This document shows positions 1 to 64,000 of a stretch of 64,000 nt of DNA, piece by piece. The notes below the pieces were generated by a model that was not told the origin of the DNA, made no database searches, and saw only the letters and a list, made by a program, of their open reading frames with translations. Location of the stretch: positions 496,001 to 560,000 of the forward strand of contig OY253669.1 in NCBI GenBank assembly GCA_958009085.1, in the 5' to 3' direction. How positions within the stretch are numbered: the first letter of the stretch is position 1; the number at the start of each line of letters is the position of its first letter. The stretch comes from Protoeuglena noctilucae (taxonomy: Eukaryota). A program made the translations under genes and the position numbers.

Positions 1-2729
1 GATATCTGAGACACGGACCCCGGTCCGGGGGAGTCGTTGTCATCCGCTGGAGTGGCCTTGAAGGAAGAGGACTTGGTGGGGCGCATGTACCTGGGGGGGG
101 GGGTGAGGGTGAGGGGGGTGCAAGGCATGGCATTACAGCACGGCATTACAGCACGTGCGAGCATGCAAACAGAGGAGTGGGGTGCCAAAGCCAGAGCAGG
201 GCGTGGCGGATTGAGGCATACACCCGCTCGCCCTCTCTCGCAATCAATAACAAGAGCGACAGTCGCAACAATCACCCATCCCCATCCCCTCGTCTCTCAC
301 CCCGGCGTGGGCCCCGAACTGGCCTCCCCCCTCAGGTGCGAGGGGTTGTGCACGCGAGCCTCAGAGATCGCCGTCAGTCCCCCCAGGGTGGGCGCGCTGG
401 GGCCCGCGGCGGATGCGGCGTCGTAGACCCTCTTGGCCCACACGGCGATGCCCGCAGCGGCCAGGGACACCGTGCGCAGGCTCTGGGGGGGGGGGGTTAC
501 GGGGTGTGGAATGCGCTGAGGTGCATGAGAAACCGTACGCAGGCTCTGTGTGTGGGGGGGGGGGGGGGGGGGGAGGAGTTAGAGGGAGGGAGAGGTGGGA
601 TGGTGGGGTGTTGACAGCGCTGAGGTGCATGAGACACCGTGCGCAGGCTCTGAGGTGAGGGGAGAGGGGTTTAAGGGGGGTAGAGATGGGATGGTGGTGC
701 TTTGAAGGTGGTGTTGACTGCGCTGATGCTCACTAGACACCCAAGTCACCCTATACATGCATGGCACTCCCCCCGCATCGCCATCACCCTCATGCACTCC
801 TACATACACTCCAACCACCCCAAACTCTCCCTCCCCCGCCCAAACCACCCACCTCCGGCTCCAGCGCCCCCCTCTCCAGCAGCACCCCCACCCTGTGCAG
901 CGCCTCGGGTGCAATGCTGAGCTTGTCCGCGTCGTTGTGCAGGATACACCGATCGGCCACGTCCTGTAGCCTATTCAAGAACCGATTGACGTCGTGCATC
1001 ATCGATAGAGCCGTCTTCCACCAATCGGGGGCGTGGGTCTTGCCCTTGGGAGTGGCGTTGCGTACGGGAACCATCACGGGGGACTGCCCCAGCAGCAAGC
1101 TCACGGCCTCAAACACCGGGATGACGGCGGGGGAGGGGGTGCGGAGGGCGCGCAGCATGGATATTTCTGGCTTGGAGATGCCCAGCAAGGCGATGTCAAT
1201 CATGCCGGTGTCGTCGGCCTCGGGGGCGGGGGCGGCCGGGGCGGACTCGGCGGCGGGGCGGGCGCGGGCGGGGGTGTCGGAAGCGCGCCTGGGGGGGGAG
1301 GGGGTTGGGGGGTGGATGTGGATGGAGAGGGAGAGGGATGGGGAGGAGGGTGGGGTGGGGTGGGTTTGGAGGGAGGGGGTGTGTGAGTGGATAATAAGGC
1401 GACGGAAGTGGGGGTGTTTGAGGCGCTCCTGGGGGGGGGGGGTTGAGAGGGGTGGGGTGGAGTGGGGGGGTGAGGTGGATGGGTGGCTAACGTGTGGGTC
1501 ACGAGGTGCATGTTGTACAGGGGCAGTTGCGTAGGGATCGACGTCCCGCACCGCACTGCGTTGTGTAAAGGCCGCAGCGAGCACAGGAGGGGTCACCCAA
1601 GCAACCATGCACACGACCACGCCTCGCTCTGTGTATGGCATGCCTAGGCAGGTAGCATGTATGTAGCATGCGTGTCCCTCACTTGAGTTTCTCGATGAGG
1701 GCGGGCTGCGTGGCCTGGTTGAGGCTCCAGATGCCGATGAGGACGGCGTGGAGCTTCTGGATTTCCGGGCCGGCCGTGCGCACCGCTGGAGGGGGGGGGG
1801 GTTGGAGGGCGTATGAGTGAGTGGGCATGTGGTGATGCATACTGCGACAAACGGTGGCTGGCATGACATGGTATAACGTGTGTAATGGAGAAAGACACGA
1901 GAGCCGCAGCGACGGGTGGTGCGGCACCGTTGACGTCGTCACCCCCACGCACGGCTGCACTCCTGCTGCCACCCCACCCCCACCCATACCACCCCCTCAC
2001 CCCCTCCCGACGTGAGCATCTCCTCCTTCATGTGCGTGATGAGCACGCGCAGCTTGGCCGCGCTCAGCGGCGACGTCAGGGCCTCCCCCAGCGCCGCGAC
2101 TAGGCCCGACGCGTCCCTCAGGGCCAGCTTGGTCGCCGTCCACGACACGCCCTTCTCGCCATAGTGGCCTGCAAAGATGGGGATAGATGAAAGAGGATGG
2201 AAGATAAGAAATGTGGAGCATGGGCATGGGGCACAGGAGACGAGGGTACGGGCGATTGCCATGCTCTCCCCGTAGTGGCCTGGGGGGACGGGGATAGGTG
2301 TCATGTGGGTGGATGGGTGGATAAGGAAACTAGAGATGCCGCGTTCTCGCCGCAGCACATCCGCACCTTCACCCGCAGCAGCCGTGCCCATGCACCCTCA
2401 CCCGGCCCCATACGCAATGTTAGCAATACCCACACCCGTAAGCACCCTCACCGCACCCCCACACACTACCATCACCACCCCCACCCCCACTCGCATCACT
2501 CACCCGCGGCCGCCATGACCCCGTCCATCACCATCCGCACCCCCGCGGGCGGCCGGGCCAGCGTCCGCACGCGGTTGAAGTCGTCCCTGGTTAACGACGC
2601 CAGCGCCGCCAGCCCCGCACGCACCCTGCTCTTGGCCCCCGGTGACTCCACGGCGTCCAGCACCGCCTCGTCGAGGGCCTGGCGGGTCAGCGACACCTGG
2701 CGCATCGCGGGGAAGGCGCCGGGGTCGCC
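1..2729 (-). CDS. Partial multi-exon gene encoding a protein with two dynein heavy-chain stalk microtubule-binding-domain (MTBD)-like repeats; 5' end unresolved near gap 1, 3' end beyond the window
   Basis: Exons ~2501-2729 (LAALASLTRDDFNRVRTLARPPAGVRMVMDGV), ~2001-2169 (VSWTATKLALRD), ~1683-1785, ~853-1288 (ISKPEISMLRALRTPSPAVIPVFEAVSLLLG...WWKTALSMM..FLNRL), ~301-483 (SLRTVSLAAAGIAVWAKRVY) and 1-91 (YMRPTKSSSFK). These match the dynein stalk pattern L-x-K-x-D-x-x-E-x-x-x-x-x-x-P-P-x-x-V-x-x-V-x-E-A-V...W...S-x-A-x-x-G-x-x-x-W. Confidence 0.6.
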
Positions 2730-2911
2730 TGGGGGGGTAGGGGGGGGGGTGTGGGTTGCGGTGACGGTCACGGAAGGGGGTGCAGAGATGGTGTGGTAGC
2801 GGGGGAACGCGGGAGTTGTGGAACTATACAAGAATTGGGGGCAAGAGGGGCTCGGGAGGATTGTAGAGGGCCACCGTCATCGCCGTGACCAGGGTCAAAA
2901 GCGCCTGCCTT

Positions 2912-3111
2912 NNNNNNNNNNNNNNNNNNNNNNNNNNNNNNNNNNNNNNNNNNNNNNNNNNNNNNNNNNNNNNNNNNNNNNNNNNNNNNNNNNNNNNNNN
3001 NNNNNNNNNNNNNNNNNNNNNNNNNNNNNNNNNNNNNNNNNNNNNNNNNNNNNNNNNNNNNNNNNNNNNNNNNNNNNNNNNNNNNNNNNNNNNNNNNNNN
3101 NNNNNNNNNNN
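2912..3111. other. Scaffold gap (200 N)
   Basis: Run of N; the round length suggests a placeholder gap. Confidence 0.99.
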
Positions 3112-3385
3112 TGTAGTAGGACAGGCGGAACGACGAGACCTGCAATGGGAGAGGGGTATGTTATTAACTGTCAGCAGTGGTTCATGAGCGTGCAGTAGGA
3201 GAGGCGGAAGGAGGAGACCTGGAGCTAAAGAAGGGTTCTTATTCATTGTCATCAGTGGTTCAGCAGCGTGTAGTAGGACAGGCGGAAGGAGGAGACCTGC
3301 GATGGGTGAGGGGGTGGCGATGTGGGTGTGAGCTGTGGTTAAGGTGTGTGTAGAGTAGTAAGGCTGGCGGAAGGAAGAGACCTGG
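3112..3385 (-). repeat. Four diverged copies (~80 bp spacing) of the MTR4 acceptor plus exon start CAG|GTCTCCTCCTTCCGCCTGTCCTACTAC
   Basis: Copies end at about 3142, 3221, 3299 and 3384. The copy near 3257-3299 reads [14 protein letters not shown] then a stop. Confidence 0.85.
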
Positions 3386-6300
3386 GAGGGAGAGAGAGGT
3401 AAAGGAAGGGAGCATGGCAAGTGATGCTTGTCTTGAGGCATACAGGGTCAGACGGGGTTGGGGTACCCCATCGTCCTCACCAGTGGCGCGGGCGTGCCCG
3501 CGATCATCGCCTTGCAGTCCGCCTTCTCCAAACTGGCATCCACCATCAGAATGACCACGCCACGATCGTCCTGTGATGTTTGACAAGCATGGGCGACAGT
3601 AACAGTCGGGCAGACGTGGGAGGGTATGAAGCATCAGGGCCACACAGATATGACTCTCACCCAGCACTCTCTATTAACGCTCTATGCCACAAATCATTGA
3701 AAGCCACGCTCACACCTCGCACCATTCACCCTGCCCACCCAATCCTCTCCCCGCGACCCCCACTCACCTTCCCACCCTCTCCCTTCAACCCCCCCACCCA
3801 CCCCACCCTCTCCCACCCCCAACGCTCACCTTCCCCCTCCTCCCCGCCCTCCCCGACATCTGGATGCACTCCCCGCTGGTCAAAAACCTGTTCTGCTCTC
3901 CGTCCCATTTCTGCACAGCAGTGAACACCACTGTGCGCGCGGGCATGTTGAGCCCCATGGCGAAGGTCTCGGTGGCAAACAGCACCTTGATGAGCTGCTC
4001 CTGCGGGTTGTGAAGGCGAGAGGTGAATGAGTGAGAGATGTGAAGGTGACTGAGGTGGCAAAGAGCATATTTATGAGCTGTTCCTGGGGAGAGGGATGGA
4101 GAGAAGATGAGTTGATGTAAATGACACTGAGAGGTGTGGAGTGATCGATGATTTTCACAAGAGACAACAGGAGGTCGATGGAACAGGATCGAGGAGACTC
4201 CCATACATGTCGGTACAGTCACTGCTAGCATGTTGATACCATCACTGATATCACATATGCTCACCTGGAACAGGATCTCGATGAGCTCCTTCAATATGGG
4301 CAGCAGCCCCGAGTGGTGGATGCCCACGCCCCGCTTCAGCAGCGGCAGGATGCGATCAATCGCTGGCAAGTTGCGGTCCTCCTCCTTCAGGCACTGCAGC
4401 GCGTTGTCGAAGACCTGCAAGGGGAGAGCGATGAAGAGTTACGATTTGATAAAATCATACATACATGAGAGACTGGGCATGGAGAGCGAAACACCTCCTC
4501 TTCCACCCCACACACACACTCTCTCTCCCCCACCCTCTCACCTCCCCACGGCGTCCAACTCTACACCCGCACCCACACCCTCACCCACACCCACGCCACA
4601 CGCATACACACATACCCCTCACCTCCCCCACCGCCTCCGCCTCCTCATCTATACACACCCTCACATCTATACACACCCACCCCCACCCATACCCCCTCAC
4701 CTCCCCCACCGCCTCAGCTTCTTCGTCGGTGTTGAACGACAGCGCCTGTGCCGCATACGCATACTGCTCGCACTCGTGGCGGGAGAAGCTGAACACGATG
4801 CAGGGATCCAGTGCCTTGTCCTTCACCAATCGAAGCAGCCTGGTCAAGTCCTGCAGGACGTGGACCTTGTTGCGGCGCTTGTCGGTCGTGGGGAGCTTGC
4901 GGCCCTTGCCGTCCTTGTCCTTGTCGGCAGCCTTGCCGCTCTTGTCGGCCTGGGATGGAGAGAGAGGTGGGGGAGTAGTGAGGGTGGGGAATGGGGTAAG
5001 GTGGCAGTGGGGTAGGGGGAGTGTTGAGTGGGGTGGTGAGGTGGCAGTGGTGGGGTTGTGAGGGAGGGAAATGGGGTGAGGCGGCAGTGGGGTAGTGAGG
5101 GTGGGGAGCGGGGTTGGGGGTTGGCAGCGATCCATTGAGGGTGTGAGCAGTCCCAACCACCCACCCATCCAACCATCCATCTTTACCCCCCCATCCCTTT
5201 CATTTCCACTACACTCTTCTGCAACCAACCACCCCCACAAGTCACAAGCCATCACCCCACTCGCCTTGCCCCCCCGCCCCCGCCCCTCCTCCCCCTCCCC
5301 CTCCACCCCCTCCCCCTCCTTCCCCACCCCAAACGAGTCCCGCAGCTCCTCGAAGTTTCTGTCCTTGAAATTCCCGAACTCGTCTTTCACCAGGAATAGT
5401 CCCTTGCCGCCCTCTGGGAACGCGTAGTGCTGCAGGGGGGTGGGGCGGTACTCTGCGGGTGGATGTGGAGAGATAGGGGAGTGGGTCAGGGTGGGTGGTG
5501 GAGAGTAATTGAGGGGGCCACTCCGCATGGGTTGAGAGGGTGACCAAAACACAACCGTACATCCGCAACACAACGACAGCAGCCCCCTTGCCATTATCTG
5601 TATCAAGCAGCATGGTCACCCTTCTGTCCTATGAACGACCAACCCCCTCCACATGTCTGCCACCCCCCCACCCCACCCCCCCCCACTCACCCGTGTACAC
5701 GACATGCGTGGGCTGCTTGCGCAGGTGGCACACCCACTCGGCAAACTCTCGGCTGTTGCTAAGCGTGGCGGACAGGAACACCATCTTGACCGTATCTGGC
5801 AGGAAGATAATCGTCTCTTCCCACACCACGCCCCTGTCCTTGTCCTGCATGTAGTGCACCTCGTCAAACACCACCCAGGCGACCTCCTTCAACACCTCGC
5901 TGCCGCGGTAGAGCATGCTGCGGAGGATCTGGGGGCAATAAGGGGGGGAGTGGGGTGGCGTGAGGGGGCGACAGGGGTGGTGGGGTGAGGGCAGGGCAGT
6001 TATCGCGGCATGCGACGTGCGATACGCCATGAGATGCCGACTGCGGTGGTCATGACAATGCAGATCAACTGTCATCGATCACAACCCCACCTCATCTCCC
6101 CACCCCCTCACCTCCGTGGTCATGACGATGCACGTCGAGTGGGGGTTGAGCGTCACGTCCCCCGTCATCAAACCCACGTCCTGGAACTCCTCCTGCAGCT
6201 CCCGGTACTTCTGGTTGCTCAACGCCTTGAGCGGGGACGTGTAGATCACCCGCTGGTTGTCCCTGCGAGGGGCAGGGGAGAGGGACGGTGAGGGCGGCAT

Positions 6301-7148
6301 GCCCACCCAAAGACAGTTGGTCGTGCGAGCAGCAGGGCAGAGCAATATGAATGGGCTCTGTTGCGCCGATATCGATGCCGTCATGTCATGCTTGTGATGC
6401 AGTTCGTAACTGCCCGTAACATGGTGTATATCGATATACATCGCAACTACTCGGCACGCACCGGAAGGCCATGGCCACCGCGTACTCTGCCACCACCGTC
6501 TTGCCCGCCGAAGTGTGCGCGGCGACCATGACGGACTCGCGACGCTCCAGGCACGCGATCGACGTCTCCTGGAAAGGGTCTAGCGTGAACGGATACGTCT
6601 TGGCGGGGGTGCCGGCGTAATTGGGAGCGTCCACCGTCCCGTGCATGGCCGGATCGAGGTCCGAGTCCCTCCAGTCCTGCGCGATGGACGCGAGCGAAGA
6701 TAAATTATTGGAGAAGCGCGGGCCGGGTCGGCGGGGACGGCCGCGCGCCGGTGGCTGCGGCCAGCACGTCTGCACGGCCCTCGCGCCACGCCGCGGCACA
6801 GACCTTTGGCAAAGCGACGTCATGAGTGCACGTCTTCGATGCGTCCGCTCCCGTAATCACGCGTGGCTTCTTCACTAATCCATCCGCCGCCTGGTGGTTG
6901 TCCCCGGACGCTTTGATGACGTCCCTGCAACCGCAGCGGAATTAGCCTATTCGAAAGCGCATATCCACGATCCCACCCCTGCGGAACATCGTACACGAAA
7001 CGTGCGAGCGAGCGGAAGCCCCCGCAATACGGCCAGGACGATGCAAAGAGCAGCCGCGACGCCGGCGACCCTTTCAGCCTCGCCTCTTCCGCTTGACGGT
7101 CTCCCTCGTGGTCGCCGCGATGGCGAGCCCCTCTGCCGTGCCCTCCAT
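3112..7148 (-). CDS. MTR4: MTR4/SKIV2L2 DExH RNA helicase, N-terminal half (RecA1 and RecA2), running into gap 1
   Basis: Exons encode [25 protein letters not shown] (Walker A), [93 protein letters not shown] and VSSFRLSYY. Probable ATG at 7148 (MEG...KRKR). Confidence 0.95.
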
Positions 7149-7584
7149 GGCACCGAGGGGCTTAGGACAGCGCTCGCTTCCAGACCCAGCGCTCCCAGCC
7201 CACTCCTGACGCACGAAAGCCGACGTGCTACTTTTCGGCGCCCCACTCGCCAGTCAGGCATGGCCGCGATGAACACGCGTAGCGCTCTCAAGAACAGCCC
7301 GTCCTCCCCTCGGTTCGCAGCGAACACAGCGCGCAGCTGGCGAGGTTGTCTGGCAGCGCAGCGCCTGTTTCCCGCGCCCACTCGACGCACCGCGCGCGCC
7401 AAGGTGTCTCCTGTGCATCTCCTGAATGAGATAGTTGGCATGTGATCGAATCTGTTCTGCCTGGCGCGCGGTCGACGCCCCCGATGCAGCACGTACGAGT
7501 TGTTTTGACTGCGTGAGCGATGCATGACGATCGCGGCGGGCTGCACAAAGCGCGCTCCCTGTTGATTGTCCTCGGGGCCCCGCC

Positions 7585-10500
7585 ATGACGGACGAGCCCG
7601 ACGAGCAAGGTGCGGAAGGGTTACATCCGTCCTGTTCCCTCGCTCCAGCGTCGCTGCGCGGCACGCCTCGCATCTGCCGCTTCGCAGGCACCGTGTCCTT
7701 CAATCTGGCGCCGCCGGAACGGAGTGCGCGCTTCGATTCGTTGGAGGATGTCTTTCCCTCCGGCGATGGCGCCGGGCCCGGGGATGAAGCTGCTGCGGAC
7801 CTGCCCACCTTCACCACGCTCGACGACGTGGTTCACTGGTGAGCATGTTACCCCACGCGGCTGCCACCTGCATGCTGAGCTCTTTCTTCCGAGGGTTTTG
7901 AGTTTTGCAACGACCCGCTGCTCAGCATCCTCGGCGACGCAGGGCGAATCAAGCCATTCAGCGCGCGAACGACGCAGCGCGACAGGCGGTGATCGCCGAG
8001 CGACTGAGAGTCGATGCGATACTGAAGCGAGAGGGGGAGCGGGAGCGGGAGCGGGAATGTGAGCGATGTGCTGCTGCCTCGCCGAGCTCGCCTCCGTCTG
8101 CGGATGCGGTTCTTCTGCAAGATTTGGCTGCGGCGCTGGGGGAGGCAGAGGACTTGCGCGCGGAGGTGGAGCGGCTCCAACAGGCGCTGGCCCAGGCGCC
8201 CGCCTCGCAAGGGTCGGGGGAGGCCCAAGCAACCGCGAGGGAGCTGGAGCGATTGCATAGGGAGATGACGGCGTTGGCGGTGCTGCGCGAGGCTGCGGAT
8301 GAGCGCGCGGCGGGGACGCAGGCGGAGCTGGAGGCCACCCGCACCACGCTGCGGACCCAGCAGCAGAACAACGCCCGCGCGGCCGCGGAGATCAAGAAAA
8401 CCCGCAGCCGGGTCAAGGAACTCGAGGAGAAGGTTGAGGAGCTGACTACCGCGAAGGTGGGGCTGCAGAGGGCGGGCCAGCGGGCGACGAGTCCAGGACA
8501 TGGCTCGGGACACGAGCGTTCGACACCTGTGTTCATGCGTGTGTCGGCCGTCCTGAGCGCTTGTTAACTGCGTTCACGCAGGACGAGCTGCAGAAGGAGT
8601 TGCGCGGGGCGAGGAAGCAGCTGAAGGACCTCAATGAAGCAAAGGCGGACCTGGAGCAGCGCTGCGAGGCTGTAGTGCTCGAAAAGCGGGACGCAGAGCG
8701 ACAGGCGAGCGATGAGCAGCGCCGATGCGATAGTGTGCAGGTTTTCAACGCTCACCACCGGCTGATGTGCGGGTCTCTCCGCCCTGCTTGCCCTTGACTG
8801 CCCACTGCGCTGTGCGTGCAGCGGGAGCGGATGCTGGCAGCCGAGCAGACGCTGCGGCAGGAGAACCTGACCATGCGGAAGGAGCTGGAGCATTTGCGCG
8901 GCGACGTCAGGACCCAGGCGGAGGTGAGCTGCGGCTTGGCGGGAGGGTCGTACCTTTGTTGCGGACAAAAGTGTGGCAGCCGCGGACCTCTGTCCGTCTC
9001 TCCAGTAATGTGGGAAAGTGGTTTCGCCATACAACACGTCTGAGTCGCTTGTATATGTAAAATGACTCGCCAAGCTTGCCTCTCAAGCCACACAGCATTG
9101 TTACCGTACTTCCCCCGCAGCGCCTCTCTTCCCTGGAGTCCCTGCTCCACCGCGCCACGACCATGTCCCAGGCGCGCGCCATCTACGATTCCGCGCGCGC
9201 CAGGGCACCGCAGCAGCCGCATCAGCCATCCCAGGCCAGCGACTCCTTGCATTTGTCACCAACTGCGAGCGCGGCACCTGCTGCATCCGCTGCGCCCGTT
9301 AATGCGACCGGGGGCGACTCCGCGGCGCCCAAGGCCTCGCGAGGGACGTCGGCGGGGAGCGGCAACCGCGCGCCGTCGGACGCGCCCACCGTGGATGTGG
9401 CGGGGGCGAATGCGGAGGGCGGGGATGGGGACGCGGAGGCGGACCGGGGGTCGGGTTGGTGAGTTATGAGTGCATGCTTGGAAATGAATGACGAGAATGA
9501 TCCATGACAATTACTATTGTTGTTTCGCGATGATGACGGATCCAACTGCGGTGCACCTCTCGACACTCCCATGTGCTTTCTCTGACACAGTCCCCTGCCT
9601 GTCCTTTGTCCCAGGCCCTCGGACCCACTGACCCTGGACCGCCCCGCACCCTCGGTGTCTCCCTCGGCCCCTCGCCCCTCAGGCGCATCCCCACCCATCA
9701 TCCTCGACGCCGTCACCCTCACCACATCGGCACCCAAGGTGACACACATGCACGCTGCTGCTACCCACGTATGCGACAGACGCATCGTTTGATCACGAGA
9801 CCCTGTTCACATGCAGTCAAGTTGCACTTGCAGTGAACCCCCACTCCCACCGCCACCCCTCTGCCCCATCGCGACCTCTCACTCTCTTCCTGTCCTCAGA
9901 GCACCTTCTTGCGCCGGTCCAAGACGGGCGGCCCACGCAAGGACCGTGGGGCGGCGGAGGTCGCGCGTGATAAGGCGGACGATGACGCGTTGTCATTGGT
10001 GAAGCGATCCGGGCCCATGCGGCGCGTGGGGAAGCTGCAGGAGATGCTCAGGCGGTCGGAGGCGGCGAGGATGGAGCTGGAGCGGGACATCATGCAGGGG
10101 GAGGTGAGACTGCAGTGCTGGTGCGAGGGTGCAGTGGTTGGTATGACATGCAGGGGGAGGTGAGTGGAAGTGTGTGGGGCTGCACTGGTTGAATGTCGTG
10201 ATGCCGGGCGAGGGAAGACAGGAGACTCGGCTCACCAAGACAGTCTCTTCCCTGACACTTACAGTCTCTCTCACGTCCCCTGCAGGACGAGCTCTCAGCT
10301 CTCCTGGCGTCCCCCACCCTCGTCTCGCGCTTCACGGGGGTCACCGCGCTCCCCACTCCCTCCCCCAGCGCGTCTGCGCTCTCTCCGTCCCAGCGCACCG
10401 ATCGCGCCGACTCACTGCTGGAGCCAACGCCCAGTTATTCCCCGGGCAAGAGCAGCGTGGGGCAGGCGGGGGTTACAAGTGCAGGGCCTGGGCCGCTGTC

Positions 10501-11224
10501 GCTGTCCCGCAGCTCCACGCTCCCCGCCGTCGCGGCCGAGCGCAGCGGGCGCAGCGTCGGGGCAGGCCCGGCGGCCGGCAGCGGGCGCCTGCGGAGAGGA
10601 GAGAGCCTGAGCGTGAAGGTCGACTCTGGCGCGTCAAGTCACTGCGATCGCGTTTCGCCACGCATGCCCTCGGACGGGGTGCCACGCATGGCCCCCGCGA
10701 CCGTCTACCGCCGCCCCGGCAGCGCACGCAACAACGCCCGGCCCACGACGCCGCGCTCTGGCACCTCGTCCCTGCGTGCGAGCGCGGACCCACCCACGGG
10801 GTCCGTGGGGCTGGCGTTGATCCAGAGTCTGCTTATGGAGGCCGCCCCGGAGTTCCGGATTGATTCCCTCCGGCAGATGCCCGCACCCTCGCCACCCCCC
10901 GGCCCCTGGCCCCTGTCTCTGTCCCCCGCGGTCGACCCGCCTAGGGGCAGCAACGTCGGTGCCACCCTACGCAAAGTGAGGGCACGGGGGGTGTGGGATG
11001 TGGTGCTTTTATAAACGTACTTGTATGAGTACTGCGCCGCCCATCCCATCCGCACTCTCACCACTCTACCCCCACCCGCACGTCACCCCCCGCAGAGCTC
11101 GTCCCGCCGTGCGGGCGCCGCACCCCCCGCCCCCGCGCCTGACCTTGCGAGGGTCTCTCCCATGGAGAAAGTCAGCTGGCTGGAATCCAAGACCTCGCTA
11201 TCCTCACGCACCCTGTGGGGGTGA
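7585..11224 (+). CDS. Multi-exon coiled-coil protein of unknown function with a Ser/Pro/Arg-rich C-terminus
   Basis: Heptad-rich exons (AEDLRAEVERLQQALAQ, KKTRSRVKELEEKVEEL, DELQKELRGARKQLKDLNEAKADLEQR, LRQENLTMRKELEHLR) joined by GT-AG introns; ends SRTLWG*. Confidence 0.65.
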
Positions 11225-11889
11225 CATGACCATCAGGACACAACATGGGCACAACGTGCGACACTACCACTACGACCACTCTGGGCATGACTGCACCGTG
11301 CACCTGTGTGCACCTGTGACACACTGCGCTTAGCATGCATGCGTGCGTGGTTGCTGGCAGCAAGGGACGGTGTGCTTGCTGCACCCCTGTGTGCTGGTCA
11401 GATGCCTCCCATTTCGATCTGGTGAGATCGGTCAGGCCTGGGGTGTGTATCCAGGGCAGTTGCGACCACAAGTTGCGACCACAACAGTGCCCCAGCCAGG
11501 GCAGGCTGGGCTTTTTCTGATTGCCGCCATGCATTATTCTTGTAATAGATGTTCCTATATTCTTCTTATGAGCTTTTGTGACCTCGTAGTCCCTCTGCCG
11601 TGCATTGGCGAGTCTCTGTCACGCCCAGGGTTTGCCCCGCATGTCCCTTTACTCAGGCTATCCACTCCACTCCTAGTCACTACCATGTATGATTCAGGGC
11701 CTTTGTGCCCGCCCTTTCAAAGGTGCCCAAAGACACGGTGGGGCCCGTGGGCCAAGGGCAGTACTGGCAGAGAAGCCCTTTACACTCAACACGGTAAATG
11801 CATCAGCGTTTGTTTTCAAATGCACGAAGCCTCACAGGTCACACCCGTCGGCCCATCCTCACAGCTGACCCGCGATGATATGCGATGGC

Positions 11890-12150
11890 CCACCCACTCC
11901 CTCACAACAGCACCCTCATCGCCATATAGTCCCTTACAGCATTTTGTCCCCTCACAACAGCCCTCTCCTCTCCACCCACTCCCTCACACCGGCATGCCCC
12001 TCCTCACAGCATCCCGTCCCCTCTCGCTACATTCCCTCACAGCGGCATTCTCTTCTCCATCCACTCCCTCACAACAACACACCCCCTCCTCACAGCAGCA
12101 TCCTCCTCTCCATCTATTCCCTCACAGCGGCATGCTCTTCTCCATCCACG
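11890..12150. repeat. Degenerate tandem repeat (ccctcaca-gc-...-tccatccact) overlapping and downstream of the stop of the kinase-phosphatase gene
   Basis: About 9-10 copies of a cctcaca core with variable spacers; the copy at ~12120-12150 is the coding C-terminus (WMEKSMPL*). Confidence 0.7.
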
Positions 12151-15100
12151 TCTCCCAGAAGGCCGCCCGGGCCACGGCAAACGCCCCCTCGGACATGCCC
12201 GCCACCACGCCCCGCGTGTTGTGCACGCGGTCCTTGGGGATGTCCTCCACCCGCTTGAAGGGAGGCAGGGAATAATCGTAGGGATCGCCCAGGGCATCGA
12301 CCAGGAAGCCACCCAGGGAACGGATGACCGCCTCCGGGGCCGCCGTGTCCCAGCGCTTGGTGCCGCCACTCGCAAACACTGCGGGGGGGGAGGGGGTGGG
12401 AATGAAGAAGTGAAGGTTGGGCTAGGGTGCTGACTGGCTTTGGTGTGGGTATTGGGCTGGCTGTGGCTGTGGTAAGCGCAGCGTATGGCATAAGGGTGCT
12501 CACGCCTCAGTGCTGGTGCACAAGCCCTTGCCCCGTGCCACTAACACCTACCCATGCCCATGCTGCTAACACCTACCACATGCCACCCGGCGCTCCTCCC
12601 TAATGTCTTTACCCTCACCGTAGTGTGACACTTCCCCGTCCATAAGCATCATGGCCTTGTTGCCCGCGCCCCCCACCGCCAGGACCCGCTGTGCGTCCGG
12701 CTGCACCCGCAGAGCCGCCTCCTGCACCTCGGGAGACGAGTGGCTGCGCGTCGTCGCCACCACCATCTCGCCGTCCCGGTTGCGGCCCTGCGAGCGACGG
12801 CCGATGACAAGCGTCGCGACGCAAGCAGGCACCGACGGACGCTCGCGATGCCAGCTGTGCCATGATGAGACGATGCAACAGATGTGAGCGAAAGCTGACT
12901 CAGTATCACGTGACCTATACAACCGCAGTCGATCCCCGCTCCTCCATCCACAGCAGCGAGAGCCAGGCGGTGCCACACCCAAACCCCCACCCAACTCGCC
13001 TTCTCCATGAACTCTCTCCAAGGGAAGGTCTTGGCATCGATCCTCACGAACTCCGGCCGCGGCTCCCCCTCGCCGTCCGCGTACTGCCGCACAAACGCCC
13101 CCGCCCCGGGGATGCCCACGACCGTCCTGGGCCCGCCCCTCGCGAACGGCTGGTGCACGATGCCGCACACGGGCTGCCCCCGCAGCGCCAGGCCGACCAG
13201 CACCGTCACGCCCGGGGCATTGCCCAGCAAAAGCTCCCGGGTGCCGTCGAGCGGGTCGACCCACGCCGTCAGCTCCCGCCAGTCTGCCTGGCGCACCACC
13301 GAGGGAAGGGCCGCGAAGAAGCCCGGCACTGACACGGCACGGAAGACTGCGGGGAGAGAGGGGTTGTGACGGTGTCTGTGCTGCTGGGAGGGTGCTGTGG
13401 TAGTGACAAACCTCGGGGGTGGTGGGTCAAGGGGTTGAATTTGTGGCAAGTGCCTTGGAATGTTGCCGTTGCTTACAGTGGACAAGAGGACTGGTACAGC
13501 CAATCGATCATCGCAAGGATCGCAACTCACCGCCTGCGTCACCCCGCAACTAATCATCACCATGATTGCATCGTGGTGACCCACCAGTCACCCACTCACC
13601 CGCCTGCGCCGCCTCGCTTCCGAAGATGGACTCCAGGGACGGCCCCTCCTGCGCCCCACCGCCCGCGCCCCCACCTCCCGACTCCCCACGGCTGTCCGCC
13701 CCCGTCTCAAACATCTCCTCGCCCATCACCTGCGATTGCACAGGCACACAGCCACAGGCACGTCACTCGCAGTGATACATGCACCTCGCCATCGACACAG
13801 GTGCCGTGTTCTGCCACCCAATGCTGCCTATCCCGTTCGGCCAGCCCAGACTGCCCAAGACCAATCTGTGCGGCTGCTTGACCACCCGACCACTCGCCTG
13901 GATGCCCGGGAAGGCCTTGACCAGCGACCCGACCACCAGACGCTCCGCCTCCACGTCCGCCGCCGTCTGGGGATCCATTGGCACCGCAGCCGCCCCGTCC
14001 CCGTCCGACGAACCCACGAGCGCCCCGTCCGCCTCCGTTGCCACGCCGTCGCCCTTGTCCCGCACCGCCAGGGCCCCCTCGTCCGCCTGAGTCGGGTACT
14101 GGCGAATCACGCGCCCTGCATCCTCCGCCAGGTGCGCGCCCGCCGCCGCGAACTCCATGACCGGGCCGCGGAAGAGGGAATCCCAGGAGGCGTCCAGAGA
14201 TTCCGTGAGAGGGCCGGGGGGACCCTCGGGACCCACGCCGCGCATTCCCGGGACGGGGGCGCGGGACCAGTCCATGTGGGGCCCGTCCTCGCCCCCGGTG
14301 CCCGCGGCGATGATGTCCGCGCAGCGACACGCGAGGCGGAGGAGGTGCGGGGCGTGGCGGCGGTGCATGCCGAGGTTTCGCGCCCCGTGGCGCGTGGCGC
14401 AGCCGACCGGCGTCACGCCCTTCCACATCGAGCCGGCGAGGAAGCGGACGTAGTCGACCAGCGCGGCGTTGTAGAGACCGCGGAACTCCTCCGTGGTCGG
14501 GATGCGCTGGCCCTTCTTGGCCACCTCGGGCAGAAGCGAGGCGAGGTACGTCATCACGAGCTCCGACTCGTGGTCGCGGACCACGTCGGGGTCCACGGAG
14601 GACCAGATGAGGTACACGAGGTCGACCGCCGGGCAGCCGAGGCCTGCGGGGGCGCGCAGCGGGCGTTCGGCAGACATCAGCGGGTGCCGGCCGCAGGGTG
14701 CGGCGGGAGCGACGCGCCGGCGCTCACCCGCCCACTGCCAGTCGACGACGGCGACCTTAGACCCGCGCAGGAAGAGATTGGCCGCCTTGTAGTCGCCGTG
14801 CAGGACCGACTTCCACGTCGAGCGCTGCAGCACGTAGTTGGCCTCCGAAGCCCAGCTGCGCAGGGACGTGCCGAGGCCGCGGACGCCCTCCGATCGCGCG
14901 ACGGGGTGCACGGACGCGAACGACTCGATCGTCGCGGCCCAGTTGGACTCGAGGTCGCCGATGTCGCCCTCGCGCTTGGACAGCGACCAGTAGCTGCCCT
15001 CCGACCACAGCCCCGCGACCTCCGTCTCCTCCACTGCGAAGAGAAGGAGCCAAAGAAATGATCTGCATCCCGAGCGGCCGGGAGCAACCGCCGCGACCGC

Positions 15101-15925
15101 GGGCAGGCTCGCCACGCACTCGTCACGGTCAGCAGCGTGCCATGGACGCGCGCGAGCGTCCGCAGCGCCTCCTTCGCCTCCTCGTATTTCAAGCTCCCCT
15201 TCTGACCCATGTCGCCCGACTCGTCCCTGCGACGCGCGCGGGGAGGCTCTCCATCGGCCGCGCTGCACCGACTTGCTGCCACAATGCAAACTCGCCCGCC
15301 CCGCCCCGCCGAGGCCGCCTCCGCGCGCAGCTCACCCGTCCCCGCTTTCTTTGTTCATGAAAGGCTTCCACGTCGCGCCAAGCACGCTCCCTCCGGCGAA
15401 ATCGGCCTCTCCCGCGTCGGTCAAGTCCTCAAGCACCAACAACAGCTGGTCGTCGCCCGGCTGCTCCACGGTGAACATGCGCGGCGTGATGCCCGCGGGG
15501 AGACGTTCCGCGAAGAAGTAGTAGAAGCCCACCTCGCACAGGTACGACTGCCAGGTGCGCTCGCGGTGCTCCTCGTCCCGAAAGGCCACGTGGCGGAGGT
15601 CGACCTCCTTCACCACGAAGCGGCGCGCGGGGACGCCCTCCACGTCCAGCGTGACGCGGGACAGGGTCGTGTTGTTCTGGACAATGTGCGGGGGCGCCGG
15701 AATCACCGTGCGGACGGTGCCGCCCGGCGGGAGGGTCTCTTGCACCTGTGGAGCCAAAGCCGCCGCCGTCGCGAGCGCAGCGCGAGCCGCCACAATCAAG
15801 CGCCGAATACTGCTCGATCCACGCACCTGCTGCCCCAGACGGCCCTGCCACCAGCGTATATCGTGCCATTCGCGCTCAAAGCCGTTCCCGATCGGCGTCG
15901 CGGGCGCGGGTGCCCCCTCGCCCAT
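12122..15925 (-). CDS. Fusion protein: N-terminal EcKL/choline-aminoglycoside-kinase-like domain plus C-terminal BPNT1/inositol monophosphatase-family phosphatase
   Basis: Kinase: FVVKE, SYLCEVGFY, LLVLEDL, LARVHG, VLHGDYKAANLF, VVDWQWAG, AVDLVYLI. Phosphatase: PQTAADVEAER, VMGEE, WVDPLDGTRE, VVATTRSH, VGGAGNK, KRWDTAAPEAV, GGFLVD. An alternative in-frame ATG lies at 16093. Confidence 0.85.
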
Positions 15926-16437
15926 CGAGAGCGCCCGGGGGGACCTCCTCAGGCGCGCGCCGACCTCCGCGATCTTCGCCACCCATCCACTGACGGGGGC
16001 CCGGGCGATAGTCGAAGGACCGCCTGCGCCGAGGCGCCCGGCCGGGACGCCGGTGACGGCACCCCGCGCGAGCCCGGCGCCGGCGAAAGGCATCGCTTTA
16101 GGCGAGGCACCGGAAGTCAGCGATTGAGTCCCGACTGTGGCAGCAGATGGGCCCAACGCGCACTACACGCCTCTGATCAGTGCTAGTCAGAAGGACCTCT
16201 CTTGCAACCGCCTGAGTCGGCGAGAGGAGAAAAGCAGCGTGCGAGGCCACTTCTGCACGTCTCCCTTGCTGGCGCGCGTGGGCCAGTGGGGCTTCCGGAC
16301 GCGGAAAATTGACCAGTTGTGGTGGTTGGTGTTGCGCATCGGGTTGCGAGCTCTCCCGGAGTCGAATTCCCGCGTCGCTGACCCGCAGCGACAGCGGAAC
16401 TTTGATCGAGCTTGCAGAAGAGCGCTGGGTCGTCGCC

Positions 16438-19400
16438 ATGGTCCTCGTGGGCCTATTTCGGCTGTCGACAGCCGGTGTTGTTTGGGGCATCCGCGCGACT
16501 CTGTGGATCATCTGGCCGCCCGTCCCTGCGCGTCATCTGTCCCCGATCTTCCTAACGGCGCTGCTGAGATGGGCCGTGCAAGGGTGCGGCGCCCCTCCCT
16601 GCCGTTGCGCGGCTGGCAAGCGGACCGCGTCATTCGTATCCCCCGCGCTCGTCCTGAGTTCCCGACGATGCCGCGCTGGGCTCATGGGCGAATAGATGAA
16701 ATCGACTCCAATACGGGAGTCCCGTCTCCGTCGCAGGTCCCTGCTGCCCCTCTCCACCACCGCCACCTGCCTCACCCTGCACCTCGCGTTGCAGCGTAAC
16801 GCCGAGCTCCTCGCCACCTGCGTCATGAGCCTGCAGCTGGTGGCCATCCTCGCCCTGACCGCGCTGTTCCCCGCGACCCCCGCTCCGATCCTCGCCTTCC
16901 TGTCGTCGTCCCTCCTGGCAGCGGGTCTGGTCCGCGCCCGCCCCGCCACCACCCTCGCCCCCGCCACCGCCTCTTCCTCCGGCCTGCGCGCCCTCCTGGC
17001 CTCCCTCGTCGCCCGCGCGGATGCCTCGGATGCGGGAAGTCTCGCTGCGCTCGCGGCCGTGCTCGGTGAGGCCCGCCCCTCACCACCCATGCCACCTCCC
17101 TGCCTGCTCCCAGCCCTCTCCTCGGCCAAGCGCCGCCCGCAGCATACATGCTGCATGACGCACCTACCATGGTGGTATTACTCCACTCGCCCCTCATCTG
17201 TCGCCCCTCACCTGTTGCACCCCAGGCCTCACCACCCTAATCCTCCACTACCTCCTCCCCTCCATCCGCCCCCTGGGCATCGGCAAGGCGGCCGCGGAGT
17301 TTCTGGCAAGCCACCACACGGGTATACCCCTGGGCATGGCGCTGTGGGCGTCCTTCCGGGCTCTGCTGTTAGTCACGCAGGTGCGTGCAGGGGGAATTGG
17401 GGATGTGATGGATGTTGACACATGTGCTGGGGACTGGAAACTGTCGAGTAATCGCCATCGTGCATGTCTGTCAACAATCACCGAATGGATGACCGATGCG
17501 CTGAGGGTGTCTCTGTATTGACACTAACACTAGCAAGGGTGGCGGAGAGAGGGAGTTGCGACCAACCCCGCAGCCCCACACCACTCACCCTCACCCTCAC
17601 CCTTCCCCACACCTCCCTCCCTCCCCTCCCTTCCCCCACAGCCTGACGACATGAACCGTCACATCGCGGCGGCGCGGGGCCTGAAGAGCCCGGCGGGCAA
17701 CGCAGCGGCGGCGGTGATGGAGGCCGTCGAGTCGGCACGCAAGTCCCTGCAGGCGGGGGCGGGGAGGGGTTTCGCGAACCCCGTGGCCAATCTGGGACTC
17801 GTGCTGGTGAGAGGCGATGTGTGCTACGATCTCACCCAACCCCCTCACTGCCACCCCCACGTTCCCTCAACCTCGTTTCACTTACGCAGGACAGCGATGC
17901 CGCCACCCCCCCACGCACCCCCAAGGCCACCCTGGGCGCGCTGTTGGAGCCGGACAGCGACGTCGCCACCAACAGCCTAGGGCTGCCACTGGTGAGATGC
18001 GAACATGTAAGTATTCCGATTCGAACGCGTTTACCTGTTACACATGTGCTCCATCACCTCTCACCATGCCGCCTTGTGCCATTCCTGCCCCTTCCCAGTC
18101 ACCGTCTCTCCCCCACCCTCCCCCGCAGTCCATCCCAGCAGACGACAGCCCCACCCCCACGCGCGCCACCCCACGCTCCTCCACCCCCCGCGTCGCCCTC
18201 ACCAAGACGCCCCCGCCGGCCCTGTCTCCTGTCAGCCCCACCTCCCGCCGCGACCCCCGCCCCCGCTCCCCGCTCGCCCGCAACTCCGCTACCCAAGGCG
18301 CATCGAACCGATCACCCTTTGCGGAGGACGGCACCCCTGCGATGGAGTTAGGCGGGTCCCAGTCTCACTCCCAATCGCACTCGCCCTCCCTGTCGCCCAC
18401 CTCTGCGGGTGGCCACGAGGGGCAGGGTATTGCGGGCGACGGGGAGGGCGCGCGGGACGCATGGGGTGGGGAAGGGAAGGGGAATGGGGGGGGTGCGGAG
18501 GGGGTGGGGTCTGCGCGACGGCGGGTGGCGGAGTGGCGGCCGGCCCAGGGAAACGCGGCGGGGGACCTGGCTGAGCTGGAGAGGTGTCCGCTGGCGCAGG
18601 TGAGGGCATTGGACATGTGGTGGGTGGGGATGGGATACAGAGGGGGTGCGAGCGGGCATGTTGGTGGCTGGGTTTTTGCCATCGCAGCGATGGTGATGCA
18701 GTGCAGTAGTCGTGCCTGTCGCTTGCCGGTGATGTCTACTTCTTATATTCATTAACAGTCATTATTTAATACATATTACTTTCCATTCCATTATCTTCCA
18801 GATGTTCCTTGGGGAGTTCCGCCGCTTCACGGAGGCCGAGGCGCGCATCTGGTGCGCCAACCGGCAGTGGTGCCAGTACCAGGCGAGGCATGCATATGGG
18901 GGTGGGGATGCCATCATTACCAAGGATGGGCATTGTTGCATTACTTCAGCATTGAGGAGTCACCACTGCTGCCCTCGGCAGTACCATAGACTGCCCAGCC
19001 ACCCCTCACCACCAACGCTATCTGTGTCCAATACAGCTCCGCCTCACTCACTCATGCACTCTTATGCTCATCCCTTCAGGTCTGGGAGGCCGCAGCAGAC
19101 TTCGAGGTTTCAAACGGGGACCGCCCCGCCCACGCGGTGCTGCTGGGCCCGTCTGGGAGCGGCAAGTCGCGGCTGGTGGACGCCATCGCCTGGCTGGCGG
19201 GGGGGATCTCGGCAGACGTCGCGAGTAAGTGTGTTGTATATGGGGTGACTTGTCTGTGATAGTGGGGCTGGTATGTCGTTGTGTGGGCGTCACACACCTG
19301 CGTCCCTCAAACAGCGACCCGGCAGCCCCACGCCCTCTAACAGCCCTACCACCGTCCATCCCCCCACCCCGCCTCAAATACTCTCCCTCTCACTCTCCCC

Positions 19401-22400
19401 ACCCACTCACCCACCCACCCCGCAGGCTCCCACCCCGACGGCCACCCCCCCGGCCCCCGCCCCGACCGCCCCCTCACTTGCCTGCGCCTCTCCCGCCCCA
19501 CCGCACGCGGGGCGTCCCCCGGCTTCCCCCTGGACATCACTGACACCCCAGGCTGGCACGACCCCCCCTGCGCCACCTCTCTGCTCCTGCGGTGGATTCT
19601 GGCGGGGGCGGTGGGGCCAGGCACGGCGCTGCCTGGGGCGACGGCGGGGGACTTTGAGGGTAAGGTGGAGGCGGTGATGGGGAGGGCCCGGGAGGCGGCG
19701 GGGAGGGGCGTGGGCATTGAGGAGAGGCCGCAGGTGAGAGTGGGAAGGGTTTGGTGTGAGTTGGGTGTGCGTGGGTGGCGGGGAGGGGCGTGGGCATCGA
19801 TCAGGTGGCGTTGATCGTCATTCATCAGCAAGACTCATTGATTCATTACTAAGACTCAACCCCACCCCTCTCGTCCCCCCAGGTGGCCGTCATCGTGGTC
19901 TCCCTCCAGGACCTCCAGCGCGCGCGGTGCGAGGGGGACGGGGCTACTTTGGAAGAGAGCCTGGCGAGGGCCCAGGCAGCGCTAGACGTCGCCAAAGAGG
20001 CCGCAGACCAGGCACGGGCGCTGTTGGTGCCCCCGCTGCTGGCGGTCACGTTCTGGGAGGATGGGGAGGGTGCGGGGGTGACCGGGGATGGGGTGGGTGG
20101 TATGGAGGAGGTGGAGGGGGTGGCCACTGCGTTGGAGGCGGTGGTGGCGTGGGCGGCGGCGCTGGGCATTGACAGCGACGACGTGTACCTGGTGCAGGTG
20201 GGAGATGGGGTGGATGGGATGGGGTGTGGTTGGTGTGTTGGTGGGGCTGGCGAGTAGGGAAGGGAGGGGTTGAGAGTGTACTTGCAGTCTCTTGGCGGCT
20301 GCTCACTCTCATCACTCCCCATCCCCCTCCTCCCCTCGCAGCTCCCCAGCAAGTCCTCCCTCCGTGGCCAGTCCCTGCGATCCCTGCCCCATCCCAACCT
20401 CCTCAGAGACCTCGTGCGGGCCATGTTCAGGTGAACACTTATTTTAACACTGTTCATGTAGCTACTCGTGTGCACGTGAGACATGGGCATAGATTGGTTT
20501 TGATAGCCTTCACCCCCTTATCTCTAATCCACCTCACCGCCCCCCCCCCCCCCCCCCCCCTCACCACCGCATGCACCCCTCCCCTTTCCCGAGCTCACCC
20601 CATACCACCCCATGCACCCCTCCGCTCCCCCTCCCCCCAGGTCCGCCGCGCTGTGCCGAGAGGCCGCCCCCCGCACCCTCACCATCCCACTGCCCACGTC
20701 CCCCAGCCCCCGCCGCGGCTGGCAAGCTGGCTGTGCAAACGCAGATGCGGCCAGCGATGTGCCGCGGATGTGGGAAGAGGAAGAGGATGACAATGGGATT
20801 ATCGACGAGACAGTGACAGCGAACACGCATGGGATGGTGCATGGCATGCCACGCGACGCTGCTGATGAGGGGCAGTGGAGTGCGGCTGCGGGCGGGGTGC
20901 ATGCGGGTCGCGGGGTTGGTGACGATGGGCAGGGCGGTGCAGAGTCGAGGGCCTCATTGCACGGCTGGAGCGACAACGGTGTCGGTGCGGGTGCGGGTGG
21001 GGCGTGGACCGGTGCTTCCTCTGCCCCGCTCCGCGACGATTTCGAGAATTGGGACGACGTGTTTCCCGGCATCGATCTGCCGGAGGGGGCCGTGGTGGGG
21101 GAGCGGGGCGCCGAGGTGGTGCTCGACACGTGAGTGGGGGTGAAGGGTGTGGTCGTGATGGCGCTGGGTATGTGATTTAGCAAAGGAATCGCTCGCTCTC
21201 TTGCCAGCAATATCCAGTCACCCGTCATGACCAAGCGAGGCGCGGCGTGCCGTCACGCACAGCGCATGGCAACTACCAATGCCTTACTATTGCAACCACC
21301 CTTACCCCCCTCGCAGCACCCTGGGCGGTGAGCTGGTCTGCTCAGACGCGTCCTCGGGATGCGATGACTCCGATGACGCCCATGAGCATCACCCCATAGC
21401 AACCAGCATCTACTCGGGCGTGCGTGCGAGGGCGCCCATCCCCGGCTTGGCCCACGATGTGTCGACCGCATCGGAGCCGCCCATGCGCAGCCCGGCCATG
21501 CCCGGGGTGGACAGGGGGGCGTGGAGGGCGGGGAAGAGAGGTGGGTGGGGGGGTGGGGTGGAGGAGTGGGGGGGTAGGGATGTAGAGACGGTCTGCCGGG
21601 GCCTGTGATGAGGGGAGGGGTGGTGGGGCATACGTGTGGCAAGGGTTCGCGATGCTGTAGTGGGGTGGCAAAGAGGCAGTGTCTTGGCTATGGTAGTGAG
21701 CCAAGGGTGCCTCTTACTGCTGTGTTCTTTCCGCAGAGTCCTCGACGGCGGGGAGGGACGGCAAAGAGGCGGAGGCGGGCAAGGCGGCCCCGGCAGCGAC
21801 AGGGAGCCCCGGCCACCCCGCGCACGGCGACGACTCTGGCAATGACTCTGGCAACGATTCTGACACTGAGGGTGGGATGCCTCTCGAGGTGGAGGACTGG
21901 GGATTCCCTTTGGAAAGCGAGCGGGGGGAGGGGGCGAGGGACGGAGGGGCGGCGGCCCAGGGCAGCGGTGAGATGGGGATGGGGAGGGGTGGTGGGAATG
22001 GGGGGTTAGCGTGTGGCAGTGGTGAGATGGGGAAGGGAAGGAGTAGTGGAGTGCTGTCGGAGAGGGGGGAGTTGATGCAATGCGGTGTGCTGAGGGCCTT
22101 GCTCTGGAGGGGTGGCACGTGTGGGTGACTCGCTAAACTCGCTAAATGCATGTGACGGTGTGACTGGCCCGACTCACATCTCATGTGAAAGTGACCCGCT
22201 CACACCGCTGCCGCCCCTTTCAGGTGGAGCTCGCCGGTCTCTGGACGCCCATGGATCCCGCACCGCGTCCTCGGAGGTACCCCGCCGCCCTGAGTCAGTC
22301 CTTGGTCAGTCGGGCCTGGGTCAGGGGGCCGTGAGGGGTGCCTCTGAGGCCAGGGGTGTGACGAGGGTGTCGAGCACTGGGACGGACAGGGATGAGGAGG

Positions 22401-23282
22401 CGTGGTGAGGGGGGAGGGGAGGGCAGGGATGAGGAGGGGTGGTGAGGGCTGACCGTACTCTTCAACCAATCACCTGCCATTCAATCGCCAACGGGCTCTC
22501 AACCTACGCTACACACTCTGTGACACACTCCTACCCTTATTGTCACCCTCTGTTACACACTGCCACCCTTACTGTCACCCTCTCACACCCACTGCCACCC
22601 TCATCGTCACCCTCTCGCGCCCACTGCCACCCCCATCGTCACCCTTTCACACCCACTGCCTCCCTTACTGTCACCCCCCAGGCTCCCCTCCTCCCGGGCC
22701 AACGTGGCTGCCATCCGCCCCGCCCGCACCGGCAGCATGGGGCAGCGCATCCTGGGATTCTTCAACAGGACGCGGAGCAAGAACCAGGCGAGTGACAATT
22801 AATGATTCACTACCCTGACTGGGGCATTGGATATGACAGCTGCTGCTGGCACTGGGGGCTATGCACACGCACCCGGCAGTCACCGCGCTTCAATGACCAA
22901 GCGCCGTCTCTCTTACATTGTCGTGCCTCCATGCTTGCTCTAAACACCCTTTCGCCACCTCAGGCACCCAGTCACACCACCCACCCTTAGGCTGATGCGT
23001 CACCATCTCCACCTCCACCTCCACCCGCAGGCCCGCAAGGCCCAGGCGAGCGGCCACGAGGCAGCCGACGGGGCGGGCGAGGATCCCGAGACCACCCGCG
23101 GTGCTAAGAAGCCCCAAGTGCTGGAGCGCCTGCCGAGTGCGGTCGTGATGAGCACGCCGCGGGGGGGGGGACCCAATGGCCCGGGGTCGCCTCGCCGGCT
23201 GAGGATGCAGCTGGACTTCACGGATGAGGCGCTCAGGTCGACGTTATCGCCGGAGAGGGCGCGGGCGGGGAGCGACACATGA
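16438..23282 (+). CDS. Large multi-exon protein: hydrophobic N-terminus, central P-loop NTPase-like domain, long low-complexity tail (3' extent uncertain, may be two genes)
   Basis: Hydrophobic segments (LATCVMSLQLVAILALTALFP..ILAFLSSSLLAAGLV). Exon ~19080-19224 has AVLLGPSGSGKSRLVDAIAW (Walker A); the exon from ~19883 has VAVIVVSL...LLAVTFW. Consistent GT/GC-AG sites. Confidence 0.5.
22533..22681 (+). repeat. Intronic minisatellite, ~30 bp unit x ~5 (cccactgccaccc-cat/tac-tgtcaccctctcaca), ending at a splice acceptor
   Basis: Recurrent gtcaccc and cactgccaccc units; the last unit ends ...tgtcaccccccag. Confidence 0.75.
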
Positions 23283-23638
23283 CAGGATTTGGCATGGGAT
23301 GGCATGGTATGGCATGAGATGGGTGGATCCGAGCGACGGCGGGGGTTCGGGTGATGCTAGCCATTAGCAATGGGCCAGTATGTGCCGTGTGCGAGCCTGC
23401 AGTGTGCCAGCCTTGCTTAGAGTGATGTCCCAGCCTGACCGATGTACCCAACATGTTGCCCATAGGTGATTTAAGCGAGCGCAGGTTGCCTGCACTTAAC
23501 GATACCAGCTGCATCGCCAGATGAATGCCAATGTACTTGGATGCGTACCAATGCGCTGGTACAAACGTGATCGCAGCTGCACGCCATCTATGCCTTACTC
23601 CCGCCCACGCCGCCGCCCCCCACCCACATCGCCAGAGG

Positions 23639-24713
23639 TCAGACCCACGGGACGAGTCCAATCAACAGGTGCACGAACCTCGTCTTCCGCTCCCGCAGCC
23701 CCCGCACCTCCTTCGCCACCCCCATCGTCGTGCCCTTTCCGGTCAGCAGGAACTCCCTGCACTCCTCCCCATCCAGCTCCAGCAGCGAACACCCCTGCCT
23801 CTCCAGCGGCGCCGTGAGCGCGGTGTAGCGGTCGCCGATCCCCGTCGGGCCCTGCCCCTGCACGTACGCCTTCGCCACCTCGGGCACGCGCTCAACCAGG
23901 TCGTGCGGCACCTCGAGTGCGCGGGGGGTGCGCGCCGTGATGAGGGCCTCCGTCTGGTGCGGGAGGCCCGTCGGGGTCACGAAACACCGCGGGTCCGCGT
24001 CGAAGGCCACAATGCAGTCCCTGAGTTGTTTCCTCATGCCCGCGGCCCATGCTCCGGCACCGCGCACGTACCTCCCCCCCGCCTCGTCAATGAGAGCCGG
24101 CGGCACGTCGGGCCGTTCCCTCTTGAGCTTCTGCACGCGGGCCAGGCGCGCCTTGAATCCCTTGGGCCATTTCTAGTCCCTTGGCCGCAGGAAGGGCGAC
24201 GCCCCGTGCTTGAGCAGCGCCATGTCCTGGACGATTTGCCAGGGTAGAACGTCATGTCGGAATAGACTCCCGGCGAGAACATGGTGTTAGGAACGCGGAT
24301 GGACAGGCGCTCGCGCGCCGAGAGGCCGTAGTCGCGCTTGGCGGACGTCTGCGACACCCACCCGTCCCATGTGCCGAGACTCGACGTGTCCAGTGGGTCG
24401 TCCACCTACCGCTTGACCAGCGCGCCACATTTGTAGTCTGCGGACCGCCTCTCCAGCTCCTCCACAGAGACCTGCCGCACCCACTTTGACACGCCGGCCA
24501 GGGCCAGCAGCGATCGGGGCGACGCGTACGGGACGACCAGCGTCAGGACGTGCTCCATCTGCTGGGGCGACTGCACGAGCGGAGCGGGCGTGGGGCGAGG
24601 CGGCGTACCTTGGGCAGCAGCACCCTGTCTATCCGGGCGCCTCGCGAGCCTCGTCGCGGCCTCACCAGCCCCTCCGCCTCTCCAGACCGCTTCTTGGGTT
24701 TGCGGGGAGCCAT
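23639..24713 (-). pseudogene. Probable pseudogene: F-box-like N-terminus plus XPA C-terminal-like domain
   Basis: MAPRK..VLLPK|MEHVLTLVVPYASPRSLLALAGVSK (F-box-like), then VSQTSAKRDYGLS...SDMTFYP/WQIVQDMALLKHG (resembles XPA ITKTEAKQEYLL...DMKLYLKLQIVKRSLEVWG). In-frame TAG at 24406-24408 and 24173-24175, and a 1-nt frameshift near 24241. Confidence 0.5.
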
Positions 24714-25440
24714 CTCGGCCGCGGGGGCGCTGGAGGCAGGGTGTCTGTTGCAAGCCCGGTCGGCGCGCAGGGTGGCTCCGATAACCACATGGGGGGCGCG
24801 ATGCGTTGATAAGGACTAGCTATAGCAAGGCGCACAGACTCACCTCGGCCGCGGCGCGGCTTGGTCAGCAGCTCCTCGGGACCCGCAACGCCCAGCGACG
24901 AGTCAAGTGGTGAATTGAAGACCCCAAATCCAGTGATGCCAATTTTCTGGTCATTGGCGGGCGTTAAGGCTCATCGTGAGAATGCCAAAAGAGCAAGGCG
25001 CCTCTTCTGACGGAAGCGTCGCACTGGGGATGACCTGGTCGGTCCGGGCGAGCTGTCCCGAACTGCCTGGCTCCGCGCACGCAATAACGGCATGCTTATC
25101 TGTTCGTCGCGGCGAAGCAACCCCGCACTCTCTCGCGTACTCTCCCCGGCACCCCCACCCCGTTTTGCGCCTTGTGTCCCCAAACCCTGCCCCTGCCGCG
25201 AGCCGCAACTCGGTTTCGACGATCAGGATCCATCGCCGGACCCGCAGCGCAGGGAGACGCGCCTGCCGGGACGACCCGCGTCTAGATACGCTGGGACGGG
25301 CGCCTCGGGTCGGCTGTTCTGGGGCGGTGTGGCGCCTGGATTGCCGTCCCACAGCCGCCATTGCCTCTCGTTTGAGCGCAATTATCTGATCTGACGGCCA
25401 TGGCGCCCGCGGGGTCGCTGAGTCGTCTGGGCGCACTGCC

Positions 25441-25640
25441 NNNNNNNNNNNNNNNNNNNNNNNNNNNNNNNNNNNNNNNNNNNNNNNNNNNNNNNNNNNN
25501 NNNNNNNNNNNNNNNNNNNNNNNNNNNNNNNNNNNNNNNNNNNNNNNNNNNNNNNNNNNNNNNNNNNNNNNNNNNNNNNNNNNNNNNNNNNNNNNNNNNN
25601 NNNNNNNNNNNNNNNNNNNNNNNNNNNNNNNNNNNNNNNN
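25441..25640. other. Scaffold gap (200 N)
   Basis: Run of N. Confidence 0.99.
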
Positions 25641-25945
25641 GAGGGAGTGGAGGGGAGAGGTGAGGGGTGGAGATGGGTGGGATTGGGAGAGGGGGAGTGG
25701 GGGGGACAGGTGAGGGTGGGAGATGGGTGGGAATGGGAGAGGGAGAGGGGAACAGGTGCAACCCAGGTTTCCCCCGACCACACCGCTGCCTCACCCCCAT
25801 CCACTCCCTCACTCTCTCACCCCACTCACCCCAACTCACTCTCACCCCACTCACCCCTCCCCACCCCCCCCCAGCTTTTCCCCGACCACACCGCTCACTC
25901 ACTCCCTCACCCCCACTCACCCCACCCCCCACCCCCCCCAACCCA

Positions 25946-28342
25946 GCTCTCCCCCGACCACACCGCCGCCTGGGACCTTTTGCAACGCCGTGCCGTGCTG
26001 GACCGAGAACTGCGAGAAGTACGCGCACGCATCGCAGCACGCATGTCAGACCCCGCGCACTGCCTGAAGTTCCTGAAACCGGGGAGGGTGGTGAGGGTGG
26101 CCAAGGGGGAGGAGGACTACGGGTGGGGAGTGGTGCTCCTGGTCATGGAGCCTAAGAGGAAGGGGGCGACTGGCACGGCGACTGGCAGTGCCACCGGGAC
26201 ACCCTTTAAAGCGCGTGATTACGTGGTGGATGTGCTGCTGGAATGCGCACCGGAGGAGGTCAGCCCGGTGCCCAGGCCGCCACGGGGGGGGGAGGCCGCG
26301 ACGCTGCGGACGGTGCCGGTGCGGCTGCCGCTGGTGGTATGCATATCCAAGGTGAGAGAGATGGGTGGGTGTGGGGTGTGGGGTGTGCATGTGCGACTGC
26401 CGCTGGTGGTGTGCTTATCCAAGGCGAGGGGTGAAGGGGTGTGGGGTGTGGGGTGTGCAAGTAAGGCTACCGCTGGTCGTGGGACGATCTCATGGCCTCT
26501 GGCCTTCCATCCAAGCCTCAAACAACACAGCAATCTAACAACACTTGTCCCTACCCCCCCAGTTTCGCGTGACTTTGCCCAACGACTTGAAGTCCCCCAC
26601 TGCGTTGGGCGCGGTGATGCGCACCATCCGGCAGCTGGTGCGGAGCAAGGGGGGGGCGGACAAGGTGCCGAGGCTGGGGCTGGTGGCCGAGTTTGGGTAC
26701 AAGGACGAGGAGGTGAGGGATGCGGGGGCGTAAGGGTGTAAGGGGGTGGTAGGTGAGGAGGTGAGGGGTGGGGTGGGGTGGGGGTGGGCGATGGTGTGAC
26801 GTGAGAGCATAAGCAAATTTGCGGGGAGGTGCCAACCTGTCATGTGCTGCGGCTGGCTGCGCTTCGTATCGTGCCGCGATGCCTCTGCGCATCCATGGCC
26901 ATCTCACCTGTCATGTCTTGGCAGATGTGGTGCTCGCTGCCCATGCATTGCCATCACACATGTACTGCCATCTCCCATGTGCTTTCCTTGCACATCTCCC
27001 CAGGCCGCCACCCTGGATCGCCGGGAGGAGGAGATCTGCCGTGAGCTGGAGGGGGCGGAGACAGCGGGGGTGGACCCGGCGCTGATGAAGCGCATGCGCA
27101 GGACACTGGAGAAGAGGGCGGACCTGCAGGCGAGGGATGAGGGTGGGGGTGGGGATGTGAGATGGATGTGATGTGTAATGTGAGATGAGAGGGAGGCAGA
27201 CCTGCCGCAGGCGAGGGGTGATTGTTTACAAATGCAGGTCTCTGGTAGCCACTACCATCCCCCGTCCCAACCCCACTCCCCATCACCCCCACCGCTCCTC
27301 TCATCCCCACCCACCCCACCCCTCCCTACCCAACCGCCCCCCCCCCCCCCCCCTCACTCCCACCCCACCCCACCCCTGAATCCCCCACCCCCCCCAGGCC
27401 CAAGAGTCTGAGTTCCGCCGCGCGGCCAAGCGCTCCATGCTGGCGACCTTCCACTCCGAAGCCCAGCGACGCACCGCGGTGCTCACCCGCCTGGGCCACG
27501 TCGACGCCTCGGGCATCGTGACCCTCAAGGGCAGGGCCGCTTGCGAGATCGACACGGCCGACGAGTTGGTCACGACCGAGTTGATGTTCAATGGGGTGTT
27601 TGCGGAATTGGACGTGCACCAGCTGGTGGCGCTCGTGGCGTGTTTGGTGCCTGTGGAGAAGACCCAGGACGAGGTGCACCTGTCGCGGACGCTGGGGCCG
27701 GCGCTGATCAAGCTGCAGGTGAGGGGCGGAGTGGGGTGGGGTGGGGTGGGTGGGTGAGAGTGAGGGGGATGGGGTGGGTGAGAGTGAGGCCTTTAAGCGT
27801 TTGTCTGTGTGTGTATGGGCTGGTATAGCTATGCATTGGCTGTGCATGGTGTGGGATGCATTACACATGCCACGCCCACCGCCCATCCCTTGGCCTGCAG
27901 GAGACGGCGCGCCACGTGGCGGAGGTGTCGGTGGACTGCAAACTGGACGTCGACGCGGAGGAGTACGTCCAGTCGTTCCGACCCTCTCTGATGGACGTGG
28001 TGTACGCGTGGAGCAAGGGGGCGCCTTTTGCGGACGTCTGCCGCATGACGGAGCTGTTCGAGGGGACCATCATCCGCGCCGTCCGGAGGCTCCACGAGCT
28101 CATGGGACAGGCGAGGACTGCGAGGGGCGACTGGTGTGGGCAAGAGCGGCTTTGTTAGCAATCTGCCAGCCGTTGGCAGTGGCCGTGGCTGTCGGGCACA
28201 GCTGAGCGGGGGTCGTTTCCGGTCACCGCAGTTGCAACTGGCTGCCGTGGCGATTGGGGACACGAATCTCGCGGAGAAGTTCAAACAGTCGGCCGACACC
28301 ATCCACCGGGACGTCATGTTCGCGGCGTCCCTGTACGTCTGA
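25946..28342 (+). CDS. MTR4: MTR4 helicase, C-terminal half (arch/KOW and DSHCT domains), starting after gap 2
   Basis: HCLKFLKPGRVVRV..DYGWGVV (KOW), VLTRLGHVD..IVTLKGRAACEIDTADELVTTELMFNGVF, FRPSLMDVVYAWSKGAPFADVC, FEGTIIRAVRRL, IHRDVMFAASLYV*. Confidence 0.95.
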
Positions 28343-29190
28343 GCTGTTTAAACGGAGCGCTGCGCCTAGCATTCCGTTTCCATGTTTGTATGTCGTTGTT
28401 TACGATCACAGCGTAGCCCAGCGGGGACCCGCGTGCATCCGTCATGGCACAACAGAGGCTGGCGAGCACGCTGGCGCGCTCGATCCGTTCCCGATCCTTC
28501 AGCTGCGGACCGCTTGTTGTTCCAGGCACTGCGTACGCTCGCATAGAGACCACTTTAGGTTGAAACGCCTCGCTATCGTCTGGAAGAACTGAGCGTGGCC
28601 TCACTGAACATAGCCAGTCCGGTCATTGAAGCCGTGGGGTCGGCAGACGTGGTCCAGAGTCTGCTGAAGAGCCGAGTCGTAGCGCTTCTGGCGACATCGC
28701 TGCGGGAAACCCGCTGCGCCTGGGGGGTCACGTCATGCGGCGTGCGGGATTGCTTCTGCGATGCGCCGCGGACGCGGCTGCGGACATCGCCGTCACTTCC
28801 AGGATCGGTGGCGTGGCGTCGTGCTCCGGGTCAGGCTTTGTCCCCGGCATCGCGCGCCAGGCGGGGTGGCGGGTGAGCAGAGCGCCCGGGGCATCTCTCG
28901 GCCTGCGCGGGCCGAACTTCGACGCTGAGGTGCTTTCCTTGAATCGATGGCTTGATCCCGTGATCTACAACCAGATGAGCCCCTCACAGGCGGGGGCGCG
29001 GCTCGGAGGGACCTCGAGAGGGGCGGCCTCGGGACCGTGGGCGATTGACGCCCCCCTGCGCACCCGGGGCGCGGATTTCCGGGGATTCCATTCCCGTCCG
29101 GGGTTGAAGAGCACCGAGCCTCCTCGCGGCGGGTCGCTGCGCTTCGATCCGCTGCGCATCGGCGCGCTGCGGGGCCGTGGCGCGCGCCTC

Positions 29191-30241
29191 ATGTCTACCG
29201 AGACCCAGGTGCGCCGCGCGACCCTCTTTGCTCTACGAACGCCCGACAACGAAACCATCTTCTATGTATCTATGTCTTCTACACATCTTCTACTCCCCGC
29301 AGGGCATGTCGGCCCTGCTGCGCTCGCCGGGCTACCTGCGCAAGCACATCGGTCTTCAGTTCGAGGCCGTTTGGAGCCAGCACCGTCGCAAGGTCCTCGC
29401 GGCAGCCGCTGTCCTGGCCGTCTTCCTCCTCTGGCGCGGCATGTGGTACACGGCGCGGCTGTTCGTGAATTTCAAGGAGGATGCCGCCGAGCTGGGCTTC
29501 CTGGCGGCCTCGGCTTCCACGCTCATGCTGGCCGTGGTGTTTGTGCGGTGAGCGGGCGTGCTGTGATGCCGATCGCGTCTTACTGCAATGGCTAGTCGCA
29601 CTCACTGTTTCCAATACCACCAGTACCTCCCCCATCGTCACAGCCGTGCGTTGTGCGCCATGCGCTACCCAGTGCATGCGTTGTCGACATCCTTGTCCTT
29701 ATCCCTGCAGGTGGCGTCTGACCGTGAGCCCTGAGGCGGTGTATCACCAGGCAATGAGGCGGCTCACCCGGTCTTCCCTGGTAGACCAGGTGAGGTTACC
29801 AGGACAGGCGATGCGTGTGACTGCGGTGGTGGCACGGATGTCGATGCTCTCCCATCTACTGTTCCCTCAACTGCTACCACCACCATCCTTACCCTCTCCT
29901 CCACAGTTTTCTCAGCCACATTGACCCTCCTTTCTGCACCCACCCTCAGCCACCACCACCCATAGATTTGTCTACCCCCTCATACGACCCCACCCCTTCT
30001 CCTCCCCCCACCCCCCAGGTCCTCGGCTTTCCCCTGGCTGGGTCCGACGTGCGCGCTTACATGATGACGGGCGGCCATTTGAAATTTAAGCCCTGGTGGC
30101 GCGTGGGGTGGCGCAGCCAGCGTTGTCACATGGTGTTCCCCGTGTCTGGATCTGAGAGGCGGGGACTGGTGTCGATCGAGTGCAAGAAGCGGCACGGTAG
30201 GGTGAGCATGGTATGGGTGTGTTTGTGTGTGGTGTGGTGTG

Positions 30242-30274
<33 letters not shown>

Positions 30275-31274
30275 GGTGTGTGGGAGCGGTGTTCAATGCT
30301 CTGACCATGCACATGCATTGCTCACTTATCTTACATAGTTCTTGTATCTCTTTTCATGCAGTACGTGTTCAAGGCCCTTGCCGTGGACGTCCCCAGCGCC
30401 GCGGGGGCCGAGAGGCGGATCTTCTTGGAGGGCACCCCGGCCATGTTCAACCGGGGAGGGGTGCTGAGGTGAGGGGGGGTGGTGTTGTTAGTGGTGGGGT
30501 GCTGAGGTGAGGGGGTGGGTGGCAGGAGGGGTGGGGTGCTGAAGTGAGGGTACGGCAGACCCACAGCCACCATCGCCATCCACTCCCTGCCTTCTCCTCA
30601 CCTCTCACCTCTCTTCTCTCCAACCACCTCCTTCCCCTCGCTTACGACCCACGTCCTTCCCTGACCCTTTCCTGACACAACACCACTCCCTCGCAGGGAG
30701 TTGCGCGACCCCTTCCTGAAGGTGTTGAACCTGGAGGAGACATATGAGGCGGAAGACGAGGCCGAGGATGAGGCGGAGGAGGAGATGAGTCTGGAGGAGG
30801 AGCACCGGGAGAAGCTGACCGCGATGCACGAGGGGAGGCCGGGTGAGTGACATTGGGGGGAGGTGGCGAGTGGAATGAATGAGATGGTTGAGATGCACGA
30901 GGGGAGGCCGGGTGAGTGAGGGTGGCATGGAAAGAAGGTGGCATGGGGCGCGAGGGGCCTCACCACATTACCACCTTCTGTGTGCGTCTGCTGGTGTAAT
31001 TGGCGAGCATTTATCGGCGCTATCAGTGCAACGTTCAAAGTTATTCATAACCATGCCTTTACCCGCAGTGTATTTCACGGACTGGGTGCGGCACTGGGCG
31101 TCGGCGGCGTGGGGGCGGGTGAGGGCGAGGAGGGAGGAGGGCGAGGGAGCGGAGCTGGGCCAGGCAAAGGGTGCAGAGGGGGCAGAGATGAAGGCAGAGG
31201 CAGGGAACGTGGGGAAGGAGGAGGGCAGTGCACCCGCAGCGTCGCAGGCAGGGCCGGCAAAGACGCCGCAGTGA
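29191..31274 (+). CDS. Plant-type TIM21-like mitochondrial inner-membrane protein
   Basis: Two hydrophobic helices, then VSPEAVYHQAMRRL, VLGFPLAGSDVRAYMMTGG, RCHMVFPVSGSERRGLVSIECKK, KALAVDVP, ELRDPFLK and an acidic tail. This resembles land-plant TIM21-like proteins. Confidence 0.75.
30214..30282. repeat. Intronic (GT)n microsatellite
   Basis: Perfect gt dinucleotide run at ~30242-30266 with imperfect flanks. Confidence 0.9.
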
Positions 31275-31534
31275 TGACGATAACGCAAGCGTAGTCGTAT
31301 CGCACAGATAGTTGCACATGTGACGAAGGCTCTCCGCATAGGTACGGCTTTCAAAAATGACGACGGCTCGGTCACGCTGTCCGTTACGGGTCAAGAACAA
31401 AGCAAGAGCAGTGCGTGGGTGTGGATGCGATGCGATATGTCGCGGTGTGTGAGAGAGTCAGGCGAAGGGCGGTGCGATGTTGTTGTATATGATATGCATT
31501 GAGACGCCTATGAGACGCCTATCTAGTAACCGCG

Positions 31535-34500
31535 TCAGAACAGGAGGGGCGAGGGCAGCACCCCCAGGGTCTCCAGCTGAGCCTTCACAGCGCGGTTGAG
31601 CTCCCTCGGCACCTGCAGCACAGTCGAATCGAAAAGTCAGAGTGACATTATTAATACTTATCCGTCCATTGCCATGCCAGACCCACTCAACAACGGCACA
31701 CCCTGTTTCACCCTTGCAATAGCGCACGTCTCGCCACCACACCCGCCACCGCCACACCCTTCATCACCCACCAGCCAATCATCCATCTCTCTCCCCCACT
31801 CGCCTTGACGTGCGGCTCGTCCTCCTCGACATCCAAAATCTCCGCAGCCCTGCCCACCCCCAGCTCCTCCACCACCAGGTTGGCCGCCCGCAGCCCCGTC
31901 ACATACGCCCGCTCCTGACTAAGGCCGTGGGCGCCGTGCGGCACATCCCTGACCCAGTCCCCCGCCACGAAGACGTTCTCGTAGGGCGTTGTCTGCGTCA
32001 GGCGGTGCTCGTAGCTCCCGGGGGTGAAGTGCGTCACGGCGCGGGGGAACCTGGGGGGGAGGGGAGGCAGGGACGTTGACACAGGTCAAGCAGCAAAAGC
32101 AGCAGTAATGGTGGGCAAAGTGAAGGTGATGACATGACATGGCTTTGACAGGGTAGCGGCAGTCCCGTGCAATGCTCGAGTGAACTGCAGACACTGCGAC
32201 TGCGCCATCCCTTGATTACAGCACCATCCACGCCCATTGCCTTCCAGTCACCTGAGCACGGCGTAGTCGGTGCACGTCGCCCCCTGGAACCCCGGCTCGC
32301 ACGCCCGGAGGCTCTCCATGACCCTCTGCACGACCTTGTCATCGGGGAGGGGCATCAGCGACGATGCGTTGTAGAAGTCGGCCGCGATCACTGAACCAGG
32401 AGCGTCGTGGTACTCGTCCTGGAGGTCGTTGAGGTGGAACCAGGTGCCGCCCACGCCGGGGACGAAGCCCGAGAGCACGTTTGACGCAAACTGAGGGGGT
32501 AGAGGAGTTGGGTAGCACGGTGGGTGGGAACGAGAGTGGCGGGAGGGTGAGCAGTAACTGCGCAACAAGGAGGGTGTAACAAGGTAGCTGGCACAGTGGA
32601 GTCCGGTGCATGTGTCGCTCCCACATGACATGGCCATCTGCCCCATCTCTCGCCTCCGTCTGCACGCGCTTGTCGACCCAGAGCCGCGTGGCGATGACGT
32701 CGATGCCCCGCAGATTGCACACACCACGGAAGAACTTGCGGCGCGCCAATGCCGGCACGGATGACACGAGCTTCTGCATCCCGGTCACGCCCACCGCGAG
32801 CACCACGGCGTCGGCCTCGAGGGTCACCCGGTCGCCCGACGGTTTCTGGCACATCACGGAGGTGGCGCGGCCGCTGTTGTCCACGGCCAGGTCCACCACT
32901 GTGTGACCCCCCAGCACCTCGGTGCCCGATGCCTTCATCCTGCGATGGGTGGGGACGTGATGGGATGCTATGTGGGGTGCCGGCACTGTGGTAACGACCA
33001 CTGCTGTTGTTGCTGGGGTGATGCATGGCGGGGTGTGTGGGTGTCAGGCATGTGGGAATGCCAGAGCTGAGGGTGGCAGTGCGGGAGGGGACAATGTTAG
33101 AGACACAGAGCGGATGGCACAGCACAGTGCAGAAGAGGACAGCAGAGGCAAAGAGCGAAAGGCACAGTACATTGCTCCGAGGTGGCTGACCGTCAACACG
33201 TTAAAGCAGCTTCCACCGCCACCCTCTGCCTCGCCTGTTGATGAGGGGCTGGAAGATCCTCTCCGCCACGCTCCCCTTGCACCAGCAGACGTCGAAGTCG
33301 GCCTGGTGGGCCAATGCGTAAAAGTAGAAGGTGTCGAGGACCACTGCCGCCGACAGCTCCTCCGGGGGAGCGAACAGGCCCACGAGCAGCAGGGGTTTCA
33401 GGAACGAGTCGTAGAGGCGCTGGGAGACGCCGAACTGCCGGAAGAGCTCCCGCGCGGTCATGCGGTCGTAGCGGGCGTACGTGGCGGGGGTGGCGTTGTA
33501 GTCCACCACTGCGGCGAACAGCGGCACCTGGGGGAAGGGGAGGGGTGGGGTGGGGTGGTAAGTTGATGGGGTGATTGAGAGGCTGGGAGACCATGGTGTG
33601 AGCGGGCATGTGCACGGCAGCTGAGCGGGACCAGTATGCAGAGTCAAGCATTTGTCCCCATCCGCCTCTCATGCACTGTTTCTTACTGCTTCCTCTTTCT
33701 CCCTTTCCCTTCCCGCACACCCTCTCACCCCCATCTCTTCAACCCTCTCAACCCCATATGTGCTTTCCCCCTCACCCTCCATCTCACCCCCCTCAGTCCC
33801 CTCTCACCATGGTCATGCGGTCGGCCAGCGGCAGTCGCTTGAAGAGGTCGAAGGTGTACACGAACTGCCCCAGCATGGTGGGCAGCCGGGGGAGGTTCGA
33901 GAACACGGGGCTCTCCGTGACCAGGCCGTCGGGGGCCCAGAATCCCGAACGCGTGAAGGCCGTGAAGGGCTTGTCGATGCCCAGCTCGTCCACCAGGCGG
34001 AAGATGTTCTTGTACTGGTACCAGAAACCCTTCATGCCCGCCTCCACCGTCTTGCCCTCCTTGGTCCGCCACCCCGACGACAGGCCGCCCGGGTTGGGCG
34101 AGGCGTCCACCAGCTTGACCTCGTAGCCCTGCTCGGAGAGGTGCTTCGCGGCGCCGAAACCACCCCATCCGGCGCCCACGACAACGACGCGCTTCTTCCG
34201 CGGCGCGGGAGGGGCGGGAGTCGCGGGGGCAGGCGCCTCCTTGGTCGTGCTGGCAGCGGTGGTAACCGGCGCGGGGGAGGCATCCTTGGCCGGCTTCTCT
34301 GCATTTTCAAATACATAATTGACGGATAGAGGATATAGTATGGAGATCGGCTGCATCGGAGGCGGAGAGAGGGCGCAAGCGCACCTTCCGTCGTCTGCAT
34401 GGTTGGGGGCGTAGCAGGCGGATCCTTCCGCTTCTTGGCCGCGACGCCATCTGCTTCTGAGACAGCTTCAGAGGTGGACTTTTCGTCTGCATTGCTTTTG

Positions 34501-34625
34501 CCGCTGGGGGTCGCCACGCGCGCCACGGCGTGCGGCCGGGCCTTCGGCGACATCCACGCCCTCTGCGCGCGCGAGCCCCGAGCGCCGGGGAGATTCAGCG
34601 TCCGAGCGCAACCGACAGCAAGCAT
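31535..34625 (-). CDS. FAD-dependent oxidoreductase (amine oxidase / carotene desaturase-like family), probably plastid-targeted
   Basis: VVVVGAGWGG (Rossmann fold), NPGGLSSGW, EAGMKGFWYQY, GLFAPPEELSAA, ADAVVLAVG, AVTHFTPGS, NVFVAGDWV, SQERAYVTG; Arg/Ala/Ser-rich N-terminal extension. Confidence 0.85.
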
Positions 34626-34856
34626 TTTGGTGGCGAAGCCGGCACGATGGACAACAGCCAATATGCGACAGAAGAGGTCAGCGCGCGGGGACCACCAACT
34701 GCACCCTCAGCGCTGCGCTACGCAGGAGAAGTTTGCGCCTCAGCGAGCCCGGTTGCAGCAACTAGTACCTCAGCAAAGTTCAATCGCATGCCCAGAATCA
34801 AGGACAGTGCAACACGGTACGCAGTAAGAAACGACCAGGCTGGCATGATGCCGTCA

Positions 34857-37467
34857 CTACCCCTTCTTGCGGCGCTTCCTGCCCCCCTCCGCGCGCGTCC
34901 GCTGCGGCTGCTGCGACTCTTCGCGCCCGCGCTTTGCAGGCGCGCTCCCCGCCTCCCCGCCCCGGCCCCGGCCTGGCCCCCGCCCCCGCCCTCTGTCGCC
35001 CATCGCCCTGCCCCCTCCCCGCCCGCCGCCCCGCCCTGCTCCACGTCCCCCGTTCCACCCTCCGCGGCCACCATCCCCTCCGCCCCGGCCCCTCCCACCC
35101 CCCCTACCCCTGCCACCCCTTCCTCCCAAGCCACGCCCCCCACCGCCCCCACGCCCCCGCAGCCCACCCTCGTTCCTCCCTCCAAAGCCCTTGACCCCCA
35201 AGTAACGCTTCATCTCAGCCCTCTCATCCTCACCACCGAAGGACCCGTCGGTGCTTCCACCCTCATCGCTGCTGCCTTCACTCCCCTCACTGCCCTCACT
35301 GGTCCCCTCGCTGCCCTCATCGCCAGACGACCCCTCCGCCGCCATTTCCCTTTCCACCCGAGCCATGCGATCCGCAGCGCGGTCACGACCCGTCCCGTCA
35401 CCGTCGCTACCCTCACTTTCCCTCCCCTCATCGCTGCCCTCCTCATCGCTACCCTCTCCGTCACTCCTCTCCTCGTCGCTCCCCCCATCACCGCCATCCT
35501 CGTCTCCATCGCTCTCCTCCCCATCACTAACCCCCGTGCCCTCATCTGAGTCTGACACCACCTCCAACCGACGCACTGCCATGCCAACCCCACCAACACC
35601 CGCACACGCACCCGCACCCGCACCCGCACCCGCACCCAACCCCGACCCCGCCGCTCCCCTCGGCCGCCACCCCTGCGCCACCATGCGCCGGATGGCCGTG
35701 TCTGGCGCCACCTCTCCCTCACTGTCCCCCTCGCTGCCATCGTCGTCGCTCGCGTCACTGGACATCGCCTCTTCCCCATCGCTGGACCCCTCGTCTCTCC
35801 TCGCACCCCCCTCGCCCCGACTCCTCGCCCGCTCCCCCACCTCACGCACTCTTTCTCTCGACAACTCAACCCCTGTAACCCCCCCATCCACTCCCCCGTC
35901 GCCATCCTCACTCGCATCGCTCCCCTCGCTTGCTGAGGGCGCAGCCACCTCCTCCGCCCTGTTTCCTGCGAGGCAATTGCCTGGTGGACTGTCTTGTATC
36001 ACTAACATGACATATAGATCCATGACACTCGCCTGCCCATTCCAATGCCACCCTCACTTCATCCTACATCCACCCACTGCCTCGCTACTCCCGCCCATCT
36101 CACCAGCACCCATGCCTCGTTGGCCCGTCTTCTCTTGAAGCTTCTCCTCTCTCTCCGCGTCATCCGCCAGCTGCAGCCCCTCGCTCTCCATCAACGGGAG
36201 GATCTGAGACGCCACCTCACGCACACGTGAGACGTGAGGCAAGGACGCATGGCCCTCGTCCCCGCTCTCATGCTCGCTGTCGCTCTCGCTGTCGCTCTCA
36301 TCTTCTCCCTCACTCCCACTCTCGCTCCCGCCCCCACCTTCCCTGCCACCCCCCCTCGCCTCACTCCTGCCCGCCCCCTCCCCATCCGCTCCCCAGTCCT
36401 CATCCAGAAAGAAATCGTCATCCTCATCTCCCTTCCCCCTCCCCTCCCCTCTCCCTCCCTCACCCCACCGCGCCACCCCACCGCCCGCCCCATCGCCCCG
36501 CCCCTCGTCTGCCTCCTGAAGCGCCGCCTCCTGACGCATGGCGTCGCGGGCCATGGCCCTCAGCCGCTCGCGCTTAGCCGCCGTCTCTGGGCTCACATCC
36601 TCCGCTGCAGCCACGCAGAAGAGAACGCCAGTGACGCACCACGTGTGTCAAGTGCCGGAGAGGCCAGGGGCAACACGTGGCACACGGCATCTGACCCATG
36701 ACTCATTGGCACACTCCAATAAGTGCCTGTCTCATGCCCAGCCAGCTCCCCAGCACTCACGCTCCTTCCACACATGCACCCATGCACTTACAGACTCACC
36801 CAGGATGGAGACGTACTTCTCTCCCTTGGGGAAGTGCAGCACGTAATTCAAATCCTCCCACAGCCTCCGCAGCTCCTCCGCCCTCGCCTCCCGCTCCGCC
36901 CCCGTCGCGCCAGCCACCTCCTTCTCCTTATGCCTGATGCGGCGCTCCAGCTTCACGCGCTCAAAGAACTTCACCTTGTGGTAGCGAACCGCGTACTTGC
37001 GCTCCAACTCCTGACGCTTGTGGTCCTCCAGCAGCGACTGGAGCTTCAGCGGAAAGGGCCAAATCGCGTTGTGGCATTGCAGGCGCCAGCTGCACCGCAT
37101 TCGGAGTCGCGACGGGACTCGCCTCCATTCGCTGCTCGATCATGCGCTTCTTCCGCTTGTCCCCGTCCACGTGCGCGAGGAGGCGCCGCAAATCGCGCAT
37201 CTCCTTGCCCACGCTCTGCAAGGCACAAAGGGCGGGCAATATAGTCGGACTCCGCGTGCCAACCGCGCGTCACTGGCCGCACATGAATGCATTTCAGAGC
37301 CGTGCCTTAAGTTTCTTGTCCGCAGGCGGTGTCTCGGGCGGGCGGCGGTCCACGGACGGTCCCCGTCCTCGCCCTCGCCCTCGACCGCCCCCGCGGCCGC
37401 GACCCCGACCGCGAAAGCCGCCATCTGCGCCCCGGCCTCGCCCCTCGTAACCACCTCTTCCCGGCAT
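34857..37467 (-). CDS. EFG1: rRNA-processing protein EFG1 (DUF2361) with RGG and acidic extensions
   Basis: MRDLRRLL, KYAVRYHKVKFFERVKLERRI, DLNYVLHFPKGEKYVSIL and DDFFL are Efg1 family motifs. Confidence 0.85.
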
Positions 37468-37905
37468 GCTGGGCACACCCACCAGGCAGGCAGCCGTTGG
37501 CAAGCCCAGCAAGTGCCCGGCGGCCACGGCTCGGTGCTCAGGTGTTTGCGCTACAACCAAAGCGATGCGACAGCACGATAAGTACAGGATTCGTCTCGGC
37601 TTTCTCTAGAGCGAAGCAACAGGTCCCGCCGCCGCCTGACGTGTGTCGTGACAGCGAAACGGCGGTGTTCTTGCCAGTCTTCGTTGTCGCCGAGCCACAG
37701 GTGCGTTGCACAGAGCCAGAGTGTCAGAGTGACTGGTCAGGAGCACATCGGGCCGCGCAGTGACCGATCGCATTGCACAGGAAACCCCGCCAGCGCTAGG
37801 CCTGCCGCTTGCAGCCCCGCCACTGCGCACATCTTCGGTACTGGTCTACTCAGGAGGTCGCTGAGGGGCTGATCTGGCCCGGGGGAGTGGAGGCGGCGCG
37901 GAGCA

Positions 37906-40016
37906 ATGAGCTTCAACTTCGGCGCGAGCAGCGGGGCTGCTCCCTCGCGTGAGCGGCGCGCCGTGCCCGATCTCCTGCGCCGTGGATGGAGAGAAACTAC
38001 ATTCGTCACGCGGCTTGCATGATGAGACGTGCAGAATTACTTCTCGTCGCGTTTGCGCGGCTAGTGCTTCCCGCACTTCCGCCCGCCCTTCTTTGCCGTG
38101 CAGTGAGCTTTGGAGGGTCGTTGAGTGGACCCGCGCCCTCGATCTCGTTTGGATTCTCCTCGGGGTCCGCGCCGTCGTTCGGGTGAGCGAGGACCTCGCA
38201 TCAGCCGGCCATCAGCAAAAGCTGGTTTGTCGCCCCCCTGGCGACCCGCCGCGTGCAGCGAGGACACATATGCAAGTGCCTACGCATCCCTATGCTTTCA
38301 GGAATCCATCAGCGGGGGGACTCTTCGGATCCGCGAGTGCCCAGGGTCCCACCGCATCGGCAGCCCCGGCGGCATCCGCGCCAGGTGACCTCCGCATGCC
38401 ATGGCCCCTCGAATGCCATAAACAATGCTAGCAAGTTTCTGAACATATGCTCCGCATTCCATCCGCTCGCAGCGTTCTCTTTCGGTGCGGCATCCTCCGC
38501 CCCCGCTGCCTCGGGTGCGTTCGCGTTTGGATCCGCAGCGCCCGCTTCGTCCTCTGCCGGTGGCCTGTCCCTGCCTCCCGCCAGCTCCGCGGCCGCATCT
38601 AGCGGCTTCTCCTTCGGCGCTGCCTCCACAGCACCACCCGCGTCAGCAGGCTTCGGCTTTGGGGCACCGGCCAGTTCCGCGGCTGCGTCATCTGCCGAAT
38701 TTGCCTTCGGCGCAGCCCCAGCCAGCTCAGCGGCTGCCTCATCTACGGGCTTCTCCTTTGGTGCCGCCAGCACCGCAGCTGCGACATCGGGGGCTCTGTC
38801 CTTCGGGGCGCCCGCCAGCTCCGCCGCTGCCTCCTCCGGCGGCTTTGCCTTCGGCGCCGCCAGCGCGGGGTCCCTCGCGACCCCGCCGGCGGGCACTGCG
38901 CCCGCTGCGGGCGGCGGCCTCTTCGGTGCCCCAGCGTCGTCGGCAGCGACCGGTGCCACCACGTCCGCGCCGCCCACGAGCGGGGCGCCCTCCTCCGCAT
39001 CCGCGCTGTCCTTCGGCGCTGCGCCCGCGTCCACCCCCTCCTCCGCGCCGGCCCTGTCGTTCGGAACGGCTGGCGCGGGGACCGCGGGCGCGCTCACCCC
39101 GTCGACGCCGGCCGCCACGCCTGGCGCCGCCCCCGCTGCGTCCGTGCGCCTTCCCTCCGAGATCAAGGGCCGGAAGGTCCGGGACATCGTCAACAAGTGG
39201 ACGCAGGAGCTGCAGGAGCACTCGCGGACGTTCGTGCGGTGCGCCAGGGAACTGCAGCAGACCGACACGCAGGTGAGACCTACCTGAGAGAGGGCAGGAA
39301 ACGTGAGCATTGCATGCTCTCTGTCGCTCAGATGGCGTCACCCTCTTGTTGCACTGTCTCAACACCCCCTCACCCTGTGCTGCCATCACCGATTGCCCCT
39401 CTCCGCATGACCTCTCTCCTCAGATCCTCCGTGCGCGCTACTCCCTGGTGGAGCTGGAGCGGGACCTGGAGGCGACGGTTCGCATGCACGGCACGCTGGA
39501 CAAGGCAATCGGGGCGGTGGAGGCGAACCAAGCAGAGGTGCACCGTGCGCTGGAGAGCATTGAGGAGGAGGCGGAGCGTCGTTTCCAGGAGGAGTCCTCG
39601 AGGCTCGACGCGGCTGGGTCGCAGAGGGACCGACTGTACCAGCGCGCGGTCGGCGTCATGGAGCAGCTCTACCGCATGGACAGCTACCTGAGGGAGGCGG
39701 CGCAGAACATCAACGCGGCAGGCGAGGGGCCTGGTGGGAATCGTGTGTCATACGAAGTGATTGGTGGTTGTGAGGGAGGTGTAAGTCTGAGGGTGGTGAA
39801 TGGCAGCTGTGTTGGATGCATGTGAGGGGTCATTCATTCTGTGTCGTGTGTGCTGCGCTTGCAGTGGACGCGGCGGCGGAGGGGGCGGACAGTGGGGTGC
39901 TGCCCTACCTGAGTCAGGTGCTGGGGAGCCAGGCGGAGAGCATCCGGTCGATCGAGGAGCGGACGCGGGAGCTGGAGAGGCAGCTGGAGGCCATGCAGGC
40001 GTCGCAGAGGGCGTGA
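37906..40016 (+). CDS. NUP62: FG nucleoporin NUP62/Nsp1
   Basis: MSFNFG start and many FSFG/FAFG/GLFG repeats, followed by an Nsp1_C-like coiled coil (IVNKWTQELQEHSRTFVRCARELQQTD..., QRDRLYQRA). Confidence 0.88.
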
Positions 40017-40399
40017 AGGGGTGGGGTGGTTAGGAATGGTGGGTCGATGGGACGGTGCGTTACGGCGCAGTGCAGATGGAGAGCGAGGGCGTGCGTGTGT
40101 CAGTTTGCTGGTGACCCCGCTAGGACGCGTGCGTGTCGCTGGTGGTTGCTGCGACAGTCACGCAGCGCAGGGTGACCATGTGCAGCCCAAGTGTGTTTCT
40201 CACGACTGTGGTTGAAAAGCTAGAGTACCTTCAAGGAAATTTGGCCCCAAAGAAGAAATGAAAAGCTGTAACGGGTGACAAGTGCTAACTGGACGCAGCA
40301 TCTACCTATCTGCAACTATAGGCTGCACGAAATCGTAAGGAAAAGGCGTTGGGCTAAAGAACACAAGCGCGCACAGTCCCCTTACGCACAGTCCCCCCA

Positions 40400-43300
40400 T
40401 CACGTGGAGCGTGGCTGGGGAGGTGGGCGGGGCTTGCAGTCTGAGAGAGAGAAGCAGATTTGGTCCCAGATTGACCCGTCTTGCTGATGCACCTGCGGGG
40501 AGCGACGAGGGACCAGACATGGTGGGACCATGACACTGTTTGGTCCATGTCACATACACCGTCCAGGCCCTGGGCAGTGTGGTCGGGCATTGGGATGAGT
40601 GCCACCCAAGCTCTGCCACACGCCCCGTCACCTGCAGGCATGCCCGGTTGTCATCCCAGTCGACCTCCGCGGTGCCGAAGTTGGGCCCGTTGAGCCAGTG
40701 GCACGCATCCACCGCCACGCCCGTCCCATTCGCAGTCGACTTGACGCGGAGGCCCGAATGGTCCACGGCCCATCCGTCCGGGTCCGATGGGTCACACACC
40801 AGGCGCTTGTGCGCGGTGCCCCCGTCCCCCGCCGTCATCGCGCTCGCCATGATCTGGTAGATGGGCTTGGACAGGCTGTCGGCGCGCAGGGGGGCGGCGT
40901 AGGGGCGATCCCCGGGACCCACGGAGGCGTCGCCCACCATCTGCGAAACGAGCGAGGGGTGTCTGTGATGGGGCATTTAGCTGGGGGTGACTGGGTGCGG
41001 GGGGCAGAGAAACGTGACAAGTCCCACCCATGTACGTGGGCTGTTCTGACAAGGGTGCTCGCTCTGACAAGGGTGCTCGTGATGGGGGGTCTCAATAAAA
41101 GAAGCAGTCCAAATGACAGGGGCACATTGCTCGCCTTGAGGTCCGCGAAGTGCCAATCCCCCGCCACCACGGCCACACACCCCCGGTACTCGGGGGTGGC
41201 GAGGGTGTGGAGGAGGTTGATGCCCGCGGGGCGGTAGCAGTCAAAGTCGTCGCCTCCCCCGCACTGGCCGGCGAAGTTATTGGCGGGGCTGTTGACCACG
41301 GCGGGGTTGGACAGGAGCACGGAACCCGACAGCACTGCGGCAGGGGGGCGAGGCATGGTGAGTGAGGGCAAGGGGTGAAGCAGAGTGTGGGTGAGGGCAA
41401 GGGGTGAGGCTGAAGGAGTGAGGCATCGTGAGTGAAAGCCAGGGTCGATGCAAGGCCACGCATTTGCACATTGTGTTGTACTGTCCGAAAGACCCCCACT
41501 GCCACTGACCGTGCCTTCTCCCCCCGCTTCTCGTCTCACCTAGCATCACGTCCGCCTGGCTTGTTCGCATGATGGACTGCAGCCACCTCCGCTGCTGCAG
41601 CCCCAGCACGTCGCACATCCCCAGCTGCCCCGACAGGTCCGGGTCCCACAGGAGGCCCTCCGCCAGCCGCCCGCCCTCCAAGTGCAGGGGACGCGAGGCG
41701 TAGTCTGCGCGGGAGAGCAGCGCCGGTGACTGTTGACGAAGAGACGCCATGGATACACTCCAGGGTAACCCCAAGGACCACCGCCCCTCCCTTGCACCGC
41801 AACTCTCAACGAAACCTCGCAACTCGACCTGTATGGCCACCTCTCATCGACCCTTCTACAACGAGCGTCGCCACATCCACGCCGCCCCCTCGCCTGGGTG
41901 GGTGGGGTCGCATGCAATGGGGTAGAGGGGGTCCGATGCGGCGTCTGCGCTGCCGCAGTAGGCCATGAACACGGCGTCGTCCTGCTGGCAGCACGAACCC
42001 TGCCCCGACACCCCTCCGTCCACGTACCAATCACGGCACGTCGCGGCCCACCCGGACGTGTTGGCCTCCTGAGGGCAGGGGTAGGGTTGCATGAGCATGC
42101 GGAAGAAGCGGCTATGCAGTTAGAGTCGATATAATCGAAGACAGCAATTTTGAAGTGACATCTACATTTACGGTGTGCTTACCCCTTGCAGCCGCAAGGG
42201 CTCCCTCTTCGCAGCCACCCTCCACCACCTCTCACCATGACTTTGCGGCACCACTCCCGTCGTATGTAGCAGGGCATGGTGCTGCGCCAGGACCGCTCGT
42301 CGAGCATCACCACGTGCACGGAGCCCCTGGGGGTCCACAGCTCAAAGTCGTCGTAGATGCCGCGGTCGACGCTGCGAGGGAGGGGAGGGTGATGACAGTC
42401 ATGGCATGCAGGGGTATGTGAGAGACGGGGTATCCAAAGATGCATGTCCGCTTTCACCAGTTGTAAGTGCCTCATCTCCATGACACGGACGTCGAGGTGT
42501 CAACACAAACGAGCTCCGCATCTCGACACCCACGCCCACGCCAGGGCAGTGAGTCCAGCCACTCACTTGCGTCGCCGGCTGCCCGGGTCCTCCCCCAGTG
42601 CGTCCAGGTACATCTTTTGGAAAACGTCACGGTGTGGCAAACGACGGTCCCCGTTGTTCCACCCGTAGTCGTGGTCGTCCCAGGTCCCTGACAGCACACG
42701 CGGGCACACGCGCTGGTTGCGGCCGGGGGGAGGGAAGTCCCCCGTCGCGGTGTGGCCGGGGCACATGAACTCCAAAAAGGCGCGGTAGTCCTGAAAGGAG
42801 TCGAAGAGGGGAATGATTGGTTACAGGTAACAGCCGCGTTGGCGTGTGATTGCGATCACGACAGGTCACAGGTCAAAGCCGTGTTGGCGTAGCAGGGCGA
42901 CGATGCCTGGACACTCGTCTCGCACTCCACCCTCATGCCTCTGCTGCTGCCCCACCCCCTCCCTCCCCTCCCCTCTCACCGAGTTCTGCAGCTGCTCCTC
43001 CCACCGCGCGGCAGCATTAGCGACGTTGGCGACGGTGCACGACGACCCGTCCCCCGGGCGCGAGAGCCACGTGGTCGGACACGAGCAGGAAGTGCTGCGG
43101 GAATCGAGGGAGTCATTCTTGGTGCAAAGGGACAATGCTTGCTCAGTATCACCTTAGCCGTGGTCGACAGATGGGCACGCGCGCGCCCAGGGCAGCCTGC
43201 CAAGCACCTGTTGGAGTACGCGGGGTCCGCGCAGTTGACGATGGGGTCGTCGAGGTAAGCAAAGTCGCCGTCCCAAAGGAAGGCGTCCGGGTCCGTCCCC

Positions 43301-43700
43301 GCAATGGCCTGCCACATCGGCTGCGGGCCGAGGTTATAGCGCGTGCAGCTGCCGAAGGCCACCCGGGTCACGCGCTTGCTCCTGTTCCCGATGACGTAGC
43401 AGCGCTGCCGATCGCAGAGCCTGTCCTCATTCTTGTCCACGTCCGCCGCAAAGTAGATGAATGTGTTGATCACCACAGCTGCCGCGACGGCGACGCTGAC
43501 CCAGAGCAGGGAGTACATTGTGGACGGGAATAACCTTCGCCGCCTCGACCAGGGAGTCTCGCCGCCCCGCGGATCCTCGGGATCCACCACCTCGAGCGCG
43601 CCGCGCCTGCGAACGCACGCGGACGTCGTTCCCGGCGTGCTGCTGGCGCGCGCTGCAGCTCGACGCTACAAGCAACATGGCGAAGTACTCACGCGGGCAT
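40400..43700 (-). CDS. phoD: PhoD-family alkaline phosphatase/phosphodiesterase with an N-terminal membrane anchor
   Basis: RVAFGSC, FLWDGDFAYLD, GTWDDHDYGWNNGD, VMLDERSWR, VLGLQQRRWL, VAGDWH, NFGTAEVDWD; transmembrane segment LLWVSVAVAAAVVINTFIYF. Confidence 0.88.
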
Positions 43701-44342
43701 CGCAGTCGCTCCATTGGAGCGCGGCCCTGATGACACAGCGTCGCTGCGGAGAAAAACGAGCATCCGTCACGAATTCCGGCCCGATGTTAGCAGAGCGGCA
43801 GCCAGTAGAGAGAGCCACATGTGCGCGACGCGCTCACGTGACCGGGGGCCCGCTCGTCGCTGCCCCGCTCGTCGCTCCCCCGCTCCCCCGTGCCGCCCTT
43901 TCCCCGGCCTCCGCCGTCTCCAGCCGCTCGTAGCCCATCCTCACGAGAAATCTGTACCCTCGTAGGTAACTTTCGACGGGTCACGGGTTGTCCGGAGCCC
44001 TTGGTGCGATGCCCAGGCTCCGCGGAATCCAGCCATGCTAGCTCATGGGCCTGAAAGGGTGAGCAGCATCCCCAGGCCTGCGCATTTGCTGCCGCATCGT
44101 GAGAGACCCGTTACTGGCTTCAAAGGAGATTAAGCTGACAGTTCTGGCACGTCTGGCAACGAATTGCCAGGAATCGCGCCTTCACAAAGTGTTGCATCGG
44201 CGACGCGGGTCAATGACTGCCAGGCAATAGTCCCGCGGGGCTGCAGCCGATTGGCTCGCGCCATCGCAAGCCACGCGCGGGAGATCTCGCTGCTGAGAAA
44301 TTTCTGCGAAATCTGCCATCGTGGACGCTTGGGATCGATACG

Positions 44343-47300
44343 ATGCCGCTTTTGGACGGGCGTCCGTTCGCCCTGCCGACCCCGGCGGTTCCCGAGGAGG
44401 CAAAGACCGACGACATGGTGGGTTGCTAAATTGCAGCGCGCACTGGACGCCGTCGATTGCCAGCGCAATTGGATTGGTCATGCGGATGCCTGGGCGGTAC
44501 CTGGGCGAACGACGTGCCCGTAGCGGGCGCGGGAGGCGACGCGCAGCAGCCCCAGCGTGCTCGCCCCTGTCGGCGAGCCCCTGAACCCCGATCCCGTGCC
44601 TGCCGCAGGTCTACCTCCTCCGATTGACGGGAGAGACGTTTCTGGATTACGAGGCAAGCGAAGCACGGCCCCTGTCGGCGACAACCCGGTCTTGGGCACC
44701 CCACCCGCACCCCCGGCGCGCGCCGCGCTTGCCGATGCGCCCTCCCCCACGCACTGCCCGCAGGATTTCCTCGCGCAACAGCGCATGTACACGAGTAGAC
44801 GATGGTCCTGCTCCGTGACGGGCAAGGCGGGCCTGACGCTGCAGGAGGCCCTGATGGCCGAGAGCGGGGCGGGGGACAAGCAAGGTGACGCGAGAGCCGC
44901 TTTCTCGTATAAGTGGGTCCGTAACCTGCCTCATTGCACCGACGGAGCCCGCGATCGATGCATTCTCGCGCGCCCGTGCGACCCGACACCGTGCCCTTTG
45001 TGTTCCCCGCCACAGCCGTGGACTTCCTGGCGCGCGCCCGCCAGATCGCCGCCAATGCCGATGCTGACGCGAACCCGCGCGCCGATGCCCCCTCGGCGCC
45101 CCGCGTCACGCCCTGGTCGCGCGCCCGGGGGGACGCGCGCGGGGCTGGCTCCGGCTCTGCCTCAGCCCTGGCGGACTATGTCGACGAGGACCTCCCCGAT
45201 TACACGGAGACGTTTGAGGAGGCCACGCGGCGCCTGTGCGCGCGGCAGGGGTCGTCCAAGCACGCCCTGTTCGAGGTGCTGAGGGACGCGGGGCCCAAGG
45301 TGAGGGGCGCGGTGGGATGATACGCATGTGTGGGGTCGATAAGCATGGCGAGAGAGGCAGGCAAGAGGGTATGTTAAGCATGTATGTTGTTGGTGGTTGC
45401 TTTGGTGCGCTTCGACAGCAGATGGTGGAGTGGCATGGATGGATGGATGGTCCGTTCCATGGTTGGTCGCATCTCCCGCCTCAGGGTCTCCCCATGAAGA
45501 ACATCATCGCCGCTGTCAGCCAGAAAGGCCTCAAGGACCTCAGCAAGACCAAGAACGCCAACCACCTCCTCACCACAGTCCTGAGCAGGCGAGAAGCTGG
45601 GGAGGCAAGGGTGCTGCCTCTTGGCACTGGCAAGCAAGACGTGGCAGGGCAGAGTGGCTTAGTATCAGCCCTTCACTGCTAGCTCGCTGCCACCGGCAAT
45701 GTACTTCCGCATTACTCTATGTAACACGCATCCGCACCCTCGCAGCCCCGCGCACCCACCCACACTTACGCTATCCATCATCCCGCGTCTCTCGCAGGGA
45801 GCCCGCCTTCTGCCGCGTGGGGCGCGGCGTGTGGTCCATCCGGTCGATGCCCGGGGTGCGGGCGGTGAAGCCACCGTCGGGGTCGCCCGGCAGTGGCAAA
45901 GTGAAGACGGGGGGGTCAGGGGCAGCGTCAGGCGGGGTGGTGAAGGGGTCGAGCGTCAAGCTGACCATCAAGCTGCCGGGTCTGACGTCGGAAGAGTTAA
46001 AGACCAAGATGGAGGTGAGGGTTGGTGGGAGAAAGCGACGTGGCGCCTGAGAATGCTGCCGTGACTGGTCAAGCGCCCCAAGCTCACTGGCTCTTTTTTT
46101 ACCAACTCCGTGCCCCTTTCACACCCTCTGTAGGAGGCCAGGGCCCGCATCCAGGCGGACAGGGAGCGCGCTATGGCAGAAAAAGAGGCCAAGAAGGCGG
46201 CGGAGAGGGAACGGAAGAGGCAGGAGGCCCAAAACCTGAAGAGGTGAGGGATGCGAATGACAACGTGCCAGTTTAAATGCCATTCTTTAAGCATCGCCAG
46301 CACCACCCGCTCATCAGGCGCATCTGCACCCCTTTCACGCTCCCCTCGTCCACTCCTTGGCTCTCCCACTGCTCACCTCCCACACAGCACTTTACTCACA
46401 GATACCCCATCGATGACTTGGCTCTCCTGGACGAACTCCGTGCCAAACACGCCTCTGGGGACCTGCCCCAGCCACCCGCCCACGACGTGCCCCTCCCGCC
46501 CCTCGCGGACTCCCCCGCGCTGTCGCCGGCCCTGGCCATGGTGGCAGAGTTCACCGCCCACTGGCGCGCCGACCTGAGCCCGCGCGCGCCGTACCTGTGG
46601 CGCGATCTGGCGCGGCTGGTGGGGCTGCCGGACGCCGCGGGTGTGGGAGCAGAGGGCGGCGCCAAGCCCCTGAGCCTCGGGGCGCTGTACCGGGCGCTGC
46701 TGCGTGCGGTGCTGGAGGGGCCGCTGGGGGACGGCAGCGCGACGCGGGCGCAGCGGCGGTGGCGGGCGGTGCTGGAGACGGAGGGCAGCTGGCCGGAGGT
46801 GGCGCGGCGGTGCGTGCGTTTGGACTGCTGGGGGGACGCGCGGGAGGGGGCGGCGGGGATGGAGGGGGCGGCGGGGGCGGCGGCGGAGCGGCTGGGGAGG
46901 GAAGCGGTGGAGTGCCTGGGCCCCTGGGATCACGTGGCGGTGCTGGAGCGCCTGTGCGAGGATGTGATTGAGACGGGGGCGGTGCGGGGGGCGGTGGAGC
47001 GGCGGTGGGAGGGGCGGGAGGCGCTGGACAAGGAGAGGAGGGAAAAGCAGAGGTGAGGGAGTGGGTGGAAGTGCGCTTGATGCACCCCAGGGTAGCCAAC
47101 ACTTGGCATGGGTTGCACCCGTCACGTTCCACTCCCGCACCGATTATTGCCACCATGCAACGAAGTCGGACTTTCCATTGTCTGTCTCCCACCCCAGGAA
47201 GCTCCGCCAGGAGCAGCGCGAGTTGGAGGATGCGTTGAAGGAGATGAGGCGGAAGCAGCGGGAGGCGAAGAAGACGGAGCTGCTGGCCAAGGCGGGGAAG

Positions 47301-49414
47301 GGGGCGCAGGGGCAGGGGCAGAAGCAGAAGCAGGGGGCGGGGGAGGGGCAGGGTGACGAGAAGGATGGGGAGGGGGAGGGTGACGCAAAGCAGGGTGATG
47401 AGAAGCAGGAGGAGGATGGGGAGGTGGAGGACCCCGTGGCGGAGGAGAAGCGAAAGGAGGCGCGGGTGAGGGTCGAACGCGCGTCGCTGTGCGGATGACG
47501 GGGGCCGACGGCGCGAGCCCCTGTCTCGCATTGTTGTTTTCCAACAATCGACAAGGTGCTTCCTCACGCATCTCACTCCATCGCAGGTCCGTGAGATCCA
47601 GAGGGCCCTGGAGGCGGTGCAGGACAAGTATGCGGCGGAGCTGCCGGGGGTGGCGATGCGGGCCGAGCCGCTGGGGTACGACCGTCACTACCGGCGGTAC
47701 TGGTGGGGGCTGGCGGGGAGGAGGGACGTGGTGATGGTGGAGGAGGGGAGCAGCGATGGCACCGGCGAGGGTGCCGGGAGCGTGTTGCGAGAGGGGCAGA
47801 GCCGGTGGAGGGAGGTGAGACGCTTTGACGCTTTCATTCAACCGTTGCTGCCCTCGCTATTACCCCACCCTTTGCTAGCATGCCATTCCTCTCATGCCCT
47901 CTCTCTCAGATCGCCACCGTGGAGGACCTGGAGGCCCTACTTGGCGCCCTGGACCCCCGGGGCGTGAGGGAGAAGGAGCTGAGGGAAAACATCGAGCGGA
48001 GCATGGGTGCGATCCGGAAGGGAATGGCGAGGGCGGCAAGGGAGCGGGGGAGCGGGCGCGAGGGTGAGGAGGGGGAGGGGGAGGGGAGCCAGGCGGAGGG
48101 GGCGCGGGAGGGAGGCAGTCAGATGGAGGGGGGGCGGCAGGGCGGCAGTCAAGCAGAGGGGGGCCGTGAGGGTGGCAGCCAGATGGAAGGGGAGGGCCCG
48201 GCGGAGCGGCGGTCGGGTCGCGTGCGCGCGGAGGTCGATTACAATGAGACAAGGATGGCGGGGGGCGTGACGAGGAAGAGGCGGGACGAGGAGAGGGTGG
48301 CGAGGGCCCAGAGGGCGCGGGCGGTGGGGGCGGCGGTGGGGGCGGCGCGGGGGTCGGGGACGGAGGGGGAGGCGGCGGCGGGGGCGCTGGGGGCGCTGGG
48401 AGACGTGACAGCGTGGGCCAAGGTGAGGGTGCATGGTGGTATGGGCTGAGAGGCACAGGAGGGGTGGCGGCCATCCCCAAATGCCTGCTCCTGCTGTGCG
48501 GCATTGTTCGTTATCACTCGCTCGCGACGCACCTCTGCCATTGCAGGATGCCGCGCGGCAGCACAGTCCCCCCGGGGGCTGGCGCGCGTTGGAGGAGCGG
48601 GTGGCTGCGCTGGGGAAGGAGGCCGAGTCAGTGACGGACGCGGCGGGGGCGGCGGCGGTGATGCGGGGGGCGTCCGAACTGCTCATGGAGGTGGAGGAGC
48701 GGCTGGTGGTGAGGGACACATGACACGCAGCTGGTGGTCGCCAGCCCCCTTGCAACGCATCGCATGCGTGTGACGAGAGAGCTCCTCCCCTCCCGCAGCT
48801 GGCGTCCAAGAATGTCAAGCGTGTCCTCAAGACGGCACCCTCCAAGGAAGCGGTGCTGGGGAGTGCCGAGGGCGGGCAGGCGGAGGCGGGCGATGCGAAT
48901 GGCGAGGGGGAGGGAGAGGGTGACATGGATGTGGACCATGACAAGGGTGGAAATGGAAGCCCTGGGGCCAACGCGGACCCCGAGGAGAAGGGTGCGGGGG
49001 CCCACTTGCGGGGAGGGCACTTGGAGGGCCTGTTTGAGTTTGTGGAGGGGTACGAGGAGGCGGCGCGGACGGTGCAGCCGTCGCTGTGGGTGTCGGGCCG
49101 CGAGCGGGAGGCGTGGCTGCAGGACCTGGCGACGGCTCAGGTGAGGGGCAGTGGGGGACCAGTTGGGGACGAATTTGGGGCCAGTTGCGGAGCAGTCTTG
49201 GGATGCGACCTCAACTCACGCCCCCGACCTTCCTCCGCTGCAGACGTTCGCGAGAGTGGCGTACTGCGCAGCGTGCCTGGCGTTCGCTGCTGAGAAGATG
49301 CACGGGGGCCGTGCCCCTCCCCCTGAGAGCCTGGAATCGGGCGAGGATGACGAGGACGAGGACGAGGACGAGGACGAGAGCGAGGGGCGAGCCGGCAAGC
49401 GTAGGCGCAAGTGA
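44343..49414 (+). CDS. ISWI-associated ACF1/Itc1-like chromatin protein: WAC - HARE-HTH - DDT - WHIM1 - WSD
   Basis: WAC: MPLLDGRPF..VYLLRLTGETFLDYE..WSCSVTGKAGLTLQEAL. HARE-HTH: GSSKHALFEVL..GLPMKNII..KGLKDLS..VLSREPAFCRVGRGVWSIR. Also RYPIDDL; WHIM1 VAVLERLCEDVIET; WSD RAEPLGYDRHYRRYWW and LLGALDPRGVREKEL. Confidence 0.82.
48080..48195 (+). repeat. Coding 30-bp tandem repeat x ~4 (GGSQ[A/M]EG[GA]R[EQ])
   Basis: Translation EGSQAEGAREGGSQMEGGRQGGSQAEGGREGGSQMEG. Confidence 0.75.
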
Positions 49415-49920
49415 GACCCGGGTTGCCGGTAGCTGTCTCCCGAGGCAGGAGGATCTGTCGGGAACCTGCACCAGACGACGCGTCAGCGGCATTTGAAACG
49501 CGCCCTCTTGCGCCAGCGAGCGAGAGCACAAAACCGGAGCCGCGACAGCGCGACCCGGGACAACGTTCGCAGGCGCCGCTTGCTTCTCAGCAGCGAGCGG
49601 TGGCGCCTTGTCGCTGAACGCTTGCGCCCCAGGCTTGCTCAGCACGCTGCCCTAGACTGGTCGCCGGGAGGACGCGGCACAGGTGACACGGTGGTCATTT
49701 GCATTGCAATGAAATGAGAACGGAGGGTCCTCGCTCGTGTCACGCGCGCGAGTGCGCGACATGGGGGGACACGGGGCATCTCCGGCCATATCGCAACCAA
49801 GGATGGGAAGCGTGCCCTCGATCGAGTGCGTGGTGCCCCATGTATCCATGGCCGTGCTCGGTGCGCACAGGAGAGGGGGATTCCCGCTGCCCAGGCGCGG
49901 TCTGGGCGCCACGGGTGCGA

Positions 49921-52900
49921 ATGTCGACCGCCTCCGACTCGGCGCTGCGCGCGAGCGCGAAGGAGGTGGAGCTTCTCGTAAAGGGTGCCGAGGCGATCGA
50001 GAGCGAGAAGTCCCTGGGGGTGATCGGGCGCGCCTGACCTGCTCCGCAGCGTGGGGCCACCCTGCGGCGCCACTGGCAGGTCGCGGGGCGCAGCGGATCG
50101 CCGGGGACGCAGCGGGGCTCTCACGGCGCTCCTTTCACGTGACCGCAGCTCAAGCTGATGGAGATGATTACGTCGAAGATGCCGTCGATCGGGGGCGCCA
50201 TTGACGTCATGGTCGTGCGCCAGCCGGACGGGTCCTTCAAGTCCTCCCCCTTCCACGTCCGCTTCCCCGCCTGGCTCTTCCGCCCGCGGCACCGCGAGGT
50301 CTTCGTCGAGGTCAACGGCGTGCAGACGCCCGTGGTGATGGCCCTGGGCCACACGGGCAACGCGTACTTTGTGGAGGAGGCGTCCAGCGTGGAAGTGCGG
50401 GAGAACATGGCCCTGGAGGACGACGCCGCGTCACTCACGGGCGAGCCGCCCGCGACGGGCACCGCCGGGACCAGAGCTGGAGATGCCACCGTGCTCCACG
50501 CTGCGTCACGCCTGCCCATCCCTGCCCACCCCTGCTCCCAGGCATGATGTCCCCGCGGATGATGGCGGGCATGGAGGGGTACGACTCGGGCGACGAGGCC
50601 TCGCCTCGCCTCATGCCCAAGGAGTTCGCTGCGGCCGTGACACACGCGGCCATGGATGTCCAAGAGGCAGCGGCCAAGGGGGACGGCAAGGGGGAGTCGC
50701 AGAGGGGAGAGGCGGGGGCGTGGGTCATGCATCCATTCGGGGGGTCGCCGCCGACCGGGTTCACCCCGCCCTCCGGGTACACCCTGGTGAGTGGTGCAAC
50801 TGGCCTTGGTGTGTGCATGCGGGTGCTGTTGAGCCAACGAGTGCACAAGTAGGCACGGCAAGCACTCCTTCGTCTCTCGGTTCCCACCCGCAGCCCTTAG
50901 GCAACCGGTACACGGGGACGGCGAGCCCCTTAGGCCCTGGCACGCCCCGCAACGCCGCGCCCCGGCCCCCGCTCCCGACACCCCTGGCCATTCCCCGGCA
51001 GATGTCCCCGTCGAAGGGCCAGGGACAGGGGCAGGGCCAGGGGCACTCGCAGGGGGCCGCGGCCTCCTCGCTGAGCCCGAGGCTGATGGTGGAGCCGCTC
51101 ACCTACGACGCCGTGCTCAAGGGCGGTGAGCGTGGGGGGAGTAAGCATGTCGGCATGCGGCGATTGTCAGGCTCGCATATGCTGAAATTCGTTCCATTGA
51201 TCCGTCGCCACCCCTGCCCCGCCCCTTGCCGCCGCAGCACGCCTGCCGCTCCCGGGCACGTCGCCCACGGCTGCCGGCCGCCATGAGCCGCCCTTCCCCG
51301 CCGGCAGCTCTGCGGGCGACGTGAGCGAGCCCCCGGCGTCGGTGGCGTCGTCGCTGCCGGCCTTAGCGCCGCCCCTGGCCCAGATGCCCCGCTGCGCATT
51401 GGAGGACATGACCCGGTCGACGCTCGAGTGCACGGCTGAGGTGCTGCGGTTCGACCTGGAGCACGAGCGCCTGCTGCGGGGCATGCAGGGGGGAGCCGCG
51501 CCGAGCGTGCCCCCCGGGGGTGGCTTCGTGTGGGAGGCGGGTCCCTTAGAGGCCGAGCGGCTGCGGTTCCTGGAGGCGCAGAGGGAGAGCGACGGGGCTA
51601 ACGTGGACCTCGCGGCGCTGGCGAGGCCGCTGGGGGGCCCGGAGGCGGAGGGGGCGGAGGGGGACGGGCGCAACGGGGGCGCTGGGACGGTCGCGACCGT
51701 GGGGCCCTCCTCGTCCCGCATGGTCACTCTGACGCCCCGCGCGTCGATGGGCGACGGGGGCCTCGGCCGGCGCACTCCAGGTGCGGGGGAGGCGTCGTTC
51801 CGGGACCTGTCCTTCGCGGGGGGGTCCCCCGGGGAACGCGACCCCCGCGCCAGCTCCGAGGGCAGCATGGTGTCTGCGAACGATCACCTGGATGACGGGG
51901 CGCCGAGCACGGGGGCGCACCGGCGGGTGCGATCGAAGGGGGAGGACGGGGGCATCGACATCCAAGTGGAGCTGGACGTGGGTGATGGGGGACCGGGGGG
52001 TGGTTCTCGGATGCGCGAGGCGGCGTGGAGCTTTTGGCCCTTCGCGTCGGGGGCGGGGGGAGCCGGGGCGGGGCTTGGGGCGAGTTCGCAGGCGGGCGCG
52101 GGCGCGGGTGCGGGGCAGGCGCGGTCGGAAGGCGGGGGCTCCCGGGCGGGGGCGGGGTCTTCGGGGGAGGGGTCGCGGGCGGGCCTCCGTTACGTGAAGA
52201 CGATGACGCCGACGAGCCGGGACCTCGCGGCGATGGGCCTGCGCCCCGGTCAGAACGAGGTGGTGTTCCGTTGCCAGGGCGGCGCGATGAAGGCGTACAT
52301 GTATGTCTACGAGTGGGACGCGCGCCTGGTGGTGAGCGACATCGACGGCACCATCACTCGCTCGGACGTGATGGGCCACGTAATGACGGCCGTGGGCCGG
52401 GACTGGACGCACCGCGGCATCGCGGAGCTGTTCCGGTGCATCAAGCGCAACGGCTACGAGGTAATGTACCTGTCGTCGCGGTCCATCTCCCAGGCGGCGA
52501 GCACGCGGGACTTCCTGCACAATCTGCGCCAGCCGGGGAGCGCCGAGGACCACTCCATGCCCCTGGGACCCGTCATCCTCTCCCCGGACGGCCTGTTCCG
52601 CTCCGTGACGCGCGAGGTCATCCTGCGCCGGCCCCACGAGTTCAAGATCGCCGCCCTCACCAACATCCGCCGCCTCTTCCCGCTCCACTGGTCCCCCTTC
52701 TACGCCGGCTTCGGCAACCGCGTTACCGACGAGGTGTCGTACATCCACGTGGGGGTGCCGCGACCACGCGTCTTCACCATCAACCCCAAGGGCGAGATCT
52801 CCCAGGTCACCAGTGCCGCGCGCGTCCACGCCGTCTCGAGCCTCCGCGCCATCCGGGACAACGTGGACGCCATCTTCCCCGCCTACCGCCAGGCGTCGGC

Positions 52901-53272
52901 GGCGGAGGGGCCGGGGGAGGAGGGGGGCGACGAGAGGGGTAGTCCTCCCAAGGACACCATGGCGGCGCAGGAGGAGTTCAGGTGACGGCATTGGGGGGAA
53001 CGAGTGGGCACTGACGCCGGGGCATCGGATAGGAGCCTTAGTCAACACGTGCCAGCGGCTTTGATCATCGCTCTGACCCGTGCACTGGCGCCTCCCGCAG
53101 TGATCTGCTGTATTGGAAGAAGGAGACGTCGCTGGCGTCCCTGGCGATGGTCCTGGAGGTCGTCCCTCCGGACGCGGCACCCGCCAAGCCACGCCTGCCG
53201 GTCGTGCCCAAGGCCGAGCTGCCCGCCTCCGCGACCGTGTCGCCCCGCAAAGGCGCCTTGCTCCCCAGGTGA
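49921..53272 (+). CDS. PAH1: Lipin / phosphatidate phosphatase (PAH1-type)
   Basis: N-LIP: GGAIDVMVVRQPDGSFKSSPFHVRF. C-LIP/HAD: VVSDIDGTITRSD, DWTHRG, YLSSRS, HEFKIAAL, FYAGFGNRVTD, FTINPKG; C-terminal EEFSDLLYWK. Confidence 0.93.
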
Positions 53273-53579
53273 CGCGCGGCGCCGTTGCCGGTGTTGGCAG
53301 CCGCTGGGGAGGCCTGCGCGCTCCTGCCAACCGGCGGCCGCTCCGGCTCCCCGCCCGCAGCCCCGGCTCAGACGTGCTGAGGAGCCAGGCGAGCGCCCCG
53401 GCGCGGTGATCTCGCGAGTCTCTGTTCAACTGAACTATGCCGACGCCTGTGCCCGGCTGGCCCGCCCCAGGCCCGTGCTTCCGAGACGCCCACCACCGCG
53501 ACATGCATCGCGCTCCCATTGCAGCGTTGTCACGAGCGTCTCTCGCCCAGTGCATGCGATCACTGTGCTGATGGAATCC

Positions 53580-54208
53580 TCAAAAGTAGCGCGCCATCTG
53601 GATACCCTTGGCAGCGAAGCCACACTTTTCGTAGAACCCGGTGTTGCACTCCTTGCAGTCCAAGATGACCTTGTAGCAGCCCGCGTCCCTCGCCGTCTGC
53701 GTGAAGAGCATGTGTGGAATCGTACACCGGGTCTCGGGGCACGGATGGTGCCAAGATACGCCAGCCTGAGGCCGTGATGGGTGCGCGGGTGGTACCTGGA
53801 TCAACCGCTCCACGAGCAGCCTGCCCACGCCCTTCCCCCGCACGGACGCATCAACGACCACATCCTCGATGTGTCCCGCGGCGCTGCAGCCGTGGATGAG
53901 CTTCCTCTCGACGAAAAGGGTCGCCGTGCCCACGATGCGGCCTGCGTCCTCCGCGACGAGCAGCGTATACGCTCCGTCGCGATCCAGCTCCTCAAGTCGC
54001 TGCCGGTATAGCTCCTCCGACACTGCGCCAACGTCGCTGCGGGGGTGCAGGGCAGTGGGGGTCTGCAAGCAGTCCAGCAGGGGTCTTCCCCTCGCCGTCC
54101 CTGTCATGGTCTTGCTCACGTGAGCTGGCCCAGTAGCTGTAGATGGCCTCGGGAGAAATCCGCGGGCTCGGCGGGCCGCACAACCACCTCGCTGGGCTCA
54201 GCGCCCAT
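53580..54208 (-). CDS. GNA1: Glucosamine-6-phosphate N-acetyltransferase (GNAT)
   Basis: VVRPAEPADFSRGHLQLLGQLT, IVGTATLFVERKLIHG, GHIEDVVVD..RGKGVG, GCYKVILDC..N.GFYEKCGF; three exons. Confidence 0.93.
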
Positions 54209-54890
54209 CAGACCCCGCTCGAGACGGGAGAGGGAAGACGGAGGGCAGCCGAACTCGCATGGGATGAAGCAGAAGTGAATGCGACCGTTTCTGAGTCTCT
54301 ATAGTCGCTCTTTTGCGAGTCAGGTGCTGCCCTTAGGGCACACCGTTCGGGGGGCTGACTAGCCCGCCCTGGACCGCCTGAACGCTCTATCGGCTGCAGT
54401 TTCGGTCCCTTTTTTCATGTCTGACCAACGTCTCGCAGACGGTCAGCGAAATTAGCAACTATCGCGTCTGGGGTGCGGGCCCCAGGCGACATCCGAACAG
54501 GGCGGACCGGGTGCTTCGCACGGAGTGGTCAGGAATAGGGTGAGGGAGCCGTCGGGAGGATCTTTGCGGCTCATCGCTGCTAGCTGGGCGGTCCGAAACC
54601 GTGTCCTGCGCCTCTGCGCCATCCATGAGCCTTCCCGCCCGGTGTATGTCCACATCTCGACGTAGTCGATGTAGGCCCGGACAAGGCGGCGTTTTGAGGC
54701 GCTGGGGGAATCCGCGGCTCGGGAAGGGGTAATTGAGAAGTCGCATTTTTTGCGGCTGAGGGAAAGGTTGCAGCGGTCCCTCGCCCGCTCATGCCTTTTG
54801 AGCGTCTCATTCGCGGCGAGAGCGACCGTTTCATCACGTGTTCGTCCCGGCATGCGCAGGCCTCTGGGCATCTCGTGGTAGCGGGGCAGG

Positions 54891-57800
54891 ATGATAAAAG
54901 AGCGCTCCTTCGGGCAGCGACTCGGCGCGCAGTTCACGGCGTTGATGAGGAAGAACCTGCTGCTGGGATACCGGAATTGGTGAGGAGGCCGCGGCAGCAG
55001 GGCGCCCCTGCGAGCGCGTGGCCGTGGCGGGGGCTTTTGTGCACGCGCCTCGCCGCGCCCCGCCCGCAGGCGCGCGACCATCATTCAGTTATGCGCTTCG
55101 TTCATCTTCCTGGTGCTCCTCTTGCTCATCGTCGTCGCCTACAACAGCGACCAGAGGTCCTCCGAGACCTGCCGCGTCGTGCGCGACCCGAAGGTCCAGG
55201 TGCGCGCCGCTGCTGGGATCGCCGCGTGCGCCGTGACGCGTCGCGGCCTCCGCCTCGTCCGCGAGCCGCACGAGACGCGGGTGGCGCGCCCCTTACGCGA
55301 CGGTCCACGTGCCAACACCACGCGCCCCGCGCCCCGCGCGCAGTCGATCAGCGCGGTGCCTTCCTGCTCGGAAGACCTGTACGTGACCCGGTCCGACTGC
55401 GTGGACATCGTCTACACGCCGAGCGGCGACCCCACCGTGGAGGCCATCATCGAGCGCATCCGGCTCAACAACCCTGGGCGCGTCATCCCCGCCGACAAGG
55501 TCAAGTCCTTCGCCACCCCCGACGACGCGGACGCGTGGATGTTCGCGAACCCGGACACGGCCATCTCCGCCGTGCACTTCCAGACCCCCCTGTCCCCCAC
55601 CGTGATGAACTTCGGCATCCAGACCAACTCGACCCCCAAGTTCTTCAAGGGGCAGTACCGGGACCCCAACACGTTCGTGCGCCTGCCGCTCCAGAGCGCC
55701 GTGCAGCGCGAGGTCGTGCGGCAGATGGTTCTGGACAAGAACGGCCAGGACGCGGCCAACGCCCTCCAGTGGGACATGCAGTGGTCGTCGTTCCCGCACC
55801 CGGCCCTCCAGGTCGTCTCCATCGAGGGGCAGGCGGGCAGCTTCTTCATCTTCGCCGCCGCCATGTTCGGGTTCGTCATCCAGATCGTCGAGATCGTCAC
55901 CGAGAAGGAGTTTCTCCTCAGGCAGAGCATGCGCACCATGGGCATGCTCGACCTCGCCTTCTGGTGAGCCTGGGGGGCGCCAGGGCGATACCCGCCGCAC
56001 GCCGAGGGCAGAGTGGAGTGCTAGTAACTCGAATCCTGCATTCCTACCCCGTTCCCAACCGCAACTTCACCCGCACCCTCCCTCCCACCCCAGGCTGTCG
56101 TGGCAGGGCTGGCACTTCATCTACAACTTCGTCTCGGCCCTGATGCTCTGCGTCTTCGGCGTCATCCTCGACTTCAAGCTCTTCCGCCGCAACAACTTCG
56201 GCGTCGTATTCCTCGTCATCCTCCTCTTCATGCAGGCGAGCACTGCGTGACCATGACGAGCCCCATGTGCACGGGGGGTTGCGACGTTACGATAAGGGTG
56301 GCCAGCACGCCCCTGGCACTCCAAACCCCAATCTATATATACATGGAACACACCCCCCCGCCCCCCTTACCCCACAGGCCATGACGGGCTTTGCGTACGT
56401 GGTGGCCGCGTTCCTGAAGCGCTCCCAGTCGGCCACCATCCTCGGCTTCGGCCTGCTCCTCGTCGGGTGGATCTTCCTCGTCGTGATCCAGTTCGGGGTC
56501 CCCTTCACCCCCCAGTACTGGTACGTCCCCAACCACACCTACATCCTCACCATCGTCTTCGGCATCTTCCCGTGGTCGTTCCTGGCCAAGTCGCTGTCGG
56601 ACTTGGGCAGCGCCAGCTCCGGGGACTACCAGGGCCTCAACATCGGCGAGGTCAACAGCTACTGCATGAACTACCACAACGTGCCCAGCAACAACCTCCC
56701 CGGCAAGTGCTACCCCAGCGACCCGGGCAAGTACGTCGACTGCGACTGCGTCATCCCCATCGGCACTATGTACTGGATCTTCATCGTCCACTGGGTGGGG
56801 TACGTCATTCTGGGCATCTACCTCGACAACGTGCTCCCGAGCGAGTCGGGCACGCGCCGCATGCCCTGGTTCTTCCTCAGCCCCAGCTACTGGCTGACCG
56901 GGGTGTCGGACCGGATGGCGCACGGCAAGAGCGGCCTGCGCTCCCTCGCCGCCATCCACGCCGACCACGCCGACTGCTTCAGCGCCGACGAGGATGTCCT
57001 GGGGGAGATGGAGCGGGCTAAGGCGCGGCTGGTGGCGCTGCAGCAGGGCGACGAGGGCCTCGCGTCGGACGCCGAGGCCGTGGAGCTCTTTGCCATCCGC
57101 AAGGTCTTCTACGGCCGGGGGAAGCCCTTTGAGGCCGTCAAGGGCTCGTGGTTCTCCATCCACCGGGGCGAGCTCTTCTGCCTCCTGGGCCCCAACGGCG
57201 CTGGCAAGACCACGACCATCAACATGCTCACGGGCGTGCTGCCCCCCTCCGCGGGGGAGGCCCTCATCTACGGGGAGGTGCTGCGGTCGGCGGGGGGGCT
57301 CGACCGCATCCGCTCCATGATGGGCGTGTGCCCGCAGTTCGACGTACTGTGGGACCGGCTGACGGGCCGCGAGCACATGCACATCTACGCGCAGATCAAG
57401 GGCGTGGACCCCGCCATGCGCGGGGGCCACATCGAGGACCTGCTCGACCGCGTGCGGCTGACGTCTGCGGCGGGGCAGCACGCGGGGGGCTACTCGGGGG
57501 GCATGAAGCGCCGTCTGAGCGTGGCCATCGCGCTCATGGGCGACCCCAAGGTGGTGTACCTGGACGAGCCCACCACGGGCATGGACCCCATCTCCAGGCG
57601 GCACGTCTGGGACATCGTCGAGGCGGCCAAGAAGGCGAGGGGGCGGGGGCTGGTTAACGTGCATGCCTGGGCGGTGTGGCGGGTGCGGTGCGCAGGTTGA
57701 CGCCGCAGATGGTGTGCCCAATGCATCCTCCAGTCCTCTTCTCTCCTCTCAGGACCGCGCGATCGTGCTGACGACGCACTCGATGGAGGAGGCCGACATT

Positions 57801-58364
57801 TTGGGGGCCCGCATCGCCATCATGGCGCGCGGGGCCCTGCGCTGCGTGGGGTCGTCGATCCGCCTCAAGTCGCGGTTCGGCGCCGGGTACCAGATCGCCA
57901 TGGCGGTGGGCCACTCGAACAAGTCCTCGCCCAACCTGGCCCAGCTCGAGTCCCGGCGCGAGAACCTCAAGAACATCTTTCGCAACCGCCTGGGCGTCGC
58001 GCCCTTCGACGACACGGGCAGCTACGTGACGTTCGTGGTCCCGCGCGACCGCCACCGCGACGCCGTGAGCGTCCTCGAGCACCTGGAGCGTAACCGGTCG
58101 GCCCTGGGCATCACCGACATCCAGCTGTCGATGGCCTCGCTGGAGGAGGTGTTCCTGGCCATCGCCAAGGCCGCCGAGGTCGAGGAGGCCGCCAAGCAGG
58201 GCAGCGCCATGTGCCCCTACGCCCTCAGCGACGGCACCACCCTCATGATCCCCATGGGGGCCGACGAGTTCATCGACGCCCAGGGAACGCGCTTCAAGGT
58301 CGTCTGGGCCCAGGGGGAGGATGGGACCCTGCAGATCATGGACCTGCGCGCCCAGGCCGCGTAG
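54891..58364 (+). CDS. ABC transporter subfamily A, half-size (ATH/ABCA2-like)
   Basis: QFTALMRKNLLL..RNW, EIVTEKE.LLRQSMRTMG, transmembrane helices, Walker A GPNGAGKTT, signature YSGGMKRRL, Walker B VYLDEPTTGMDP, LTTHSMEEAD, SLEEVFL. Confidence 0.93.
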
Positions 58365-58575
58365 GCCGCATAGTAGGACTAGGAGCAGCGCTGGGCCAGC
58401 AAGGCCTTGCGATAGCACCCGTCCGCTGTGCAACGCCGTATCTATCGGACCCGACCCCGCGCTCCCCTCGCCGCCGCCGCGCCCGGCCAGCTCTGGCTTG
58501 CATCGCGCAGCGCGCCCTCTCACACCTACGTTCCACCAGTCCAAGCTGTTTGACACTAAGAGCGAACATAGCCCC

Positions 58576-59563
58576 TCATCGCATATCCTTGGTCCGCTCT
58601 AGGAACTCCGCCACGACCCTCTCCGCCACCGCCACCGTGGGCGCGTGCTCCAGGTCCCCCGACACCCGGGCCAGCACCGCGCCCTGCGTCTCCCCCGCCT
58701 GCCGGCCCCACCGCACCAGCGTCGGCACCCCCGTCAGCTGCAGCCAGGGCACGTGCCTGCGCGGGATGGCGGGCGGGCACACACGCGTGATGCTGCCACG
58801 AAGGCAGCCCGCCTCCAGCCACCAGCTGCTGCCGTGCGACTGTCCGCTGTTCTCGTGCGTGTAATGCCCCTCACCTCAGAGGGTTGTCTGGGCTCTTCCA
58901 CACCGCCCGCGACCCCACGTTGATCTCAAGCAGAGAGCCCCCGAGCCTGTCCACTTGCTCCCGCACCGTGCCGATGCTGCGGCGGCAGTCGGGGCACCAC
59001 GGCTGCCCGTCCTCGCCAGGGCTGGCCGTGTAGAAGACGTACTGGGGGCTGGGGTACTCGAGGATCCTCGCCAGGCATTCCAAGTGCTGCTCCAGCTCGC
59101 ACACCAAGTGACGCCTGCGCGAAGAGGATTCGGTTAGTGCCGAAACAACCGTCAGCTCTGGGAGCGCTACCAACCACCGGCATGCTCGCACTCACTCGGA
59201 GAATGGGCCCCGCGTCGCCGACATGGTAAGAGAGGGTGTTGGGGGCGGTGGTGTGGGCGGAGGGGGAGATGGCGGCGTGGGTGGGGGCGGGGAGGGTTGG
59301 GCGAAGGTCCGCACAGGCGTGGGCGTAGGGTTCGCCGCGAAGGTCGGCCAGCGCACGGCCTCCGGGAGCTCCACTGGCCGGGGTAGGGTCTCTTTAGGCT
59401 TTTGCGCTGCAGAAACGTCGCCCACGGTCGCCGGGCGCCCGATCCTCACTGCGCTGGCGACTGGGTCCGTCGCAACGCGGGAGCGCGAAAGAGACAGGAC
59501 GAGGATGGCCAAGCCGGCGAGTGCAATCACTGCAAGAGATCGGACTCTGGACCTTGGGATCAT
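58576..59563 (-). CDS. TRP14/TXNDC17 (Clot, DUF953)-like thioredoxin with an N-terminal signal anchor and Pro-rich stalk
   Basis: YTAS..DGQPWCPDC, VG.R.VWKSPDNPLR, LTGVPTLVRW. Exon 1 encodes LAVIALAGLAILVLSL and [19 protein letters not shown]; both introns splice in frame. Confidence 0.8.
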
Positions 59564-59888
59564 CTAGCGATGCGAGAGCCCGTCGTTCGCCGCAAACACG
59601 CCAGGTAGTTGGGGCGAGACAGGTGGGCCTCGTTCGGCACCCAGATCCCGCGTCTACCGACGACAGAGGCATCAATGTGCACGCCGGGAGCCACGACAAG
59701 CGCAACCAACCGTTCCCCGGACGCGCACACTGATGCCAGTTGCGCGCCAGGCCTGAGCTTCGCGAGGCTGCAACCAAATCATCGACCACCATTGCGCGGA
59801 CATGTGTCGTCGTCGTGACTGTCTGCTGCGTCTGGCTCGGTCATCGCAGGGCCTCTCCTCTTGAGCAGCAGGCCCAGCGTGCGGTGCC

Positions 59889-64000
<4,112 letters not shown>

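Follow-up and report, generated by a model that had tools for sequence, protein, structure and literature searches.

To our knowledge, the microtubule-binding domain (MTBD) of dynein is generally regarded as exclusive to dynein heavy chains, where its grip is controlled by the motor via the stalk. Each heavy chain carries one MTBD between two coiled-coil helices of about 100 residues, together with a ring of six AAA+ modules and with linker and tail domains. The window, that is, the whole analyzed stretch of 64,000 nucleotides of Protoeuglena noctilucae DNA, raises the question of what kind of gene contains two dynein MTBD-like units in immediate succession. Our analysis indicates that the locus quite probably represents the middle part of a transcribed and spliced gene encoding a non-motor protein with repeated MTBDs, this part comprising units 4-5 and the first basic motif. 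No description of such a protein was found in the literature on motor-less or stand-alone MTBD proteins, PF12777, MTBD-like proteins, and dynein stalk architecture.

The gene occupies the minus strand of positions 1-2729 and comprises six exons with consistent phases, those of exon C fitting exons B and D, and with GT..AG at all borders. Joined by coordinates, exons A-F yield 400 residues with 0 stops. The features of the locus are as follows.

Exon A, 2728-2504, minus strand: final part of a low-complexity linker, then a short helix and H1-H2 of copy 1 (LAALASLTRDDFNRVRTLARPPAGVRMVMDGV)
Exon B, 2168-2001, minus strand: middle of copy 1, equivalent to H3-H4 (VSWTATKLALRDASGLVAALGEALTSPLSAAKLRVL)
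Exon C, 1785-1683, minus strand: H6-equivalent end of copy 1 (PEIQKLHAVLIGIWSLNQATQ) and a short CC2-like helix
Exon D, 1288-853, minus strand: Pro/Ala linker, then H1-H4 of copy 2, with a flap (beta-hairpin) separating H2 from H3
Exon E, 482-301, minus strand: H5-H6 of copy 2 (SLRTVSLAAAGIAVWAKRVYDAA), followed by a low-complexity stretch that ends in SSGPTPG
Exon F, 90-1, minus strand: first of the basic [YF][ML]xxTx[SN] motifs (YMRPTKSSSFKATPADDNDSPGPGSVSQI); the reading passes the first base of the window
Assembly gap of 200 N, 2912-3111, no strand: directly 5' of the gene

Thus copy 1 is formed by exons A-C, and copy 2 by the later part of exon D and the start of exon E. The short helix of exon A is the equivalent of the last turns of the stalk helix CC1. 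The Pro/Ala linker separating the two MTBD units has 35 residues, the linker at 1288-1210 is 29% Ala and 14% Pro, and both units are basic (pI 10.6 and 8.9). The six-exon open reading, along with the PDB matches described below, confirms the original prediction of two tandem MTBD-like units joined by a Pro/Ala linker and followed by TPGYMRPTKSSSFK, which straddles the 301|90 splice joint of exons E and F. The introns of the gene carry degenerate duplicates of exon starts.

Among the matches listed, RNA contigs from marine metatranscriptomes that have 0 differences from the window confirm two of the splice joints, namely D|E (853|482; RNA contig X2 record 9) and A|B (2503|2167; RNA contig X4 record 14). 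Run X1 includes unspliced contigs (records 1 and 3), so part of the "RNA" signal may come from pre-mRNA or DNA; for this reason X1 was left out of the splicing evidence, and bins without RNA cover were given no weight.

Only a middle piece of the gene lies within the window: its 3' end continues past the window, and its 5' side adjoins the N gap. Exon A is internal, since RNA contig X2 record 10 spans 2503-2729 and extends 197 nt further in the 5' direction. The sequence of this overhang is not present in positions 1-8000, and its first 30 nt have 0 matches in the whole window. The DNA contig X5 record 20 stops 42 nt past position 2911. Searches for units 1-3 by tblastn with three relatives (P0002, P0003, and P0016) and by a six-frame HMM scan were empty outside positions 300-2876 at E<1, and the N-terminal parts of P0002 and P0016 have no match anywhere in the window. 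The absent upstream exons are expected to encode units 1-3, and the missing ends would then resemble those of the relatives. An inversion of the central contig, which had been considered as a source of upstream sequence at about 24800-25440, is neither supported nor needed: the sole match there, at 24409-24819, has an E value of 1.2, which is at chance level.

Both units are supported as homologs of the dynein MTBD by sequence and by predicted fold. In a phmmer search of PDB with the copy 2 exon (D), 14 of the 18 sequences at E≤10, including the top 11, were dynein heavy chains, all of them aligned at the MTBD, with the best E value of 8.8e-5. The first exon of copy 1 (A) retrieved 23 matches, 20 of them dynein chains, the best being the DNAH1 MTBD (E 4e-4). 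For both copies, the top matches are axonemal heavy chains. The remaining exons fit the same picture: exon B aligns to P0016 683-728 and to the MTBD-unit profile, exon C aligns to P0016 740-762 and P0002 986-1046, and the MTBD-unit HMM recognizes exon E at positions 108-144 (E 2.8e-8). Further, residues 8-139 of P0005, a fragment of a real dynein, align with spliced copy 2 at 34.2 bits, and the alignment shows a common pattern. Among the 30 nearest clusters found in ESM Atlas by language-model features, 28 contain PF12777. Copy 1 is the weaker unit, and its sequence alone gives weak support, the hhalign comparison with the MTBD-unit profile (E 1.3e-4, probability 54%) covering only helices H1-H3.

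The Pfam profile PF12777 (MT), proposed in the original prediction as a check, gave a divided answer. With single window exons nothing significant was obtained; exon D scored 11.9 bits (E 0.11) relative to the gathering cutoff of 24 bits, and the other exons scored nothing for this profile. Among the relatives, P0016 (37.2 bits) and P0003 (27.5 bits) lie above the cutoff, and P0002 (23.5 bits) slightly below it.

The structural comparison supports the dynein MTBD fold. The AlphaFold model of exon D, the largest exon of the window, covering H1-H4 only, has a pLDDT of 80.8 and contains strands at residues 45-48 and 59-62, which form the flap beta-hairpin between H2 and H3. Foldseek placed dynein MTBDs at all ranks from 1 to 13. 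In VIA, 7 of 259 chains reached Z of at least 2, and all 7 are dynein MTBDs; 8i3j was aligned with Z 10.8 and rmsd 2.7 over 105 residues. The best structural matches of copy 2 are the flap-bearing 8i3j, 6rza, and 2rr7.

The fold of copy 1 was judged via the model of units 4-5 (pLDDT 84.8) of P0016, the closest full-length relative, which is 35% identical, the window exons being rows in its shallow 8-row alignment. With this model, 11 of 936 chains had Z of at least 5, all of them dynein MTBD or stalk entries, and the next match had Z 4.0. Unit 5 accounts for six of these matches (8i3j at Z 15.6) and unit 4 for the other five (3err at Z 12.2). The copy 1 unit has no flap insertion, and the best match of its type is the cytoplasmic dynein 3err. 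In the structural alignments, the units are 18-24% identical to solved MTBDs. Unit 4 is flanked only by short helices (residues 14-29 and 143-161), the segment 162-196 between the units is nearly helix-free, and residues 176-193 have pLDDT <50. The models thus support units connected by a disordered linker and devoid of a stalk. Each modeled unit has the dynein MTBD fold, a helical bundle H1-H6 superposable on solved MTBDs, of which exon D of the window covers H1-H4.

The window protein is colinear with residues 605-1017 of P0016 (E 5e-67) and 863-1298 of P0002, which correspond to units 4-5. The two full-length relatives, of 1427 and 1805 aa, have six MTBD-like units each and two to four YMxxTxS motifs. 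The window encodes a fragment, with exon A internal and the gene continuing past the window edge, rather than the complete protein initially envisaged, and the relatives carry six units instead of two. The six units alternate between flap-bearing ones, which are similar to those of axonemal inner-arm dyneins, and flap-less ones, which are closest to cytoplasmic dynein. They are joined by disordered Pro/Ala/Ser-rich linkers, with a basic YMxxTxS stretch preceding the last unit. The order of the units is preserved at 33-36% identity in two other lineages. The relatives form only three clusters among 1.84 billion representatives, so conservation is thinly sampled. A first word-indexed protein search retrieved P0001 alone, which is an unspliced ORF called on this window, and a second search of this kind, with P0002, retrieved only P0002. 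One more relative, P0004, has an MTBD-like unit fused to a membrane TLC domain. A candidate N-terminal lipidation signal in P0002 was rejected: its residues do not fit the consensus, and P0007, which starts 14 residues before it, leaves the true start codon in doubt.

Pfam scans of four long relatives, three of them full-length and one a 1472-aa variant, detected neither AAA nor other dynein motor domains: PF12777 was the only domain in P0016, P0009, and P0007, and P0013 had none. In P0002, too, PF12777 was the only domain. The P0016 ORF is delimited on its 6824-nt contig (L001) by an in-frame stop 72 codons before the start and by a terminal stop, and none of the 19 flank ORFs of this contig contains a dynein domain. 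Likewise, no dynein domain at E≤1e-5 was detected in the 150 longest of 339 window ORFs (at least 110 aa). The predicted absence of a motor therefore stood for the scanned window ORFs and for the relatives; from the latter we infer that the window's own gene would be motor-less as well.

Besides the MTBD-like units, these proteins share a short basic motif. The window part has one instance of the pattern [YF][ML]xxTx[SN], P0016 has four, and P0002 has two, while 0.007-0.054 occurrences are expected from shuffled sequences; in P0016 and P0002 the motifs sit between units 5 and 6. At the level of letters, the window motif may be similar to the microtubule-binding motif of plant IQD proteins. The link to DUF4005 suggested in the original prediction is no more than a possible resemblance of short motifs, and the Pfam model does not match: no match to DUF4005 (PF13178) or IQ was obtained on exon F (E≤10), P0003 (E≤1), or P0016 (E≤0.1), in searches where HMMER filters drop most weak matches, so that a faint likeness may have escaped. 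In AtIQD16, a 15-residue basic stretch, P344-R358, is needed for microtubule binding according to PMC8246641, whose text gives no motif letters; the Pro-to-Ser spacing of nine in the window motif fits the P344-S352 span of this stretch (PMC8246641).

Could the locus be part of an ordinary dynein heavy-chain gene, whose motor exons are concealed by the assembly gap or lie beyond the window's left edge? The 200 N adjoining the 5' side, the upstream extension of the transcript, and the axonemal heavy chains among the best PDB matches are in line with it. However, a heavy chain has a single MTBD, and here two occur in succession, separated by 35 residues of Pro/Ala linker; copy 2 leads into low-complexity sequence instead of CC2; the 30 transcript bases that immediately precede exon A translate into Pro/Ser-rich sequence; and the region is colinear with motor-less relatives. 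We consider this explanation extremely improbable. Nearly as improbable is a decaying relic, that is, a pseudogene or exon-shuffled debris of a dynein gene. The degenerate exon-start duplicates in the introns and the broken assembly around the locus are in line with a relic; six open exons with consistent phases and 400 codons, transcription and splicing of the gene, and a unit order shared with two other lineages at 33-36% identity speak against it.

A more serious, though still unlikely, alternative is that the protein is motor-less and its units are real, but the MTBD-like domains have lost microtubule binding and serve as a protein-protein scaffold or as a tether to filaments or membranes. 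The divergence of the units (18-24% identity to solved MTBDs), the fact that units of the copy 1 type are barely recognizable by sequence, and the TLC membrane domain of P0004, which places the module in varied contexts, all speak for such a loss. On the other hand, the full MTBD pattern is retained, flap included, both window units have basic pI values (10.6 and 8.9), and the repeated basic motifs that accompany them may resemble a microtubule-binding motif of plant IQD proteins.

Thus the window protein is most likely a non-motor multivalent microtubule binder. Each unit is a six-helix MTBD globule with only a few turns of the stalk helices and would bind the tubulin site used by the dynein foot. 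Lacking both an AAA ring and a long stalk by which the helix registry could be shifted, the units would bind statically and not in an ATP-driven cycle. As an array, they would then act as a multivalent binder that stabilizes, bundles, or tethers microtubules, and the array could also compete with dyneins for the tubulin site. More tentatively, and short of calling it probable, we suggest a new class of microtubule-associated proteins (MAPs) with six dynein-derived feet, alternately flap-bearing and flap-less, and with IQD/Kif18A-like motifs, which might statically occupy the dynein site at several places at once. Such a protein could bundle or tether microtubules (those of flagellar doublets, microtubular roots, or cortical arrays, for instance) and could act as a competitor or brake of dynein. 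The MTBD would be a mobile block taken from the motor more than once.

A transcribed multi-MTBD protein without stalk or motor would mean that the MTBD can serve as a module of its own. It would also offer a natural experiment on the affinity state that the MTBD adopts when the helix registry goes uncontrolled. The protein is, moreover, a candidate structural MAP of marine algae from a little-studied group, and it could regulate the access of motors to microtubules, provided that it occupies the dynein site.

Among known systems, the window units share the helical fold and the sequence pattern of the dynein heavy-chain MTBD (the central part of PF12777), the closest solved structures being human DNAH1 (8i3j) and DNAH7 (6rza), Chlamydomonas dynein-c (2rr7), and mouse cytoplasmic dynein (3err). 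The protein differs from heavy chains in that no AAA+ ring was found, short helical stubs replace the CC1/CC2 stalk, and there are several MTBDs per chain. Copy 2 further shares with the inner-arm dyneins of axonemes the H2-H3 flap, a beta-hairpin; in DNAH7, according to bioRxiv 10.1101/590786, this flap extends to the neighboring protofilament. The window motif is short and basic, starts with Pro, and has Ser nine residues on, and may in this respect be similar to the motif of the plant IQD DUF4005 region and of the Kif18A tail; unlike plant IQD proteins, the protein has no IQ67 domain and does not match the DUF4005 profile. Finally, the tau/MAP2/MAP4 repeats, the doublecortin tandem domains, and the TOG arrays each string several modules that bind microtubules or tubulin along a flexible chain. 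The window protein probably works in the same way, although its modules are unrelated to these and come from the foot of a motor.

The gene on the minus strand at window positions 1-2729 is built on dynein microtubule-binding domain (MTBD) units, with no stalk between them. It lies in GC-rich eukaryotic DNA (GC of the window, ~56-75%). Its exons and the two runs of N in the window are as follows.

2728-2504, minus strand, exon A, GT..AG borders, matching phase
2168-2001, minus strand, exon B, GT..AG borders, matching phase
1785-1683, minus strand, exon C, GT..AG borders, matching phase
1288-853, minus strand, exon D, GT..AG borders, matching phase
482-301, minus strand, exon E, GT..AG borders, matching phase
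90-1, minus strand, exon F, reading continues beyond the window
2912-3111, N run of 200 nt
25441-25640, N run of 200 nt

Joined by a script according to these coordinates, exons A-F gave 400 codons with 0 stops, and the six phase-consistent exons confirm the coordinates and splicing of the original prediction. Exons A-C constitute copy 1 of the two MTBD-like units, the Pro/Ala linker, 29% Ala and 14% Pro, is encoded where exon D begins, and the remainder of exon D with the start of exon E is copy 2; the E|F joint is spanned by TPGYMRPTKSSSFK.

A run search found the stretch in part in four runs of a single marine metatranscriptome study, and in full in four runs of one organism. Contigs of four sequencing runs, X1, X2, X4, and X5, were compared with window 1-8000. 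Among the contig matches listed, two of the five splice joints were observed directly in RNA, namely A|B (X4 record 14; 2654-2503 then 2167-2020) and D|E (X2 record 9; 756 nt with 0 differences, 1256-853 then 482-299). Exon A is internal, since X2 record 10 comprises 2729-2503 preceded by another 197 nt that are absent from window 1-8000; 30 of these, read in frame, form Pro/Ser-rich codons. Run X1 contains unspliced pieces (records 1 and 3) and was therefore left out of the splicing evidence. In an intron stretch that is C/A-rich and of low complexity (window 4540-4806), its summed contig depth reaches ~11,000, most likely from simple repeats common to other organisms of the sample.

Several minus-strand introns carry at their ends degenerate tandem copies of the acceptor together with the first 15-30 bases of the following exon (window 3112-3398, 485-669, ~2281, and ~1440). 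For instance, a neighboring helicase gene has four ~79-85-nt copies carrying '...VSSFRLSYY', 'AGCCTGCGCACGGTGTC' occurs three times before exon E, and exon B and exon D each have one extra intronic copy of their start. This looks like a genome-wide duplication habit or a mobile intron element.

A PDB search with the copy 2 exon gave 18 sequences at E<=10, of which 14, including the top 11, are dynein heavy chains, all matched at the MTBD (best E 8.8e-5); the remaining four, with E no lower than 0.45, are unrelated enzymes. For the first exon of copy 1, 20 of the 23 matched PDB sequences are dynein chains (best E 4e-4). Copy 1 is far more divergent: the MTBD-unit HMM detects H1-H2 only (7.2 bits), and profile comparison gave E 1.3e-4 and a probability of 54% over H1-H3. 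By language-model features, 28 of the 30 ESM Atlas clusters nearest to exon D carry the dynein family PF12777. The profile itself, applied to single unspliced exons, matched exon D at the correct positions without significance (E 0.11) and had no match on the other exons.

An exhaustive search with copy 2 among 1.84 billion cluster representatives (E<=0.001) yielded five proteins.

Proteins found with copy 2
P0001, 283 aa, unspliced ORF of the window itself
P0002, 1805 aa, full-length relative, E 6e-31, four matched stretches
P0003, 570 aa, fragment, clusters with P0016
P0004, 407 aa, MTBD-like unit and TLC membrane domain
P0005, 224 aa, true dynein fragment

Residues 8-139 of P0005 align with spliced copy 2 (34.2 bits), with a common pattern from H1 to H6. 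The cluster of P0003 also contains P0016, a full-length protein of 1427 aa. The spliced protein of the window aligns colinearly with residues 605-1017 of P0016 (35.5% identity, E 5e-67) and residues 863-1298 of P0002 (32.4% identity, E 1e-52). Each of these relatives has six MTBD units, strong and weak ones alternating, and window copies 1 and 2 correspond to units 4 and 5.

MTBD units 1-6 according to the MTBD-unit HMM
P0016: 131-238, 296-329, 485-599, 644-674, 817-962, 1186-1329
P0002: 92-163, 328-360, 685-796, 878-999, 1090-1245, 1562-1705

Against the PF12777 cutoff of 24 bits, P0016 passes with 37.2 and P0003 scores 27.5, and P0002 and two further database proteins, P0009 and P0007, score 23.5. 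PF12777 is the sole Pfam family on the long relatives, with no AAA and no other dynein family. A metagenome contig of 6824 nt carries the ORF of P0016, which terminates in a stop and is preceded, 72 codons before its start, by another stop in frame; none of the 19 flank ORFs on this contig has a dynein domain.

The exon D model (119 residues, H1-H4 only; shallow 5-row alignment) scored pLDDT 80.8 and pTM 0.72, and its residues 45-62 form a beta-hairpin. Dynein MTBDs occupy each of its first 13 Foldseek ranks, led by human DNAH1 (8i3j, E 7.3e-4, TM 0.67), which is the only one of 280 matches at E<=0.001. In a second structural comparison, Z>=2 was reached by seven of 259 chains, all seven dynein MTBDs (8i3j: Z 10.8, rmsd 2.7, 105 aligned). 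The copy 1 type of fold was modeled through units 4-5 of P0016 (345 residues), a protein 35% identical to that of the window; the shallow 8-row alignment included the five exons of the window, P0002, and P0004. The model (pLDDT 84.8) has two folded domains separated by an almost helix-free segment (162-196; residues 176-193 with pLDDT <50). Z>=5 was reached by 11 of 936 chains, all dynein MTBD or stalk entries, the next match having Z 4.0. Six of them fall on unit 5 (8i3j, Z 15.6; DNAH7 6rza, 13.6) and five on unit 4 (mouse cytoplasmic 3err, 12.2; 3wuq, 11.2; 6kio, 11.1). Since these chains are all dynein and cover both units, both unit types are predicted to have the MTBD fold, copy 1 being judged through P0016. 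In addition, the final unit of P0003, as modeled in the Atlas, resembles dynein stalk clusters (TM 0.70-0.72). Together with the PDB sequence matches, the AlphaFold models and Foldseek searches support the two proposed dynein MTBD units.

The lack of a stalk is seen between the window units, and each globule as modeled in P0016 is flanked by short helices only; the lack of the motor itself is suggested by the Pfam scans of the relatives, so that the window gene is probably motor-less. Neither further MTBD units nor the N-terminal part of the relatives were found anywhere in the 64 kb, and no dynein family was detected at E<=1e-5 in the 150 longest of 339 window ORFs of at least 110 aa. A DNA contig of X5 covers 1-2911, ends 42 nt into the gap, and extends ~30 kb beyond the first base of the window. 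On the other side of the gap, an MTR4-type (MTR4/Dob1) RNA helicase gene (minus strand, 3112 to ~8000) is cut near mid-protein: one of its exons, of 41 residues, matched MTR4, FRH, or Dob1 in 15 of 15 PDB matches (weak E, 0.04-0.12), at approximately residues 460-610 in chains of 734-1108 residues. The helicase transcripts continue, with loose ends at 3257, into sequence that the window lacks. Therefore either the scaffold was joined wrongly here, or gap 2912-3111 hides much DNA, no less than half a gene. Units 1-3 of the window gene would be expected at this gap in both cases.

Other genes identified by Pfam in long ORFs of the window, all on the plus strand, encode tubulin-folding cofactor D (60600-64000), lipin (LNS2; 51201-52982), an ABCA-type transporter (56144-58361), and a WAC/WSD chromatin-remodeling factor (44524-48446). 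Inositol monophosphatase, amine oxidase, and GNAT acetyltransferase were also found; none is a dynein.

The window part has one copy of a short motif, [YF][ML]xxTx[SN], P0016 has four, and P0002 has two (0.007-0.054 in shuffled sequences). Each copy is located in a basic stretch, rich in Ser, that separates unit 5 from unit 6 (pI 10.8 for P0016). The motif had been likened to the DUF4005 region of plant IQD proteins. According to one report, microtubule binding by AtIQD16 requires a conserved 15-residue stretch of this region, P344-R358, which is similar to the Kif18A tail (PMC8246641). The nine-residue distance from Pro to Ser fits, spacing alone being compared as that source gives the plant letters in a figure only; the Pfam DUF4005 model had no match on window exons or relatives. 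The likeness is thus a lead, not family membership.

MTBD-like units also occur in other contexts. P0004 and P0017-P0021, from several metagenome sources, have one such unit, 38% identical to window copy 2. The TLC (TRAM/LAG1/CLN8) domain of P0004 (Pfam E 2e-43; the reading starts with V and the N-terminus is uncertain) could make it a putative membrane-to-microtubule tether. In the ESM Atlas, residues 325-480 of P0003 align structurally (TM 0.63) with an oomycete 'Impact N-terminal domain' (Impact_N) cluster of 398 aa, 14% of whose members carry PF12777, possibly a further case of the MTBD serving outside a motor. Given this cluster, MTBD use outside motors may be wider than the family of the window protein.

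In dynein heavy chains, the AAA ring makes the stalk helices slide, and this sliding switches MTBD affinity. As described in one study, the movement of H1 is the affinity switch, and the DNAH7 flap touches the next protofilament (10.1101/590786). Having neither ring nor stalk, each unit of the array would be fixed in one state. Six units and basic motifs on flexible linkers could engage microtubules at multiple sites simultaneously, and we infer that the array is most likely a multivalent microtubule binder, with likely roles in microtubule stabilizing, bundling, or tethering, and possibly in blocking the site of dynein. Motor-less MTBD proteins were not described in the full-text literature searched. 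In the models, the flap-bearing unit is nearest to inner-arm axonemal dyneins, whereas the flap-less unit, modeled in P0016, is nearest to cytoplasmic dynein; the array of six MTBD units together with basic motifs represents an architecture of its own.

Follow-up and report, generated by a model that had tools for sequence, protein, structure and literature searches.

Fourteen exon–intron junctions in the window, i.e., the whole 64-kb stretch of DNA analysed here, are accompanied inside their introns by diverged head-to-tail copies of the junctions themselves. These echoes are probably a by-product of repeat-rich introns, in which ordinary tandem duplication is biased toward the intron ends and duplications crossing an exon border would survive selection.

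Distribution of the echoes

The window comes from a GC-rich, green-alga-like genome and contains two gaps of 200 N each. Its introns have a median length of 162 nt, a G-rich 5' end and a C-rich 3' end. Splice junctions were fixed by homology in an MTR4-like gene and were taken from ab initio gene models elsewhere. The initial annotation had described echoes at ten loci, and by gapped alignment we found all of them, five at acceptors and five at donors, at the positions given there. Four further loci were added, bringing the total to 8 donors and 6 acceptors with 20 decoy sites (Table 1). At the donor locus 4512..4727, where three copies had been described, the second copy is solid and the third, at 159 nt, is weak, sharing just 6 exon nt and G-rich intron sequence. 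The locus at 22379..22452 may be intron-internal, because the exon call there is uncertain.

Table 1. Echo loci and other local repeats found in the window (exon part: identical nucleotides/aligned nucleotides between real and copied exon portions)
Position	Strand	Feature	Range in initial annotation	Intron or real site	Copies	Repeat family	TRF period
460..662	-	Acceptor echo	466-652	Intron 483-852; exon from 482 downward	2 decoys, 63 and 167 nt inside intron (about 529-564, 633-662); exon part 15/17 and 17/17; AG in both	D14	
1270..1461	-	Acceptor echo	Not listed	Intron 1289-1682	Decoy 140 nt upstream (1410-1461); exon part 15/19; AG kept; splice score equal to that of real site	D12	
2148..2300	-	Acceptor echo	2148-2283	Intron 2169-2503	Decoy 111 nt upstream (2265-2300); exon part 13/15; under threshold of unbiased scan		
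3112..3398	-	Acceptor echo array, MTR4-like gene	3112-3385	Real exon start 3139, adjoining N gap; echo coincides with assembly break at 3112	3 decoys, at 79, 157 and 242 nt; exon part 26/30 and 28/30 for first two; unit of about 35 nt intron tail and about 42 nt exon	D8, D16	78
3971..4112	-	Acceptor echo, MTR4-like gene	3967-4087	Intron 4001-4264	Decoy 83 nt upstream (4054-4112); exon part 25/30		
25759..25971	+	Acceptor echo, MTR4-like gene	25765-25970	Real exon start 25947	2 decoys, 72 and 180 nt upstream; exon part 18/20 and 22/25		108
4512..4727	-	Donor echo, MTR4-like gene	4535-4725	Intron 4415-4700; real donor 4701|4700	Decoy at 78 nt; exon part 23/27; in-frame, open, identical 9-mer	D6	
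10084..10191	+	Donor echo	Not listed	Intron 10104-10285	Decoy 56 nt downstream; exon part 13/13		
19691..19810	+	Donor echo	Not listed	Intron 19734-19882	Decoy 71 nt downstream; about 43 nt of exon duplicated with 9-nt deletion; best stretch 25/27		
21961..22049	+	Donor echo	21961-22032	Intron 21968-22223	Decoy 54 nt downstream; exon contributes only 6-7 nt of unit	D20	
22379..22452	+	Possible donor echo	Not listed	Uncertain gene model	37-nt period		
26313..26480	+	Donor echo, MTR4-like gene	26316-26430	Real donor 26351|26352	Decoy 72 nt downstream, GC in place of GT; exon part 34/39; third, partial copy at about 26466	D15	70
30453..30555	+	Donor echo	30458-30550	Intron 30469-30696	2 decoys, 38 and 75 nt downstream	D18	37
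30816..30925	+	Donor echo	30822-30918	Intron 30843-31068	Decoy 69 nt downstream; core identical (28/28)		
4970..5118	-	Intron-internal tandem array			Period 80; 20 nt from acceptor	D13	
6046..6132	-	Exon-derived 17-nt fragment		Intron 5929-6111	16/17; 70 nt inside intron; junction unrecognisable		
11886..12152	-	Stop-codon tandem array		Predicted stop of gene 12122-16093	Periods 32/53/85	D7	
20555-20631		Intron-internal scan locus					
22512-22678		Intron-internal scan locus					
33099-33175		Intron-internal scan locus					
41350-41444		Intron-internal scan locus					
42819-42890		Intron-internal scan locus					

Two earlier statements on the extent of the phenomenon need correction. Several genes are affected, five in all, and yet not all of the affected regions are unrelated, since 3112-7148 on the minus strand and 25947-28342 on the plus strand are the two halves of one MTR4-like gene. 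The echoes are also not window-wide: they occur at 14 of 108 junctions in the first 31.4 kb and at 0 of 96 beyond (p=1e-4), with none in the 48 introns of the later part of the window. This clustering of all 14 echo junctions in the first 31 kb is not explained by a uniform process.

Locality and divergence of the copies

Neighbouring copies are spaced 37–140 nt apart, and they have diverged from each other by 10–25%, with indels. Chance similarity is excluded. A self-offset scan of the window gave 83 direct matches at offsets of 25–300 nt and 0–3 at five far offsets. When exon-end probes were compared with introns, 17 of 202 junction probes matched their own intron better than all 101 other introns, where about 2 were expected (binomial 2.8e-11), while none of the 202 mid-exon control probes had its best match in its own intron. 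These results also bear out the previous view that the echoes are locus-specific. Transposon-like introns or a shared mobile element were rejected on the same basis, because each echo matches its own intron only and there is no recurrence across introns. Near inverted copies were searched for in the same window and none was found, against the 83 direct ones, which speaks against snap-back templated repair.

The echoes lengthen introns, as had been proposed: in the first half of the window, where the introns total 11025 nt, they contribute 1445 nt (about 13% in affected genes). Echo-bearing introns have a median length of 277 nt, which becomes 157 nt when the copies are removed, near the median of the whole window.

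Working splice sites and decoy copies

The MTR4-like gene allows the working site to be assigned on the basis of homology. A close MTR4 orthologue (P0006) and the FRH and MTR4 structure sequences read contiguously across the exon-proximal sites, at the junctions 4701|4417, 4265|4000, 3478|3139 and 26351|26563. The acceptor within 3971..4112 is contiguous in both the FRH and P0006 alignments, that at 3139 in the P0006 alignment, and P0006 aligns from 25965 onward at the junction near 25947. The 26-residue insert that would be expected from the 78-nt decoy in 4512..4727 is absent from the homologues. Taken together, these alignments identify the exon-proximal copy as the working site at five junctions of this gene and the inner copies as intronic decoys. 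For junctions of the other genes, the assignment relies on ab initio gene models together with the periodicity of differences over codon positions. Differences between real exon parts and decoys fall on codon positions 1, 2 and 3 in the numbers 10, 14 and 37 (p=7e-6), and this skew indicates that the real copy is coding and constrained. Third positions hold 37 of the 61 differences, close to the 50% that we reasoned, rather than calculated, for a neutral decoy beside a constrained exon; the decoy copies diverge as unconstrained sequence would.

The decoys still look like splice sites, in agreement with the initial annotation: 19 of 20 carry GT or AG (18 of 19 before the decoy at 19805 was added), and the splice scores of 16 of 19 are within 1 nat of that of the real site. 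They lie 37–242 nt from it, and the ab initio gene finder was misled by them, using the decoy donor at 4622 and proposing a spurious 6-nt exon at 10154.

Relation of the duplications to splice junctions

It had been supposed that the underlying mechanism is centred on splice junctions, and this is not supported by the comparison with other parts of introns, by simulation, by the composition of the units or by a repeat array at a stop codon. With the low statistical power that one 64-kb window gives, junction probes (17/202) and mid-intron probes (8/144) found copies at similar rates (Fisher p=0.40); for the first half only, the figures were 16/106 and 6/90 (p=0.07). The loci of the unbiased scan that straddle a junction, 12 of 18 to 15 of 22 of them, are compatible (P>=0.11) with the share of 0.53 obtained when 40000 uniform duplications were passed through the same detection filter. 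The units reach 7–45 nt into the exon and are mostly intronic; the exon makes up 0.33 of the unit on average and never more than 0.58, less than the 0.53 of the uniform model (p=0.0035), and the junction lies away from the middle of the unit.

The array at 11886..12152 straddles a stop codon. Its first unit includes the final 8 codons of gene 12122-16093 together with its predicted stop, an ab initio call, and the remaining units lie in the presumed 3' untranslated region; the gene end and the copy 85 nt downstream are identical at 32 of 33 nt. It may be regarded as a boundary echo away from any splice site, provided that the stop is correctly predicted. All eight periods listed for the four exonic arrays are multiples of 3. 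Together with the stop-codon echo, these in-frame arrays show that splice sites are not required for the process, and they appear to be a signature of survivorship outside splice junctions.

Some end-directed bias of the arrays is real. When introns are divided into thirds, the 22 intron-internal TRF arrays are distributed as 11, 4 and 7 (KS p=0.03), those with a period of at least 10 as 10, 2 and 5 (p=0.006), and five of the six intron-internal scan loci sit 3–28 nt from an acceptor. A sequence-driven hotspot at the G-rich and C-rich ends would be compatible with this bias. Four exon-derived fragments whose junction has been lost, including that at 6046..6132, were also found.

Explanations of the echoes

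The explanation that we regard as likely starts from short head-to-tail duplications with units of about 37–140 nt, which would at times expand to 3–4 copies and would arise often in the compositionally biased intron ends. Because the introns are short, a large share of such duplications must cross the exon border. A duplication of this type would leave the mRNA unchanged while the exon-proximal donor or acceptor stays in use, and would therefore survive, whereas frame-breaking duplications in exons would be removed. The extra copy, a piece of exon with its splice signal, would end up in the intron and decay there as neutral sequence. Replication slippage or unequal exchange may be the molecular route, and the decoys would be silent in RNA.

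A true mutational hotspot at intron ends or junctions, by which introns grow from their ends and junction copies become commoner than their position predicts, is a rather doubtful alternative. It could be caused by slippage or stalled forks where G/C runs or G-quadruplex-prone tracts occur, or by repair linked to transcription or R-loops. The crowding of arrays at intron ends, which resembles that in Chlamydomonas and Volvox (PMC3887541), the mostly intronic units and the first-half probe counts point to it, and G/C runs of at least 7 are found in 5 of 13 echo-bearing introns and 12 of 89 others (p=0.04). This last association is weak and is confounded with intron length and region, and in the first half 10 of 41 echo-free introns also carry such runs. 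The similar overall rates at junctions and in mid-introns, the straddling share compatible with uniform duplication, the stop-codon echo and in-frame exonic arrays lying off splice sites and the lack of inverted copies likewise speak against a hotspot, the latter as regards snap-back repair. We consider it improbable that the decoys have been kept because they are used, either as in-frame alternative sites or for tuning splicing efficiency or intron retention. The high retention of GT or AG (P=0.013 against a neutral decay of 15%) and the near-equal scores count in favour of such use, and in 10 of 19 cases the decoy lies a multiple of 3 nt from the real site, 7 of these being also open. That in-frame excess is, however, not significant (p=0.065), and retention becomes 19 of 24 (P=0.31) when the four junction-less fragments are counted; in the decoy exon parts, first and second codon positions have changed and in-frame stops are present, e.g., in the array 3112-3398, and homologues have no inserts at these places. 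Most improbable of all is an artefact, whether it arose when short reads were assembled into a gapped scaffold or from misplaced exon borders. One of the two gaps adjoins the array 3112-3398, one scaffold block seems flipped, and most junctions are ab initio calls. Against this, divergence of 10–25% with indels is unlike collapsed or duplicated reads, three ENA contigs carry the open reading frame with the donor echo 4622-4700 letter for letter, homology fixes five of the echo junctions, and the three-base periodicity of differences confirms the coding frame beside the junctions.

Comparison with known systems

In the model of Rogers, introns are gained by tandem duplication of an exonic AGGT, so that the beginning of the new intron resembles the downstream exon and its end the upstream exon; cases have reportedly been found in potato and Drosophila (PMC4974935, PMC2891723). 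The echoes share with this model a short within-gene tandem duplication that yields duplicated splice signals, but the echo introns existed beforehand and were merely lengthened. Intron creation of this type was rejected, the signature at the intron 3' and 5' ends being present in 0 of 101 and 3 of 101 introns, respectively (p<=0.01; about 1 expected by chance). NAGNAG-type tandem splice sites, which also present two usable-looking signals in tandem, are 3–12 nt apart and often both used; they were rejected in view of the much larger decoy distances and the exon piece carried by each copy.

The closest analogue is the 37-bp minisatellite in intron 7 (IVS7) of human F7 (Borensztajn et al., 2006; PMC1557585). 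Its first unit spans the exon 7–intron 7 boundary, pseudo-sites identical in sequence to the authentic donor come after it, and the most upstream, exon-proximal site is used, the silence of the pseudo-sites having been shown experimentally. Arrays of this type also vary in copy number from one individual to another. The two systems have in common direct repeats arranged head to tail, each unit being tens of bases long, a border unit that holds the exon end and splice site, inner units that repeat the site, and an authentic site next to the exon, here by homology in the MTR4-like gene. The F7 case is a single mammalian locus on the donor side, while the echoes involve 14 junctions in 31 kb, both donors and acceptors, have mostly 2–4 diverged copies and belong to a GC-rich, alga-like genome. 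For Chlamydomonas and Volvox, a high density of intronic repeats with U-shaped placement toward intron ends has been described (Zhao et al., 2014; PMC3887541), and the dense intronic repeats and thirds in the window reproduce this picture. The positions in that report cover repeats with units of 1–50 nt inside introns, and the accessible part of its text has no mention of border-crossing units that copy the splice site.

Implications

In practice, echo copies can mislead gene finders. If the decoys are ignored by the splicing machinery, the organism copes with many spare donors and acceptors of full strength 37–242 nt inside its introns, which would imply that position strongly governs site choice, as a rule in favour of the first donor and the last acceptor; each echo locus is a natural test of this rule, on both sides of the intron. 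A more far-reaching and less probable idea, offered tentatively, is that introns may grow mainly from both ends. A hotspot in their 5' G-rich and 3' C-rich stretches would go on duplicating the border, and the copies would do no harm because splicing would strictly favour the outermost site. If so, the loci would provide dozens of natural duplicate-site experiments on spliceosome choice among equal sites, and the echoes would be the recent, still legible part of a process that determines how long introns are across GC-rich green algae and is perhaps behind the odd composition of their intron ends.

Copies of splice junctions within introns

Introns of this window contain echoes, i.e. diverged head-to-tail copies of a gene's own exon-intron boundary, and all ten loci claimed for them by the initial annotation are present in the sequence (listed with other features in the table). 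An unbiased scan, in which the window was compared with itself at offsets of 25-300 nt requiring 20 or more matches per 24-nt window and applying complexity filters, gave 83 near-offset matches against 0, 1, 2, 0 and 3 at five far offsets, and the 83 matches cluster into 27 loci. Twelve of these straddle a predicted junction whose copy is visible, six are internal to introns, four are internal to exons, and there is one locus each at the edge of a gap, across a predicted stop codon and, apparently, due to chance; the other two are doubtful (22379, with an uncertain exon, and 20084, G-rich and 114 nt from a junction). The 20084 match was put aside, as was the match at 55049 (offset 274), likewise regarded as doubtful. 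Targeted alignment added 2148-2300, and the total is 14 junctions (eight donor-side and six acceptor-side) with 20 decoys, meaning inner intronic copies of a donor or an acceptor, in five genes.

We also carried out on the 64-kb window the comparison of exon ends with adjacent introns that had been proposed initially. Junction probes, which combined the terminal 30 nt of an exon with 8 nt of its intron, were aligned to their own intron and to the other 101 introns; 204 probes were possible and 202 were used after removing two with N. The own intron was the best match for 17 of the 202, against an expectation of about 2 (binomial 2.8e-11), and for 15 of the 202 when the exon part alone served as the probe; none of 202 control probes taken 52-90 nt inside exons matched its own intron best. 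The view that the copies are locus-specific is upheld by these own-intron matches and by the near absence of far-offset matches, which together rule out a shared mobile element.

The extra copies amount to 1445 nt in all, and the median length of echo-bearing introns falls from 277 to 157 nt on their removal, bearing out the statement that echoes lengthen introns. The intron at 4001-4264 (-) carries an acceptor echo (4054-4112) as well as 12-16 nt derived from the end of the upstream exon (4179-4190), and thus both of its borders left copies inside.

Coordinates of features in the window
Feature	Position	Strand	Remark
Acceptor echo	466-652
Acceptor echo	2148-2283
Acceptor echo	3112-3385
Acceptor echo	3967-4087
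Acceptor echo	25765-25970
Donor echo	4535-4725
Donor echo	21961-22032
Donor echo	26316-26430
Donor echo	30458-30550
Donor echo	30822-30918
Repeat in coding exon	38573-38864
Repeat in coding exon	47336-47415
Repeat in coding exon	48095-48194
Repeat in coding exon	63623-63721
Repeat at predicted stop	11886-12152	-	Gene 12122-16093
200-N run	2912-3111
200-N run	25441-25640
Intronic 20-G run	554-573
Intronic 21-C run	20540-20560
Intronic GT repeat	30217-30282		About 34 units
Predicted intron, GC donor	27130-27397	+	Orthologue alignment consistent with junction; 11-nt junction copy, likewise GC, 77 nt downstream
177-codon open frame	23639-24172	-	GC3 0.89 (strong codon bias); adjoins second gap

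Gene models and assembly

The G+C content of the window is 56-75%, and its genes have short introns, GTGAG-type donors, G-rich 5' intron parts and C-rich 3' parts, a composition suggestive of a Chlamydomonas-like green alga. Except for the MTR4-like gene, gene models are ab initio, from a custom splice-aware gene finder trained on the window itself, which predicted about 18 genes and, after four hand corrections, 102 clean introns (median length 162 nt). The translations are plausible and include an MTR4-like helicase and an ABC transporter; others we take, from the look of the translations, to be lipin-like, FG-repeat nucleoporin-like and tubulin cofactor D-like proteins.

P0006 is a 1112-residue MTR4 of a close relative with 87% identity over one exon; its residues 1-611 align to 7148-3478 (-) and residues 683-1112 to 25965-28339 (+). 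Because this alignment continues across both halves, the two apparent helicase genes are one MTR4-like gene, of which about 60 codons are absent, lost in the N gaps. The block between the gaps (3112-25440) looks inverted relative to its flanks, most simply through backwards placement of a contig in the scaffold. The open frame adjoining the second gap has no Pfam match and is possibly a mobile-element remnant.

We regard it as unlikely that the echoes themselves are an assembly artefact, because the copies are diverged and carry indels, and because an open reading frame with the 4622-4700 echo is letter-for-letter identical on three ENA contigs, one 372637 nt long and the other two no longer than 2400 nt, which may or may not come from independent assemblies. 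A database query with a poorly conserved exon matched solely the window's own open reading frame; no reading frame of relatives spanning the 25947-26480 echoes was found at near lengths, and no close relative of the exon there turned up among the metagenome contigs scanned.

Functional copies and decoys

Homologues point to the exon-proximal copy as the working one. FRH/MTR4 structure sequences and P0006 are gapless across the exon-proximal donor 4701/4700 into the next exon at 4417, and across acceptor 4000 and donor 26351/26352; P0006 also reads through 3478/3139 and aligns from 25965 onward. Splicing at the 4622 decoy would insert 26 residues absent from every homologue. When the real exon part was compared with the decoys over all echoes, differences numbered 10, 14 and 37 at codon positions 1, 2 and 3 (of 139, 137 and 133 sites; p=7e-6), a bias showing that the real copy codes for protein in the frame predicted and close to the 1:1:2 ratio that we reason for an exon under constraint with a copy drifting freely next to it.

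The creation of decoy splice sites, as initially suggested, is supported by the retention of GT or AG in 18 of 19 tabulated decoys; 16 of the 19 score within 1 nat of the real site on our own splice matrices. The decoy-to-real distance is a multiple of 3 in 10/19 (p=0.065), and seven of these ten are also open. With the decoy at 19805 added, the dinucleotide is kept in 19/20, more than expected under 15% neutral decay (P=0.013); four more exon-derived fragments lack their junction, and including them gives 19/24 (P=0.31), so that there is no clear sign of decoys being protected or purged.

Position of duplications relative to junctions

The initial annotation had proposed a mechanism centred on splice junctions, and several results speak against this. 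Mid-intron probes, placed 40 nt into the 72 introns with a length of 120 nt or more, had a local copy 8 times in 144, against 17/202 at junctions (p=0.40); in the first half of the window alone, the values are 6/90 and 16/106 (p=0.07). For a unit of length d there are I-2d+1 positions inside an intron of length I and about 2d across its two borders, and since introns are so short here, most tolerated duplications must straddle a border. In a simulation of 40000 duplications, with unit lengths as observed, uniform placement over pre-mRNAs and the same detection filter, 1129 draws on N or non-genic sequence were discarded; the straddling share was 0.53, and the observed 12/18, 13/19, 14/21 or 15/22 is not significantly higher (P=0.11-0.18). 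An early positional profile with 20-mers gave numbers too small (donor end 6/46, acceptor end 3/52, 0-17% inside introns).

Other boundaries and exons are affected as well. Four arrays lie in coding exons, and all their listed periods (144, 51, 93, 27, 42, 60, 30 and 72) are multiples of 3; the first of these arrays lies in a glycine/alanine/serine/phenylalanine-rich protein that, from its predicted translation, looks like an FG nucleoporin. In the array at the predicted stop, the last eight codons and the stop are copied into the presumed 3' UTR; because a GTGAGG core is retained in nearly all units, there is a slight possibility that a donor was misread here. The orientation of the copies (0 near inverted, 83 direct) and the shortening of introns on removal of the copies count likewise against a junction-centred mechanism.

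Departures from uniform duplication

The exon share of the unit has a mean of 0.33 and a maximum of 0.58, against 0.53 simulated (p=0.0035); one possible reason is that an acceptor-side unit would be harmless only with a branch point and a pyrimidine tract of its own, and long exon pieces might also make a decoy stronger. Five of the six intron-internal scan loci are only 3-28 nt from the acceptor, and the 22 intron-internal TRF arrays number 11, 4 and 7 in the successive thirds of introns (p=0.03); those with periods of at least 10 number 10, 2 and 5 (p=0.006). The echoes are not window-wide as described initially: 14 of 108 junctions before 31.4 kb bear them against 0 of 96 after (p=1e-4), and local repeats and junction echoes are restricted to five genes of the first half (1-31400). 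Later genes have shorter introns (median 123 vs 201.5 nt) and fewer long G/C runs (2/48). The suggested link to G/C-run boundaries is weak: runs of at least 7 occur in 5/13 echo-bearing and 12/89 other introns (p=0.04), a difference confounded with intron length and region.

Several origins were rejected. Intron creation by AGGT duplication (Rogers type) has no signature here (0/101 and 3/101 introns), and snap-back or inverted templated insertion has against it that no near inverted copies were found in the window, compared with 83 direct ones. The idea that decayed donor copies make up the G-rich 5' parts of introns is not convincing, GTGAG being fourth of 20 anagram 5-mers (33 vs mean 21). 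In 3' intron halves, CTCAC is first among its anagrams (60 vs mean 25), but it resembles the branch-point consensus.

A real duplication hotspot tied to intron ends would accommodate the crowding there, but the similar mid-intron rate and the simulated straddling share speak against it, and we consider it rather improbable. We favour an end-biased duplication process that would then be filtered by selection, over a purely uniform process, on the basis of the results that are not centred on junctions together with end crowding, low exon share and regional confinement.

Known systems and implications

The closest single known case is, by analogy, the human F7 intron 7 minisatellite, whose first unit reportedly crosses the exon border and whose pseudo donors remain silent, since splicing takes the site furthest upstream (PMC1557585). 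That green-algal introns are repeat-dense with repeats near their ends is already published, and the window's intron-internal arrays reproduce the U-shape of intron repeats reported for Chlamydomonas and Volvox (PMC3887541). Among titles and abstracts of open-licence papers and preprints, none was found that describes an alga in which repeat units crossing the exon border duplicate the splice site at many junctions. We regard the echoes as of moderate interest, mainly because they offer natural tests of how splice sites are chosen among duplicates and because they call for caution in predicting genes and assembling sequence.
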